NCBI GenBank assembly: GCA_963718525.1
Contig: OY970355.1
Location: forward strand, 2,144,001-2,208,000
Source: Candidatus Dormiibacterota bacterium
Lineage (GTDB): Bacteria > Chloroflexota > Dormibacteria > Aeolococcales > Aeolococcaceae
Length of the DNA: 64,000 bases
Reading direction: 5' to 3'
Shown: positions 1-64,000 of the stretch, in pieces
Numbering within the stretch: the first letter of the stretch is position 1
Layout: every line of letters starts with the position of its first letter
Notes under the pieces: generated by a model
Databases searched by the model: none
Told to the model about the DNA's origin: nothing
The model's input: the letters and a program-made list of their open reading frames with translations, nothing else
Translations under genes and position numbers: made by a program

Positions 1-1
1 C

Positions 2-295
2 GACGTCGTTCACTCCTTCAACTTCTTTGCGCTGGGCGTGAAAGCTGACGCTGTGCCCCTCAACGACAACGTCGTGTCGTCGACTCCAACCGAGATCGGA
101 ACCTACAGGGTCCAGTGCACGGAGCTCTGCGGTCTCTGGCACGGAAACATGTCGGACAACACGGCGATGGTCGTGAGCCAGTCGGATTTTGCGTCCTGGA
201 TACAACAGCAGACCGCGCTTGACGCACCGATCATGAAATATCTGCTGCCGTACAGCCACACGTACGAACCATCGCCAGTCGTCTACGGCCACTGA
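2..295 (+). CDS. ctaC: Cytochrome c oxidase subunit II, C-terminal part (5' truncated by window)
   Basis: CuA motif CTELCGLWHGNM; lies directly upstream of subunit I. Confidence 0.9.
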   Translation, partial: DVVHSFNFFALGVKADAVPLNDNVVSSTPTEIGTYRVQCTELCGLWHGNMSDNTAMVVSQSDFASWIQQQTALDAPIMKYLLPYSHTYEPSPVVYGH

Positions 296-330
296 CGTGA
301 TCGACCTCATGCACACAAGGGAAAGCTGAT

Positions 331-2253
331 GTGGATGCTGTAACCCCGACGCGCCCGCCGATATCTACTCGGCCGACGCTGGCACGCCGGCTCAACGAGT
401 GGGGGCTGCTGCTTGGGGTCATTGGTGCGGTGATCGGTTTCCTCCTCGGGTTCTGGATTGGCAACCTGGCGATTGCCAACTCGTTCAGCACGGACAACTC
501 GCTTGGTTCCGACCCGGGGATCCTGCTCGGCTATACCCTGAGCGTCGTTGGCTTCCTCGCCGGGATGGGCTTTCTCAACTACCCGATCGGCCGCCTGCTG
601 GGCGCGAGGCGGCCTTCCGAGGAGGACAACGCCTACATGCACGGCGAGGGTGGCGGCTTGAGCCGCTACTTCCGCATGACGACCGATCACAAGGTGATCG
701 GTTTGCAATACCTCATGATGATCCTCGCCTTCCTGTTCATCGGTGGATTGGGTGCGATGTTCATCAGGAGTGAGCTCCTGACGCCGGTGCCATCGGTCGC
801 CAACGCGCAGTCGTACCTGACACTGGTGGGATTGCACAGCACGCTGATGATCTTCATGGCCTCAGCGGCGATCATCGGGCCGTTCGGCAACTACTTCGTC
901 CCGATCATGATCGGGTCGCGCAACATGGCGTTTCCCCAACTCGAAGCGCTGACGTTCTGGCTGCTGCCGCCTGCGGGTCTGATTCTGTTGTCCACCGTGT
1001 TCCTCGGCGGATTCACGACCGGTTGGACGGGCTATGCCCCGCTCTCCGATCAGAACGTTCTCGGCATGGACGCGTACCTGATGGCATTTGCCTTGATCGG
1101 TCTCTCAATCGGCCTATCAGGTCTGAATATGATCGCGACCATTGTCACCAAGCGCCATCCCGGCATGCCATATAGCCGGATGCCGGTGTTCGTCTGGGGG
1201 GTGTTGGTCACTTCATTCCTTGGCCTTCTCGCCTCTCCGGCACTCATCGTCGCGGTGCTGATGGAGATGTTCAGCCGGACATATCAGACGACATTCTTCG
1301 TGCCCGCGGGCGGTGGCTCGCCGTATCTGTGGGAGAACCTGTTCTGGTTCTTCGGCCATCCAGAGGTCTACATCTTCGTCATTCCCGCGTTCGGACTGAT
1401 CATGGAGATGCTGCCCGCGTTCACCCGCAAGCCGCTGTGGGGGTACCGCGTGTCGATCGGCGGCATGGTGGAAGTCGGTCTCCTGAGCTTCACCGTCTGG
1501 CAGCACCACCTGTTCGTGAGCGGCCTGGCACCGTCGTTGCGCCCGTTCTACATGTTCTCAACAGAGCTGATCTCAGTTCCGACGGGCATCATCTATCTCA
1601 TCGCGCTGGGTTCGATGTGGCGAGCGCGCACCCGCTTCAGCACTCCGATGCTCTTCATCTGCGCATTCTTTTTCAACTTCCTGATCGGAGGATTCACTGG
1701 TGTTTTCCTCTCAGACGTCCCGAGTGATTTCACGCTGCACGCCAGCTACTTCGTTCAGGCTCACTTCCACTACACCATCATGGGTGGCGAGGTGTTCGCG
1801 CTCATGGCTGGGATCGTGTACTACCTTCCAAAGATGACGGGCGTGTCCATGGACACCAAGCTACTGAAGTTCCAATTCTGGGCGGTCTTTCTCACTTTCA
1901 ACGGAACGTTTCTCTCGCTGATCGCGGTCGGCATCATGGGTATGACGCGCCGCGTGATCAGTTATGCGCCCTATCTGCAACCGCTCAACGTCTCGGCCTC
2001 CATTTTCGCATTCGGCCTCGGAGCATCAATGGCGCTGTTCCTTGGAATCTTGATCTGGCAGGCCGCGATCAAGAAAGTGCCGGCTACGACCAACCCGTGG
2101 GAATCGCTGGGTGTCGAATGGCAGCTGCCGACGCCGGTTCCGATATTCAACTTCGACAAGGTGCCGACAGCCTGGTCGCTGCCGTACAACTACGACACCG
2201 GTAAGCCGGCGGCGGAGTTCGGCCCGGTTGTACCGGCCTTCGGTGGAGCGTGA
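331..2253 (+). CDS. ctaD: Cytochrome c oxidase subunit I (A-family heme-copper oxidase)
   Basis: TTDHKVIG, WFFGHPEVY, WQHH and HFHY motifs; many TM helices. Confidence 0.97.
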   Translation: MDAVTPTRPPISTRPTLARRLNEWGLLLGVIGAVIGFLLGFWIGNLAIANSFSTDNSLGSDPGILLGYTLSVVGFLAGMGFLNYPIGRLLGARRPSEEDNAYMHGEGGGLSRYFRMTTDHKVIGLQYLMMILAFLFIGGLGAMFIRSELLTPVPSVANAQSYLTLVGLHSTLMIFMASAAIIGPFGNYFVPIMIGSRNMAFPQLEALTFWLLPPAGLILLSTVFLGGFTTGWTGYAPLSDQNVLGMDAYLMAFALIGLSIGLSGLNMIATIVTKRHPGMPYSRMPVFVWGVLVTSFLGLLASPALIVAVLMEMFSRTYQTTFFVPAGGGSPYLWENLFWFFGHPEVYIFVIPAFGLIMEMLPAFTRKPLWGYRVSIGGMVEVGLLSFTVWQHHLFVSGLAPSLRPFYMFSTELISVPTGIIYLIALGSMWRARTRFSTPMLFICAFFFNFLIGGFTGVFLSDVPSDFTLHASYFVQAHFHYTIMGGEVFALMAGIVYYLPKMTGVSMDTKLLKFQFWAVFLTFNGTFLSLIAVGIMGMTRRVISYAPYLQPLNVSASIFAFGLGASMALFLGILIWQAAIKKVPATTNPWESLGVEWQLPTPVPIFNFDKVPTAWSLPYNYDTGKPAAEFGPVVPAFGGA

Positions 2254-2858
2254 GCATGGGGGACGTCAGCCCGACCGGACTCACCGTCATCGACGAGGTC
2301 GCTGGAGGCGAACGCACGCTGGCCTTCGGCTCGCGGTTGGTCATGGCTGCGAACACAACCCTTCAGCTGAGCCTCCTCTTCGCATTTCTCTACCTGCGCG
2401 CGAACAACTTCGGCGGGATGTGGCACCCGAGCGGGGTCGGCACGCCACCTCAAGTGCTCGCGCTCGTCGCCTTGGCGTTTCCGTTGCTGACGCTCCTCGC
2501 CCTCTGGGGAGTCTGGAGCGGCCTGAGCAGGGCACGCGAATCCAGCGCGGTGTCGGGGTTGCTGTGGCTAGCTCTCCTGGGCGCGATCCTCACCGGGGCG
2601 GTGCGCATTCTCCTGATGTACCAGTTCAATTGGGAGCTCTTCAGCGCAGGCACGTATGCTGACCTGGCGACCTTGTGGTACGCGGTGCTATGCGCAGAGT
2701 TCATCGGGGTCGGTCTGTGGTTGTTGAGCCTTGTGATGGGGCACGTGCGCCGTACCGACCCACTGAGCACCGCACACGCCCGAGCCGTTCTGGAGCAGTG
2801 GACGTACATCACCGGCGTCTCGATCGCGGTGTACCTGCTGGTCCAGTACGTCACGTAG
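2250..2858 (+). CDS. Cytochrome c oxidase subunit III-like membrane protein (divergent)
   Basis: About 5 TM helices; LFAFLYLR...WHP segment; GTGA overlap with subunit I. Confidence 0.65.
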   Translation: MSMGDVSPTGLTVIDEVAGGERTLAFGSRLVMAANTTLQLSLLFAFLYLRANNFGGMWHPSGVGTPPQVLALVALAFPLLTLLALWGVWSGLSRARESSAVSGLLWLALLGAILTGAVRILLMYQFNWELFSAGTYADLATLWYAVLCAEFIGVGLWLLSLVMGHVRRTDPLSTAHARAVLEQWTYITGVSIAVYLLVQYVT

Positions 2859-2864
2859 GCCGGC

Positions 2865-3704
2865 ATGCTCTGGCGATCGCTGCTCGACTGGAGCTTCGAA
2901 CCAGTACCCATCGTAGGGTGCGCGACGGCCGCCTACCTCTACTGGCGCGGGCGGCGGACCGCGTCGCCGGCGTTGGGACGCTCGGCATCGTGGGACAACG
3001 GGGACACGGCGTTCGCACTCGGCATCGCAGCGCTCATGCTCGCCCTGGTGTCGCCGATCTCGTACTTCGATACCACGTTCCAGTGGGACCACATGGTGCA
3101 GCACGTGCTGCTGCTGCTGGTCGCTCCTCCGCTCATCCTGCTCGCAGACCCGTTTCGAACGGCGTGGGCTGGTTATCTCGCCGCGCAGGGAAGGCCCGCC
3201 TCGGTCGAAAACACCTGGCCCGCGCGCATGATGCGAATCCTCCACACGGGGCCGAAGGCGGCGATCGTCGTGGTCCTCGTGTTCAGTGTCGACCTCCTGG
3301 TCTGGCACCTCCCGGCTATCTACAACGCGACGCTCCGGCTTGCGTCGGTGCACGATCTTGAGCATCTGAGCTTTCTCGTCGTCGGTCTCCTGTTCTGGGA
3401 CCAGGTGATCAGCTCGGTCAAGGCGACCGAGCGGCTCTCGATGCTGGGTCGCGCGGTCGTGGTCCTGGCGGGGATGTTTGTGAGCTGGGGTCTCGCAATC
3501 GTCATCGCTTATGCGACGCAACCGCTGTACGCGTACCCCGTGACCCAGGGCGGGCTCAGCCTCCTGGGAGATCAGGAGATCGCCGCGGGTGTGATGTGGG
3601 TCCCGGGAGGCACGCCCTTCGTGGTCGCACTGCTCTACCTTGGCATCCGGTGGTTCGAGATCGACGACCGCTCCGCGGGCAGCACCGTGGTGACTCAGCC
3701 ATGA
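2865..3704 (+). CDS. ctaG: Cytochrome c oxidase assembly factor, Caa3_CtaG family
   Basis: HMVQHVLL...APPL, WHLPAIY, EH and DQEIAAGVMW motifs. Confidence 0.9.
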   Translation: MLWRSLLDWSFEPVPIVGCATAAYLYWRGRRTASPALGRSASWDNGDTAFALGIAALMLALVSPISYFDTTFQWDHMVQHVLLLLVAPPLILLADPFRTAWAGYLAAQGRPASVENTWPARMMRILHTGPKAAIVVVLVFSVDLLVWHLPAIYNATLRLASVHDLEHLSFLVVGLLFWDQVISSVKATERLSMLGRAVVVLAGMFVSWGLAIVIAYATQPLYAYPVTQGGLSLLGDQEIAAGVMWVPGGTPFVVALLYLGIRWFEIDDRSAGSTVVTQP

Positions 3705-4229
3705 GCAGGAAACCTCGTCTCGTGTTCGGCTGTGCCTTGGCATTGCTAGTCGCCGGGTGCGGCGGCCCGCACCTTCCTGCGAGTGCGTCGCAGCCTGTTA
3801 CGGCGTCGGGGGGCCCAACCCTGACCGGCAAGGACGTGAGCATCACGTCGTTCCGCGGGCATCCCGTGGTCTTGATTTTCTGGGCGTCGTGGTGCGGACC
3901 CTGCCATGATGAGCAGCCGGCGTTGAACACGTCGTATACAGCGTGGCTGTCTCGCGGCGTCGTGTTCCTGGGGATCGACCTGCGTGACACGACGGCACCC
4001 GCGCTCGCATTTCAGACGGCGTTCAAGGTGCCGTATCCCAGCATTGCGGACACGAACGCCACACTCGCGGTCGACTACCGTATTCCGTCGGCGCCCGCGT
4101 TGGTCTTTCTCAACACTCAGGGCAAGGTGGCCGATGTTGTCCTAGGAGGAACTCGGAACCATGAGCGTCGCCGCCTTCAATGCGGAGATCACCGCCCTCC
4201 TGGGCACGTCGACGACAGGAAGCGCATAG
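3701..4229 (+). CDS. TlpA/ResA-like thioredoxin-fold lipoprotein with apparent +1 frameshift at ~4150
   Basis: Lipobox LVAGC and FWASWCGPC; removing one A from GGAACTC at ~4150 gives ...VLGGLGTMSVAAFNAEITALLG...TAG at 4227-4229. Confidence 0.8.
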
Positions 4230-4237
4230 GAGCGGGA

Positions 4238-5191
4238 ATGCAAACCAGCGCAGAGATCGCGATGAGCCCGACGGACACCATTGGCGGGGCGGCAGCTGCT
4301 GATGCGGTCCAACTCGGTGCTTGGATGCAGCTCCGCTCACGCGCGCGCGACTACGTCAGTCTCGCCAAACCGCGAATCATCGTCCTTCTTCTGATCACGG
4401 AGCTCGCCACGATGATCATCGCCGCGCGTGGTATTCCATCGCTCGGCTTGCTCGTCTGGTCGGGGGTCGGCGGCGCGCTCGCTTCCGGGGGCTCCGGAGC
4501 GATCAACTGCTGGTATGACCGTGATATCGATCGGGTCATGGCACGGACCTGCAGCCGGCCGCTTCCATCGGGACGCATCCTGCCATGGCGGGCACTCACC
4601 TTCGGCGTCACGCTGATCGCCGCTTCGGTGATGGTGTTCGTGCTCGCGGCGAACATCCTGGCGGCCGCGCTCGCCCTGGGCGGCGCGCTCTTCTACGTCT
4701 TCATCTACACGATGTTGTTGAAGCGCAGAACCCCGCTCAACATCGTCATCGGCGGAGCTGCCGGCGCGTTTCCTCCGCTGGTCGGCTGGGCCGCGGTGCG
4801 CGGCGATGTCGGATGGCTCGCGTTCGTGTTGTTCGCGTTGGTCTTTCTCTGGACACCGCCGCACTTCTGGTCGCTCGCCTTGCTCCTGCGTCGTGACTAC
4901 CGGAATGCCAGCGTGCCGATGCTTCCCGGCATCATCGGCACCGCCCGGACCCACCGGCGGATCCTCTTCTACCTGCTGGCTCTGATCCTCGCGAGCCTGC
5001 TACCAGGACTGGTGCTGGGCATCGGGTACACGGTCGGAGCTGGCCTGCTCGGCGGTGGATATCTGGCGCTCGCGCTCTGGGCCCGCGCCAAAGCAACATC
5101 AGGCGCGGCCGCGTTGCTCTTCCATTACTCGCTGGCCTATCTCGCGCTCATCTTCGTCGTGGGCGCGGTGAGCGCGGTGGCGCTGGGCTAG
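4238..5191 (+). CDS. ctaB: Protoheme IX farnesyltransferase (heme o synthase)
   Basis: KPRII, N.WYDRDID.VM.RT..RPLPSG, NIVIGGAAGAFPPL and WTPPHFW motifs; own ATG at 4238 after GGAG. Confidence 0.95.
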   Translation: MQTSAEIAMSPTDTIGGAAAADAVQLGAWMQLRSRARDYVSLAKPRIIVLLLITELATMIIAARGIPSLGLLVWSGVGGALASGGSGAINCWYDRDIDRVMARTCSRPLPSGRILPWRALTFGVTLIAASVMVFVLAANILAAALALGGALFYVFIYTMLLKRRTPLNIVIGGAAGAFPPLVGWAAVRGDVGWLAFVLFALVFLWTPPHFWSLALLLRRDYRNASVPMLPGIIGTARTHRRILFYLLALILASLLPGLVLGIGYTVGAGLLGGGYLALALWARAKATSGAAALLFHYSLAYLALIFVVGAVSAVALG

Positions 5192-5244
5192 CCAGCCCGG
5201 CTCCTGGTGCGGAGCCGGACTGGCCGCGTTGCGCGATGTGACTC

Positions 5245-6630
5245 TCAGTGGCCCAGGGCGGCCGCCGCCTGTGTATCCATCGTCGATTCGATGGCCGACA
5301 CATTGGAGCTGCTTGGGTTCTGGAGGAACTGCAGCAGGTCGGCCCACATCTTCGGCTCCCAGGTTCCCTGAAGATCGTCGAGGCTGAACACAAAGCTGGT
5401 CGCGCTGACAAGGGCCTTCGCGTCGGCCTGTGTGACCGTATCGGGGTACGCACTCGGCTGGACCTGGTTGTTCGGGGACGCGAATCCACCGAGATGCGCC
5501 CAGATGGTTGCCCCCTCAGGTCCGGCGAGGTACTTGATCAGCGCGGTTGCCTGAGGCGTCGAGTTGAGCATCATCGCGACGTCACCCGCACCCTGGATGG
5601 CGCCGTTGTTGGCGCTGTCCGCTGCCGGCGCCGGGAACGGGAAGAAGTCGAAGCAGGGGTGGCTGGCGGCGCTGACGGTGCACGCCGCACCGCCGGCACC
5701 TGTGGTACCCGGGTTGTAGTTGGCCGAGTTGCCCGTGATCTCGCTGACCACGAAGTCACCCTCGAAGACCATCGCAGCCTGAGGCAGTGCGGGGGGCTTG
5801 GGGAAGACCTTGTCAACGCACGCGGGGTAAGCGTTGGAGAGCGACCCCTGCAGTCCGCCGAGCAGATACGCACGGTTGCTGACAAGCTGCGCCATGGTGG
5901 TGAACGCTGTCGTGACCGTCGCGTCCGTCCACTTCAGAGTGTGCGCAGCCAGCTTGTTGTACGCATCCGCGCCAGCGGTCTTGAGATAGATGTTCTGCCA
6001 CATGTCGGCGACCGGCCAGCCAACGTCGGTGCAGAGCGAGAACGGTGTGATGCCGGCCGCCTTCAGCTGCGCGGCGTCGGCGATCAACTGCTCCCAGGTC
6101 GAGGGTGGCGACGTGATACCGGCCTGCGCGAACAGTCCCGGGTTGTACCAGATGGTGTTCTTGTTCGCGCCCTTGAACCAGACGCCGTACTGCTTGCCGT
6201 TGTACGTGGCCAGCGTGTTCCACGCGGTGCCGAAGTTGGAGGTCAGACCGCTAAGGATGCTCGTCAGGTCCTTGATCGAACCGGCCTTGGCCAGGCTGTC
6301 CAGCGTACCCGGATCGGGCACCAGGGCGACGTCCGGCGGCGAACCGCCCGACACGGCTGCCGTCAGGGCGGTATCCATGTTGTTGCCCTTGCCCTGGTAG
6401 TTCACCGTGATCCCGGTCGATGCCTCAAACGGCGCCAGCGCGGCCAGGAAGTCCTGCTGCTCCTGCGCGGTCCACTCGGCCCACACACTCAGCGTTCCGC
6501 CGATCTTGCCGCTGGTCGACCCGCTGCTGGAGGCCGTGGGTGGGGTCGAGGTCGAACCGCATGCGGTCGCGATTCCCAGGACTCCAGCGGCCACCACCGC
6601 CAGTTTGCCCAGCCTGCTGCCCTGTGTCAT
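5245..6630 (-). CDS. Carbohydrate ABC transporter substrate-binding lipoprotein (alpha-glucoside type)
   Basis: Lipobox IATAC; PPDVALVPDPG, KNTIWYNP, GWPVADMWQNIYL; divergent from permease genes. Confidence 0.88.
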   Translation of the reverse strand: MTQGSRLGKLAVVAAGVLGIATACGSTSTPPTASSSGSTSGKIGGTLSVWAEWTAQEQQDFLAALAPFEASTGITVNYQGKGNNMDTALTAAVSGGSPPDVALVPDPGTLDSLAKAGSIKDLTSILSGLTSNFGTAWNTLATYNGKQYGVWFKGANKNTIWYNPGLFAQAGITSPPSTWEQLIADAAQLKAAGITPFSLCTDVGWPVADMWQNIYLKTAGADAYNKLAAHTLKWTDATVTTAFTTMAQLVSNRAYLLGGLQGSLSNAYPACVDKVFPKPPALPQAAMVFEGDFVVSEITGNSANYNPGTTGAGGAACTVSAASHPCFDFFPFPAPAADSANNGAIQGAGDVAMMLNSTPQATALIKYLAGPEGATIWAHLGGFASPNNQVQPSAYPDTVTQADAKALVSATSFVFSLDDLQGTWEPKMWADLLQFLQNPSSSNVSAIESTMDTQAAAALGH

Positions 6631-6825
6631 ATAGGTACTCCTAGGTACTCCTGAGTAAGGCGAACCCTCAGCACGCCCCAGCGCTCCACGGCGCAAGCCC
6701 CCTGTGTACTCCACATGGACTCGAAACGCAACTGATTTCGGTGCGTCTCATACCAATGGGTGATGCCCGCTTGCGCAACCCCGTCCGCAGACGTAGGATC
6801 ACCCGCACTGTGGTGAGGGCCTGAG

Positions 6826-8262
6826 TTGGCGGTTGCCGTACCGACTTCTGAATCCGTACCGACTGCTCCTGCAGAGATCCTCCCCACCACGAGCAAACCG
6901 GCGGGCGGTGGCGGGTTCCGAAGCCACCTGGGGTCGTTGCTGTTTCTGCTGCCGGGGGCGATCTGGCTGCTGCTGATCGTGGTGTATCCGCTGATCGCGA
7001 CGATCGTCCGAAGCCTCTTTGACGGCAGCGGTCAGAACTTCATCGGCCTCGGCAACTACAAGTCCGTCTTCTCGACGACCGACATCATCGTCTCGCTGAA
7101 GAACAACGTGGTGTGGGTGATTCTGTTCCCGTTCCTGGTCACCTTCTTCGGGCTCGTCTTCGCGGTGCTCACCGAGCGTATCCGGTGGTCGACGGCGTTC
7201 AAGACCATCGTGTTCATGCCGCTGGTGTTCAGCGCGACCGCCGCCGGCCTGACATGGGCGTCGATCTTCTTCATCGATCCACACACCGGCATGGTCAACG
7301 CCTCGATCCAGGGTGTGAGCAACGCGATCAATCCACCCGGGCTCTACCCGATCGACCCGGCGAGCGGCCAGACCGTGTCGAGCCTCGCCGCCACGGGAAC
7401 GAAGCCGGGGCCTGGGGGCACGCTGGAAAGTTCGACCACCGTCAGTCCCGGGAACACCGTGCAACTCGGGATGATCGGCATCAGTCCGGTGACGCTGCAG
7501 CAGAATGGTGCAACCCCAGCCGTGGCGCCGACCGCCTCGTCGGGTATCTCGGGACTCGTGTGGCGCGATTTCTCGCCGACGCATCCGACCGTCCGCGGAC
7601 AGGTATTCCCCGACGAGGATGGGATCCCTGGGCTGCATCTCTCGCTGCTCAACGCGAGCAGCGCCTCCGTTGCCACGACAACGACGGCGAAGAACGGAAC
7701 ATTCACCTTCGCCAATCCCGGGCCAGGCAACTACCGCGTGGAGGTGACAGCCAACAACTTCCAGGCGGGGTTCAACGGCATCTTCTTCCTCGGCACGCAG
7801 TCGCTGACACCGACGAGCTCCCTGAGCCCAACGATGCAGGCGATCCTGAGCATTCCGATCGTCGACATCGCGATGATCATCGCGTATCTCTGGATCTGGG
7901 CCGGCTTCGCAATGGTGGTCATCGGCGCGGGTCTTGCCGCGTTGAATCGCGAGGTGCTCGAGGCCGCGCAGATTGACGGCGCCAGTGAATGGCAGACGTT
8001 GCGCCGGGTCACGGTGCCGATGCTGCGACCGGTGCTCGTGGTTGTCTTCGTCACCATGCTCATCAACGTCCTGAAGATCTTCGACATCATTCTCAACATG
8101 GCAGCGCCGTCATCGCAGGCCGGCGCGAGCACGCTCGCCGTCGACATCTACAACAACTTTTCGAGCCCGAACGGGCAGGGCCTCGCAGCAGCGCTCGCCG
8201 TGGTGCTGTTCATCCTGGTGATTCCCGCCATGCTGTTCAACCTCAAGAGGATCCGCGGATGA
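6826..8262 (+). CDS. Carbohydrate ABC permease (MalF-like) with large extracytoplasmic insertion
   Basis: NFIGLGNY and EAA motif (EVLEAAQIDGA); beta-rich insert containing GLVWRDF...GTFTF...GNYRV. Confidence 0.9.
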   Translation: MAVAVPTSESVPTAPAEILPTTSKPAGGGGFRSHLGSLLFLLPGAIWLLLIVVYPLIATIVRSLFDGSGQNFIGLGNYKSVFSTTDIIVSLKNNVVWVILFPFLVTFFGLVFAVLTERIRWSTAFKTIVFMPLVFSATAAGLTWASIFFIDPHTGMVNASIQGVSNAINPPGLYPIDPASGQTVSSLAATGTKPGPGGTLESSTTVSPGNTVQLGMIGISPVTLQQNGATPAVAPTASSGISGLVWRDFSPTHPTVRGQVFPDEDGIPGLHLSLLNASSASVATTTTAKNGTFTFANPGPGNYRVEVTANNFQAGFNGIFFLGTQSLTPTSSLSPTMQAILSIPIVDIAMIIAYLWIWAGFAMVVIGAGLAALNREVLEAAQIDGASEWQTLRRVTVPMLRPVLVVVFVTMLINVLKIFDIILNMAAPSSQAGASTLAVDIYNNFSSPNGQGLAAALAVVLFILVIPAMLFNLKRIRG

Positions 8263-9176
8263 GCGTTCAGTCTGCGTCGTTGCCGGTCACCACGTCGCCG
8301 CGGAAGCGGCGTTTCCGGCTGCGCCCCTCGCGCATCGTGCTGAACATCGTGCTCGCGGCAATCGCGGTCTTCTGGCTCGTTCCCGCCATCGGCATCGCGA
8401 TCATCTCGCTCCGCCCCAACGCCTCCTTTGAACAGTCCGGTTGGTGGACAGTGCTGACGGCACCCGCGCAGCTGACGTTCAACAACTATCAGCAGCTGTT
8501 CTCGAAGGGATTCGCGGCGGGGGGCGTCCTCAACTCGCTGACCACGTCGATCGCGATCACCGTGCCGGTGACGATCCTGGTCACGGTGATCTCGAGCCTC
8601 ACCGCGTACTCACTCGTTTTCGGCCGGTGGCGCGGGAGAACCCTGGTCTTTCTGCTCATCGTTGCGATGCTTGTGCTGCCGCTGCAGATGGCGCTGATAC
8701 CCATAGCGAGCCTGTACAAAATTATTGACAACGCCACCGGGCTGCACCTGTTCGGGTCCCTGATCGGCGCGATCATCTTTCACGTTGCGTTCGGCCTGCC
8801 GTTCGGCATCTTCCTGATGCGCAACTTCTACTCCGGCATCCCGCACGACCTGCTCGAGGCGGGCCGGATCGACGGAGCGGGGGAGTGGACGCTCTTCCGG
8901 AAAGTCGTCATGCCGATCGGAATCCCGGCGCTCGCGTCGCTCGCCATCTTCCAGTTCATCTGGGTCTGGAACGACCTGCTGGTCGCGCTCATCTTCCTGG
9001 GGAACAGCTCCCACATCACGCTGACCATGTATCTGTACAGCTGGACCAGAGCCCTGTCGTCCAACTACTGGATCATCTCCACGGGGGCGATGATCTCGAT
9101 CATCATCCCCTTGATTGTGTTCTTTGCATTCCAGCGATACTTCGTCCGAGGCGTGCTCGCCGGGGCGGTGAAATGA
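8259..9176 (+). CDS. Carbohydrate ABC permease (MalG-like)
   Basis: LLEAGRIDGA, FIWVWNDLL, FQRYFVRGV; ATGA overlap with the previous gene. Confidence 0.92.
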   Translation: MSVQSASLPVTTSPRKRRFRLRPSRIVLNIVLAAIAVFWLVPAIGIAIISLRPNASFEQSGWWTVLTAPAQLTFNNYQQLFSKGFAAGGVLNSLTTSIAITVPVTILVTVISSLTAYSLVFGRWRGRTLVFLLIVAMLVLPLQMALIPIASLYKIIDNATGLHLFGSLIGAIIFHVAFGLPFGIFLMRNFYSGIPHDLLEAGRIDGAGEWTLFRKVVMPIGIPALASLAIFQFIWVWNDLLVALIFLGNSSHITLTMYLYSWTRALSSNYWIISTGAMISIIIPLIVFFAFQRYFVRGVLAGAVK

Positions 9177-9186
9177 GGAGCGTGTG

Positions 9187-10320
<1,134 letters not shown>

Positions 10321-10347
10321 ACACGCGCTGAGGCTTCAGCTGCGTAG

Positions 10348-10362
10348 GATTGTGCTACAATC
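10348..10362. promoter_or_regulatory. Inverted repeat GATTGT-N3-ACAATC overlapping a TACAAT -10 element; candidate operator of the downstream GntR gene
   Basis: Palindrome in the intergenic region upstream of the GntR/FCD regulator. Confidence 0.45.
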
Positions 10363-10554
10363 TGCTACAGGATCAATCGCCCTGGAGCATTTGAGATGAC
10401 CTCGATATTCTGGCTCACGCTGAGAGCCCTATACGGTATGGAAACTGGGCGGTCGTGTCGTTCGTGCGGCGAGCCGATCGCCCACCGGGATGCCTTCGGC
10501 ACCAGCGAAGGCGTCTGCCGCCGTTGCCGGGATCGCGCTCACGCGAACGTCTGA

Positions 10555-11310
10555 GTGCACCGCCGCTCATCGGAACGCGGCGACGGGACCCCACCACCAA
10601 CGGCGGTGATCCGCCGGCACACGACGTCGCGAGTGGAGACGCTCGAGGACGAGCTCGAGCGCCAGGTGCTCGATGGGCGATTCAAGCCCGGCGAGCACCT
10701 TGGCGAGATCGCGCTTGCCGAGGAGTTCGAGGTTGGTCGCAACACCCTTCGCGCGGCGTTCGACGGCCTCGTCCGCAGGGGCCTGCTCGTCAAGTCGCGC
10801 AACCGGGGTGTCTTCGTGCGGGCCCTCACCGGGCACGACCTGGCTGAAATCTATGAGCTGCGGACGGCGCTCGAGGTGCAGGCATCGCGGATGCTGGCTT
10901 CACGGCGGAGGGTTCCCGAGGCAGGTCGAAGCGCCCTCGCCCAGCATCACCGCCTGGGTCCGCGTTCGTCACAGCGCGTTGTCGTCGAGGCCGATCTCGC
11001 CTTTCACCGTGCGCTGGTCGTCGGGACCGGGAATGCCCGCCTCATGCGCGCTCACAAGAACCTCGAGATCGAGATCCTCCTCTGCCTCGCGCAACTCGTC
11101 CAGGGCTACGCGTCGGTCTCCCAGCTTGCCGGCGAGCATGGCGAGCTCCTCGAGGCCATCGAGTCCGGCGACCCGGCAACGGCGGAGGCGGTGATCAGGC
11201 ACCACCTCGAGGGCGCGACCACGTGGCTCATCGAGCACGCGTCGGCTGATGAGGAGCCGGTCTACGCCGATGCCGTGGTGGCTTCGAGCGCGTCGAGCGA
11301 CCTCGGGTAG
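10555..11310 (+). CDS. GntR family (FCD) transcriptional regulator
   Basis: wHTH (PGEHLGEIALAEEFEVGRNTLRAA) plus FCD (DLAFHRALV..GN, EH..LLEAI); start uncertain. Confidence 0.9.
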   Translation: MHRRSSERGDGTPPPTAVIRRHTTSRVETLEDELERQVLDGRFKPGEHLGEIALAEEFEVGRNTLRAAFDGLVRRGLLVKSRNRGVFVRALTGHDLAEIYELRTALEVQASRMLASRRRVPEAGRSALAQHHRLGPRSSQRVVVEADLAFHRALVVGTGNARLMRAHKNLEIEILLCLAQLVQGYASVSQLAGEHGELLEAIESGDPATAEAVIRHHLEGATTWLIEHASADEEPVYADAVVASSASSDLG

Positions 11311-11705
11311 TCCTCGTCGATCAGCGGGCTCGACAGGATGAAATCGGCGGTCGCGCGGTTGCACGCCATCGGAATGTTGTGGACGACCGCGATGCGCAGC
11401 AGCGCCTTGACGTCGACGTCGTGCGGATGGGGTTCGAGCGGATCCCAGAAGAAGATGATGACGTCGATGCGCCCCTCCGCAATCGCCGCGCCCACCTGCT
11501 GGTCGCCACCCAGTGGCCCGGTGAGGAACCGGTGCACCGGCAGCGCCAGCTCGTTGGCGACCATCGACCCGGTTGTGCCGGTGCCAAGCAGATCGTGGCG
11601 CGCGAGCGTATCGCGGTTGAAGCGCGCCCACTCGAGCATGTCCGCCTTCTTGTTGTCGTGGGCGATCAGCACGATCTGCTTTCGCCTGGGCTCTGACCGT
11701 GGCAC
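11262..11705 (-). CDS. mgsA: Methylglyoxal synthase
   Basis: LIAHDNKK, GTGTTG, GPLGGDQQ, FFWDPL..HPHDVDVKALLR, ACNRATAD. Confidence 0.97.
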   Translation of the reverse strand: MPRSEPRRKQIVLIAHDNKKADMLEWARFNRDTLARHDLLGTGTTGSMVANELALPVHRFLTGPLGGDQQVGAAIAEGRIDVIIFFWDPLEPHPHDVDVKALLRIAVVHNIPMACNRATADFILSSPLIDEDYPRSLDALEATTASA

Positions 11706-11757
11706 GATTCGCCTCCCGTTGAGCTGCTGCGACTAGCCATAGATTGTGGGCCGTGTG

Positions 11758-13023
11758 ATGTCCGATCCACCTGCGAGATCTAAGGGTCGAGCACCCGCGG
11801 CGTTGCACCACCGAGACTTCGCGCTGCTCTGGTCGGGGCAGAGCATCTCGCTCGTTGGGGACGGCGTATTCATTGTCGCGCTCGCGCTGGAGACGCTGCG
11901 CATCGATGACCATCCGTTCGCGCTGTCGCTGGTGCTGGCCGCGCGATTGCTACCGACCGTCCTGTTGCTCGTGGCCGGCGGGGTGATCGTCGATCGGATT
12001 CCACGCCGCCTTGCGATGCTCGCATCGGATACAACTCGCGGCCTCGCGGTGGCGGTGATCGCGGGTCTGGTCGCGATCGGGGCACTGCAGATCTGGGAGC
12101 TTGTCGTCATGTCGGTGATCTTCGGTGCCGCGGATGCACTCTTCTACCCCGCCGCGACGGCGGTGACCCCGGAGATTCTTCCAGCCGATCTGCTCACGCA
12201 GGGCAGCGCGCTCAACCACGCAAGCCAGACGATCGCCCAGGCGCTCATCGGCCCGGCGCTCGGCGGCCTGGTGGTCGCTTCGCTCGGATACCAGTGGGCA
12301 TTCGCCATCGACGCGCTGAGCTTCGCCGTGAGCGCCGGCTGCATTCTTGCCATGGCGAGCCGGCCGCGTCCAGAGCCGACCGGCCGTTCCGCGCTCGCCG
12401 ATGCGCGCGATGGAGTGCGCTACGTCCGCTCACAACGCTGGCTCTGGGTGTCGCTCGCAGGTGCTGGGTTGGCCAATTTCGCCGCGTTCTCGCCGCTCGG
12501 CGTCCTGATCCCGCTGCTCGTTCGCAATGTGCTCCACCAGGGTCCGCTCGCCCTGGGCCTTGTGCTCGCCGGCGGCGGGGTCGGTGGCGGCCTGACCGCT
12601 CTGATCCTTGCGAAGACTGGTCCGCCACGATTGCGCATCACCTCGACCTGGGTGGGGTGGGCGGTTTCGGCTGCCGGGATCGTCGCCCTTGGTCTCGCTC
12701 CGAACGTCTGGGTGGCCGGTGCCTGCGCGTTCGTCATCACCGCCACGCTCATGTACGGCAATATCCTGTGGAGCCCGATCATGCAGGAACTCGTGCCGCC
12801 CGAGCTCCTTGGACGCGCGTCGTCGGTTGACTGGCTGGTCTCGCTGAGTCTCAGTCCGCTCGGCGTCCTGGCGAGTGGCGCGCTGGCCGGTGTCATCGGC
12901 ACGCGCATGACCCTGGTGGTCGGCGGCTCTGTGGCGCTCGCACTGTGCGCCATCCTCTTCGTCCCCGGGGTTCGCGATCCCGAACGGCGACTGAGTTCGC
13001 ACGCGGCTCCCGCGACGCGTTAG
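11758..13023 (+). CDS. MFS transporter (DHA3/macrolide-efflux-like)
   Basis: RDFALLWSGQSISLVGD and GVIVDRIPRR motif A; ~12 TM. Confidence 0.9.
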   Translation: MSDPPARSKGRAPAALHHRDFALLWSGQSISLVGDGVFIVALALETLRIDDHPFALSLVLAARLLPTVLLLVAGGVIVDRIPRRLAMLASDTTRGLAVAVIAGLVAIGALQIWELVVMSVIFGAADALFYPAATAVTPEILPADLLTQGSALNHASQTIAQALIGPALGGLVVASLGYQWAFAIDALSFAVSAGCILAMASRPRPEPTGRSALADARDGVRYVRSQRWLWVSLAGAGLANFAAFSPLGVLIPLLVRNVLHQGPLALGLVLAGGGVGGGLTALILAKTGPPRLRITSTWVGWAVSAAGIVALGLAPNVWVAGACAFVITATLMYGNILWSPIMQELVPPELLGRASSVDWLVSLSLSPLGVLASGALAGVIGTRMTLVVGGSVALALCAILFVPGVRDPERRLSSHAAPATR

Positions 13024-13065
13024 CAGGCACCCCTGCCAGACTCTCCGGGTGATCGGGGCGGCCTC

Positions 13066-14808
13066 ATAGCGACTACCAGCGGCACGACGCGCACCGTCAC
13101 CGCGGCACCCGGCAAGCGCGGCGACGGCTACAAGTGGGTCGCGCTCTCCAATACGACCGTTGGGGTGCTGCTCGCGACCATTGATGCGTCGATCATGTTG
13201 ATCGCGATGCCCGATATCTTTCGGGGCATCGGGCTGAACCCGCTCGACCCGGCGAACAGCTTCTACCTGCTCTGGATGATCCTCGGGTTCCTGATCGTCA
13301 GCAGCGTCCTGGTCGTGGGCCTGGGTCGCCTTGGCGACATCGTTGGGCGCGTCCGGATCTACAACCTCGGCTTCGTCATCTACACGGCAGCGTCGCTCCT
13401 GCTGACCATCGACTGGATGACCGGGCCCCCGGGTGCGATCTGGCTGATGGTGTTTCGAGTTGTGCAGGGCATCGGCGCCGCGTGCCTCATCGGCAACTCG
13501 GCTGCGATTCTCACCGACGCTTTCCCCCCCAACCAGCGCGGGCTCGCGCTGGGTATCAACAACATCGCGGGCATCAGCGGCGTGTTCATCGGTCTCGTGC
13601 TCGGCGGCCTGCTCGCGCCCATCAACTGGCGCCTCGTGTTTCTCGTGTCGGTGCCCTTCGGCATCTTCGGCACCGTCTGGGCGTACATGAAGCTGGAGGA
13701 ACGCGGCGTCCGACGGCGGGTGCCGATCGACTGGCTCGGCAACCTCACGTTCGCCATCGGCCTGATCCTCGTGATGATCGGGATCACCTATGGGATCGAG
13801 CCGTACAAGTCCGATCCGATGGGCTGGACGAGCCCGTTCGTGCTCTCGGCACTCGGCCTCGGAGCGCTGTTCCTCGGTGGATTTGCGGTGATCGAGAGTC
13901 GCGTCGAGAATCCCATGTTCCGTCTCGGGTTGTTTCGCATCCGCGCGTTCACCTTCGGCACGCTGTCGAGCTTCCTGGCTGCGGTGGGCCGCGGCGGACT
14001 CATGTTCATGCTCATCATCTGGCTGCAGGGAATCTGGTTGCCTGAACATGGATACAGCTTCACGTCGACGCCGCTGTGGGCCGGCATTTACATGATTCCC
14101 CTGACGGTGGGGTTCCTGCTCGCCGGTCCGGTCTCGGGCTATCTCTCCGACCGCTTCGGGTCGCGGCCGTTTGCGACGGGCGGGATGATCGGAGCGGCCG
14201 CGAGCTTCGCGTTCCTGCAACTGCTGCCGATCGACTTCCCGTATCAACTGTTCGCCCTGATCCTGCTCCTCAACGGTCTGTCGATGGGCGCATTCGCGTC
14301 TCCAAACCGTGCGGGCGTGATGAACAGCCTGCCGCCCGGCGACCGTGGCGCCGGCGGCGGCATGAATGCGACGTTCCAGAGTTCAGCTCAGGTGCTGTCC
14401 ATCGGCATCTTCTTCACGCTGATGATCACCGGGCTGGCGGCCACGCTCTCGACGACGATGACCGCCGGTCTTGAAGCGCACGGAGTCCCGGCGGCGGTTG
14501 CCGAGCATGTGGGCCACCTGCCGCCCGTGTCGATTCTGTTTGCGGCGTTCCTCGGCTACAACCCGATCCAGTCGCTGATCGGCGTGCATGTCCTGTCACA
14601 GCTGCCCGCGGCGAGCGCCGCCGCGCTCACCGGCCGCCAGTTCTTCCCGGAACTGATCTCGAAGCCGTTCGCGGCAGGCCTGCACCAGGCCTTCACCTTC
14701 TCACTGGTGGTGTGCCTCATCGCGGCGGTTGCGTCGTGGTCACGCGGAGGGCGGCGCGCCCCGTCCGGTGAGCCCGCGATCGCCACAACCGAGACGCCGG
14801 AGCTGTAA
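13066..14808 (+). CDS. MFS transporter (DHA2, 14-TM)
   Basis: YKWVALSNTT N-terminus lies upstream of the called GTG at 13165; GRLGDIVGR motif A; start uncertain (ATA 13066 or CTG 13033). Confidence 0.88.
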   Translation: MATTSGTTRTVTAAPGKRGDGYKWVALSNTTVGVLLATIDASIMLIAMPDIFRGIGLNPLDPANSFYLLWMILGFLIVSSVLVVGLGRLGDIVGRVRIYNLGFVIYTAASLLLTIDWMTGPPGAIWLMVFRVVQGIGAACLIGNSAAILTDAFPPNQRGLALGINNIAGISGVFIGLVLGGLLAPINWRLVFLVSVPFGIFGTVWAYMKLEERGVRRRVPIDWLGNLTFAIGLILVMIGITYGIEPYKSDPMGWTSPFVLSALGLGALFLGGFAVIESRVENPMFRLGLFRIRAFTFGTLSSFLAAVGRGGLMFMLIIWLQGIWLPEHGYSFTSTPLWAGIYMIPLTVGFLLAGPVSGYLSDRFGSRPFATGGMIGAAASFAFLQLLPIDFPYQLFALILLLNGLSMGAFASPNRAGVMNSLPPGDRGAGGGMNATFQSSAQVLSIGIFFTLMITGLAATLSTTMTAGLEAHGVPAAVAEHVGHLPPVSILFAAFLGYNPIQSLIGVHVLSQLPAASAAALTGRQFFPELISKPFAAGLHQAFTFSLVVCLIAAVASWSRGGRRAPSGEPAIATTETPEL

Positions 14809-14816
14809 CCGCCGGG

Positions 14817-15242
14817 CTACCGGAGGCTGAGTGCGGGACCGGTCAAGGCCAGGGGAACATGGCCCGAGAACGCGAAGAACGCGAAGAGCGCCAGCGCCGC
14901 GCCGAGCAATGAGACATCGCGGTAGAAGCCGCCCTCGTGCGTTCTCCTCGCGGCCGGGTCGGTCTCGCTCCAGAACGGGTGAAAGAGGACCGCGGCGGGG
15001 ATGAGAAATGCGGCGATCATCAGGGAGCCCAGGTCTGCCCAGATGCCGACGACGATGGAGATCGACGCGACCAGCAACCACACACCCGTCGGCCACCCCG
15101 CGAGCACGGGGAACGGAAGTTTCTTGCCCGAGCCCGCGACGTAGCGAGGGTGGTTCTTGATGTGGCCGCGAGCTGCAGATACGAAGAGCGCGACGAACAG
15201 GATCCGGCCGATAAGCAGGATCACGCCTGCGAGCGTGCTCAC
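14817..15242 (-). CDS. DoxX family membrane protein
   Basis: LIGRIL...LF, FLIPAAVLFHPFW, RDVSLLGAAL. Confidence 0.85.
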   Translation of the reverse strand: MSTLAGVILLIGRILFVALFVSAARGHIKNHPRYVAGSGKKLPFPVLAGWPTGVWLLVASISIVVGIWADLGSLMIAAFLIPAAVLFHPFWSETDPAARRTHEGGFYRDVSLLGAALALFAFFAFSGHVPLALTGPALSLR

Positions 15243-15276
15243 CGCTCCGGCCGTGACCGCATTGCGTGCCTGGGCG

Positions 15277-16218
15277 TCACTCCGCAACCTTGAGAAGGAT
15301 GCGCCCGCGGCCGTGGCCCGTTTCCGAAACCGCCTGCGCCTGTGCCGCTTCCTCGAGCGGGAAGACTTGCTGGATCTCGGGTTTCAGGTCGCCCGATGCC
15401 ACGAGCTTGGCGAGCTCCTCGAGGATCGGGCGGGTCTCGGTGGGATGAGCCACGGCCTCCGCGCGCACTCCTCGCGCAGCTGCCGCGTCCGGGTCGGCCA
15501 TGCCGGCCACGGTCACGAGGATGCCGCCCGGCTTGAGCAGGCTCAGGGAGCGCGCGGCAATCTCGCCACCGACCGTATCGACCACGACATCGAGGTCGTG
15601 CACGGCGTCCTCGACATTGGTGGTCGTGTAGTCGATGATCTCGTCGGCGCCGATCGAGCGCACGAAGTCGACATTGGCCGTCGAGGCGGTAGCGATGACG
15701 AAGGCGCCCTTCCAGTGTCCGAGCTGGACTGCGATGGATCCGACGCCACCGGCGCCGCCCTGCACGAGGAGACGCTGGCCGGCCTCGAGGTGCGCGTTGT
15801 CGAAGAGCGCGAGCCACGCGGTGACACCGCCGACGTGGAGGGTCGCCGCGTGCTCGAAGGAGACGCCGTCGGGGATCCTCGCGATGGTCGCAATCGGTGC
15901 GACCGCGAACTCGGCATACGTGCTCGCGCCGCGGCCGAAGACTTTGTCGCCGACGGCGAAGTCCATGACCCCATCGCCGAGCGCGTCAACGGTGCCGGAA
16001 AAGTCGAGCCCGGGCGTGGCCGGAAGCGCGATCGGCATGTACCGCTGCAAAATCCCGGTCCGGAGCTTCCAATCGATCGGGTTCACACCGGCGAAGTGGA
16101 TGCGGACGAGGACCTCGCCGGCTTTGGGCTGAGGGCGGTCCACAGTCTCGACGATGAGCACCGACGGCGGTCCGTAGTCATGAAAATGCCCTGCCCGCAT
16201 CGAGGTCTCGCTCGCCAT
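15277..16218 (-). CDS. NADP-dependent oxidoreductase (MDR / quinone reductase family)
   Basis: AGVNPIDWK, GLDFSG, QGGAGGVGSIAVQL, GHGRGRILL. Confidence 0.93.
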   Translation of the reverse strand: MASETSMRAGHFHDYGPPSVLIVETVDRPQPKAGEVLVRIHFAGVNPIDWKLRTGILQRYMPIALPATPGLDFSGTVDALGDGVMDFAVGDKVFGRGASTYAEFAVAPIATIARIPDGVSFEHAATLHVGGVTAWLALFDNAHLEAGQRLLVQGGAGGVGSIAVQLGHWKGAFVIATASTANVDFVRSIGADEIIDYTTTNVEDAVHDLDVVVDTVGGEIAARSLSLLKPGGILVTVAGMADPDAAAARGVRAEAVAHPTETRPILEELAKLVASGDLKPEIQQVFPLEEAAQAQAVSETGHGRGRILLKVAE

Positions 16219-16316
16219 GTGCCGTGCCTCCCTGGCTGCGCTGTGTCGCACAGGCTAGTAATTCAATAGGAACATCAGATTTTAGCACGAAGACCGCCGG
16301 AAACCGGGAGCGCTGC

Positions 16317-17081
16317 CTAGAGCACCTTGGAGAGAAATGACTTGGTGCGTGCGTGCTGCGGATTGGCGAGCACATCGCGCGGATTCCCGGCCTCGACGAT
16401 CACGCCACCATCCATGAACACGAGCGCGTCGCCGACCTCGCGCGCGAAGCCCATCTCGTGGGTGACGACGATCATCGTCATGCCGTCCTGCGCGAGACCG
16501 CGCATGACGTCGAGCACATCGCCGACGAGCTCCGGGTCGAGTGCCGACGTCGGCTCGTCGAAGAGCATCAGCTTCGGCTGCATCGCCAGCGCTCGGGCGA
16601 TCGCGACTCGCTGCTGCTGGCCACCGGAGAGCTGATTCGGATAGACGTCCAGCTTATCGGCGAGTCCGACGCGGTCCAGCAACGCCTTTCCTCGCTCCAT
16701 CGCAACGCGCTCGGGCTCGCCCTTCACGCGAATCGGCGCCTCGATGATGTTCTCGATGGCCGTCATGTGCGGGAAGAGATTGAAGCGCTGGAACACCATG
16801 CCGATCTCGGCGCGCTTGCGACATACCTCACTATCAGGAAGCTCGTAGATCTTGCCGGCATGTTCGCGGTATCCCACCAGCTCACCATCGACTGACAGCC
16901 TGCCGGCGTCGATCTTCTCGAGATGATTGATGCAGCGAAGAAAGGTGCTCTTGCCGGATCCCGACGGACCCACGATGCACATGACCTCACTCGGCGCCAC
17001 CTCGAGATCGATCCCGCGCAGCACTTCGAGACGTCCAAAGCTCTTGTGCACGCTCTCGGCAAGGACCATCGGGGCGGGCAT
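16317..17081 (-). CDS. Polar amino-acid ABC transporter ATP-binding protein
   Basis: [43 protein letters not shown]. Confidence 0.96.
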
Positions 17082-17091
17082 CAGCGCACCT

Positions 17092-18069
17092 CTAGAACGG
17101 GTGGCGCGGGACGATGGGCGCCGGCTCGGCAGCAACCATCTGCGGGGTGACGTGCGAGCCGAAGAACGTCCTTCGGAACCGCTGGAGCGGGGTCAGCGGC
17201 AGCTGCCGGGCCGAGCCTCGCGCAAAGTATCGCTCGAGGTAGTACTGGCCGAACGTCAGGATCGAAGTCATGAAGAGATACCAGATGCTGGCGACAACCA
17301 GCAGCTCAACGATGTCGAAGTTGGCGTTGGAGATCTGCCCCTGCGCGTAGAACAGTTCGCCAACGGTCGCGATGGACGCGAGCGATGACGTCTTCAGCAT
17401 CGAGATCGTCTCGTTGCCCGTCGGCGGGAGGATGACGCGCATCGCCTGCGGCAGCACGATCCTTCGCATGACCCGGGTGCGGGTCATGCCCAGCGCCTGC
17501 GCCGCCTCCGTCTGCCCGTGATCCACGGAGATGATGCCGGCGCGAACGATCTCCGACATGTAGGCCGCCTCGTTGAGGCCGAGGCCGAGGATGGCGGCGA
17601 GAATCGGAGTGTCGATTTGATTGGTAACGCCCACCCATTGGAGGTGGGTGAACGGAATACCGATGTGCAGGAGGGGCAGGATCAGCGCGAGGTTGTACCA
17701 GAAGAAGATCTGCACCAGGACGGGGGTCCCGCGGAAGAACCAGATGTAGAACCAGCTCACCGTCGACACGACCGGGTTCACCGAAAGGCGCATCACGGCG
17801 AGCAGCACGCCCAGGGACACGCCGATCACCATCGCGACCACCGTGAGGACGAGCGTGATGAGGATGCCGCGGAGGATCGCGGGGAAGAAGAAGAACTGGG
17901 CGACGGCGCGCCAGCTCAGATTTGGCGCGGTGGCGAAGGTGTACAGCACACTCGCGGCGGCCGCGAGCACGACCGCCGCACCGACCCATCTCCACGGGTG
18001 GCGGAGTGGAATCGCCTTGATCGCCTCGGGTTTGCGCGTCGCGGTCGCGGAGGGGTCGGTGATCGTCAC
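17092..18069 (-). CDS. Polar amino-acid ABC transporter permease
   Basis: [40 protein letters not shown]. Confidence 0.95.
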
Positions 18070-18123
18070 GCCGGCCGGATGGTCACGACGGCGCGCATCC
18101 CTGATCGGAGCTGTTGCGCGTGG

Positions 18124-19116
18124 TCAAGGGCCTAAGTACGACGGCACGCAGCTCGCGCCCACCGGGTTGTTGTTGTTCAACCCGACGGCAGAACTGGGGA
18201 TCGCCCCGTCCTTGACCCCCCACTTCTCGAGGAGCTGTCCGTACCAGTTGTTGTCGATCAGATATTTGAGCGCGTCCTGGACGGCCTGTTCGAGCCCGGT
18301 CGACTTCACCATGGCGACTCCATAGGGCGAAACGCTGCACGCGGTACCGCCGATCTTGAGCTTGCCGCTCTCGAGCTTGACCTGGTAGTCGGCGACGGGC
18401 TGATCCGCCCATCCGAAATCCGCGCGGCCCGACAGCAGCGCGGCGTTGGCCTGGGTCTGCGTTTGGAAGCTGAGCACTGTGATGTCCTGCTTGCCGGCCG
18501 CGGTGCAGTGGTCGGTGTCGCCGCTGATCTTGGTGCCCCCGGGCTGCATCCCCATGTATCCCCAGGCGTCCGCTTCCTCAGTCGTCGACGACTCAACCGC
18601 CACGGTATGACCGCACATGTCGGCGGCTGACGAAATCGTCGGCCCCCCGGTCTTGACCAGCCAGGCCTCGCCGGCCTGGTAATAGGTGACGAAATCGATG
18701 CCCTTGGCCTCGCGAGCCGAGGTTGGGGTGAAGCTCGAGAAGCTCATCTGATACTTGGACGGGTTCTCGAGCAGCGCCGGGATGATGTCGTTGAATGTGA
18801 CGTTGCTGATCGTGCAGGGGACACCGAGGACGGCGCACACCTCCTTGGCGAGATCGATGTCCCAGCCCACGAGGCTTCCAGTGCTCGGGTCGACGAATTC
18901 GTTCGGCGCGTAGGACGCATCCGAGGCAATCTGCAGTGGGGCCGCGGTCTTGATCGCCGACGGGACCTCGGCTGCGATGCTCGCCTGGACGGTCGGGCCT
19001 GTGGGCCCTGAACTCGCGGGCGAGGAGCCACCGGAACCCCCGCAGGCAGCAAGCACCGCCGCCGGGACGATGAGAGCGAGTCCGGCGCGGCGCGAGACTT
19101 GGACCGTGCGACCCAT
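18124..19116 (-). CDS. Amino-acid ABC transporter substrate-binding lipoprotein
   Basis: Lipobox LAAC; DASYAPNEF, GWDIDL, DFVTYY, PYGVA. Confidence 0.92.
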   Translation of the reverse strand: MGRTVQVSRRAGLALIVPAAVLAACGGSGGSSPASSGPTGPTVQASIAAEVPSAIKTAAPLQIASDASYAPNEFVDPSTGSLVGWDIDLAKEVCAVLGVPCTISNVTFNDIIPALLENPSKYQMSFSSFTPTSAREAKGIDFVTYYQAGEAWLVKTGGPTISSAADMCGHTVAVESSTTEEADAWGYMGMQPGGTKISGDTDHCTAAGKQDITVLSFQTQTQANAALLSGRADFGWADQPVADYQVKLESGKLKIGGTACSVSPYGVAMVKSTGLEQAVQDALKYLIDNNWYGQLLEKWGVKDGAIPSSAVGLNNNNPVGASCVPSYLGP

Positions 19117-19401
19117 ATGTGACCCCCAAAGCCAAACGACTGAATAGGTGGCCGACATTGTGGACTTTCACCCCTGCCGTGTCCACAGACACACCGTCTG
19201 TACGGCAGTTTTGCGGCGCCCCGGCTGACTGTTCACCGCACCTGACGCCTTTCCGCCTGAAATGCCTGGCAGGCACTGCGCGATCTGGTCGGACACCTGG
19301 CACTTGCGTGCCAGCAAGGCTGGGGAGATTCGCTTGACCCTTCCCCCGAGCGAATGCCAGCATGAGGCCGCCGTCATTTCCTTTCGTCCGGGAGGTTTTC
19401 C

Positions 19402-19926
19402 ATGCCGCAGCAGGTTGCCCTGACCATCAATGGAAGGCGAAGGGAGGATTACGTCGAGCCGCGTCTGCTCCTTGTGCACTACCTCCGCGAGGTGGCCGGA
19501 CTCACCGGGACCCACATCGCGTGCGACACCAGCCAGTGCGGCGCCTGCACGGTCCTCGTCGATGGCGAGGCCGTGAAGTCGTGCAGCGTCTTCACCGTCC
19601 AGGCGGATGGAAAGCAGGTGACCACGATCGAAGGGCTGGCCGAGGACGGGACCCTCCACCCCGTGCAGCAGGCGTTCTGGAACGAGCACGGCCTGCAGTG
19701 CGGGTTCTGCACACCCGGTTTCATCATGGCCGCCGCGTACCTGCTGAAGCAGAACGCGTCGCCGACCGACGATGAGATCGACCGAGGCCTGGAAGGAAAT
19801 CTCTGCCGCTGTACCGGCTACGAGAACATCAAGAAGGCCGTGCGATCCGCGTCTCGGGCGATGACCGGTGGCGATGCGGAGTCACGTGACCTGGTCGGAT
19901 CGGTCGCCGCTCCGGTGGAGGACTAG
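19402..19926 (+). CDS. coxS: CoxS/CutS-type 2x[2Fe-2S] small subunit
   Basis: CDTSQCGACT and QCGFCTPG...CRCTGY. Confidence 0.93.
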   Translation: MPQQVALTINGRRREDYVEPRLLLVHYLREVAGLTGTHIACDTSQCGACTVLVDGEAVKSCSVFTVQADGKQVTTIEGLAEDGTLHPVQQAFWNEHGLQCGFCTPGFIMAAAYLLKQNASPTDDEIDRGLEGNLCRCTGYENIKKAVRSASRAMTGGDAESRDLVGSVAAPVED

Positions 19927-19928
19927 CG

Positions 19929-22268
19929 ATGGCCGTCACCTCGATGATCGGCGCCCGCATCCAGCGACGCGAAGATCCCAAGCTCATCACCGGGCACGGC
20001 AACTTCATCGACGACATCAACCTTGTGAACATGGCGCACATGTCGGTGGTGCGCAGCCCGCACGCGCATGCGCGCATCCGCTCGATCGACACCTCGGCCG
20101 CACGAGCGGCCAAAGGCGTGGTTGCGGTGCTCACGGCCGCCGACTTCAAGTCGGTCATCCTCGGGCCGCTCCCGGTGACCAATTCGTTTGTCGCGGACAA
20201 GAAGCAGGTCCCGGAACAGTTCCCGATCGCGGCGACGGAGGCAGCCTATGCGGGCGAGCCGGTGGCCGTGGTCATCGCGGATGACCGCTACCTCGCCGAC
20301 GATGCCGCCCAGCTCGTCGTCGTCGACTACGAGCCGCTCCCAGCCGTCATGGACCTGGAGAAGGCGATGGCGCCGGGCAGCCCGCTGGTGAAGAGCGACA
20401 GGCCCGACAACATCGGGTGGGACGCGGCGTTTCCCGCCGGCGACATCGACGCAGCGTTTGCCGAGGCAGACGTGGTGCTCAAGCAGCGCATCGGCCAGCA
20501 GCGCGTGTTTCCGACGGCGATGGAGACCCGCGGTTGCGTCGCCGACTACGTCCCCTACGACAACCGCTGCACGTTGTGGACCTCGACCCAGGTGCCGCAC
20601 TTCATCCGTCTCTTCGTGGGGGGCGCGCTTGGCGTCCCGGAATCGCAATTCCGCGTCGTCAGCCACGACGTCGGCGGTGGATTCGGAGCCAAGCTACGCC
20701 CATATCCCGAGGAATACCTGGCGACCGCGGCGTCAAAGATCACCGAGCGACCGGTGAAGTGGATCGAGGACCGCACCGAGAGCCTGCAGGCGACGACTCA
20801 GGGACGTGGGCAGATCTTCGATGTCGAGGTGGCAGCCAAGCGGGACGGCACGCTTCTGGGGTTGAAGTTCACGCAACTGCTCGACATCGGCGCTTATCAC
20901 GGCGTGTTCAGCGCCTTCCAGGTGGTGGCATGCCTCCTCGGTGGCGGCTGCTATGACTTCAAGGCGATCCACGCGCGAAGCATCGGCGTCTTCACCAACC
21001 GCATGTCCACCGACCCGTATCGCGGTGCCGGCCGGCCGGAGGCGACCCACCTGGTCGAGCGCGTCGTCGATCTGGTGGCGCGAGAGTTCGGCATGGACCC
21101 GGCCGAGGTTCGGCGCAAGAACTTCATCAAGACGTTCCCCCACACCAACAATTTCGGGCTCGTCTACAACTCCGGTGAGTACGAGAAGTCGATGGATCGC
21201 GCCATGGCGAACATCGACTACCCTGCGCTGCGCAAGCGCCAGGAGGAGTTGCGCGCCCAGGGCCGCTACACCGGGATCGGCTTCAGCACCTACGTTGAGA
21301 TCTGCGGACTCGGCCCGAGTTCGGCCACTGCGCCGGCGGCGGGCATCGCGCTCGTCGAGTCATCGATGGTCCGCGTCCATCCCACAGGATCGGTGACGGT
21401 GTCAGTCGGGACGCACGCGCACGGTCAGGGTCACGAGACCACATTCGCGCAGATCGTGGCCGACACACTCGGTGTCCCGTACGACTCGGTGGAGATCCGC
21501 CACGGCGACACCGGCGACACCCCGTTCGGTTACGGAACTTACGGGTCTCGTAGCCTCGCCGTCGGCGGCATGGCGATCATGGCGTCGTGTCACAAGGTGG
21601 TCGAGAAGGCCAAGAAGCTTGCGGCACACGCATTTGAAGCATCTGATGAAGACATCGTCGTAGACCAGGGACGCTACTTCGTGCGCGGCAACCCGAGCGA
21701 CGCAAAAGTCCTTGCGGAGCTGGCGTTTGCCTCATACGGAGCGGGGCTCCCCGAGGGTATGGAGCAGGAACTCGAGGCCGTGTCGTACTTCGACCCGCCG
21801 AACTTCGTGTGGCCGTTCGGCTGCCACATCTGCGCCGTCGAGGTCGATCCCGAAACGGGCGTGGTGACCTTCGATCGTTACGTTGCGGTGGACGACTGCG
21901 GCAACGTGATCAACCCGTTGGTGGTCGACGGACAATTGCACGGGGGCATTGCCCAGGGGATCTCCCAAGCGCTCTTTGAAGAGGTGCAGTACGACGACGA
22001 GACCGGGCAGATGCTGAACGGCACCATGCTCGACTACCTGATTCCTACCATGGCGGAGATGCCGCACTTCGAGCTCGACCGAACGGTGACGCCGAGCCCG
22101 ACCAACGAGCTGGGGGTCAAGGGCATTGGTGAGGCGGGAACCATCGCATCGAGCATCGCGGTGATCAATGCGATCACCGACGCGCTCTCGCCCTTCGGGA
22201 TCAAACACGTGGAGATGCCTGCGCGTCCGGATCGCCTCTGGTCGATGATCAAGGAGGCACGCGCATGA
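19929..22268 (+). CDS. Molybdopterin-binding large subunit, CoxL/xanthine dehydrogenase family (form II-like)
   Basis: GGGFGAK, active-site PYRGAGRPEA, GQGHET, GTYGSRS, KGIGEAG. Confidence 0.92.
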   Translation: MAVTSMIGARIQRREDPKLITGHGNFIDDINLVNMAHMSVVRSPHAHARIRSIDTSAARAAKGVVAVLTAADFKSVILGPLPVTNSFVADKKQVPEQFPIAATEAAYAGEPVAVVIADDRYLADDAAQLVVVDYEPLPAVMDLEKAMAPGSPLVKSDRPDNIGWDAAFPAGDIDAAFAEADVVLKQRIGQQRVFPTAMETRGCVADYVPYDNRCTLWTSTQVPHFIRLFVGGALGVPESQFRVVSHDVGGGFGAKLRPYPEEYLATAASKITERPVKWIEDRTESLQATTQGRGQIFDVEVAAKRDGTLLGLKFTQLLDIGAYHGVFSAFQVVACLLGGGCYDFKAIHARSIGVFTNRMSTDPYRGAGRPEATHLVERVVDLVAREFGMDPAEVRRKNFIKTFPHTNNFGLVYNSGEYEKSMDRAMANIDYPALRKRQEELRAQGRYTGIGFSTYVEICGLGPSSATAPAAGIALVESSMVRVHPTGSVTVSVGTHAHGQGHETTFAQIVADTLGVPYDSVEIRHGDTGDTPFGYGTYGSRSLAVGGMAIMASCHKVVEKAKKLAAHAFEASDEDIVVDQGRYFVRGNPSDAKVLAELAFASYGAGLPEGMEQELEAVSYFDPPNFVWPFGCHICAVEVDPETGVVTFDRYVAVDDCGNVINPLVVDGQLHGGIAQGISQALFEEVQYDDETGQMLNGTMLDYLIPTMAEMPHFELDRTVTPSPTNELGVKGIGEAGTIASSIAVINAITDALSPFGIKHVEMPARPDRLWSMIKEARA

Positions 22269-23080
22269 TCACCTCGGCATTCGAGTACGCACGGCCGGGC
22301 TCAGTGGATGAGGCGCAATCGCTCTTGACGAAATTCGGCGCCGACGCCAAGGTCATCGCCGGTGGCCAGAGCCTCATTCCCCTGATGCGGCTTCGCCTCA
22401 GTCAGCCGACCGCGCTCATCGACATTCAGAGCGTCCCCGGGCTCAAGGAGGTTCGCCGTGACAATGGCGCCGTGGAGATCGGCGCGCTGCTGCGTCACGT
22501 CGACATCCAGCGCAACGCCACCCTGCGCGAGACACTGCCGCTCCTGGTGGAGATGGCCAATGACATTGGCGACAATCAGGTGCGCAATCTCGGGACCATC
22601 GGCGGAGTGATCGCCCATGGCGATGCGGCGGGTGACTACAACACGCTCGCGCTGATGCTCGACGCGGAGATCGTGACCAACAAGCGCCGTCACCAGGCGC
22701 GCGATTTCTACCGCGACATGTTCACCACCGCGCTCGAGCATGACGAGGTGGTGACCGCGGTCCGTTTCCCGGTTTCGACGGGGCGCTTCGCCTACACGAA
22801 GTTTCGGCGCCGCTTGTACGATTGGGCGATCGCCGGGGTTGCCGTGCAGGAGACCGGGTCATCGTGGCGGGTGGGCTATGTGAACCTGGCGCGGACACCG
22901 CGGAGGGGCGCCACGGTGGAGCAGGCGCTGGCCGGGGGCGCATCGGCGGCGGACGCTGCGACCCAGAGTGGGTCCGACATCGACCCGACCGGAGACGTCC
23001 GCGCAACCGCCGAGTACAAGCGCCACCTCGCGGAGGTGCTCACGGTTCGTACCCTTCGCAACGCGACAATGGCTGCTTGA
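22265..23080 (+). CDS. coxM: CoxM/CutM-type FAD-binding medium subunit
   Basis: IAGGQSLIPLMRLRL, QVRNLGTIGG. Confidence 0.92.
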   Translation: MITSAFEYARPGSVDEAQSLLTKFGADAKVIAGGQSLIPLMRLRLSQPTALIDIQSVPGLKEVRRDNGAVEIGALLRHVDIQRNATLRETLPLLVEMANDIGDNQVRNLGTIGGVIAHGDAAGDYNTLALMLDAEIVTNKRRHQARDFYRDMFTTALEHDEVVTAVRFPVSTGRFAYTKFRRRLYDWAIAGVAVQETGSSWRVGYVNLARTPRRGATVEQALAGGASAADAATQSGSDIDPTGDVRATAEYKRHLAEVLTVRTLRNATMAA

Positions 23081-24567
23081 AGCGGATCAGCCACTGGATC
23101 GGCGGCCAGGTCGTAGCGGGAACCTCCGGCAAACAGGGCCCCGTCTACAACCCGGCCACCGGCGAACAGACCGGTGCCGTCGACCTCGCCTCCGCGGCCG
23201 AGGTCGACGCTGCGGTCGAAACCGCCACAGGCGCGTTTCGCGAGTGGCGCGCAGCATCGCTTTCGCAGCGGACGACGATCCTGTTTTCGTTCCGGGATCT
23301 GCTCGACAAGCATCGCGACGATCTCGCAGCCTTGATCACGTCGGAGCACGGCAAGGTGCTCTCGGATGCCAAGGGTGAGGTGGCTCGCGGCATCGAGAAC
23401 GTCGAGTTCGCGTGCGGTGTGCCGCACCTGCTCAAGGGCGGGTTTTCGGAGCAGCCGTCCCGCGGCGTCGACGTGTACTCGATCCGGCAGCCGCTCGGTG
23501 TGGTTGCCGGCGTCACGCCGTTCAACTTTCCGGCGATGGTGCCGATGTGGATGTTCGCCAACGCGATCGCGTGCGGCAACACGTTCATCCTCAAGCCGAG
23601 TGAGAAGGATCCGTCACCGTCGCTGTTCTTTGCGGAGCTGTGGCACCGGGCGGGACTGCCCGACGGCGTGTTCTCCGTTGTGCAGGGAGCGCGCGAGGCG
23701 GTGGACCGGTTGCTCGACCACCCGGAGGTCGTCGCGCTGTCCTTCGTCGGATCCACGCCCGTCGCACGCCACATCTATGAGACAGGCACACGCAACGGCA
23801 AGCGCGTGCAGGCCTTGGGGGGCGCGAAGAACCACATGGTGGTCCTGCCCGACGCGGACCTCGACGCGGCGGCGGACGCCGCGGTGTCGGCCGGCTACGG
23901 CTCGGCGGGAGAGCGCTGCATGGCGATCTCGACAGTGGTGGCGGTCGGTGACATCGGCGAGCGGCTCGTCGCGGCGATCGCCGCGCGCATTCCCGCTGTC
24001 AAGGTCGGCGCAGGTGACGACCCGGCATCGGAGATGGGACCGCTCGTCACCCGCGAACATCGCGACAGGGTGGCCGGCTACCTCGACGACCAGGCATTGG
24101 GCGGCGCTCGTCTGGTGGTCGATGGACGCGGCAACACGCCTGCGGGCAACGGGTTCTTTCTCGGACCATCGCTGGTGGATCGGGTCACCCCCGGCTCCAA
24201 GGTGTACGACGACGAGATCTTCGGACCGGTGCTCTCGGTCGTCCGAGTCGACACGTACGACGAGGCGATCCGTCTCGTTAATGACAACCAGTACGGAAAC
24301 GGCGTGGCCATCTTCACGCGTGACGGCGGCGCTGCGCGCAAGTTTCAGTTCGAGGTGCAGGTCGGCATGGTCGGCGTCAACGTGCCGATCCCGGTTCCGG
24401 TCGCCTATTACAGCTTTGGTGGGTGGAAGGCCTCGCTGTTCGGCGATACCCATATGTACGGCCCGGACGGAATTCACTTCTACACTCGCACCAAGGTGGT
24501 CACGTCACGCTGGCCCGAACCCGGCCCGGGCAGGGTCGATCTCGCCTTTCCCAGCAACAGTGGTTGA
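23077..24567 (+). CDS. mmsA: CoA-acylating methylmalonate-semialdehyde dehydrogenase
   Basis: TPFNFPAMVPMWM, LKPSEKDP, FVGSTP, GGAKNH, GERCMA, EIFGPV; TTG start overlaps the coxM stop. Confidence 0.95.
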   Translation: MKRISHWIGGQVVAGTSGKQGPVYNPATGEQTGAVDLASAAEVDAAVETATGAFREWRAASLSQRTTILFSFRDLLDKHRDDLAALITSEHGKVLSDAKGEVARGIENVEFACGVPHLLKGGFSEQPSRGVDVYSIRQPLGVVAGVTPFNFPAMVPMWMFANAIACGNTFILKPSEKDPSPSLFFAELWHRAGLPDGVFSVVQGAREAVDRLLDHPEVVALSFVGSTPVARHIYETGTRNGKRVQALGGAKNHMVVLPDADLDAAADAAVSAGYGSAGERCMAISTVVAVGDIGERLVAAIAARIPAVKVGAGDDPASEMGPLVTREHRDRVAGYLDDQALGGARLVVDGRGNTPAGNGFFLGPSLVDRVTPGSKVYDDEIFGPVLSVVRVDTYDEAIRLVNDNQYGNGVAIFTRDGGAARKFQFEVQVGMVGVNVPIPVPVAYYSFGGWKASLFGDTHMYGPDGIHFYTRTKVVTSRWPEPGPGRVDLAFPSNSG

Positions 24568-24598
24568 CCCTCAGGCGCCCTGCTAGGCTTCTGCAGCG

Positions 24599-25483
24599 GT
24601 GACCGAATGGACCGGCGTGAGGGACAAGCGCGTCCTGATCACGGGCGCGACACGCGGCATCGGGCTTGCCGCGGCGCAGGCGCTCGCACGCCGGGGGGCC
24701 CAGCTTGCGATCGTTGCCCGCGATGACGCACGCGGTGTGGAGGCCGCCACGAGCATCAAAGGGGAGGGGGGATCAACGGTCGACGTGCTCCTCGCCGACC
24801 TGTCCTCGCAGGCATCGGTACGCAATCTGGCGAGCGAGGTGCTCGACCGCTACCCGCGCATCGACGTCCTGATCAACAACGCAGGCGCGACGTTCACATC
24901 GCGTCAGCTCACCGAGGACGGCATCGAGCGCACCTGGGCGCTGAACCATCTCGCGCCGTTCCTGCTGACCACACTGCTGCTCGACCGCCTCAAGGCTTCG
25001 GCGCCGGCTCGGATCATCACCACCGCCTCGGACGCCCACAAAGGAAAGCTCATCCCGTTCGACGATCTCAATGCCGAGCGCTCATGGAAGGGTCGCGGGT
25101 TCACCAGATACGGTGAGACGAAGCTCGCCAACATCATGTTCACTCGCGAGCTGGCGCGGCGGCTCGAGGGAACCGGCGTGACCACGTACTCCTTTCACCC
25201 AGGTCTGGTGGCGACTGGCTTCAACCGCAACAACGGTGCTCTCATGACCATCGCGATGACGATCATCGCGCCGTTCTCGCGCAGTCCCCGGAAGGCGGCG
25301 CAGACCCTGGTCTGGCTTGCGGACTCCCCCGACGTGACCAAGCAGACCGGCGGCTACTACGAGGACCGAGCGCTCGCGGTCTCGAGCCGGCAGGCGCAGG
25401 ACCCGGCCCTGGCAAAGAAGCTCTGGGAGATCAGCGAAGAGCAGGTGCGTCCGAAAGCGCCGGCGGGGATGGGCGTTCCCTGA
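24599..25483 (+). CDS. Short-chain dehydrogenase (retinol-DH-like)
   Basis: TGATRGIG, INNAG, YGETK, HPGLV. Confidence 0.92.
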   Translation: MTEWTGVRDKRVLITGATRGIGLAAAQALARRGAQLAIVARDDARGVEAATSIKGEGGSTVDVLLADLSSQASVRNLASEVLDRYPRIDVLINNAGATFTSRQLTEDGIERTWALNHLAPFLLTTLLLDRLKASAPARIITTASDAHKGKLIPFDDLNAERSWKGRGFTRYGETKLANIMFTRELARRLEGTGVTTYSFHPGLVATGFNRNNGALMTIAMTIIAPFSRSPRKAAQTLVWLADSPDVTKQTGGYYEDRALAVSSRQAQDPALAKKLWEISEEQVRPKAPAGMGVP

Positions 25484-25963
25484 TCAGCGCCGGCCGACGC
25501 GCCGGAACCAGGGCAGACGGCGCCAGGCCAGCTCGCCGGAGAGGACCTCATTGCGGACCAATTCGCTGTGCAGGATGGTGACCAGCTCGCGTTCGCGGCG
25601 GACGCTCTCGCGCTGCTCCACGCCTCGGTGGGCGTGCTCTTCGAGCGCCCGGGCCCGCCACATGTCGACCTCGCCGGTGAGCGCCACGATCTGGGCGTCG
25701 CGCTCCTGGACGCCTTCCCGCAACTGGATGATGTCGACAAGGTTGTCCATCGCGAGGAGCCGCAATGCGCGGACCGTCTCCGGGCTGTACGGCTCGTCAA
25801 CAGCCTCGGTCTCGAAGAGCGCCTGGGCCAGGCGCTGCTCGCTGCGTCCCACGAGATGGAGCGTCGGAACATCGTCCTCGAGCTCGAGCGGCGGGGGCTC
25901 GGGCGCGGGTGTGGGATCGAGGGGAATCCCGATGGTCCCTGCGGGCAGGACTCGAACGGCCAT
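25484..25963 (-). CDS. Hypothetical coiled-coil protein
   Basis: Fills the gap between convergent/divergent genes; AGGAGG RBS upstream; heptad-like C-terminus. Confidence 0.6.
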   Translation of the reverse strand: MAVRVLPAGTIGIPLDPTPAPEPPPLELEDDVPTLHLVGRSEQRLAQALFETEAVDEPYSPETVRALRLLAMDNLVDIIQLREGVQERDAQIVALTGEVDMWRARALEEHAHRGVEQRESVRRERELVTILHSELVRNEVLSGELAWRRLPWFRRVGRR

Positions 25964-26066
25964 GACGGGCGACCTCCTGGAAAGACGTGGAGTGGAACGA
26001 CGAGAGTTCGCTCCCGGAAGGCTACAACGGATGCAGGCTCAGTGGCCGCCACACTAGGCTTCCAGA

Positions 26067-28750
<2,684 letters not shown>

Positions 28751-28752
28751 AC

Positions 28753-29982
28753 GTGAGCAGGCGCGTCGATCCCTCGACCTCGACGGCGCGAGCCGGCCTC
28801 GGCCGCGGGGACACCGGCGACGGCGCCGACCTGGTCGCGCCGCTGAGCCTTGCGTCAGTGCGCGCGTATGCCGATCTGCCCTCGGTGGACGAGGCGATGG
28901 AGGGCCGCAACGCATATCGCCGTTACGGCGGGGGCAACCCGCAGCGCCTCGAGGAGGCGATGATCGAGCTCGAGACGGTGCCGGGCCGCCCGGCGCCGGT
29001 TGCCCGTGTGACCTCGAGTGGCCAGGCGGCACTGCTGCTCGCCACCACCCTCGTGGTGACGCCGTCGCGCCGACAAGTCGTCGTGGTGCGACCGTGCTAC
29101 GGAGGCACCGATTCGCTCCTCGCCGGCCCCCTCGGCAATCTCGGCGTGCGGATCACAACCGTCGACGTGCCGCCGGATTGCGACGGAGACCACGGCGCCC
29201 TGCTTGCGCGCGTGCTCGGCGACGACGTCGCCGCCGTGGTGACCGAGGTCATCACCAACCCGCTCATCGGCCTCGTCGACGTCCCGGCGATCGCCGCCGT
29301 GGCGCATGCGTCCGGGGCAGCATGCATCGTCAACTCCACGTTCACGCCGCCATTCCTGTTCCAGCCGTTCGCGCACGGTGCTGACCTGGTGCTCCACAGC
29401 CTCACCAAGCACCTCGCCGGACACAGCGACGTCAGCGGCGGCGTGGTCCTCGTCGACACCGGGCACGAAGCCGCCGACTGGCTCGACTCCAACGCCCGGC
29501 TGCTCGGCTGCACGCTCTCGCCGTTCGATGCGTGGCTCGCGCTGCGCGGTCTTCGAACGGCAGGGCTGCGGATCGAGCGCTGCACCGAGAACGCCGCCGA
29601 GCTCGCGGCGTTCTTCGCCGGCAGGGCCGAGCTTCAGGCGGTGTATTACCCCGGGAGCCACGGGGGGCGGGACGCAGCACTCGCCGCGAAGCTGCTGCCG
29701 CGCGGGCGGGGCCCGATGCTGAGCATCGACCTGCGTGGCGGCGTCACCGCCGCCGATGCGTTCATCCGAGGGCTCGACGGGGTCCGCCTTGCGCCGAGCC
29801 TCGGCGACGTCGCGACCACGGTCAGCTATCCAGCGAGTACGTCACACCGGGCGCTCAGCCCGCAGCTGCGTGCGGCGTTCGGTATCGGCGACGGGCTGGT
29901 GCGCATCAGCGTCGGCATCGAGCACATCGACGACCTCAGGGCGGAGTTCGCCGCCGCTCTCGTCGCCGCGTCTGCCGGTTGA
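28753..29982 (+). CDS. Cys/Met metabolism PLP-dependent enzyme (cystathionine gamma-synthase / methionine gamma-lyase family)
   Basis: SSGQAA, YGGT, E.ITNP, HSLTKHLAGHSD (PLP lysine), SLGD, RISVGIE. Confidence 0.9.
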   Translation: MSRRVDPSTSTARAGLGRGDTGDGADLVAPLSLASVRAYADLPSVDEAMEGRNAYRRYGGGNPQRLEEAMIELETVPGRPAPVARVTSSGQAALLLATTLVVTPSRRQVVVVRPCYGGTDSLLAGPLGNLGVRITTVDVPPDCDGDHGALLARVLGDDVAAVVTEVITNPLIGLVDVPAIAAVAHASGAACIVNSTFTPPFLFQPFAHGADLVLHSLTKHLAGHSDVSGGVVLVDTGHEAADWLDSNARLLGCTLSPFDAWLALRGLRTAGLRIERCTENAAELAAFFAGRAELQAVYYPGSHGGRDAALAAKLLPRGRGPMLSIDLRGGVTAADAFIRGLDGVRLAPSLGDVATTVSYPASTSHRALSPQLRAAFGIGDGLVRISVGIEHIDDLRAEFAAALVAASAG

Positions 29983-30030
29983 GGCGCAAAACCGACCCTC
30001 CGCGCACCGACCCGGTACTCTAGAGGACAT

Positions 30031-30255
30031 ATGGCACACGTTCGGCTCGCCAACGGCGGCGATCTCTCGGTGAAGCTCACCGTTGACGAGATCACTGCCA
30101 AGCTCGCTGCTTCCGGTGGGGCCTCGGGTTTCGTCGAGCTTCCGGGTGAGGACGGGCCGTTCCTGGTGCGTCCCGAGGCCGTCATCGCGGTGATCGCCGA
30201 TCAACGGCGCGGAGCTGCAGGATTCCGGGTGGCGCAGGGAGCCGAGGCCAGCTGA
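30031..30255 (+). CDS. Small hypothetical protein
   Basis: AGAGGA RBS and ATG; codirectional with neighbours; high GC3. Confidence 0.65.
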   Translation: MAHVRLANGGDLSVKLTVDEITAKLAASGGASGFVELPGEDGPFLVRPEAVIAVIADQRRGAAGFRVAQGAEAS

Positions 30256-30260
30256 TCGGC

Positions 30261-31223
30261 GTGACCACGCCACAGCAACCGGCGCAGCCGGCGTTGACGC
30301 TCGTACCGAGGGCGATGGGGGAGACGATCACCGAACGCATCGGCAACACGCCCCTGCTGCGCATCCGCCTGTTCGAGGACGAGTGCCCGGACGTCTCGGT
30401 GTTCGCCAAAGCGGAGTTTCTCAATCCCGGAGGCTCGGTGAAGGATCGCCCGGCGCTCCGGATGATCGAGGACGGGGAGCGGTCGGGCCGGCTCACACGC
30501 GACCGCATCATCCTGGACAGCACCAGTGGGAACACGGGGATCGCGTACGCGATGATCGGCGCCGCCAAGGGCTATCGCGTCCGGCTGGTCATGCCCGGCA
30601 ATGTGAGCGACGAGCGACGCCAGCTGGTGACCGCGTACGGCGCAGAGGTCGAGTACAGCGATCCGCTCGAGGGCAGTGACGGTGCGATCCGTCTGGTTCG
30701 TGCCATGTATGACGAAGACCCCGACGCCTTCTTCATGCCGGACCAGTACAACAACGACTCGAACTGGCTTGCGCACTTCGACGGGACCGGGGCCGAGATC
30801 TGGGATCAGACCCGCGGTACGGTGACCCACTTCGTGGCCGCACTCGGGACCAGCGGCACGTTCGTCGGGGTGAGCCGGCGCCTCAAAAAGATGAATCCAG
30901 AGGTGCGCTGCATCAGCGTCCAGCCCGCCGAGCCGTGGCACGGTCTCGAGGGGCTGAAGCACATGGAGACGTCGATCGTGCCCGGGATCTACGATCCGTC
31001 GCTGGCCGATGAGGACATGGGTGTCGAGACCGAGCCCGCCTATGACCTCGCACGGGAGCTGGCGCGAGCGGAGGGCATTCTCGCCGGCCACTCCAGCGGA
31101 GCGGCACTCTGGGCCTGCGGTCAGGTCGCCCGCCGGATCGGTCATGGAGTGATCGTCACCGTGCTGCCCGACGGCGGTGATCGATATCTCTCCACGGGAC
31201 TGTACCGCCGGGCTGCCCGGTGA
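30261..31223 (+). CDS. Cysteine synthase family protein (CysM/CysK)
   Basis: IGNTPL, KAEFLNPGGSVKDR, TSGNTG, GTSGT, PDGGDRYLS. Confidence 0.95.
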   Translation: MTTPQQPAQPALTLVPRAMGETITERIGNTPLLRIRLFEDECPDVSVFAKAEFLNPGGSVKDRPALRMIEDGERSGRLTRDRIILDSTSGNTGIAYAMIGAAKGYRVRLVMPGNVSDERRQLVTAYGAEVEYSDPLEGSDGAIRLVRAMYDEDPDAFFMPDQYNNDSNWLAHFDGTGAEIWDQTRGTVTHFVAALGTSGTFVGVSRRLKKMNPEVRCISVQPAEPWHGLEGLKHMETSIVPGIYDPSLADEDMGVETEPAYDLARELARAEGILAGHSSGAALWACGQVARRIGHGVIVTVLPDGGDRYLSTGLYRRAAR

Positions 31224-31672
31224 ACCTGCGTTTTGCGACCGTCGCCCCGGCCGCTGAGCAGCGCATTCGCGACCTGGCCATGGCCGCCTACCCGAACGAG
31301 GGGTGCGGCGTGCTCCTCGGTAGGCGTGACGGCACGCGCATGGTCATCGTCGACGTGACGTCGGCTCGGAATATGTGGACGGAGCGCAGCGCGGATCGCT
31401 ACGACCTCGACCCCGTCGATTTCATGAAGGCCGATCGGGACGCGCGCTCGCGTGGGCTCGACGTCGCCGGGATCTGGCACAGCCACCCCGACCACCCCGC
31501 GCGGCCCTCGCAGTTCGACACCGACCGAGCGTGGCTCGACTACGTCTACATCATCTGCCGGACGACCCAGGCAGGTGCGGAGGACGTCAACGCCTTCGCG
31601 CTGGAGGAGGAGGGGGCGCCGTTCGCGCACATCTCGCTGGACATCTCGCCGGCCCCGGGCGGCGGGAAATGA
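31220..31672 (+). CDS. JAB/MPN (M67) metallopeptidase, Mec-like
   Basis: YPNEGCG and JAMM motif WHSHPDHPARPSQFD. Confidence 0.92.
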   Translation: MNLRFATVAPAAEQRIRDLAMAAYPNEGCGVLLGRRDGTRMVIVDVTSARNMWTERSADRYDLDPVDFMKADRDARSRGLDVAGIWHSHPDHPARPSQFDTDRAWLDYVYIICRTTQAGAEDVNAFALEEEGAPFAHISLDISPAPGGGK

Positions 31673-33079
31673 GCCCCGCCGGCGCGACTCGCCGGCGCCG
31701 TCGCGAAGAGGGAGATCCAATCGCGCCGGCGGTCGGTGTCATAGCGATCGTCGGCCGTCCCAACGTCGGCAAGTCGACGCTCTTCAACCGGCTCACCGGC
31801 ACGCGCCGAGCGATCGTCGATGCCTTCGCGGGGCTGACGCGGGACCGGCTGTACGGTGTCGTCGAGTGGGGTGGGAAGCGGTTCACCGTCGTGGACACCG
31901 CGGGGCTCGATGTGCCGTTGCCGCGGGACGCCGCCCCCGACATCGCAGCGCTCACGCGGGCCACCCGCGAGCAGGCGCAGATGGCGATCACCGAGGCCGA
32001 CGTCTGCTGCTTCATGGTGGACGTGCGCGACGGCGTGACGGCGCTCGACGAGGAGATTGCCCAAACCCTTCGCCGGGGAGGGCGGCCGGTCATCCTCGTG
32101 GGCAACAAGGCCGACAGCCAGGTCGATCGATATCGAGCCGACGAGTTGTACCGGCTCGGGCTCGGCGATCCGCTCCTGATCTCCGCGCTGCAGGGAACCG
32201 ACACCGGCGATCTGCTCGATCGCTTCGTCGCCGAGCTGCCCGAGAACGGTGCTGCCGGGACCGAGCCTGCCGCAGGTGAGGTGAGCGTGGCCATCATCGG
32301 CCGCCCGAACACCGGCAAGTCCTCACTGCTCAACGGGCTGGTGGGCTCGGAGCGCGCTCTGGTCTCGCCGGTGGCCGGGACGACGCGCGATGTTGTGGAC
32401 ACGGTGGTTTCGCTCGACGGGCGCAAGATCCGGCTCGTCGATACCGCTGGCATTCGCCGGCGCGGCATCGTCACCGAGAACGTCGAGCGCTACAGCCTAC
32501 TGCGCTCGTTGCGAGCGTTGCAGCGCAGCGACATCGGCCTCCTCGTCATCGATGCATCCGAAGGCGCGAGTGCTCAGGACCGGCACATCGCCGGATACGC
32601 CGTGGAGGCGGGTGCAGGGCTCGTGGTCGCCGCAAACAAGTGGGATCTCGTGAAGCACGAGGATCGGGTTGACGCGGGGTTCCTGAAGAAGTTGCAGGAA
32701 CTCATTCTCCTTCGTCCCGGGCGTGCCGGTGCTCACGCTGTCGGCGACCGAGCATCGCAACCTGAAGCGGGTGATGCCCGCAGTGCTCGCGGTCGCAGAC
32801 GCGCGTGCAATACACATTCCGACTCCAGCGTTGAACAACCTGATCCGCAACGCGCTCGACGAACATCCGCCGCGGACGCACAAGGGCCGGCGGCTCAAGA
32901 TTCTCTATGCCACCCAGGCGCGAAGCCCCGTTCCGACCATCGTGCTCTTCGTCAACGATCCCGAGTTGATGCACTTCGCGTATCAGCGGTATCTCGAGAA
33001 CCGGATCCGTGCCGTCTTCGGCTTTGCCGGGGTCCGGTTGCGGATCGTGACCCGGCACCGCGACGAGAGCGACGACTGA
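31669..33079 (+). CDS. der: Ribosome biogenesis GTPase Der (EngA), apparent +1 frameshift at ~32700
   Basis: Two GTPase domains (GRPNVGKS, GRPNTGKS, DTAG, NKWD); KH-like C-terminus (LKILYATQ, YQRYLENRIR) continues in another frame after GGAACTC. Confidence 0.93.
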
Positions 33080-33128
33080 GCCCTGGTCGGTCTCGGGCCC
33101 CGGGGCGTTAGAGTCGCTAGGCGCGCCT

Positions 33129-33202
33129 CGGGGAGTAGCTCAGATGGTTAGAGTACTGGTCTGGGGGACCAGGGGTCGCAGGTTCGAGTCCTGTCTCCCC
33201 GA
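33129..33202 (+). tRNA. tRNA-Pro (anticodon GGG), CCA not encoded
   Basis: CGGGGAG/CTCCCCG acceptor stem; D arm GCTC-AGATGGTTA-GAGT; anticodon arm CTGGT-CTGGGGG-ACCAG; T arm GCAGG-TTCGAGT-CCTGT. Confidence 0.97.
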
Positions 33203-33250
33203 CGGGCGCGCGTCAGAGGGCATTTGCGAGATCAAAAGACGGCCCGTCTT

Positions 33251-33770
33251 CGTACGTTCCGTCGCTGGATTTTGGATTGGCTCACTGTGGGCAATCATCG
33301 CCGACAACAAACTGGCACGTGTCGATGCCGCGTCCGGAAGAGTAACTGCTGCCACCATCACAACACCATATCCAGCCCAGGAAGTCATCAGCGGCTTGGG
33401 GCCAGATGTTTTCATCGTCGAGAGCATCGGCGGGGGGAGTGCTGCTGTCGCGCGCGTCAACCCTGCATCCAATTGCGTGGACGGGCTGAGCGCGCCCTTC
33501 AGCGCCGACGCTGAGAGCGCCACCTTGATAACCAATGGTCCCAGCGGTGTCCACGTCGCATACAGCGTCGGCAAACTTGCCCCGATTGATCCGGCCACCA
33601 TGCAGACCCGCGCCACCACCACCCTGGACCAACCAGGATTACTTAGCCTACCCGTCCTTTGGCTTCGGGTCAGTCTGGTTCCCTACGTTCGGAAACAATA
33701 CCCTCCTACGCGTCAAGCCTCTGGTCCTTGATATAGCGCCAAACGTGAAGCGAGCGGCACACATCGAGGC
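33251..33770 (+). pseudogene. Fragment of a beta-propeller (Vgb-like) protein, frameshifted and lacking its start
   Basis: GSLW...LARVDAASGRV, VARVNPA, IDPAT and FGSVW...LLRV repeats spread over two frames. Confidence 0.4.
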
Positions 33771-33815
33771 AGCCCGAACTGGGCACCGATCCTGTCATCC
33801 ATATCGTTGGTCACA

Positions 33816-34739
33816 TCAGGCGAGGCGGCGGCGAACCCACAAGAAGCAGAACGTGGCTATGAGGAGGGCGAGTCCGACGTATATGGCCGTCTCGTACCAC
33901 TGGAATGGCCAGTAGCGGTCAGCGGGTTGATAGGTGAATCCAATCCGGCGCAGCGCACCAGAACAAGCTCGGGCGCTCGCGCCTGATCCGATAGTGCAGC
34001 TGGCATCCGTCCAATGAGAAAGAACCCAATCATCGGGATGCGGCGGGGTGACCGAACCGGCGACGACCGGCAAGGGGCCGCGGGTCCCCAGCGTAAGAAA
34101 CGTTAGTGGACTCTGAAAATACGGTCGCACCAGCTGGCTGACTACCAGTCGTGCTGCAATGAATCCAGCGAGCGTGGCGGCCATCGCCGGCAGAGTGCGA
34201 CGGATGATTGCACCTAGTGCGACCCCTAGGGTGAAAGCGAAGGCGGCGTAGCCGATCGGGACGATTGCTCGCTCATCGAAGACCCCCGGCACGAAGCGGT
34301 TCATGTTGACCGAATCGATCGGGCTGAACCACCACGTGACCATGAGGCTGAAGAGTGCCGTAACGCCGATGCTCGCCAAGCCGACGACGCCGAGTTTCAC
34401 CGTGAGCCATCGCTCCCGGGTGACGCTCTGCGTCCAGATCAACAAGAAGGTGTTGGTTTCAAGCTCTCGGGCGACGAGCGGGGCACCCCAAAACATTCCG
34501 ATCAGAGCTGGTACGACGATCATGACATCGCCGAGCGCTGATTGGAGGAGGGCGTCGTTGTTGACGAAATTGGCTGTGGCGGTTGCGCAGTTTCCATAGA
34601 CAGCACATGGCCTGACGGTCGTGTCATAGAGGTGCACCAGCTGCGGTTCAGTGGTCGCCAAGACAATCCCTAAGGCCACAAGGAGCCCGAAGACCACTGC
34701 GGCTTGCGTTCGAAACTGGAGCAACGCAAACCGAATCAT
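33816..34739 (-). CDS. ABC-2 type transporter permease
   Basis: FWGAPLVARELETNT, WTQSVTR.RWL, YQPADRYWPFQW.E. Confidence 0.88.
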   Translation of the reverse strand: MIRFALLQFRTQAAVVFGLLVALGIVLATTEPQLVHLYDTTVRPCAVYGNCATATANFVNNDALLQSALGDVMIVVPALIGMFWGAPLVARELETNTFLLIWTQSVTRERWLTVKLGVVGLASIGVTALFSLMVTWWFSPIDSVNMNRFVPGVFDERAIVPIGYAAFAFTLGVALGAIIRRTLPAMAATLAGFIAARLVVSQLVRPYFQSPLTFLTLGTRGPLPVVAGSVTPPHPDDWVLSHWTDASCTIGSGASARACSGALRRIGFTYQPADRYWPFQWYETAIYVGLALLIATFCFLWVRRRLA

Positions 34740-35632
34740 CGAAGGATGCCGATGCCGGATCGACGAGCTTTTTCGGCGCTGCGCGCCCGGCTCATGTATG
34801 CGAGCACGAGATCTTCAACTGTCACAGGCCTGACGGTCCAGGTCGGATCCAGGATCGGTTCCGTGGTTCGCACCAGAAGAACGCTCTGCCTGTCGGTATG
34901 GCTCTCCTCGATGACTTCATTGGTCATCGGGAGAGCCGTGAGGTCTCGGCGACGACCGGAGAGCCGGCAGTGCGACGCCAACAGCTCACCGACATCACCT
35001 GCGATCTGAACGTACGAGGAAGCGAGCACGACCATGTAGTCGCACACCCGTGCAAGGTCAGAGACGAGATGTGAGGAAAGCACAACGCTGATTCCGCGCT
35101 CAGCGACGACTGCCATAAGGGTTTGGAGGAAGTCGCGGCGAGCGAGAGGGTCCAAACTGGCCACCGGTTCATCAAGGATGAGGACTTCAGGGCGTTTTGC
35201 GATCGCAAGGGTGAGAGCAAGCTGAGCCCGCTGACCGCCCGAGAGGGTACCTGCATGCTGGCCTGGGTCAAGGCCGAGTTGTTCTATTTGTCGCTCGGCC
35301 AGGGCGCCGTCCCAATTCGGGTTGAGCATGGCTCCCATCCGAAGGTGATCTGCAACGGAAATACCTGCATACGTTGGGGTTACCTGGGCAACGAAACCAA
35401 CCCGTCCGAGTTGGTTTGGACCATCAGCGGGACGACCGCCGAGTACCGCCACCGTGCCAGAAGTCGGAGAAGCGATACCAACCGCTAGGTGCAACAACGT
35501 TGTTTTGCCAGCGCCATTTGGGCCGACAAGGCCGACGACCTTCCCGGCCGGGATCGACAGCGTGCAGTCGCGGAGTGCCCAATGCCGCCGGTAGCGTTTT
35601 CCCAAGCCACTGGTTTCAAGGACAGCCGTCAT
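34736..35632 (-). CDS. ABC transporter ATP-binding protein (YtrB-like)
   Basis: GPNGAGKTT, LSGGQRAQ, LDEPVASLD, SSH. Confidence 0.94.
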   Translation of the reverse strand: MTAVLETSGLGKRYRRHWALRDCTLSIPAGKVVGLVGPNGAGKTTLLHLAVGIASPTSGTVAVLGGRPADGPNQLGRVGFVAQVTPTYAGISVADHLRMGAMLNPNWDGALAERQIEQLGLDPGQHAGTLSGGQRAQLALTLAIAKRPEVLILDEPVASLDPLARRDFLQTLMAVVAERGISVVLSSHLVSDLARVCDYMVVLASSYVQIAGDVGELLASHCRLSGRRRDLTALPMTNEVIEESHTDRQSVLLVRTTEPILDPTWTVRPVTVEDLVLAYMSRARSAEKARRSGIGILR

Positions 35633-36021
35633 GCCACGCCCTCGGCGAAGCTGTCGCGGAAAGCGGTCCGGTATATCGCCTCAATATCGTCTGCATCCAA
35701 GCCCGCTGAGCGTGCCGAGCGCAGCCACTGCGTCATCGAAGCGAGGAGGCGAGCTTGAGTTGCGGGATTGGTGCGGGACAGGGATGCGATCACGAACGTT
35801 CCCTGACCTGGACGAGGCCGTACGAGGCGCTCGCGTTCGAGATCCCGATATGCCTTCAGAACAGTGTTCGGATTGATTGCCAACTGGCTGACGACTTGCT
35901 GAGCCGTCGGCAACTGGTCCCCGGGCTCTAGGAGCCCGAGACGCATGGCCTGATGAACCTGCTGCACCAGCTGCAGATAGGTGGCTACGCCAGAGGTTGT
36001 GTCGAGCTGAAATTGGATCAT
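35629..36021 (-). CDS. GntR family regulator, YtrA subfamily
   Basis: YLQLVQQV, PGDQLP, INPNTVLKAYRDLE, GQGTFV; heads the ABC operon. Confidence 0.92.
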   Translation of the reverse strand: MIQFQLDTTSGVATYLQLVQQVHQAMRLGLLEPGDQLPTAQQVVSQLAINPNTVLKAYRDLERERLVRPRPGQGTFVIASLSRTNPATQARLLASMTQWLRSARSAGLDADDIEAIYRTAFRDSFAEGVA

Positions 36022-36034
36022 AAAACCTTCTTCA

Positions 36035-36048
36035 ACTAATCTCTTAGT
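36035..36048. promoter_or_regulatory. Palindrome ACTAA-TCTC-TTAGT, candidate YtrA-type operator
   Basis: Inverted repeat 14 bp upstream of the GntR start. Confidence 0.45.
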
Positions 36049-36362
36049 GCAAGCGTATCACGGTCGTGGTTTGACGCATGGCACCCCTGCGCCGTCAGCC
36101 CGTGAATGGCGCGTTGCAGACCATGGCGTGAGGGACTTCAGGGGGGCATATCGCGAACTACCTGCACGGGGCCGGATCGATTGCCCTGACTCATCACGGG
36201 CCGCTCATCGCTTGACTCCCCGGTGCTGGCAGATGAATCAGCGACGGCACGAGCAGTGGCCTAGCTTGGGGAAGCGGTGAATCGGATTCGCTCTGGCGCC
36301 GGAATGAGCAAGGACGAACTCAGCGACTGGTTCAATCTCAGGCAGCCATCGCCGGACTAAAG

Positions 36363-36765
36363 TTGGCAGTCGATGCCCGCACCCGCGTCGCCGCGCTAAT
36401 CAGCGGGGTCGCGCGCTCTTTGCGCGCGCTGAACTGCGCTGATGGTAAGCGAGCATGTGGGGCGACCACTCGCGGGCTCGTGCGCCGAGCGACGGTACTC
36501 CAACAGTGTCGGATCAACCGCGGTGGGCGAGCTGCTGGCTGCCGCGAATGATGTCGGCCAGAAGCGTTTCGTGGCTGTGCCTGCTGCCGCCTCCTCTCGC
36601 GCGAAGCGATCGCACCGCCCACCCGTCCGCGACGAAGTGATCAGTCGACGGCCGCATTGGCGCCCGCGACCGATGCGGCAATCCTGCCCAAGCGACCCCG
36701 GCTTCCTGGGCGGCGGAGCCGTGACGTCGGCCTACAAAACGCTGCTGCGGAGCTCCAGCGCGCAC
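36363..36765 (+). pseudogene. Degenerate PIN-domain toxin gene
   Basis: LAVDA N-terminus and ATDAAIL...DPGFLG C-terminus in broken frames; homologous to 54460-54660. Confidence 0.5.
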
Positions 36766-36862
36766 AGAGCCGGGACCCTAATGATGCTCGGTCCTTACCT
36801 CCGCGCACGTATCGTCGTCGCAACATGCAGGCTAGTTCAGCCGTTTCCAACTTATGGGGATC

Positions 36863-36980
36863 GGTCGTCATTCCAACCATCTCCCGACGAAATGACTCTA
36901 AATCGAAGTCAGCACTCATCGAGAATTGAATGCTGGTCTGGGGGGGCCAGGGGTCGCAGGTTCGAGTCCTGTCTCCCCGA
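36863..36980 (+). repeat. att repeat 1: conserved arm plus tRNA-Pro 3' half (36933-36980; one extra G and an A>G change in the anticodon arm)
   Basis: CTGGTCTGGGGGGGCCAGGGGTCGCAGGTTCGAGTCCTGTCTCCCCGA. Confidence 0.95.
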
Positions 36981-37109
36981 CGGACGCGCAATGCCTCATT
37001 TCGCGACAAGCGGTTGTGCTGTTCGGCATGAGCGACACCGAGCGGCGAAAGACGACAGAGCCTCAGGAGTTGGCAGTTCGGCGTTTCGCTACGCTCCCCG
37101 TATGGGTCG

Positions 37110-37796
37110 ATGCGCGTAAATCCTGATCCCATGGTTGGGTTGACGTGGACGGACGACATCGTCGCGCGTTCGGCGGCCCCCGGCGAGAACGCCCTGCTCT
37201 ACCTCAGCCTGCTGAGCTCTGCTGGCCTCGTGCCCGTCCTGATCACGCCGAAATCATCGACGACGGTCCTTGCCCGCCTTGACGGTCTCGTCGTACCCGG
37301 CGGCCCCGACATTGCACCAGCTCGGTATGGACAGGAGCCGGGACCGCACACGGAGACCTCCATCGAGGACCTGGACGCGCTCGAACTCGAGATCGTGACG
37401 GCAGCTCGTGCTCGCAACCTTCCGATGCTCGGGATATGCCGAGGGCAGCAGGTGCTGAACGTCGCGCTGGGCGGAACGCTACACCAGCACGTCGACCATC
37501 CCCGGTGGGGCGCGGACCCTGCAGCGCCGATTCACGAAGTGCAGATTCTTGAGGACACTTACCTGCGACACATCCTTCGTGTAGACGTAGCAGCGGTGAA
37601 TAGTGGCCACCACCAGGCTGTGGACCGCCTGGCACCATCCCTACACCCGGCCGCCGTCAGCAGTGACGGGTGCGTCGAAGCCCTCGAGGCTCCGGATTTG
37701 CTGCTCCTGGCTGTGCAATGGCACCCCGAAGAGATGCCCGAAGCGCAGAGCTCTCGCCGGCTCGTCGAAGGATTCGCACGATGGATCAAGGGCTGA
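37110..37796 (+). CDS. Gamma-glutamyl-gamma-aminobutyrate hydrolase family (peptidase C26, class I GATase)
   Basis: GGPDIAP, LGICRGQQ, VNSGHHQAV, VQWHPE. Confidence 0.93.
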   Translation: MRVNPDPMVGLTWTDDIVARSAAPGENALLYLSLLSSAGLVPVLITPKSSTTVLARLDGLVVPGGPDIAPARYGQEPGPHTETSIEDLDALELEIVTAARARNLPMLGICRGQQVLNVALGGTLHQHVDHPRWGADPAAPIHEVQILEDTYLRHILRVDVAAVNSGHHQAVDRLAPSLHPAAVSSDGCVEALEAPDLLLLAVQWHPEEMPEAQSSRRLVEGFARWIKG

Positions 37797-38072
37797 CGCA
37801 AGGTCCTGGTTGATGTTCTGTCCTGCAAAACCACTTGTGATTCCAACGCGGAGTTGTCTCTGCAGGTAGGTAGCGTCAAGGCGCCGTCGTGTCGGCCGGC
37901 AGAGGCTCTCCGCGCTTCTCGATCATTGCGAGCTGATACGCGCGGCTAAGCAGATCGAGGTGCATGAACCGCCGCGGGTTTCATAGAGGCGCTGGGGAGT
38001 CCCGACTTCGGTGGAGTCGCGTGCTTGATCCTTTGCCCTCCCAACGGTAAGACTTCGTGTTATCGTCTGCTT

Positions 38073-38333
38073 GTGCGAACGACCGGGACCGTGACGATCT
38101 CTTTGTCGCCAGAGCTCGCGGTCGAAGTCGATCGCCTGGCGCACCAGGAGGGTCGGACACGCAGCGAACTTTTGCGCGAAGCGTTTCGCCAGTATGCGGA
38201 GCGACGCAGACGATGGGACCAGCTTTTTGCGTATGGAGAAGGACGAGCGGCGGCCGGCGCCCTGACTGAAGACACAGTCGCTGCCGCGGTGAAGTCGCGT
38301 CGTCGCCTATCTCGCCGCAAGCTAACACGCTGA
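38073..38333 (+). CDS. Ribbon-helix-helix (CopG) antitoxin
   Basis: TVTISLSPELAVEVDRLA...RTRSELLREAFRQY; abuts the PIN gene. Confidence 0.88.
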   Translation: MRTTGTVTISLSPELAVEVDRLAHQEGRTRSELLREAFRQYAERRRRWDQLFAYGEGRAAAGALTEDTVAAAVKSRRRLSRRKLTR

Positions 38334-38732
38334 GTGCGGATTGTCCTCGACACCAATGTGCTGGCTTCGGCGCTCCACTTTGATGGGCGACCGCGACGCC
38401 TCCTCGAGGACATCCTCCGTGGTGATCACCTGCTGATCATCGGTCCCGCGATCCTCGGCGAGCTTGAGGCTGTACTCGTGAAGACCTGTGGCTGGACAAG
38501 CGATCGGGCTGCCGCGGTGCGAGCCGAGCTCGAGGCGATCGCCGAGGTGGTGACGCCGGTCGAGATCCCCCGCCTCTGCCGGGATCCTGATGACGATCAG
38601 GTCCTTGCCATCGCGGTCGTCGGAGCGGTGGATGCACTTGTTACGGGGGACGGCGATCTGCTCGCGCTCGGCGCGCCCCGCGGTGTGAACATCATGTCAG
38701 TCGCCGACTTCGACGTTCTCGCGAGGGACTGA
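38334..38732 (+). CDS. PIN-domain toxin (VapC-like)
   Basis: IVLDTNVLASA, E.L, CRDPDDDQVL, LVTGDGDLL. Confidence 0.92.
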   Translation: MRIVLDTNVLASALHFDGRPRRLLEDILRGDHLLIIGPAILGELEAVLVKTCGWTSDRAAAVRAELEAIAEVVTPVEIPRLCRDPDDDQVLAIAVVGAVDALVTGDGDLLALGAPRGVNIMSVADFDVLARD

Positions 38733-38809
38733 GAAAGGTAGTCCACCGCGTATCCAACACCACGCCTCAAGTCCACAGTGTTCCAACGGATTCCATCACC
38801 CGTGCACTC

Positions 38810-38925
38810 GTCCTGACTCCAACCATTTCGCGACGAATGCCCTCAAACTCGAACTCAATCTGAATCGGGAGACGAGGACTAATCTGGGGGACCAGGGGTC
38901 GCAGGTTCGAGTCCTGTCTCCCCGA
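38810..38925 (+). repeat. att repeat 2: conserved arm plus tRNA-Pro 3' half (identity from 38883)
   Basis: TCTGGGGGACCAGGGGTCGCAGGTTCGAGTCCTGTCTCCCCGA identical to the tRNA. Confidence 0.95.
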
Positions 38926-39128
38926 CGGACGCGCAATTTGAGTTCGCAGCAAGCGGTTGTGCGATGTGTGGGGCGCCCATTGGCCGACGGGGTGTGGTGG
39001 TCTAACCAGGAATTATCACTTTTCCTGCAAAAGGCATCAATCCCTACAGTTGGTGCCGGATACCGCGCTCATAGCAAGAGATTCTGGCAGGCAAGCGCAT
39101 ACACAGCGCTTACAGTTTCATCGGGGTG

Positions 39129-40527
39129 GGGTCAAGTCCCCGGTAGTGGTGTGAATTCGGTGGAGTTCTCACAACGTCGGTGAACTACGCGACCAGTCCC
39201 TCCGTGAGTGGGTTGGTGAGCAAGGGCGGACCGTCGGGGTGCAAAACGCGAGCCATCGACTGCTGACTGAAGTGACGGCGGCCGTCCTGCCACTCGTCGT
39301 GCTGGTCCTGGAGCACCGCGGTGAACAGCCGCAGCAGTGAGGCGCTGTTGGGGAAGATGCCCACCACCTTGGCGCGACGATCGAGCTCGGCGTTGACGCG
39401 CTCGATGGCATTGGTCGAAGAGATCGAGCGCCAGTGGTCGACCGGGAAGTCCAGATAGGCGAGCACATCGGCCTCAGCGGCGCGGAGCTTGGCAGCCACA
39501 GTTGGGAAGCGTGGCTCCAAGACGCTGAGCGCGTGGTTCACGGCGTCACGGGAAGTCTCGCGAGTGGGCTGCAGGAAGATCGACTTCACCACCGCGAGCA
39601 CCGCCGGCGCGTGCAGCTTGGGGACCGCGCTGGCCACGTTGCGGAGGAAGTGCACCTTGCAGCGCTGCCAGGTCGCGCCGGCGAACACCTGGGACAAGGC
39701 ACTGCGCAGCCCTTCGTGGGCGTCGGAGATGACCAGCTGTACGCCGCTCAGCCCGCGCCGGGCCAGGCTGCGGCAGAACTCCAGCCAGAAGGCCTCGGTC
39801 TCGCTGGCACCAATGGCGAGGCCGAGCACGCTCTTCTCGCCGGTGTCGCGCACGCCCACCGCCACCACCGCCGCCTGGCTGACGATGCGGGCGCCCTGAC
39901 GCACCTTCTCGTACGTGGCGTCGAACCACACGTACGGGTACGGCTCATCGAGGGGGCGCTCCCGGAACTCGGCGAGCTCCTCGTCGAGCAGGGCGCAGAT
40001 CCTGCTCACCTCGCTGCGACTGATGCTGCAGCCGCCCAGCGCAGCCATGAGATCGTCGACCTTGCGAGTGCTGATGCCGAGCACGTAGGCCTCCTGGACC
40101 GCCGCCAGCAGGGCCCGATCAATACGCCGTCGCGGCTCGAGCAAGGTCGGGAAGAAGCTCCCCGTGCGCAGCCTGGGGATCTGCAGCTCGAGGCGTCCCG
40201 AGCCGGTGTCGAGGATCCGCTCCCGATAGCCGTTGCGGTACGTGGTGCGCGTTGAAGCTCGCTCGTGCGGGCCGGCGCCGATCTGGGTGGACGCCTCGGC
40301 TTCGATCAAGCGCTGCATAGCGTGTTCGAGGACGCGCCGCAACACGTCCGTGTCTGCGCCCTGGAGTTGCTCGAGCAGTGCCGGGGGCATCATCCTGTTC
40401 TGGGCCATCGTGGGTCTCCTGGTTTGGGTAAGAGCTTCCAAGAGAACTCCGCGGTGGCCTTCTTTGTCTACCTCGTCGGCAGCGCTGGGGTCACCCCGGA
40501 TTTACACCACACTACGGGACATCACTC
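39129..40527 (-). mobile_element. IS256 family insertion sequence
   Basis: Imperfect terminal IRs GGGTCAAGTCCCCGGTAGTGGTGTGAAT / GAGTGATGTCCCGTAGTGTGGTGTAAAT flank the transposase; no target duplication seen. Confidence 0.88.
39185..40408 (-). CDS. IS256 family (mutator) transposase
   Basis: YRNGYR, GISTRKV, YVWFDATY, LVISDAHEGL, WQRCKVHFLRN, STNAIERVN. Confidence 0.97.
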   Translation of the reverse strand: MAQNRMMPPALLEQLQGADTDVLRRVLEHAMQRLIEAEASTQIGAGPHERASTRTTYRNGYRERILDTGSGRLELQIPRLRTGSFFPTLLEPRRRIDRALLAAVQEAYVLGISTRKVDDLMAALGGCSISRSEVSRICALLDEELAEFRERPLDEPYPYVWFDATYEKVRQGARIVSQAAVVAVGVRDTGEKSVLGLAIGASETEAFWLEFCRSLARRGLSGVQLVISDAHEGLRSALSQVFAGATWQRCKVHFLRNVASAVPKLHAPAVLAVVKSIFLQPTRETSRDAVNHALSVLEPRFPTVAAKLRAAEADVLAYLDFPVDHWRSISSTNAIERVNAELDRRAKVVGIFPNSASLLRLFTAVLQDQHDEWQDGRRHFSQQSMARVLHPDGPPLLTNPLTEGLVA

Positions 40528-40543
40528 AACGCGCTCGCCTCGT

Positions 40544-40666
40544 TGTAGAGGTCCGGTAGATACTTGCCACCGCAGGTCAACGAGGTGCTTGACGGCGCGC
40601 AGCGCGTCCGCCTAGTGCTTGACACAGCCGGCCTCCCTCCAGTCCGCTGGGACTGAGCGCCATCGG
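40544..40666 (+). mobile_element. Remnant IS481-like left end (copy in unit 3)
   Basis: TGT terminus and RTRCTTG-type repeats; homologous to 44459-44590. Confidence 0.5.
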
Positions 40667-40856
40667 GTTCTTTGAAGTACAGCCGTAGGAGCATCTCGAC
40701 CTCGTTGATCCGAGCTCCTCTCGCGTGGTGAAACTCCCGAACTCGAAAGTCGTGCTGGCACCCTCCGCGTTCGCATGCTGGCAGCCTCCCGGTCCCCAGG
40801 ATCGCGGACTACATTGGCTGCGGAAGATCGAAGACTACTCTCACATAGAGGTGACC

Positions 40857-41321
40857 ATGAACGAGTTTGACATCGTGACTGTCATTGACCGGCCCGCGGA
40901 TCAAGTCTTTGCGTTTCTCGTGGACGTCGACAAGGCTGCTGACTGGAATCCCCAAGTGATCGAGGCGCGGCAGACGAGCGATGGACCGCTCGGCGTGGGC
41001 AGCAGACTTCTATATGTTGGAAGGTTCCTGGGACGCCGTTTCGAATCGGTCTCGGAATGTACTGACTACACCCCCAACGAAAGGTTCAGTACCAAGACGA
41101 CCTCCGGACCTTTCCACCTCGAAATCGACAACACTCTGAGTTCTGTCGATGGCGGAACCAGGCTGGCAACCGTCTATCGGGGCGAGAGTCGGGGCTTTTT
41201 CAAGCTGGCGGAGCCGGTCGTCGTGCGCTTGACCAAGAAACAGTTCGAAACCGCGACAGAGAACTTGAAGGCGCTGATTGAGACCGAGGCCACGGAAACG
41301 ATCCACGAGCTTTCGCGATAG
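40857..41321 (+). CDS. SRPBCC / polyketide cyclase family protein
   Basis: IDRPADQVFAFL.D...W.P, GPLGVGS, GGTRL, LKALIE. Confidence 0.88.
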   Translation: MNEFDIVTVIDRPADQVFAFLVDVDKAADWNPQVIEARQTSDGPLGVGSRLLYVGRFLGRRFESVSECTDYTPNERFSTKTTSGPFHLEIDNTLSSVDGGTRLATVYRGESRGFFKLAEPVVVRLTKKQFETATENLKALIETEATETIHELSR

Positions 41322-41882
41322 CCACTGGGTCTGCCCCTAAGCTGACACCCGCTCATTGGGGCGCCCGTCGCGGCGCACGAGTGGATAGCCTTACAGAGCC
41401 GTTGTGCCTACGGAGCATGTGCCGCGCGAGTCGGCACCACGCAAATGCACGAGGTTCTCGGTGGTCGTCACTGGTCCTGAACCGGCTTTCGAGGAAGGCC
41501 GAGGGCATTGGCGGGGTCTCGAGGTCGGCGGGACCCCATAAGGATGGCAACACCCCGGACGTCGTGGTGGCAGCCCCATTCCCCTCGCCGGGTGCCTGAC
41601 TAAAGTGGAGGAGTGCGCCGGGAACCAGTGCCTTGGATTCGTCGCTATCGTCGCGACCGGCGGCAACGACTGCGAGATCATTTGATGCACCCGCCGGTCA
41701 ACAGCGCCCTGAGATCGGCGTGACCGAGTTCTGGCTTCCGACCCGACTTGCGCCACGAAAGCATCCGAGCCAGTTCAGTCGTCCGTGGCGGCAGCTGGAG
41801 ATCAACGTGGTAGCCCTCCGCCTGCATCACGAGCCCGAATTCTCACCGCCGTCAACCGAGCGTGCCCGAAGTCGATGACCAC

Positions 41883-44012
41883 ATGAGCTCGCGCACTGCG
41901 ACACGACTGTCCTGGGGGATCGGCGGCGTCTGTCTGGTCCTTCTCACCCTCAGCCTCGTGCTGTTGGCGCTCGACTGGAAAGCGATCGACTCGCCGGGGA
42001 CCGCACAGCTCCCATACTTCATCGCCGCGCCCATCATCGGAGTCCTCGGTGTGCTGATCGCGGCCCGCCGCCCGAACCATCCGATCGGTTGGTTGCTTCT
42101 CGCGATCGCCGCCAGCAACGCGATCTCGCTGACTGCCAACTTCGTCGCCATCCGCGGGATATTGAGCGACGCCTCACTCTACGGCTGGGTGGGGTGGGCA
42201 GCCTGGGTGTACAACATCACAGGAGCGATTGGGGCGCTCTTGATCGCTTTTCTTATCCTCGTCTTCCCCGACGGTTGGCTGCTTCCAGGCCGGCGGTGGC
42301 GCTGGGCTGTTTGGGTGGTATCGACCGCGGCGGCCGTAGCACTTCTTGCGTCGTCAATCGCCGTGACGTCCCAGCAGTTGTCTCCACGCCTCCCCAGCGT
42401 TCCTAACCCGGTGGCAGTGGACGCGCTCAACAACGTCACAAGCGGCAACGGACCGATCAACGTCGGCGTCCTCCTATTGCTCGTTACCGTTCTGGCCGCG
42501 GTGGTGGTGCGCCTCCGCCGCTCTCGGGGCGTGGAACGTATTCAAATGCGCTGGTTCGCATACGTCGCGGCGGCGTCCGTCCTTGTCATCGTCGCCGGAT
42601 TCTTCCTGAACAATGCCAACGCGACGCTCGGCAACAACATCAGTAATGCCGGATTCGGTTTCGGGTTCTATCTGCTCGTGCCCGCGACGATCGGGCTCGC
42701 CATCATCAGGTACGGGCTCTACGACCTAGACGTCTTCATCAGCCGGACGCTGGTCTACGGGTCGCTGGCGGTGTTCATCACGGCGGTCTATGTGGGCATC
42801 GCGGTGGGGGTCGGGGCGCTAGTGGGGAGCGGCGGCAAGCCCAACCTAGCGTTGTCGATCCTGGCCACGGCGATCGTGGCGATCGGTTTCCAGCCGGTGC
42901 GTGAGCGGGTCCAGAAGGTCGCCAACCGTTTGGTGTATGGCAAGCGGGCGACGCCCTACGAGGTGTTGAGCGAGTTCTCGGGACGGGTGGCGGAGACGTA
43001 TGCGGCGGATGAGGTGCTGCCCCGGATGGCGCAGGTACTTCAGGAAGGAACGGGAGCGGAATCGGCGACGGTATGGCTGCGCGGGACGGAGGAACTGCGG
43101 CCCGCGGCAACGTTTCCGAACGGAGTGGGAACCCACGTTGCAGTGCCGATGCGCAACGGAACGCTGCCCGCCCTAGAGGAGGCCACCCTAGCGGTTGAGG
43201 TTCGCCATCAAGGCGAACTGCTTGGCGCTCTGAGCGTGACCAAGCGCCGTGGCGAGGCGCTGACGCCGATCGAGCAGAAGCTCGTCGACGACCTCGCGCA
43301 TCAGGCGGGGCTGGTGCTCAAGAACGTGGGTCTGAGCGCCGACCTGCAGACGCGGCTCGATGAATTGCGCGCCTCGCGACAGCGCTTGGTGAGCGCTCAG
43401 GACGTGGAGCGGCGCCGTCTGGAGCGCAACCTCCACGACGGCGCCCAGCAGCATCTGGTCGCCTTGAAAGTGAAACTGGGACTGGCGGAGTTGCTCCTGG
43501 CACGGGATCCCGAGAAGGCTGCCGTGACCCTAGAGCAGCTCAAGAGCGACGCCGACGAAGCCCTGGAGGCGCTGCGCGACCTGGCCCGAGGGATCTACCC
43601 CCCGCTGCTCGCCGACAAGGGTCTGGTGGTTGCCCTCGAATCCCAGGCGCGCAAGGCGACGGTGCCAGTGCGCGTGGAATCGGCGGGGGTCGCGCGCTAC
43701 GCGCAGGACGTCGAGGCGACGGTGTATTTCTGCGTGCTCGAAGCGCTGCAGAACGTGCAGAAATATGCGGGGGCATCTCAGGTTGTGGTGCGCCTGCGTG
43801 CTGGCACCGATCCCGCCACTTTGACCTTCGAGGTGGAGGATGACGGCACGGGATTCGAGACCGCGACCGCCCGCAAGGGTGCTGGGCTCACCAACATGAA
43901 CGATCGGGTGGACGCGCTCGGCGGTCAGGTGCAGGTGATCTCTCGCCCAGGTGCTGGGACTACCGTGTCCGGCGATTTGCCGCTGCAAGAACCCGTCGCG
44001 GCAGTGACCTAA
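41883..44012 (+). CDS. Membrane sensor histidine kinase (multi-TM + GAF-like + HisKA_3 + HATPase)
   Basis: ERRRLERNLHDGAQQHL, EALQNVQKYA, VEDDGTGF, GAGLTNM.DRV.ALGG. Confidence 0.95.
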   Translation: MSSRTATRLSWGIGGVCLVLLTLSLVLLALDWKAIDSPGTAQLPYFIAAPIIGVLGVLIAARRPNHPIGWLLLAIAASNAISLTANFVAIRGILSDASLYGWVGWAAWVYNITGAIGALLIAFLILVFPDGWLLPGRRWRWAVWVVSTAAAVALLASSIAVTSQQLSPRLPSVPNPVAVDALNNVTSGNGPINVGVLLLLVTVLAAVVVRLRRSRGVERIQMRWFAYVAAASVLVIVAGFFLNNANATLGNNISNAGFGFGFYLLVPATIGLAIIRYGLYDLDVFISRTLVYGSLAVFITAVYVGIAVGVGALVGSGGKPNLALSILATAIVAIGFQPVRERVQKVANRLVYGKRATPYEVLSEFSGRVAETYAADEVLPRMAQVLQEGTGAESATVWLRGTEELRPAATFPNGVGTHVAVPMRNGTLPALEEATLAVEVRHQGELLGALSVTKRRGEALTPIEQKLVDDLAHQAGLVLKNVGLSADLQTRLDELRASRQRLVSAQDVERRRLERNLHDGAQQHLVALKVKLGLAELLLARDPEKAAVTLEQLKSDADEALEALRDLARGIYPPLLADKGLVVALESQARKATVPVRVESAGVARYAQDVEATVYFCVLEALQNVQKYAGASQVVVRLRAGTDPATLTFEVEDDGTGFETATARKGAGLTNMNDRVDALGGQVQVISRPGAGTTVSGDLPLQEPVAAVT

Positions 44013-44132
44013 CGATTACGTCGTCCCTCGACGTTCTGGCGCCCAACGCAAGGAGGGCGTAAGGTGAGCGTCGCTCCTAGGAAGCCGGTGGATGTCGACG
44101 CGATTCCAATGGAATCCAATCATCACGCTCTA

Positions 44133-44248
44133 GTCATCATTCCAACCAATTCGCCACGAAACCACTCAAAGTCGAACTCACCCCGCATCGGGAAATAAGT
44201 GCTGGTCTGGGGGACCAGGGGTCGCAGGTTCGAGTCCTGTCTCCCCGA
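44133..44248 (+). repeat. att repeat 3: conserved arm plus tRNA-Pro 3' half (44202-44248)
   Basis: CTGGTCTGGGGGACCAGGGGTCGCAGGTTCGAGTCCTGTCTCCCCGA, 47/47 identical to the tRNA. Confidence 0.96.
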
Positions 44249-44458
44249 CGGACGCGCAAGTTGAATTCACAGCGAGCGGTTGCGCGGTGCGTTAGGCCCC
44301 AGCGGCGAACGGGGTGTAGTGCTCTAACCAGGAATGATGACTTTTCCTGCAGAAGGCATCATTCCCCGCGGTTGAGGCCGGATGCCGCTGCTCATATGAA
44401 GAGATTGTGGCAGTCCAGCGCATACATATCGCTTACAGTTTGGAAGGCCTCGACCCGC

Positions 44459-44653
44459 TGTGAAAGTCCGGCAGATACTTGACATCGCAGGTCCAAGAGA
44501 TGCTTGACGGTGTGCGGCGCGTCCGCCTGATGCTTGACACAACCGACCTCCCTCCGGTCCGCTCGTCCGCAAGGACTGAGCGCCATCGGAGGGACCAGGT
44601 TCGTGCTTGTGGAGTTGAACGTGGTGGAACAGCGCTACCGGGTCGTCCTGGAG
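44459..44653 (+). mobile_element. Remnant IS481-like left end with the first codons of a transposase
   Basis: TGT terminus; GATRCTTGAC repeats at 44474, 44499 and 44529; GGAGG then GTG-LVELNVVEQRYRVVLE. Confidence 0.6.
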
Positions 44654-44768
44654 ACCTATCTCGGTGTCGCCGCGCGACTCCCGAGACTCAATGGCCAAGC
44701 TCTTGTTCTATGGGATCGGGAGACATCAAGCTGATTGAGTCCGGTGGCTCGAAGAGCCGCTACCTAGA

Positions 44769-45797
44769 TGTAGTGCCCATAGAGGTTGTTGACAAAGAGA
44801 GAGCCCCGCGGCTGAGTTTGGGTTGTTGAAATCCACCCAGACGGAGGCTCTCCGGTGTCCCATCCTAAGGCGGTACTCACCCCAGTAGGCAGGCTGATTC
44901 TGGTTCAGCGAATTGCCCAAGGACGTCCCGCGGCGCACGTCGCCGGCGAGATGGGCGTGTCCCGGGCGACGGCGTACAAGTGGTGGCATCGGTACGTCCG
45001 AGAGGGCGAGGCGGGTCTGCTCGATCGGAGCTCCCGGCCGCTGCGCAGCCCACGGCGGACATCGGCGCGGGTGGAGCGCCGGATCGAGGCTTTGCGACGC
45101 CGCACCAAGCTCGGTCCAGTCCGGATCGCCGTCCGCCTGCAGATGCCGGCCTCGACCGTCCATCGCGTGTTGGTGCGCCGGCAGTTGAATCGGCTGAGTT
45201 GGATGGATCGACCCACGGGACGCGTGATTCGTCGCTACGAGCACGAACACCCGGGCGACCTGGTCCACGTCGATGTCAAGAAGCTGGGGCGGATCCCGCC
45301 CGGCGGTGGCTGGCGTGTGCACGGGCGCCTCGGACATCCCTCCACCGGTGTCGGCTACGACTACATCCACTCCGCGGTGGACGATCACTCACGGCTTGCC
45401 TACTCGGAGATCTGCAGCGACGAAAAAGGTCCGACTGCCGCTGCATTCTGGGTTCGTGCCACGGGGTTCTTCGCGGCCCACGGCATCGCGGTGCAACGTG
45501 TGCTCACCGACAACGCCTTCGCCTACCGGAACTCCGTCATCTTCCGAGCCGCGGTGCTCCAAAGTGGCGCGGTGCAGCGCTTCACGCAGCCGCGCCGGCC
45601 TCAGACCAACGGCAAGGTCGAGCGCTTCAACCGGACCTTGCTTGAAGAATGGGCATACGTTCGACCCTATGCCTCAAATCAGCGACGCGCCCAGGCCTTG
45701 ACGACCTGGCTGCACATCTACAACCATCACCGTGCCCACACCAGTCTCGGTCAGCTCCCACCCATCTCACGCCTCAACAACGTGTCTGGGCATTACA
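44769..45797 (+). mobile_element. IS481 family insertion sequence with 6-bp target duplication CCTAGA
   Basis: IRs TGTAGTGCCCATAGAGGTTGTTGA / TGTAATGCCCAGACACGTTGTTGA; CCTAGA at 44763-44768 and 45798-45803. Confidence 0.95.
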
Positions 45798-45802
45798 CCT
45801 AG
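44855..45802 (+). CDS. IS481 family transposase
   Basis: HTH (GVSRATAYKW), PGDLVHVDVKKLG, VLTDN, PQTNGKVERFN; stop codon supplied by the target CTAG. Confidence 0.97.
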   Translation: MSHPKAVLTPVGRLILVQRIAQGRPAAHVAGEMGVSRATAYKWWHRYVREGEAGLLDRSSRPLRSPRRTSARVERRIEALRRRTKLGPVRIAVRLQMPASTVHRVLVRRQLNRLSWMDRPTGRVIRRYEHEHPGDLVHVDVKKLGRIPPGGGWRVHGRLGHPSTGVGYDYIHSAVDDHSRLAYSEICSDEKGPTAAAFWVRATGFFAAHGIAVQRVLTDNAFAYRNSVIFRAAVLQSGAVQRFTQPRRPQTNGKVERFNRTLLEEWAYVRPYASNQRRAQALTTWLHIYNHHRAHTSLGQLPPISRLNNVSGHYT

Positions 45803-45965
45803 ATATGTCGGGAGTGACAAATGGCGACTTCCCGAGTGGCTCGCCCAGCGGTCATGATGGAGGTCGTCGCCTGACATCTGCAGTCGCCATCATCGGGCCC
45901 TGTTGACGCGCGAGGCTCCTACATAGAGACTTGGCAATCGCCGACCACCATGGAGGAACCGTTTG

Positions 45966-46349
45966 ATGCCAGGCGAACTGAGTAGTGTCGCAACCGACTT
46001 CTTCGCGGCGCTTGATGCCTTGGATGCTGATCGGATGAGGCAGATGTTGACGGAGGACGTCCAGAGTGTCGACGAGGGCTCGCGACGCTGGCTGCGCGGC
46101 AGAGGCGACGTAGACAATTACCTCCGCGAGCTGATGCCCGCGGTGCGTGATGTGGAAACGCAACTTCGAGATGCGGAGGAGCGCATTTGGGGGGACACAG
46201 GGGTACTGACCTGTTGGATCGACCAGGACTACACGATGCACGGCACCCCGCAGCGCATCTCCGCTCCAACCACGCTGATCCTCCGTCGCGACGGCGGCGG
46301 CTGGAAGGTGGTGCTGTGGCATTCCATCCCTCTTCCCGAGCAGGCCTAG
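45966..46349 (+). CDS. NTF2/SnoaL-like (DUF4440) protein
   Basis: FFAALDALD.D, WGDTGV, LRRDGGGWKVV.WH; GGAGG RBS. Confidence 0.82.
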   Translation: MPGELSSVATDFFAALDALDADRMRQMLTEDVQSVDEGSRRWLRGRGDVDNYLRELMPAVRDVETQLRDAEERIWGDTGVLTCWIDQDYTMHGTPQRISAPTTLILRRDGGGWKVVLWHSIPLPEQA

Positions 46350-46497
46350 CCATACCGTTAGTCCGGAAGGACGGCTAGCTCGAACTCGACCCAAAGTGAG
46401 CCGGCGAGTGTCAACGAACGTTGAGAGACGGGAGGCTTGAGGGATAGGGCATGTCGGGCGAACGAGGTGTAGTGCTCTAGCCGGGAATAATCGAGGG

Positions 46498-46863
46498 TCA
46501 GCCGCGTGGGCGAAGTCCGTCGGTGATGTCCGCTTCGACGAGGATTTTCAGTGTTCCGTCGTGCTGGCGCTGAAAGACAACGACGTACTTTCCCTGCTCG
46601 GTCGGAGTTGCGTAGTGACCGACATCGACGAGGTCGCCGTCCTCGAAAACGTCGACGCTGTCGAACTTGGTCGTGATGGGACCATCCTTCAGCGCTTTGT
46701 CGTAGACCGCGGCGACGGCTTGATGACCCTGGAGCATCGGGGTGTCGGAGAAGCAAAGCCTGGCGTCATGCGTATACAGACCGATCATCCGGTCGACGTC
46801 CCGGTCCGCCAGGGCCTGAGCGTATTCGTTGTTGATCGCGTCGACGTCGTCTCGGGTCGTCAT
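46498..46863 (-). CDS. NTF2-like (DUF4440/YybH) protein
   Basis: YAQALADRDVD...LYT.DA, GKYVVVFQRQ.DG.LKI; GGAGGAG RBS. Confidence 0.82.
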   Translation of the reverse strand: MTTRDDVDAINNEYAQALADRDVDRMIGLYTHDARLCFSDTPMLQGHQAVAAVYDKALKDGPITTKFDSVDVFEDGDLVDVGHYATPTEQGKYVVVFQRQHDGTLKILVEADITDGLRPRG

Positions 46864-46985
46864 TCACTCCTCCAGCGCCATGCGGATTGTGTTGCAGGCG
46901 TGAGGGTAAGGCACCCGGCACATCGGACGTGATCGCGTCGGGCGTCGATGGTGATCCTCGCCGTCTCTCCGGATGACTGTTCGTG

Positions 46986-47777
46986 TTACTTAGAAAATTG
47001 CGTCGTCGGTCGAGGGCGGAGGGTGCCGTCGACACGGATGTCGACCCTCTCGTTGTAGAAAGCGATGAGCCCGGCGATGGGGAGGAGTTGGTGCGTCGGG
47101 AAGTCGTAGGTCCACGCCACCTCGTGCCGCGTCGCTTCGCCTGTGCCGAGTGACCAGTAACCACTGGTTCGTCCCTTGTACGGGCAGGCGGTGACGGTGT
47201 CTGTTGCTATCAGGTGCTCGAAGTGCACCTCGGTCCGATTCAGGTAGTACCGCGTAGGCAGACCAGTCTCGAAAACCATGACCGGTGATGACAACTCAGC
47301 GAGGACCGTCCCGCCGGCTTCCACGCGGACGTGGCGTGTCGACCGCAGCGCATCGACCCGGGTATATGGGTTGCGGGGGTGGACGAAGACCTCCTCATCC
47401 TCCTCGAACCATGCGTCAAGGGCGTCCCAGTCGAAACGGGCGGTGCCCGCCAAGCTGCTCGGTGCCTCCGGCGTGAGAATCCGCACCGAGCGCGGACGAT
47501 TCGTTCCGCCGACCTGCAGTCCGTGGAGTTGTGCCGTCCCATTTCGCCCCTGAGCCGTTGCCTTCTCGTCGACGAGCAGGAGCGGGTTCACGTCCGCAAC
47601 CGGTATGTAGTACTGGGGATAGTTGGGCGACTCCCACACGTACTGCGCTCGAATGGTATCGAGCACCACCTCGCCGGCGAGGACGGCGCGGATCCGTCGA
47701 GGTACCGGCTCGATGTGGTCGATGGGAACGATCACCTGCGGGTAGTCACGCATCAGATCCCGCTCGGTGTTCAGCAT
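46986..47777 (-). CDS. DUF427 domain protein (tandem)
   Basis: PQYYIP, WFEEDE.VFVHPRNPY.RVD, FETGLPTRYY, CPYKG, AWTY. Confidence 0.9.
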   Translation of the reverse strand: MLNTERDLMRDYPQVIVPIDHIEPVPRRIRAVLAGEVVLDTIRAQYVWESPNYPQYYIPVADVNPLLLVDEKATAQGRNGTAQLHGLQVGGTNRPRSVRILTPEAPSSLAGTARFDWDALDAWFEEDEEVFVHPRNPYTRVDALRSTRHVRVEAGGTVLAELSSPVMVFETGLPTRYYLNRTEVHFEHLIATDTVTACPYKGRTSGYWSLGTGEATRHEVAWTYDFPTHQLLPIAGLIAFYNERVDIRVDGTLRPRPTTQFSK

Positions 47778-47799
47778 GCTGCGGTGTGGAACCTCCGGC

Positions 47800-48021
47800 T
47801 CAGGTCGCGGGAGGCGCGATCGCCGCCAGCAACCCCTCGAAGTCCTCCGCGCATGGGCCGCAAGCACGCAGGTGCGCGGCGATCCCCGGGTATCGTGATG
47901 CCGTGGCCGGGTCGGCGGCCACCAACTCGACGTAGACGTGCATCCATCTCATCGCCTCCTCGCATCCCACATCCTGGGGATCGGTCTGCAGGAAGCGATC
48001 CAGCGCCGACTGCCCGTTCAC
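47800..48021 (-). CDS. Small zinc-finger anti-sigma-like protein
   Basis: DVGCEE...HLRACGPCAED (HxxxCxxC); overlaps the ECF sigma stop. Confidence 0.8.
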   Translation of the reverse strand: MNGQSALDRFLQTDPQDVGCEEAMRWMHVYVELVAADPATASRYPGIAAHLRACGPCAEDFEGLLAAIAPPAT

Positions 48022-48692
48022 GGTCGCCTCGAAGTGTTGTTGTTCAGATACCCATTAGCGACGAGCGCTGCCCGTAACTTACGTCGGGCGTCGAACAGAG
48101 CCTTGTAAATGGCGTTTCGGTTCGAGCCGAGCTCAGCGGCGAGCGCGTCAACGGGGACTTCATTGAGCACGATCGAGACGAAGATCCGACGTTGCCGGTT
48201 GGTCAGGACCGTGTCTATCAGCCGGTGCAAGGCGGCCACCAGTTCCCGCCACTCTGTCTCTTGGGCGGGGTCGAGGGCGAGCCGATTCGGGAGCCGCTCC
48301 CAGTGCTCTGCGTCAATCGGCGCGGTCGGGTTGCGCCAGAAATGACGTCCGATCTTCGTCGAGACCTCGAACATCACGAACTTGAACGCCCAGGTGGTGA
48401 ATCGGCTATCGCCTCGAAACTGCCCGGTCTTCGCGATGATGGCCATCAGCGCGTCGTTTGCGGCCTGGTGAGCGATGTCATCGAGCTCGGGTCCACTGAT
48501 CTTCAGCTGGCCGCTGCGCCGTTGTACTTCGCTGCGAGCGATGCGCAACAGCAGGGCATGGAGTCGGATCTGGGCAGCATCGCTGTCGCGGGCGCTGCCG
48601 CCGAGCGAGCGGAGCCACTCGGCAGAATCCGGATCCAGCTCTGCATCTAACGTCGCGCATCCGCCGCGTGCGGTCGGCTCCGCTGGCTCCAT
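48018..48692 (-). CDS. ECF RNA polymerase sigma-70 factor
   Basis: DIAHQAA, FRGDSRFTTWA, LT.RQR..F, NRNAIYKALFDARRKLR. Confidence 0.92.
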   Translation of the reverse strand: MEPAEPTARGGCATLDAELDPDSAEWLRSLGGSARDSDAAQIRLHALLLRIARSEVQRRSGQLKISGPELDDIAHQAANDALMAIIAKTGQFRGDSRFTTWAFKFVMFEVSTKIGRHFWRNPTAPIDAEHWERLPNRLALDPAQETEWRELVAALHRLIDTVLTNRQRRIFVSIVLNEVPVDALAAELGSNRNAIYKALFDARRKLRAALVANGYLNNNTSRRP

Positions 48693-48819
48693 AAACCGAT
48701 TCTAGTGAGCCCGGCAACTCGTACGCTTCGGCGCTCGGTTGATGGAGTCGCTCCCCAATGCCCCGGCCGTCTGAGGCGCACGAGGTAGAACTCGAGGCCG
48801 ACGCCGCCACCAACCAAAC

Positions 48820-49584
48820 ATGAGTATCTCGTTGGAGGGTAAGACCGCGCTGGTCACCGGAGCGGGACGAGGCATCGGGCGTGCCGTTGCACTGCAGCTC
48901 ACTGGTGCCGGTGTTGCGGTTGCCCTGGTCGCGCGGTCAAAAGACGAGCTCGACGAGACAGCTCATCGGGTGCGCGCGCTCGGTCGAGCTGCACTTGTTG
49001 TCCCGGCGGATCTCGGCAAGTTGGACGAACTTCAGCGAGCCGTGCGACGCACAAACGACGAACTTGGTGCGGTGGACATACTTGTCAACAACGCTGCGGT
49101 CGTCTGGCCGCTCGGTGCGAGCGTCACCGTCGAGCCAGCCGAGTGGGCGGCGGCGATCGCGATAAACCTCGTGGCCGTCGCAGCGCTGAGTTTCGCGCTG
49201 CTCCCGTCCATGCTCGATCGAGGATGGGGACGCATCGTCAATGTATCGAGCGCCATCGCCGAGCATCCCGGCGCCATGATCGGAGCCAACGCTTACGCGA
49301 CCGGCAAGGCCGCCCTCGAAGCCCACACGGTCAACCTGGCCGCCGAACTAGCCGGAAGTGGCGTCACCGTCAATGCCTTCCGACCCGGATCGGTCGACAC
49401 CGCCATGCCCGCGTGGATCCGCGGCCAAGATCCAGCACGAATCGGGGCGCCACTGCACCAGCGGTTCGCGCGCTCGTATGCCGAAGGCCTACTGATCTCC
49501 CCCGAACAGCCTGCCCGGTCTCTGCTCATGCACCTGCAGCGTGACGCCACAGGAGAGATCTGGGACGTGTCTGACACCACATAG
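48820..49584 (+). CDS. Short-chain dehydrogenase/reductase
   Basis: TGAGRGIG, VNNAA, YATGK, PGSVDT. Confidence 0.92.
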   Translation: MSISLEGKTALVTGAGRGIGRAVALQLTGAGVAVALVARSKDELDETAHRVRALGRAALVVPADLGKLDELQRAVRRTNDELGAVDILVNNAAVVWPLGASVTVEPAEWAAAIAINLVAVAALSFALLPSMLDRGWGRIVNVSSAIAEHPGAMIGANAYATGKAALEAHTVNLAAELAGSGVTVNAFRPGSVDTAMPAWIRGQDPARIGAPLHQRFARSYAEGLLISPEQPARSLLMHLQRDATGEIWDVSDTT

Positions 49585-49613
49585 CTTCAACCGCACAGTA
49601 AGGAGACCCACAC

Positions 49614-50099
49614 ATGACTCTGCTGCATCCGGGCGACGTTTTCCCTTCGCTCACCGTGATGCCGGTCGGCGGGGCAGCGCTCCAGCTTCCGGATGCGGTC
49701 ACTGGCCATTTCGCCGCAGTCTTGTTCTACCGAGGATCGTGGTGTCCATACTGCAACGGCCAGCTGCGGGCCTTCGCGCGAGCTCACGACAGTCTTGCTG
49801 TCGTGGACGCGAAGGTGGTCGCACTCTCGGTCGATGACGAGAGCACGACCCAAGCATTGATCGCAAAGCTCGGCCTCAACTTCCCCGTCGGATACAGCGC
49901 CGACGCCAAGGCCGTCGCAGAGGCGACCGGGGCGTTCGTCAACCCCGACCCGATGTATCTGCAATCCACGGGGTTCGTGCTCGACCCCGGCGGACGCGTC
50001 GTCGTCAGCGTCTACTCGAGCGGCGCCATCGGGCGGCTCGTCCCCGAGGACGTAGTGGGTTTGATCCGCTACCTGCGCGACCATGCCGCTGCCGCATGA
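49614..50099 (+). CDS. Peroxiredoxin-like AhpC/TSA protein
   Basis: FYRGSWCPYC, VVALSVD. Confidence 0.9.
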   Translation: MTLLHPGDVFPSLTVMPVGGAALQLPDAVTGHFAAVLFYRGSWCPYCNGQLRAFARAHDSLAVVDAKVVALSVDDESTTQALIAKLGLNFPVGYSADAKAVAEATGAFVNPDPMYLQSTGFVLDPGGRVVVSVYSSGAIGRLVPEDVVGLIRYLRDHAAAA

Positions 50100-50225
50100 A
50101 CACTGCTTCGAACGAAGGAGCAAGCCGTGGGATCTTCATGATCGCCTGCGTCGCCGCGGCCTGCTGACGCCAAGTGACTAAGATGCCGCCTTGGACCGTC
50201 ACACGAGAGAAGTCAAGGAGCCGAA

Positions 50226-50489
50226 ATGACCGCTGCCACCATCGCTGAGCAGGTCAGCGCCATTAACGCCGGCGCGCAGCTTCACTCGGTCTCGACCTCA
50301 CCACCGTCAATGCCGACGGCGCCATCGCATCCCTATGCCCGCACCTTCATCATCGACGCCGACCGTGTCATTCGCTGGATAGACGTTCACCCCGACTACT
50401 CCACCCGCCCCGAACCAGCTGACATCCTGGCCGCCCACGATGGCTGCCGGGTTCTGACCGTTGACCCGACCCCAAGGAGAAGGACATGA
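50226..50489 (+). pseudogene. Internally deleted AhpC/TSA (redoxin) gene
   Basis: N-terminus MTAATIAEQV joined to the C-terminal TFIID...IRWIDVHPDYSTRPEP; CxxC core missing. Confidence 0.65.
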
Positions 50490-50782
50490 CGATACGACTG
50501 GGCGTGCTCGCCCTCCTCGAAGCTAAGCCCGGTAAAGGCGATGAGCTTGGCGCCTTCCTCGAGGCCGGTCGGGGCCTCGCGGCGGCGGAACCCGGAACCG
50601 TGACCTGGTATGCGTTCAAGATCACCGACGCCAGCTACGGGATCTTCGACACCTTCGAAACCGGCGACGCCCGACAAGCCCACCTGGACGGCGAGATCCC
50701 CCGAGCCCTCGCCCAGATCGGACCGGACCTGCTGGCCCGGGACCCTGACATTCGCCTCGTCGACGTCATCGCCGTCAAATAG
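50486..50782 (+). CDS. Antibiotic biosynthesis monooxygenase (ABM) domain protein
   Basis: LEAKPGKG, EPGTVTWYAF, YGIFDTF, RQAHL.G. Confidence 0.88.
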   Translation: MTIRLGVLALLEAKPGKGDELGAFLEAGRGLAAAEPGTVTWYAFKITDASYGIFDTFETGDARQAHLDGEIPRALAQIGPDLLARDPDIRLVDVIAVK

Positions 50783-50993
50783 ATCAGCGCCTTCGTTACA
50801 GGCTGATAAAGGGGCCGGCGACGACTGGGAGGGGTTCCGGTATGGCTCTGCTCTACGACCACCCTTTCTCCCGCTCGGGGCTTTCGAGGGGGTCGTATTA
50901 GGGATTGACCAGGTTCCCCACGTCGGTCGCTCCCCCGTGGCTCTAGTGCACCAGGTGGTGTCGTCGATCGGTGAATCTGCGTTGAAGTGACGG

Positions 50994-51572
50994 CTAGGGT
51001 AAGGGGGGCCTCAGTCCGTTGAAGAAGACGGTGACAAGGGTCCGAGATCGCTCGACCCCGTTTGGCGCATCGGTGTCCAGGCAGAGAGCGCTCACGGCAC
51101 GTAACAGGTCCGCCTGGTTGACGCCCGGTCGTATCGTCCCGGCCGCGACCCCGGCATCGAGCAGGCGACCCGCGGCGCCGTGCACTCGGGCCTCGGCCGT
51201 GCCGACCGGGTACGCATCGAGGTTGAACACGGTAAGAACGGCTGCCGCAAGGCCGCGTTTGGCGGTGATGAAATTTACCAGTCGCTGCATCCACTTCCCA
51301 AGCGCCTCATCCGGGGGCAGCGCCGCCAGCAGCTGGTCTGCGGCGACGTCGAGGGCGTCAACCTCTTGGCTGTAGAGGGCCCATACCAGCGCGTCACGAG
51401 TCGGAAAGTGCCGGTACAGGGTGCCCATACCGACACCGGCCCGGCGAGCGATCTCATCCACGCCGGCCGTCGGGTTTGTCTTCAGAGTCGCCGCCGCGGC
51501 CTCAAGGAGTTGGGCACGGTTGCGGGCTGCGTCGGCTCGCAGTGGCTTCTCGATGGGGTTATTTGCGGTCAC
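50994..51572 (-). CDS. TetR family regulator
   Basis: RADAARNR, IARRAGVGMGTLYRHFPTR. Confidence 0.95.
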   Translation of the reverse strand: MTANNPIEKPLRADAARNRAQLLEAAAATLKTNPTAGVDEIARRAGVGMGTLYRHFPTRDALVWALYSQEVDALDVAADQLLAALPPDEALGKWMQRLVNFITAKRGLAAAVLTVFNLDAYPVGTAEARVHGAAGRLLDAGVAAGTIRPGVNQADLLRAVSALCLDTDAPNGVERSRTLVTVFFNGLRPPLP

Positions 51573-51583
51573 GGGCTCCCCAT

Positions 51584-51630
51584 TTGACGAAACGGAGTGA
51601 TCTCCGTATCATATACCGGAGCGCGCTCCG
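51584..51630 (+). promoter_or_regulatory. Sigma70 promoter (TTGACG-17-TATCAT) with two palindromic TetR-type operators
   Basis: ACGGAG-TGAT-CTCCGT at 51592-51607 and CGGAGCGCGCTCCG at 51617-51630, between divergent tetR and SDR. Confidence 0.75.
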
Positions 51631-51676
51631 CTTACCGGATCAGAGGCCCCCTACCGAGGGCGAAGGAGAACACGAA

Positions 51677-52357
51677 ATGGCGGTCACGCTAATCACAGGA
51701 GCGAACAAGGGACTCGGACACGAGACTGCCCGCCGGCTGATCGATGACGGGCACATTGTGTACATGGGGGCTCGTAGCGTCGAGCGTGGACAGGCGGCCG
51801 CGTCCGAACTCGGCGGACGATTTGTGCATCTCGATGTCACCGATGACGGTTCCGTTGAGTTGGCCATGCGCTCAATCGCCGACCAGGAAGGGCACTTGGA
51901 CGTCCTGGTCAACAACGCCGGGATCGGTCTGCTGGCGCTCAACGGCCCGGAGGCGCTCGAGGTGTTCGACACCAACGTAATCGGCGTCATCCGAGTCACC
52001 CAGGCGGCCCTGCCACTGCTGGAGCGGGCTGACAACCCGGTGGTGGTCAACGTCTCCAGCGCCCTCGGTTCGTTCTGGGCCGTCACCAATCCCGAGCGGC
52101 CCGCATCCCGTTATCCCGCGATCGTTTACGGCGCGAGCAAGGCCGCTGTGTCCATGCTCACGCTCCAGTACGCAAAGGCTCATCCAGACATCAAGTTCAA
52201 TGCCGTCGAGCCAGGCTACACCGCGACCGACCTCGGGGGCGGCGGCCACGGGCGGCCGGTGGAGGAGAGCGCCGAGGTCATTGTCCGCATGGCTAGCATC
52301 GGCAAGGATGGGCCAACCGGCACCTTCCAGGAGGACGCTGGCGAACTGGCCTGGTAA
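51677..52357 (+). CDS. Short-chain dehydrogenase (carbonyl reductase-like)
   Basis: TGANKGLG, VNNAG, YGASK, EPGYTATD; GAAGGAG RBS. Confidence 0.93.
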   Translation: MAVTLITGANKGLGHETARRLIDDGHIVYMGARSVERGQAAASELGGRFVHLDVTDDGSVELAMRSIADQEGHLDVLVNNAGIGLLALNGPEALEVFDTNVIGVIRVTQAALPLLERADNPVVVNVSSALGSFWAVTNPERPASRYPAIVYGASKAAVSMLTLQYAKAHPDIKFNAVEPGYTATDLGGGGHGRPVEESAEVIVRMASIGKDGPTGTFQEDAGELAW

Positions 52358-52470
52358 ACCCACTGCCGCTGCGAAGGCGTGAGGGGCAGACCCCACCCTC
52401 GGAGGAACACTCATGCGAAACCTCAGACAGCTCAGCGCTTAGTCACACGAGCGTCGTGTCACCAGACTCA

Positions 52471-52507
52471 CGGCCGCCTGCACCACGTGTCGTGATGCAG
52501 GCGGCCG
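52471..52507. terminator. GC-rich hairpin between convergent SDR and marR genes
   Basis: CGGCCGCCTGCA...TGCAGGCGGCCG 12-bp stem; no long U tract. Confidence 0.55.
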
Positions 52508-52519
52508 GGTTCTGAGGAG

Positions 52520-52981
52520 TCACGTCGCCGATGGGCGCGGTTCAGTCAGTGAGGCGATGCATGCAGTGAGCAGGCGCCGCATCTGATCTTGGTCGCTGAC
52601 ATCCAGGTTGGCCAGCATGTCTTGCTCGACGCGACGAACCGCGGCGCTGGCCACGTGAAGCTGGCGGCGCCCGCGGGCGGTCAGCTCGGTCGGCAGGACT
52701 CTGCCGACGGGTGCCTGCGCCGGGCGGACAACCAGTCCCTCGCGCTCAAGGGCCTGAAGGAGCAGATGCATCGACTGCCGGGTGACGAAGGCGCCGCGGG
52801 CAAGCTCGGAGTTGGACAGACCCGGTCGTTGGGCAAGCAGCTCCAAGCAGGCGTAGTGGGTGATCGTCATCCCCAGCGGCCTCAGCACGGACTCCAGGGC
52901 AGAGTGCAGGGCGCTCGCGGCCGCCTTCAGCATGTACCCGAGCGATGTGTCCAGCGCGATTCCGGGCTCGCCTTGACTCAT
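52520..52981 (-). CDS. MarR family regulator
   Basis: PGLSNSELARGAFVTRQSM, LEREGLV.R, LTARG. Confidence 0.93.
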   Translation of the reverse strand: MSQGEPGIALDTSLGYMLKAAASALHSALESVLRPLGMTITHYACLELLAQRPGLSNSELARGAFVTRQSMHLLLQALEREGLVVRPAQAPVGRVLPTELTARGRRQLHVASAAVRRVEQDMLANLDVSDQDQMRRLLTACIASLTEPRPSAT

Positions 52982-53025
52982 GTCAGCATTCTGACATATA
53001 GTGGTCGAGTGTCAGAAAACTGACA
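52980..53025. promoter_or_regulatory. Two TGTCAG-N4-CTGACA palindromes, MarR-type operators
   Basis: At 52981-52996 and 53010-53025, between divergent marR and VOC genes. Confidence 0.8.
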
Positions 53026-53045
53026 TACTATGAGGAGCCAAACAC

Positions 53046-53414
53046 ATGGCTGTCACCGGACCCGACTTCATCTCACTGCAGGTGCGCGACCTGGAGCGTT
53101 CCGCCGCTTTCTACGAGCAATACCTGGGGCTCAAGCGCTCCAACGCAGGACCGCCGCACGCCGTCGTGTTCGACACCAGGCCGATCGCCTTCGCCGTCCG
53201 CGACGTCGTCGCCGGCGTCGACCTGGACGCGATCGCGCAGCCGGGGCAGGGAATGGCGCTGTGGCTGCACGCTCCCGACGCGCAGGACATCCACGACGCC
53301 CTCGCCGCCGCCGGCATGACGATCATCTCAGCGCCCGTCGACGGGCCGTTCGGCCGCACTTTCACGTTCGCGGACCCCGACGGCTACCAGGTGACCCTCC
53401 ATGACCGTGCCTGA
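53046..53414 (+). CDS. VOC / glyoxalase family protein
   Basis: LQVRDLERSAAFY..LG, PFGRTFTFADPDG. Confidence 0.92.
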   Translation: MAVTGPDFISLQVRDLERSAAFYEQYLGLKRSNAGPPHAVVFDTRPIAFAVRDVVAGVDLDAIAQPGQGMALWLHAPDAQDIHDALAAAGMTIISAPVDGPFGRTFTFADPDGYQVTLHDRA

Positions 53415-54264
53415 GGCGAGCGCCCTAGTTTTCGGGGCCACGGGTTCCCTCGGCCGCCACGTTCTGGACGGGCTTGTCGCCCGAGAAACCGCACCCGAGA
53501 TGATCACCGCGGTCGGTCGTAACGAGTCGCGCCTAGCGGAACTTGCCGCGGCCGGGTTCGGCACGGCAGCCATCGATCTGTCAGATTCGAACGGTATCGC
53601 GAAACTCGTCTCCAGACACTCCGACATGGTCCTGATTTCGGGCAGCGACTCGGATCGTCTCTCCCAGCACATGTCCGTAATCCAGGCGGCGAAGAACGCC
53701 GATGCCCGCCACGTCTATTACACCAGCGGCGTTCGGGCCGACGACAGCCGGTTCGAGATCAATGCCGACCACAAAGCAACTGAAGATGCCCTTATCGCTT
53801 CCGGGGTGACCTATACGATTCTCCGGAACACGTGGTACATCGAGAACTACATTCCGTCCTTGGCTTGGCCTCGTTTCACCGGCGTTCTCGCCGCGGCCGT
53901 CGGTGACGCCGTCGTTGCGGCAGCCAGCCGGCGTGACCTTGCGGAGGCGTTGGCCATCGTCGTCACCACGGATGGGCACGACAACGTCACATATAGTCTC
54001 TCGGGCGACACGAACTTCAGCTACGCGGAAATTGCGGAAGCGATGTCGGTGGTCCTTGAACGGGACGTCACGTACCTCCCGGTCACCCCTGATGAGTTGC
54101 GAGTGACGCTCACCGGTTTCGGCATGAACGAGGAACTGACCAGCCGCCTGGTAGGCCTTGATGAAACTATCGCTGCTGGAGCATTCTCCCGAGTCGGTGA
54201 CGACCTCGCCCGTCTTCTCGGCCGGCCGACAACGGGCCTCGTCGAAGGGCTGACAGAGGAGTGA
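53401..54264 (+). CDS. NmrA-like NAD(P)H-binding protein
   Basis: FGATGSLG, YYTS, DHKATE, TILRNTWY.EN, SRRDLAEA. Confidence 0.9.
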   Translation: MTVPEASALVFGATGSLGRHVLDGLVARETAPEMITAVGRNESRLAELAAAGFGTAAIDLSDSNGIAKLVSRHSDMVLISGSDSDRLSQHMSVIQAAKNADARHVYYTSGVRADDSRFEINADHKATEDALIASGVTYTILRNTWYIENYIPSLAWPRFTGVLAAAVGDAVVAAASRRDLAEALAIVVTTDGHDNVTYSLSGDTNFSYAEIAEAMSVVLERDVTYLPVTPDELRVTLTGFGMNEELTSRLVGLDETIAAGAFSRVGDDLARLLGRPTTGLVEGLTEE

Positions 54265-54459
54265 ACGCCACAGACGGACAGACAACACCGGCGGACTCGG
54301 CTCGTGCCCCATCAGCCCTGGGACGACAATTCTGGATCAATGCCGTCAGTTTGGATGAGCTGTTATTAACGTCGCTGGCTACCGGCGTGCTATCGGCGCT
54401 TCTGGATATCTCGGACGCCGAGCGCAATGCCCGTTACTCGCTGCGGCGAGACGTGTAGT

Positions 54460-54660
54460 CCAGGAGCGTTTCGTGGTTGTTCCGGCTGCCGTCTACTCAG
54501 GGCACGAAGCGGTCGCACGCTCACGGGCGCGCGAAAGTGATTGGTCGACCGTCGCTTTGGCGCTCGCGACGGACGCGGCGATTCTGACCAGCGACCCCGA
54601 CTTCCTGGGCAGCGGAGTGGTCATGTAGCCTACGAGACGCTTGCTACGGAGCTTGAGCGC
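54460..54660 (+). pseudogene. C-terminal remnant of a PIN-domain toxin gene
   Basis: DWSTVALALATDAAILTSDPDFLG; homologous to 36558-36765. Confidence 0.55.
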
Positions 54661-54773
54661 GCCACAGGGCTGGGACCCGAATGATGCGCGCCGCGTCGTC
54701 GATGCTTACCTCCGTACACGTATCGCCGTGGCAAGGTCCAGTGTAGTTCGGCCGTTTCCAAACACGGGGATCA

Positions 54774-54889
54774 GTCGTTATTCAAACCAATTCGCCACAA
54801 AATCACTCTAAATCGAACTCAGCACGTGGCGAGAAATAAGGACTAGTCTGGGGGACCAGGGGTCGCAGGTTCGAGTCCTGTCTCCCCGA
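54774..54889 (+). repeat. att repeat 4: conserved arm plus tRNA-Pro 3' half (identity from 54846)
   Basis: GTCTGGGGGACCAGGGGTCGCAGGTTCGAGTCCTGTCTCCCCGA. Confidence 0.95.
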
Positions 54890-55225
54890 TTCGCAGCCCA
54901 TTGCACTGCGGTGCAGCCCATTCCACCGGATTGCAGTGGATTCCAAGTTGCCGGGATCCATTCTGCGGGGACTAGTACTTCTTAGCGGACTCAGTGCCTT
55001 CCTGCGATGCCATGCGGTTCGCTGCGGTCGACACCCCAGAGTCTCCAGTTTTGCCGGGGCGGTTCCGTGTTGAATATGAGCAGGCGTCAGCCCTGCCCTC
55101 CGTCTCCGGCGGGACTTGCTCGGACCAGTTGCGCCCGCGTGGATAATGCGCTCGTGAGCACAAGGCTCGAGCCCGCGCGCCTGATGGTGTCCGAGCCGTC
55201 TCGACGCCGTGGCCGGTGAGGCACG

Positions 55226-55987
55226 ATGGCCTTGACCGCCAACCAATTGGAGCAGTTCGTCGAGGAGGGCTTTGTCAAGCTCGAACGGGCGTTTCCCGAG
55301 AACGTTGGACAGCAGTGTCGACGGGAGCTCTGGGACGCCATCGGGTGTGACCCATCCGACCGATCGACTTGGACTCAGCCGTTCATTCGCCTTGACAGCT
55401 TCGGCACAGCTGCCTTCCGAGCCGCAGCAAACACGCCTCCGCTACTGGAGGCCTTCGATCAACTCGTCGGCGTGGGGCGCTGGATCGTATTGACCGGTCT
55501 CGGAACCTTTCCTCTTCGCTTTCCCAGCACAGAAGCGCCACTGGAGGCCGGGTGGCATGTGGAAGCCAGCTTTGCGGGGGCTCAACGCGAAATGCGCGTC
55601 AATCTGCGCTCCCGTGGTCGCGCGCTGCTCATGTTGTTCCTCTTCTCCGAGGTAAGCTCCGATGACGCGCCGACACAGGTGCGCGTCGGTTCACATCTCG
55701 ATGTTCCGCAGTTCTTGAAGTCAGCGGGGGACGATGGTGTGGCATGGATGACACTGTGCCAACAGGTAGTTCCGGCGTCGGCCGGCCGTCCCATCGAGCT
55801 GGCCACGGGCTCGCTCGGAGACGTGTATCTCTGCCATCCGTTTCTCGTGCACACGGGGACTGCTCATCGTGGCCATACGCCACGGTTCATGGCCCAACCA
55901 CCGCTCAGATCCATCGAGCCGCTTGACCTGGACTCGCCGAATCCGACTCCAGTCGAGCGAGCGGTCATCATCGGTCGGGACCGCTGA
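55226..55987 (+). CDS. Phytanoyl-CoA dioxygenase (PhyH) family 2OG-Fe(II) oxygenase
   Basis: EQFVEEGFV, GWHVE, T.VRVGSH, GDVYLCHPFLVH. Confidence 0.87.
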   Translation: MALTANQLEQFVEEGFVKLERAFPENVGQQCRRELWDAIGCDPSDRSTWTQPFIRLDSFGTAAFRAAANTPPLLEAFDQLVGVGRWIVLTGLGTFPLRFPSTEAPLEAGWHVEASFAGAQREMRVNLRSRGRALLMLFLFSEVSSDDAPTQVRVGSHLDVPQFLKSAGDDGVAWMTLCQQVVPASAGRPIELATGSLGDVYLCHPFLVHTGTAHRGHTPRFMAQPPLRSIEPLDLDSPNPTPVERAVIIGRDR

Positions 55988-56289
55988 CCCGGCCGGCGGT
56001 TCGGGTCGCCTCCAAATTCCGCGGGCCTACGCCACGCGGTGCAGCCATTCTGCCCAATGCACCGCCTTCCAGCCACTAGCGTGGTCGCTCGGCACCTTGT
56101 CCGACCTCATGGCCAACGCCGCTGAGCTGCCCAACAACCGTGTAACTCGGGCACCGCAGGTGGCTGAGCGGTCGGTCGTTCGCTCCGCTCACCGTCGCCA
56201 GAGCCCGAATCGCCCCATGTGGCAAGCGAGCCACGGCACATCCGCCTCGCTCACCCCAGCGTGCCATTAACACACCAGAGCGGATCGAC

Positions 56290-58429
56290 CTAGCTGACCG
56301 CGCTGCCGGCGAGCACCTGGTGCGACACAGGAACTGTGGCGCGGAGTGTCGTCCCCCGCCCCACGGTCGATTCGACCTGAAGGTTCCCCCCGAGGGCATC
56401 GAGGCGGTCTTCCATATTGGTCAGCCCATTGCCGCGAGCGGTAGTGCTGACGACAAAGCCGCGCCCGTCATCGTTGACCTCGACAGTGAGCAGATCACCG
56501 TCCTGCCTTAGGCGCACGACGGCTCTCGATGCCTTCGCGTACTTCTGAATGTTCTGAAGGGCTTCGAGAATGCAGAAGTACAGTGCGGCCTCGGTGTCTT
56601 GTGGATAGCGTCCGATGCCATCGATTTCGATGGTGATCGGCAGCGTGGCCTTGCGCGCCTGGGCTTGGAGGGCGGTGGGCAGGCCCTTCTCAGCCAGCAG
56701 CGGGGGATAGATGCCGCGGGCCAGATCGCGGAGCGTCTCCAATGCTTCATCCGCATCGCCTTTGAGTTGCTCAAGAGTTGTGATCGCCTTCTTCGGATCT
56801 TTCGTCAGCAACATCTCGACGAGGCCGAGCTTGACCTTGATCGCCACCAAGTATTGCTGGGCTCCATCGTGGAGGTCGCGCTCCAGCTTGCGGCGTTCAT
56901 GATCTTGTGCAGCCACGAGCCTCTGCCGGGAGCCTCGGAGGTCCACAAGTCGGGCTTGCAAATCAGCGGTGAGGCCGACATTCTTGAGGACGAGACCCGC
57001 CTGATGGGCGAGGTCGTCCATGAGCTTGATCTCGATCGGCGAGAGCGATTCGCCGCGACGCTTGGTCACTGTCAACGCACCCAGCACGTCGCCCTGATGG
57101 CGAACCAGCAGTGATCGATCCGCATTGGGGATCGAGAGTTCTCCAGCGCCGTTCAAGTGCAACACCGAGGGTATTGCGGCATCGAGCGGGAAGGCTGCAG
57201 CACGACGCAACTCATCGCCGCTGCGCAGCCAGATCTCGGAGAGTTCAGCAGCGGTGCCTTCCGCGAGGACCCGGGCCATACGCGGGAGCACCTCGTCGCT
57301 GGCGTACAACTCGGCAACCCGCTCGGAGAACTGTGAGAGGACTTCGTACGGAGTAGCTCGCTTCCCGTAGACGAGCAGATTCGCAACTCGCTGTACCCGC
57401 TCCCGAACCGGCTGGAAGCCAATGGCCACTATGGCGGTGGCGAGAATGGACAGGGCCAGGTTGGGTTTGCCGCCACTGCCGACGAGAGTGCCGATGCCGA
57501 CTGCGATGCCGACGTATACCGCAGTGATGAAGACAGCCAGTGAGCCGTACACGATGCTCCGGCCGATGAAGACGTCGAGGTCGTAGAGGCCGTACCTCAT
57601 CACAGCGAGCCCGATTGTGAGCGGGAGGGCGACTACAAGCCCAAAGTCTAAGGTGTAGTTGTCTATGGCAGTCCCCGCATTGGAGAGGAGCGGCGTGAAC
57701 GTCAAGATGAAGATTCCCAAGGCAGTGGCAGCCACATAGGCAAACCAGCGCATTTGGCGCCGTTCAACGCCCCGCGACCGGCGGAAGCGCACCACCACCG
57801 CCGTTACTAGAATTACGAAAATCAGCAGGAACAGCAGGCTTTGAAAGCCGCCGTTAATGTTGGTCAGGCTATCGAGTGCGGGTATCGCGAGAGGGTTGGT
57901 CAGACTGGGCAGCCGCGGCGATAACTGCGCCGATTGCGTTGAAACCATCGTCGATGCAGTCAGGACAACGGCGGTGGTAAGCCCCACCCAGGCGGCCCAT
58001 CGCCAGCGCGGTCCGGGCAGTATCCGTCCGTTAGGGAAGACGAAGACTACGAAGAGCAGCAACAAGGCACCAATACCAAAGCCGTTGTTGTACACCCAGG
58101 CTGCCCATGTCACCCAAGCGCGAGGTGATGCGCCGGATAGCAACCCGCGCATCGCGATGAAGTCGGCGAAAAGGCAGATTGAGTCAGCCACAGCAATGGC
58201 CAGCAGCAACCAACCAATCGAGTTCCGGGGGCGGCGGATCGCGATCAGCACGCCGAGGATGGCGGTGATGGGCGCACCGAGGAAATAGCCCAACCGCGCG
58301 GTTCTCACCGAGTTCGATCGCCTTCCAGTCGAGCGGCAACAGGACCAGGCTGGCAACCACCAGTCCGAGGCAGAACACCCCCACACACCAGGCGAGCGGA
58401 ACGGCCCTGCGCTCCCAGCGTGCTGTCAT
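56290..58429 (-). CDS. Membrane sensor histidine kinase paralogous to 41883-44012, apparent +1 frameshift at ~58314
   Basis: ERRKLERDLHDGAQQYL, EALQNIQKYA, DDGRGF; N-terminal ...LDWKAI lies in another frame from ATG 58429. Confidence 0.9.
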
Positions 58430-58844
58430 GAGGCCACAGTACCCGCGGGCCTGATGGGCTGTCGATGGTGCAACCGCCCCCCGCGAAAGGGTGGCTGCAC
58501 TCCTCGCTCTCGAGAGGCGGCGCGATTTCAGCGACGGTGAGTTTAGAAACCAAGACCCCGCGCCCGCCTCCGAGCAGCGCCAACGCAGCCTTGATGCGGT
58601 TCGCGTCAGGCCCACCCTCAGGGCCGTCACTGTGCCGCCGTGTGAGGAATCCCTCGCTCACCCTGGCGTACAACTTTCACACCAGAACTCGGGACGGCAG
58701 TGGAGCTAGCGGCGCATCCTACAAGTGCGTAGGCCACAGGCTGGTCGTAGCCGATGAACCGCGAGGTGGGCGTGAGGCTCCAGCCGTTGTCGGCAAGCCC
58801 GGCCCTGGCCCCTTCGCCGAGGCCAGGGTCGGACTCATTCGGAT

Positions 58845-59783
58845 CTAAGGTGTGACGAGCGTGAAGATGCCCCCATCTACGGAGATGCCGTTGCCGTTGC
58901 CAGTCGCCGCAAAACCGGTCGCCGTCGGGGCGAGGCCCTCGAAAGCGAACAGGTACAAGGGATTGCCGTCATAGCGCACCTGCGTGCCGTTCGGCGTGTG
59001 CAGGGTGCCGAGATTCGCCGGCGAAAGCCCACCCGACACCCCGGGCGTGCCGCTGGTAAGCATGCCGGGCCAGGCGCGTGCACATGCGCCCGTGCACGCG
59101 CTGTGTCCAGGGGTGTCCTTTGTGTAGCTATACACCGGGAAGTCGATCCACCCGATGCCGGTAAACATAGGCGTGGCGAGGACCTTCGTGCCGCCGATCT
59201 TCGTGGTCGTCAGCGTGCCGGCCCACGGCAGAGCCCGCCCCGAAGGCGCCATCAGGTTCCAGACGCCGTGCCAGGGCGGGAGGCTGGGCTCGTCCCATCC
59301 CTCACCCGTGACCTCGCCGGGACCCTGGTCGAACAGGTACAGCGGGTGTCCGGCATAGGTGACCTGGTCACCAACGCCAGCTCGCCACACCGTGCCGAGC
59401 AGCTGCTGCGACGCTCCGGAACCGGCGATTGGAGTGCCGGTCGTCGTAATGGCGGGCCACTCGGCGTTCGTGTCGTTTGACGGTCCGGTGCACAGGAGCG
59501 TTCCGACCGGAGTGACCACTGGCTTGCTCGTGCAGCCGAACGTCCTGCCGTGGTCGCTCGTGATGAAGTAGAGGCTGAAGCCAGCGTACGGGCCCGAGCC
59601 GACGACCAGCGCCCTGCCGAAGGCGGTGGGCGCCGTGGTGATGACGGTTCCCGTTGCCGCCGAGGCGGTTCCCGCGAAAACCGGGACACTAGCGAGACTG
59701 ACGACAAGGGCGGCGCCGGCGACGATCCCACGCAGCCCCGGCCGTACGCCGGGAGACTGGTCGGATCCAAAGTGGGTGTTCAT
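58845..59783 (-). CDS. Secreted protein with repeated Yx(FWY)xxD motifs (Lipoprotein_15 / COG4315-like)
   Basis: Signal peptide; QVTYAGHPLYLFD, VYSYTKD, CTGACARAWP, QVRYDGNPLYLF. Confidence 0.85.
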   Translation of the reverse strand: MNTHFGSDQSPGVRPGLRGIVAGAALVVSLASVPVFAGTASAATGTVITTAPTAFGRALVVGSGPYAGFSLYFITSDHGRTFGCTSKPVVTPVGTLLCTGPSNDTNAEWPAITTTGTPIAGSGASQQLLGTVWRAGVGDQVTYAGHPLYLFDQGPGEVTGEGWDEPSLPPWHGVWNLMAPSGRALPWAGTLTTTKIGGTKVLATPMFTGIGWIDFPVYSYTKDTPGHSACTGACARAWPGMLTSGTPGVSGGLSPANLGTLHTPNGTQVRYDGNPLYLFAFEGLAPTATGFAATGNGNGISVDGGIFTLVTP

Positions 59784-60369
59784 ATGCTCCCCTGATGCAG
59801 TTCGTGTGCGATGGGGCACATAGCCCCCAATAAAGTTGCTCCCTGCTACCTCGCAGGAATTCGTAGTCATGTTTTGTCTGGAAGAGCCCCCTCAGCCCAT
59901 CAATCCCCTCCTCTGTGCCTGTCGACCGCTGACGGCCTATCCTGAGCCGCGAGCAGCCGACGGTTGCAGCGATGATTGTGCATCACCGAGTAGAGCCAGC
60001 TGGCGACGAGGAGGCCACCGCCGCTGAGCCCAAGCCCGCCAGGCACCATGAACTGTGTCCACACCTCTGAGCGTGATGTCATCACGGGCACCGTATCCGC
60101 GCCGTAGACGGGTTGTCGATGGTGCGACCGCCCCTGGCGAGTGGGTGGCAGCACTACCCCGGCGGTCGGGTTACGGCTTCCCAATTGCGCTCCGGAGGTA
60201 ATGGCGGACACACCGAGGAGGCGTGCACGAAAAAGCATCGGCCCTCGGACAGCCCCGGCGGCTGTCAGGAGCGCGTCGGACAGTTCGAGAACGAGCACCG
60301 TCGCGCACGCCAGCATCCGTGAATGTCGCCAGAGCAGCCGAGCAGAGAACGGGTACCATGGGGGTGGAA

Positions 60370-61003
60370 ATGCCCTTGAGCGATGGTTCGGGCTTACCGC
60401 TGGCGGACCACCAACGGAGGCGATCGTTTCGCCGTCGGCTCACCCTGGTTGCGGGATTTGGCATCTGTGTAGTCAGTCTCTTGGTTGCCTGCTCCCCTGA
60501 GGCCTCCCACGTAGTTGCTACGCACACACCCACAGCAGTCGAGGCGCCTGTGAGCAGCCCTAGCAGCGCCCAGCCGCTATCGCCTCAGACGGCGGTTATG
60601 CGCCTTCAATGTGCCGGTGTCCTCGTAGATGGCAGGTGGGATATAGCAAGTTCGGATCCGTACGTGGCGGGCCGCAGACTTCTCAAACTCATCAACAGAC
60701 GGCCCGGCCCAGAATTGGATATACAGCGCCAGGGTGTATGCACATGACCCCGGAATGTTGTTGGAGCCGGCGGTAGGGAGTTCTCCGTACCCTCCTTCGC
60801 TTTGGAGCGGAACGCAGGAGAACGTCGCAGTCGCAGCCGGGCACCATGTTCGCGTTCCGATCACGTGGCCGTATGTCGACTCTCAGGGACAGCACCTTCC
60901 GAGCGCCACGTACTACGTGGTGGTCTCCGGAACTGTCACGCCGCCGGGCTACCCTGCAATGGTGAGCACTTGCACCATCGGTTTACGACAAGCGAGAGGC
61001 TAG
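60370..61003 (+). pseudogene. Possible broken lipoprotein-like gene
   Basis: Lipobox-like LLVAC followed by a Pro/Ser-rich linker; continues in a second frame (60734-61003). Confidence 0.3.
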
Positions 61004-61171
61004 ACCGTCACACGAGCGTCCTGTCACCAGATCCAGGGGCTTCAGATGCTCGACCCGCCCAACAGCCGCACAGAATGCCCCAAAGTCAAGAGCGGAGGGG
61101 AGCGAAGCAACAGGCAGTACGCGCGGGTGTGTGTTGGCGGAATTCCAATGGATTCCAACGCACCTGGTCTA

Positions 61172-61287
61172 GTCGTCATGCCAACCAATTCGCCACAAAA
61201 CCACGCTAAATCGAATTCAGCGCTCATCGGGAAATGAGGACTAGTCTGGGGGACCAGGGGTCGCAGGTTCGAGTCCTGTCTCCCCGA
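61172..61287 (+). repeat. att repeat 5: conserved arm plus tRNA-Pro 3' half (identity from 61244)
   Basis: GTCTGGGGGACCAGGGGTCGCAGGTTCGAGTCCTGTCTCCCCGACGG. Confidence 0.95.
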
Positions 61288-61409
61288 CGGACGCCAAATT
61301 TGATCTCAGTGCAGGGATTTCCAGTGCCATCCACTGGGCTCAATCCTGCGGGGACTAGCCCAAATTTCTCGAATAATGACTTTTCCAGCAAAACCACATT
61401 CTCTCCAGC

Positions 61410-62408
61410 ATGGCCAGCACGATCGACACCCATCTGAAGCCGTTGCGGCGGCGCGCTCCCGCCAGCCCGCCGCCGACCAGCAGGAGGGTCTCCATCGACC
61501 GCTGCGTCGATCTGATGGCGACGCGCTATCAGTGGGCCGACACCACCCGGGTCAACGCTCGGGACTACCTCGCCGGCGGCCGGTTCCTCGCCTTCTGTCA
61601 GGCGCGGGGCATCGAAACCGTCGACCAGCTCAGTAACGAAGCGATCCTCGACTTCGTCGGTGACGTCCGTGACCGCGTGGGGGTCAGCCGCAACACACTG
61701 CGTGGCTACCGCAATTACTTCAGACGGCTTGCAGATTTCTGCGCCACCACTCCAGGGTTTGCGAATCACTCCTTCACGTCCGGCGCCGTTCCGAGTGCTC
61801 CCAAGGAACCACGGCGAAGGCGCTCAGACGCGCTGACCCTGAGCGAAGAGCAGGCGCTCGTTGCCGCCCTCGTCGGACATCGTCGTGACAGTCTCATCGT
61901 CCGTGTCCTGTTGGCGTGCGGTCTGCGCGTCAATGAGCTCTGCGCGCTGTGCGTCGATGACGTGAAGCTCGCGGCGCGGCCGCCGCGGGTGCTCGTCACA
62001 AAGGCCCAGGGTGACATCACCAAGAGTGGCGTCGATCGCCAGGTGAGCTTCCGGCACCCGTATGCGAAGGAGCTCCTCCGAGACCTCGCGGCGTGGATCG
62101 AACGATACCGGCCGGAGTCTCGCCACCCCGATCTCTTCATTTCCGAACGACGCTCATCAGGTGAGCCGCTCACCACGACGGCAGTGCAGCAGATGGTGCA
62201 GCGAGCTGCGCGGAGCGCGGGACTTCGGCCCATCCATCCACATCTCCTTCGGCGTACATGGGCGACGCGCCTTGCCGACGCTGGCGCCACGGTGACGGAC
62301 CTCATGCAACAGGCTGGGTGGAGCAGCATCGAGATGGTGACCGTGTACTACGCCGGTTCTGAAGAGCGCGCGATCGAGCGAGTCGCCGGTCTGCGCGTCG
62401 AGGGCTGA
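61410..62408 (+). CDS. Tyrosine recombinase / integrase
   Basis: Catalytic R (GLRVNE), K (TKSG), HxxR (HLLR), W (AGW) and Y (VYY); SAM-like N-terminal domain; starts 122 bp after att repeat 5. Confidence 0.93.
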   Translation: MASTIDTHLKPLRRRAPASPPPTSRRVSIDRCVDLMATRYQWADTTRVNARDYLAGGRFLAFCQARGIETVDQLSNEAILDFVGDVRDRVGVSRNTLRGYRNYFRRLADFCATTPGFANHSFTSGAVPSAPKEPRRRRSDALTLSEEQALVAALVGHRRDSLIVRVLLACGLRVNELCALCVDDVKLAARPPRVLVTKAQGDITKSGVDRQVSFRHPYAKELLRDLAAWIERYRPESRHPDLFISERRSSGEPLTTTAVQQMVQRAARSAGLRPIHPHLLRRTWATRLADAGATVTDLMQQAGWSSIEMVTVYYAGSEERAIERVAGLRVEG

Positions 62409-62829
62409 TCAGCCGTTCGGGTTCAGCGACCTTATCCGTGGGACCTTTGACCGGTAGCTTGGGTGGCGGAAGGTGGCGGTTGAGTTTCGCCAGGCACGCG
62501 GCTCACAGGTACGAGAGGTTAGCGACGACGTGGCCAAAATGTCGATTCGGCGAAGATCAACCAAGCGCCCCTCGATGAAGCGGCGCGGCTTCGTAACGAG
62601 AACTGTGCTACGACTCGAACCGCTCACGTAGATCGAGCGTAAGCCGCCTTGCTGTCCCCGACACGGCAGTAGCGACGCGATCGGCTCCCCGCCAATGCCC
62701 CGATCGATCTGCCGAACCGGGGGCACGACTGAGGCATCTCGACCTTCGATGGTTGGCGTCTAATGCGGGACGTCTGAACCACGTGGGTGAACCGGCCGGC
62801 CCGCAGGCCGGCCGGTCCACATGAAGGGG

Positions 62830-63226
62830 TTAGCGAGACGCGACGGCCGCAGGCTCCTTCCAGGCCATCTCGAGCGCCGAAAGTTCCTCGCAACCAAGCA
62901 CCAGACGCGTGTCGGTCGCAAGGTAGGCGGTGGTGAGATTGATACCGGCATCGGCGAGGCGTCGCGTGACCTTTCCGAGCATGCCGGGCTGGTTGTCAAT
63001 GCGCTCAACAATCATGCGACTCGCGAGTGACCTTGTAGCCGACCTTGGCGATCGCGCGGCTGGTCGCGGCCTTGTCGGTGGTCAGCACGTGGAAGATGAC
63101 GCTCCCGTTCTGCTCGACGGCGCACAGGCCCTCGATGTTGATCTTCTCGCGGCCCAACTCCTCCGCGAGTGCCGCAAGACTGCCCTTGCTGTGCGGTACG
63201 ACGATGTTGAAGTCATATGCGTGTAT
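62830..63226 (-). CDS. Tandem ACT-domain protein, apparent frameshift at ~63016
   Basis: GSLAALAEELGREKINIEG and DNQPGMLGKVTRRLADAGINL in two frames; AGGAGG RBS before ATA. Confidence 0.75.
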
Positions 63227-63681
63227 GACTGGCCTCCTGTGTCGGGCGCCGAGTGTCTCAGCTGGCCCGACCTCCACCGTGCGCGTGCTGTCATACGAAA
63301 CGCAACCGATGCGAACCGCGCACGGTGGTCGGGCGGCGCATACCGTTCTAAACCCTTGGCGCATGCTGCGATTCCGTTCAGACGGGGTGAGCGGATACGG
63401 CGGGAACTATCCGCTTACACTCGGATGCATCCCGATGCCGTACGAGCGCGCGCTCGTCGCGACGTTTGGCTGTTTTTGGTGCCATTGCGTGGCCGGGGCC
63501 GACTGATACCGCTCACATACACTCCCGCTCAGCGTAGCGACACTCACAGAGAGGGCTGACCTCATGCTCGCGGTCGCGCGATTCTTAACTGCCTCGTCTG
63601 CGGGAGACGCCTCTACTCTGGCGATGTCGTCCGCTCGGAGCCCGATCTCCAACGACGGAATGATCTGGCTGCTGACCGCGC

Positions 63682-63897
63682 TCAGGTGGAGGCTAGCGGC
63701 GTATGAGCGAGGTCGCGAGCATACAGATACTGTCCGCACGCCAGACACTTCTTGACGGGATGCTCCGGCCGCTTGGACACCTCCGGCTGATCGTCATCAT
63801 TTGGATGCGCGTCATCCAGATTAGCTGTATCAAAGCTCAGCGACAGAAGACGGTCAGAGCCACAGCGGGCACACAATTGAGACAAGGCTTCTCCCAT
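63682..63897 (-). CDS. Small zinc-ribbon-like hypothetical protein
   Basis: CARC...CLAC pairs; ATG start. Confidence 0.5.
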   Translation of the reverse strand: MGEALSQLCARCGSDRLLSLSFDTANLDDAHPNDDDQPEVSKRPEHPVKKCLACGQYLYARDLAHTPLAST

Positions 63898-64000
63898 CGT
63901 GCCGCGCGCTCATCCCTTCGTCTGTCCGCTAGCGCGCCTTCCGGCGCTAGACGCATAGCTCGGTGTCCCGATGAGGGGCAGCAGATTTCTTCGCGTCTCT

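What the first reader, a model, noticed from the sequence alone, without database searches (positions are those of the whole stretch)
33129..62408. tRNA-Pro-anchored, integron-like array: five integrase-less cargo cassettes and a single tyrosine recombinase
Seen in sequence: the 3' 43-47 nt of tRNA-Pro(GGG), from the anticodon arm to the discriminator, recur as direct repeats ending at 36980, 38925, 44248, 54889 and 61287. Each is preceded by a nearly fixed-length ~70 bp arm (about GTCNTCATTCCAACCAWTTCGCSACRAAANCACTCWAANTCGAACTCA...ATCGRGAAATRAGKRCT) that is absent upstream of the real tRNA. The five units (about 3.8, 1.9, 5.3, 10.6 and 6.4 kb) carry unrelated cargo: ABC exporter, C26 hydrolase, toxin-antitoxin, sensor kinases, redox/ECF cluster and a dioxygenase. 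None encodes an integrase, relaxase or phage gene. The only recombinase gene starts just after the last repeat. Established: tyrosine integrases target tRNA 3' halves, often crossing over in the anticodon loop, and tandem islands normally each carry their own int. Inference: these are non-autonomous cassettes with shared ends, mobilised in trans by one resident integrase. That would be a gene-capture platform like an integron but using tRNA-derived att sites instead of attC.
Basis: partly seen in the sequence, partly recalled or inferred. Interest (0 to 1): 0.92.

Follow-up and report, generated by a model that had tools for sequence, protein, structure and literature searches.

The report
Integrase-less gene cassettes stacked at tRNA-Pro
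Next to a proline tRNA gene, this uncultured soil bacterium stacks many unrelated gene packages that share the same end sequences but lack their own insertion enzyme, and related species hold differently ordered stacks, so the packages behave like swappable cassettes.

Summary
The tRNA-Pro(GGG) 3' half, preceded by a conserved ~120-bp arm, recurs 5 times in the window. It recurs 11 times over 153 kb of the genome (4.6%), plus one broken copy. All copies are co-oriented and none lies elsewhere.

That span holds one intact tyrosine recombinase, one 45-residue int fossil, no serine recombinase and no relaxase.

The host is a Candidatus Dormibacterota MAG. The arm motif occurs in 34 of 42 genomes of its genus (166 hits, up to 20 per genome). 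It was found in 0 of 299 sampled genomes of other genera. Close int orthologs occur in only 8 of 42 genomes. In 7 of 8 other loci the int sits beside the true tRNA. Where examined, it is followed by a TrwC relaxase or an ICE-like backbone.

Whole cassettes are 96-97% identical between species whose flanks are about 80% identical, and the similarity ends at the cores. In 16 of 16 independent junction pairs that share one side, the other side is unrelated.

Best reading: non-autonomous, CIME-like cassettes carrying the att arms of an ICE/IME family. They behave like integron/CALIN arrays but are not an integron. Trans-catalysis by this Int is inferred, not shown.

The parts
33129..33203 (+). tRNA-Pro(GGG). 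This is the anchor (attB/attL). Its 3' half, from the anticodon loop to the discriminator, is the repeated core.
   Evidence: ARAGORN. Rfam tRNA, 63.1 bits.
33204..36820 (.). Unit 1 cargo: GntR regulator, ABC ATPase and ABC-2 permease, all on the - strand. No recognisable P' module follows the tRNA.
   Evidence: Pfam. The cargo is 95% identical to G004:C1:44133-47665, where it is not next to the tRNA; the flank there is 80.7% identical.
36821..36981 (+). Junction R1: P arm plus tRNA 3'-half core. The arm is a variant whose distal part matches only R4.
   Evidence: nhmmer arm profile. Core has 1 mismatch. R1/R4 share 397 nt at 77%.
36982..38767 (.). Unit 2 cargo: peptidase C26 (37140-37796), RHH antitoxin (38025-38333) and PIN toxin (38334-38732).
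   Evidence: Pfam. The RHH/PIN (VapBC-like) module recurs next to P arms in G031, G034 and G026.
38768..38926 (+). Junction R2: P arm plus core.
38927..39118 (+). Class-A P' module at the left end of unit 3. It is non-coding, is interrupted by IS256 and resumes at 40534-40648.
   Evidence: 82% identical to the module after R3. No conserved ORF was found.
39130..40526 (-). IS256/Mutator-family insertion sequence. The transposase is at 39185-40408.
   Evidence: PF00872, E 2e-127. Other copies in the genome are 90-100% identical.
40851..44012 (+). Unit 3 cargo: SRPBCC/polyketide-cyclase-like protein and a GAF-HisKA_3 sensor kinase.
   Evidence: Pfam.
44087..44249 (+). Junction R3: P arm plus core. 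It scores marginally as a D-armless tRNA.
   Evidence: Rfam tRNA, 29.3 bits, at 44189-44248.
44250..44563 (+). Class-A P' module at the left end of unit 4.
44762..45796 (+). IS481-type insertion sequence with an rve transposase.
   Evidence: PF13683/PF00665. Two more copies, 99.7-99.8% identical (listed as 100%), lie in the distal array. Contigs of runs X1, X2 and X4 skip these 1035 bp.
45966..54264 (.). Unit 4 cargo: SnoaL, DUF427, ECF sigma, SDR x2, AhpC, TetR, MarR and NmrA-like genes.
   Evidence: Pfam. Parts are 93-95% identical in G024, G063, G011 and G032.
54730..54890 (+). Junction R4: P arm plus core.
54891..54976 (+). Class-B P' module at the left end of unit 5.
   Evidence: 81% identical to the module after R6.
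55226..59783 (.). Unit 5 cargo: PhyH-like protein (weak hit), HisKA_3 kinase and a Lipoprotein_15 repeat protein.
   Evidence: Pfam. 98.7% identical over 5.1 kb to metagenome contig L149, which is itself 99.8% identical to G025:C60; that version has a different left junction and about 6 kb more sequence.
61127..61288 (+). Junction R5: P arm plus core.
   Evidence: The arm is 98% identical in G025:C60, where a class-A cassette follows instead of the int.
61289..61409 (+). Int-proximal P' arm. It shares the GCGGGGACTAG and GAATnATGACTTTTCC motifs with classes A and B.
   Evidence: Alignment. Core plus P' plus int are 85-86% identical to the tRNA-adjacent int loci.
61410..62408 (+). Tyrosine recombinase (332 aa). 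It is the only intact one in the 153-kb array and is the first gene of unit 6.
   Evidence: PF00589, E 1e-27. R173, K205, H278, R281, W304 and Y313 are conserved. The model has two domains and no arm-binding domain. dN/dS is 0.11-0.13.
62830..64000 (.). Start of unit 6 cargo: an ACT-domain fragment and a 90-aa ORF. Beyond the window the unit continues with a Crp-like regulator, an RpoD-like sigma factor and an aldehyde dehydrogenase, up to junction R6 at genome 2212894.
   Evidence: Pfam. Gene calls.

Best explanation
This is a tandem array of non-autonomous integrative cassettes at tRNA-Pro(GGG).

Anatomy: each cassette runs from one copy of the tRNA 3' half to the next. It consists of the core, a P' arm (class A, class B or int-type), 1-80 kb of ordinary cargo, and a ~120-bp P arm.

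Origin of the ends: the same P arm plus core closes the int-TrwC element of a relative. The P' arms share motifs with the int-proximal arm. So the cassettes carry the attP ends of a tRNA-Pro-specific ICE/IME family without its integrase, relaxase or transfer genes.

Proposed mechanism (inferred):
1. The family's Xer-like tyrosine recombinase crosses over in the anticodon loop, between the anticodon-stem inverted repeats.
2. Recombination between two cores excises one or several cassettes as a circle with a complete attP.
3. Recombination of that circle with the tRNA or any core re-inserts it.
4. Arrays therefore grow by accretion and their order is reshuffled.
5. Transfer between species rides on the ICE (joint excision) or another vehicle.

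In this genome the integrase is an orphan inside cassette 6, with five cassettes inserted between it and the tRNA.

What is shown: the anatomy, the lack of integrases, the genus-wide spread, exchange at the level of whole cassettes, and non-conserved neighbours.

What is inferred: that this Int catalyses the events, that it acts in trans, and that circles form.
For: Array in this genome:
- 11 arm+core junctions plus the tRNA are all on the + strand within 2177129-2330564, and none lies elsewhere.
- The array holds one PF00589 hit, no PF00239 hit and no TrwC hit.

Arm conservation:
- The arm consensus is conserved across 67 distinct junctions, with TAGTCGTCATTCCAACCA at 90% or more per position.
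- The motif gives 166 hits in 34 of 42 genus genomes, against 1 hit for the reversed control.
- It was found in 0 of 299 genomes of 170 other genera.

Cassette exchange:
- Whole cassettes are shared between species: G022 c2 = G031 c5 at 97.4% over 6.5 kb, and G019 c1 = G031 c2 at 96.6% over 2.6 kb.
- The flanks of the same genomes are 79.9% and 80.3% identical.
- Identity falls to about 35% just after the right core.
- Of 101 junctions (91 distinct), 16 of 16 independent pairs that share 90% identity or more on one side have no detectable similarity on the other. No non-duplicate pair matches on both sides.

The integrase:
- Int orthologs lie 123 bp after the true tRNA in 7 of 8 loci.
- They are followed by TrwC, ParA/ParB, ArdC-like and TraG-like genes.
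- In G008 that element ends 90.6 kb later with the same arm plus core.
- The Int keeps its catalytic residues and is under purifying selection.
Against: - No excision circle or empty site was seen. The only runs available were short Logan contigs that break at the repeated core.
- Most array-bearing genomes lack a close int: 8 of 42 have it. G034 and G031 have only 29-31% relatives, although these genomes are only 61-92% complete.
- The Int has no arm-binding domain. What reads the conserved 120-bp arm is therefore unknown.
- Unit 1 has no recognisable P' module, and its cargo sits inside a larger unit in G004.
- The distal array is partly syntenic with G034, and it holds a broken junction fused to an int fossil. 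Some units therefore do decay in place.
- G000 has no relaxase, so transfer from this genome is unlikely today.
Confidence: 0.68

Rival explanations
1. Ordinary tandem islands rotting in place. Each unit arrived with its own integrase or ICE backbone and lost it by deletion, and the units are now fixed.
For: - A 45-residue int fossil is fused to a truncated arm at genome 2324354-2324660.
- The distal cores R8, R9 and R11 carry 3-4 mismatches.
- IS elements have inserted in the P' modules.
- The 82.8-kb distal unit is syntenic with pieces of four G034 cassettes.
- G000 has no relaxase.
Against: - Only 1 fossil was found in 11 units of G000.
- No int-family match was found in the G034 C13, G031 C9, G022 C16 or G019 arrays or in 416 kb of metagenome contigs with 80 arms; one weak hit lies in G016 C20.
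- Cassettes are 96-97% identical between species with 80% identical flanks.
- Neighbours are never conserved, 16 of 16 pairs.
- The arm motif is kept in 166 copies.
Confidence: 0.1
2. Exchange by homologous recombination. The 160-400-bp conserved junctions act as portable homology, so cassettes are swapped after DNA uptake without any site-specific recombinase.
For: - The arrays persist and cassettes are shared among genomes in which no close int was found.
- Junctions are 75-98% alike over 120-400 bp.
- Identity breakpoints cannot be placed more finely than the junction.
Against: - The near-perfect block is limited to the segment from the anticodon loop to the discriminator. This is as expected for a crossover in the loop with selection for a working tRNA.
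- The arms diverge to 75-85%, which is a poor substrate for RecA.
- The same arm plus core closes an int-TrwC element.
- A cognate Int is present and under purifying selection.
Confidence: 0.14
3. A different, unidentified recombinase or accessory protein, rather than the int at 61410, reads the arms. It would be encoded elsewhere in the genomes or on transient elements.
For: - The Int lacks an arm-binding domain.
- Three phased ATTCCA repeats sit in the arm.
- The arm motif is in 34 of 42 genomes but the int is in only 8 of 42.
- Several other int-TrwC pairs exist in relatives.
Against: - The int is always found directly after this core, either the tRNA or R5.
- A 40% paralog serves tRNA-Val with a single repeat, so site choice appears to track the int lineage.
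- No conserved ORF was found in the P' modules.
Confidence: 0.07
4. It is a true integron, or the arm plus core is a self-spreading MITE/SINE-like repeat.
For: The array resembles an integron in having co-oriented repeats that separate unrelated cargo.
Against: - IntI model TIGR02249 scores 36.8 bits against a cut-off of 265.
- The arm has no conserved hairpin.
- All 12 arm copies lie in one co-oriented cluster downstream of the tRNA, and none lies elsewhere in the 3.34-Mb genome.
Confidence: 0.01

Closest known systems
Cis-mobilizable elements (CIMEs) and ICE-CIME accretion. I recall the concept from the Streptococcus thermophilus ICESt1/ICESt3 work. Here I saw it only as cited in McMurdie 2011 (passages) and in search listings.
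   Same: The units are flanked by att sites of an ICE/IME family. They lack recombination and transfer genes and sit in tandem at the element's chromosomal site.
   Different: - Scale and uniformity: 11 junctions here and up to 20 arm motifs per genome.
- Present in 34 of 42 genomes of a genus, about 20 arm motifs per int.
- Neighbours are never conserved.
- Often no ICE or int at all in the same genome.
Dehalococcoides ssrA genomic islands (McMurdie et al. 2011, PMC3146451; passages read)
   Same: - Tandem islands lie downstream of a small-RNA gene and are bounded by repeats of its 3' end.
- A conserved motif sits upstream of each repeat.
- 15 islands lack an integration module and were proposed to be CIMEs.
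   Different: - That system uses a serine recombinase (DsiB), a 20-bp repeat and a 15-bp motif.
- About half of those islands keep their integration module.
- Here the system has a tyrosine recombinase, a 45-nt core and a ~120-bp arm, and nearly all units lack an int.
Integrons and CALINs (as described in PMC11389934; passages read)
   Same: - Co-oriented arrays of unrelated cargo are separated by a standard recombination site.
- Arrays without an integrase are common.
- Order is shuffled between genomes.
- Toxin-antitoxin modules lie inside the arrays.
   Different: - The recombinase is not IntI.
- The sites are double-strand attP-like junctions built on a tRNA half, with no attC fold.
- There is no fixed attI/Pc next to the integrase.
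- Cassettes hold several genes with their own regulators, on both strands.
Tycheposons of Prochlorococcus (bioRxiv 10.1101/2020.12.28.424599; passages read)
   Same: - Tyrosine-recombinase elements insert at tRNA genes.
- Successive insertions push older ones into the island.
- Partial tRNAs are scattered through the islands.
   Different: - Tycheposon islands hold 1-2 elements per genome, with fragmented integrases as remnants.
- No family of int-less units with conserved arms is described in the passages I read.
- The helper here is relaxase-bearing (TrwC).
Xer-dependent modules (IMEX elements, pdif modules). Recalled; no paper was read here.
   Same: Cargo modules without a recombinase are bounded by sites for a simple two-domain tyrosine recombinase supplied in trans.
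   Different: Those use the host XerC/D at dif-like 28-bp sites. Here the site is a tRNA half with long arms, and the candidate enzyme is element-borne and sporadic.

Membership tests
Integron | IntI-type integrase (integron-integrase model) | tested here: not met
   TIGR02249 scores 36.8 bits against a cut-off of 265. PRK15417 scores 16.9 bits against 435.
Integron | attC sites: imperfect palindromes that fold as single-strand hairpins | tested here: not met
   An alifold run on 67 junctions predicts no pairs in the arm. The only pairs predicted fall inside the tRNA-derived core, and they do not reproduce the tRNA's own stems.
Integron | A fixed attI and promoter beside intI, with mostly promoterless single-gene cassettes | tested here: not met
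   - The int lies in unit 6 here and beside the tRNA elsewhere.
- Cassettes are 1.1-83 kb, on both strands, with GntR, TetR, MarR, ECF-sigma and Crp regulators.
CIME (cis-mobilizable element) | Flanked by att sites of an ICE/IME family | tested here: met
   The same P arm plus core closes the int-TrwC element of G008. The P' arms share motifs with the int-proximal arm.
CIME (cis-mobilizable element) | No recombinase, relaxase or transfer genes of its own | tested here: met
   - PF00589: 1 hit in the array, which is unit 6.
- PF00239: 0 hits.
- PF08751: 0 hits in the genome.
- FtsK: only the chromosomal copy.
- The PHROG screen of 126 array proteins listed no phage structural family among the 25 of 69 families shown.
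CIME (cis-mobilizable element) | Excises or transfers together with, or through, a helper element | not testable with these tools
   Only indirect evidence is available: cassette-level identity between species.
Tyrosine recombinase superfamily | Catalytic R-K-H-R-(H/W)-Y in a two-domain fold | tested here: met
   - R173, K205, H278, R281, W304 and Y313 are invariant or nearly invariant (90% or more) in 15 sequences.
- PF00589, E 1e-27.
- Foldseek's best matches are XerA, Tn1549 Int, IntI4 and Cre.
Lambda-type (heterobivalent) integrase | N-terminal arm-binding domain | tested here: not met
   Residues 1-27 are low-confidence and are missing in two homologs. Helices of the core-binding domain start at residue 29.
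ICE/IME (the int-bearing helper in relatives) | Integrase plus relaxase, plus a coupling protein or T4SS for an ICE | tested here: inconclusive
   - TrwC relaxase-helicase follows the int in L046, G008 and G016.
- ParA-like, ParB, ArdC-like and a 364-aa TraG/AAA_10-like ATPase are present in G008.
- A complete T4SS was not looked for.
- G000 itself has no TrwC.

The most novel reading that the evidence does not exclude
This may be a second, independent form of cassette-array genome architecture.
- A genus of uncultured soil Dormibacterota keeps a shared library of multi-gene cassettes with standardised ~400-bp attP-like junctions built on a tRNA half.
- The cassettes are stacked at one tRNA gene, up to about 190 kb or roughly 5% of the genome.
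- They would be reshuffled and exchanged between species by a sporadic, ICE-borne, Xer-like integrase acting in trans.
- Each cassette must carry a working tRNA 3' half, which serves as built-in quality control.
Probability: 0.45. Interest if true: 0.8.

Novelty: new variant of a known kind. Interest (0 to 1): 0.66.

Why it matters
It shows how an uncultured soil phylum may build a large flexible genome region from ICE-derived, integrase-less cassettes. Arrays of standard-ended, recombinase-less cassettes whose order is reshuffled are known mainly from integrons. Finding the same population behaviour with double-strand tRNA-derived att sites suggests this architecture can arise more than once. 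The sites (arm, core, P'), a candidate enzyme and many natural cassette variants are all defined, so the idea can be tested directly.

Tried and rejected
1. Reads. I laid the Logan contigs of 4 runs (X1-X4, one study) on 32500-52400. The contigs stop at the repeated core; for example, a 3801-nt contig covers exactly 33176-36976. The few joints between arms have 27-30-nt sides and extra letters. They may come from related cassettes of other strains, so they give no verdict on circles or empty sites. Only an IS481 empty-site form was clear.

2. Viral contigs. All 10 hits to the 18-mer arm motif were chance matches in 30-33% GC contigs, with only about 20 nt matching the arm profile. Int relatives there are 25-33% identical.

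3. Metagenome contigs. 69 of 80 loci carry true arms (80 arms in total). None carries the int, and no arm-bearing contig has a terminal overlap.

4. A conserved ORF, for example an excisionase, in the class-A P' module: none was found.

5. A conserved fold in the arm: none was found.

6. Rfam: only the tRNA and a marginal tRNA hit at R3.

7. A conserved downstream chromosomal flank that would bound the array: only patchy matches. G029, which has no arm motif, still has class-A-like sequence, an IS256 copy and cassette-like cargo after its tRNA. It is therefore not a clean empty site.

8. Age gradient of core mismatches: present in G000 (R8, R9 and R11) but not in G034.

9. The PHROG screen of 126 array proteins shows only the 25 commonest of 69 families, so single phage-like hits could be hidden.

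10. Five gene calls that span locus borders were left out of that screen.

11. Structure and fold searches served only to check the domain make-up.

12. Literature. Searches for Dormibacter plus integrase found nothing on this system among 5 listings. Searches on tandem int-less islands returned ICE/IME literature. Supplements were not opened.

Full report
**The observation**

ARAGORN finds one tRNA gene in the window, tRNA-Pro(GGG) at 33129-33203. A 38-nt stretch of its 3' half, from the anticodon loop to the discriminator, occurs six times on the + strand with at most 2 mismatches. The matches end at 33202, 36980, 38925, 44248, 54889 and 61287. None of 100 shuffles gave a match. Spacings are 3778, 1945, 5323, 10641 and 6398 bp.

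Each of the five extra copies is preceded by a conserved arm that the real tRNA lacks. It holds three ATTCCA motifs and the block TAGTCGTCATTCCAACCA.

**The array is much larger than the window**

The window is G000:C1:2144001-2208000 of a single 3,336,189-bp contig. Searching the whole genome finds six more arm+core junctions. Their core ends are at 2212894, 2219513, 2239794, 2241293, 2247716 and 2330564. All are on the + strand.

An arm profile finds these 11 arms, one partial arm at 2324354-2324443, and nothing elsewhere in the genome. From the tRNA to the last core the array spans 153 kb, which is 4.6% of the genome. Unit sizes are 3.8, 1.9, 5.3, 10.6, 6.4, 7.6, 6.6, 20.3, 1.5, 6.4 and 82.8 kb.

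After each core the sequence falls into classes:
- Class A, about 195-315 bp, non-coding (after R2, R3, R7 and R10, and partly R1 and R11).
- Class B (after R4 and R6, and shorter after R8 and R9).
- An int-proximal form (after R5).

All three share the motifs GCGGGGACTAG and GAATnATGACTTTTCC. Every junction therefore looks like a complete attP: P arm, core, P' arm.

**Gene content**

- An IS256/Mutator element inserted in the P' module of unit 3 (transposase at 39185-40408).
- An IS481-type element in unit 4 (44762-45796). Some contigs of three runs lack it.

Unit 2 ends with an RHH/PIN toxin-antitoxin pair next to its arm. Homologous pairs sit next to arms in G031, G034 and G026.

Recombinases and transfer genes in the 153-kb array:
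- Six-frame searches find one PF00589 match, the ORF at 61410-62408.
- No serine recombinase.
- No TrwC relaxase anywhere in the genome.
- Only the chromosomal FtsK.
- An HMM of the int family adds one fossil. It covers about 45 residues of the int N-terminus at 2324436-2324660 and is fused to the truncated arm, with the core and P' deleted.

**The recombinase**

- It has 332 residues, and only the catalytic domain is recognised by Pfam.
- R173, K205, H278, R281, W304 and Y313 are conserved in an alignment of 15 relatives.
- The AlphaFold model (pLDDT 77.5) has a helical core-binding domain (residues 29-113) and a catalytic domain (144-327). The first 27 residues are low-confidence and are absent in two homologs. 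So it has no lambda-type arm-binding domain.
- Its closest solved relatives are XerA, Tn1549 Int, IntI4 and Cre.
- It is far below the NCBIfam cut-offs for XerA, XerC/D and IntI.
- Against five orthologs, dN/dS is 0.11-0.13 with no gaps.
- The family is small: 16 proteins at E ≤ 1e-10 in the large protein collection.

**Relatives**

Record titles of int-bearing loci name Candidatus Dormibacterota (Dormibacteraeota) MAGs.

Distribution of the arm:
- The arm+core query matched all 36 same-genus genomes scored, eight of them only at the level of the tRNA core. In the neighbouring family, 23 of 24 genomes matched at that core level only. That tally includes the unpublished G039, G048 and G056.
- The 18-mer arm motif (≤ 2 mismatches) occurs 166 times in 34 of 42 genus genomes. 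Examples are G034 with 20, G062 with 13, and G000, G031 and G015 with 10 each. The reversed control gave 1 hit.
- A 120-nt arm query found nothing in 299 genomes of 170 other genera of the phylum.

Distribution of the int:
- Close int orthologs (87-100%) occur in only 8 of 42 genomes.
- The G034 C13 array (17 arm hits over 187 kb) has no PF00589 hit. Neither do the G031 C9 array (10 arm hits in 40 kb), G022 C16, or the tRNA plus 3 cassettes of G019.
- 416 kb of metagenome contigs carrying 80 arms have no int homolog.
- In 7 of 8 other int loci the gene lies 123 bp after the true tRNA-Pro, with no arm within 10 kb. No core was found in L045.

The helper element:
- Downstream of the int, those loci share a block that is 92-98% identical. 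It encodes an 881-aa TrwC relaxase-helicase (also G008 and G016).
- In G008 the element also has ParA-like, ParB, ArdC-like and TraG/AAA_10-like genes.
- It ends 90.6 kb from the tRNA with the same P arm plus core.
- The int and its block are 93-99% identical between genomes whose flanks are 79-87% identical. The helper therefore also moves between species.

A 40% paralog sits beside tRNA-Val(GAC) with a single 3'-half repeat 5.5-6.6 kb away. That is an ordinary single element.

**Evidence that cassettes move as units**

I compared six arrays cassette by cassette:
- G022 c2 equals G031 c5: 97.4% over 6.1 kb plus 93.5% over 0.4 kb.
- G019 c1 equals G031 c2: 96.6% over 2.57 kb.
- The conserved der flank of the same genomes is 79.9% and 80.3% identical.

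In windows along the alignment, identity is 90-100% from the left core to the right core. It drops to about 35% within 50 bp after the right core.

The cargo of unit 1 of the window is 95% identical to a stretch in G004, where the flank is 80.7% identical. There it lies about 1 kb behind another arm+core rather than beside the tRNA.

I then took all 101 junctions that have at least 800 nt of cargo on both sides (91 distinct; ten pairs were exact duplicates of the same DNA). 19 pair rows, 16 of them independent, share ≥ 90% identity over ≥ 500 nt on one side. In all 16 the other side has no detectable similarity (blastn, E ≤ 1e-5). No non-duplicate pair has even 300-nt matches on both sides. 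Content and order are therefore not fixed. Neighbours assort independently at the junctions.

**How it most likely works**

The near-perfect repeat starts at the 5' edge of the anticodon loop and ends at the discriminator. The anticodon stem supplies inverted repeats around a 7-nt loop. That is the usual layout for a tyrosine-recombinase crossover site; this knowledge is recalled and was not tested here.

I infer the following:
1. The ICE-type Int crosses over in the loop.
2. Recombination between two cores releases a circle carrying a full attP.
3. Recombination with the tRNA, or with any core, re-inserts it.
4. A cassette that lands next to the tRNA supplies the tRNA's 3' half. That would explain why the cores stay nearly perfect while the arms drift to 75-90% identity.

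In G000, five int-less cassettes lie between the tRNA and the int, whereas elsewhere the int abuts the tRNA. This fits insertion of cassettes after the int unit arrived.

The role of the 120-bp arm is open, because the Int has no arm-binding domain. CTAGTC-like motifs in the P arm, at the core and in P' may be extra Int sites. The phased ATTCCA repeats may bind an accessory protein. Both ideas are speculation.

**Comparison with known systems**

The closest concept is the cis-mobilizable element with ICE-CIME accretion. The closest described case is the ssrA islands of Dehalococcoides, where 15 islands lack an integration module (passages). Tycheposons show tandem insertion at tRNAs with integrase remnants (passages). 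Integrons and CALINs share the population behaviour (passages), but every defining feature tested here fails.

What is unusual here:
- The ratio of about 166 arm motifs to 8 int genes across a genus.
- The standardised long arms.
- The complete lack of conserved neighbours.
- The size, up to about 190 kb.

**Limits**

- No circle, empty site or enzymatic activity has been shown.
- The genomes are MAGs, 61-92% complete, one per species.
- The runs available were short contigs.
- Homologous recombination at the junctions, or decay in place for part of the distal array, cannot be excluded. They are scored as rivals.

Noticed in passing
window 38025-38732; also G031 C9, G034 C13 and G026 C3: An RHH/PIN (VapBC-like) toxin-antitoxin pair sits directly left of the P arm in unit 2. 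Homologs, 82-90% identical, sit in the same position in several cassettes of other genomes. They may stabilise the array, as TA cassettes do in large integrons.
   Followed up: partly
window 39130-40526; G029:C1:315390-317000: An IS256 copy is inserted at the same place in a class-A P' module in G000 unit 3 and right after the tRNA of G029. The two align contiguously at 86%. This means either a target preference or a shared left end.
   Followed up: partly
window 44762-45796: The IS481-type element is polymorphic. Contigs in runs X1, X2 and X4 join 44761 to 45797, with 8 nt that fit both sides. Two further copies, 99.7-99.8% identical, lie at genome 2282276 and 2314328.
   Followed up: partly
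genome 2209088-2210188 (L082:1088-2188), just beyond the window: A full-length RpoD-like sigma-70 (regions 1.1 to 4, 366 aa) and a Crp-like regulator are carried in the same cassette as the integrase.
   Followed up: no
genome 2324354-2324660 (outside the window): A truncated P arm is fused to about 45 residues of an int N-terminus that is 85% identical over 26 aligned residues. This is a fossil of a second int cassette whose core and P' were deleted.
   Followed up: yes
window 44189-44248: The end of the R3 arm plus the core scores as a marginal tRNA without a D arm (Rfam, 29.3 bits). The last ~15 nt of the arms resemble the 5' acceptor strand.
   Followed up: no
L090 (G019:C1:110001-116000): A 40% paralog of the int lies about 200 bp after tRNA-Val(GAC). 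One repeat of the tRNA 3' half lies 5.5-6.6 kb downstream in G019, G022 and G006. This is a small single element with no array.
   Followed up: partly
G034 C13 (end) and C14:71752-78764: G034 has the der flank twice, on two contigs, each followed by arm repeats. This could be two strains in one MAG or a real duplication.
   Followed up: no
family f2 genomes: Several genomes of the neighbouring family have 2-6 core-level matches to the tRNA half without the arm; one of them, G039, is unpublished. They may hold islands with different arms at the same tRNA.
   Followed up: no
G016, G031, G034 (together): Several other TrwC genes lie within a few kb of other tyrosine recombinases, for example G016:C11:492812/494768 and G034:C8:85905/90748. 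Int-TrwC elements appear to be the common mobile element type in this genus.
   Followed up: no
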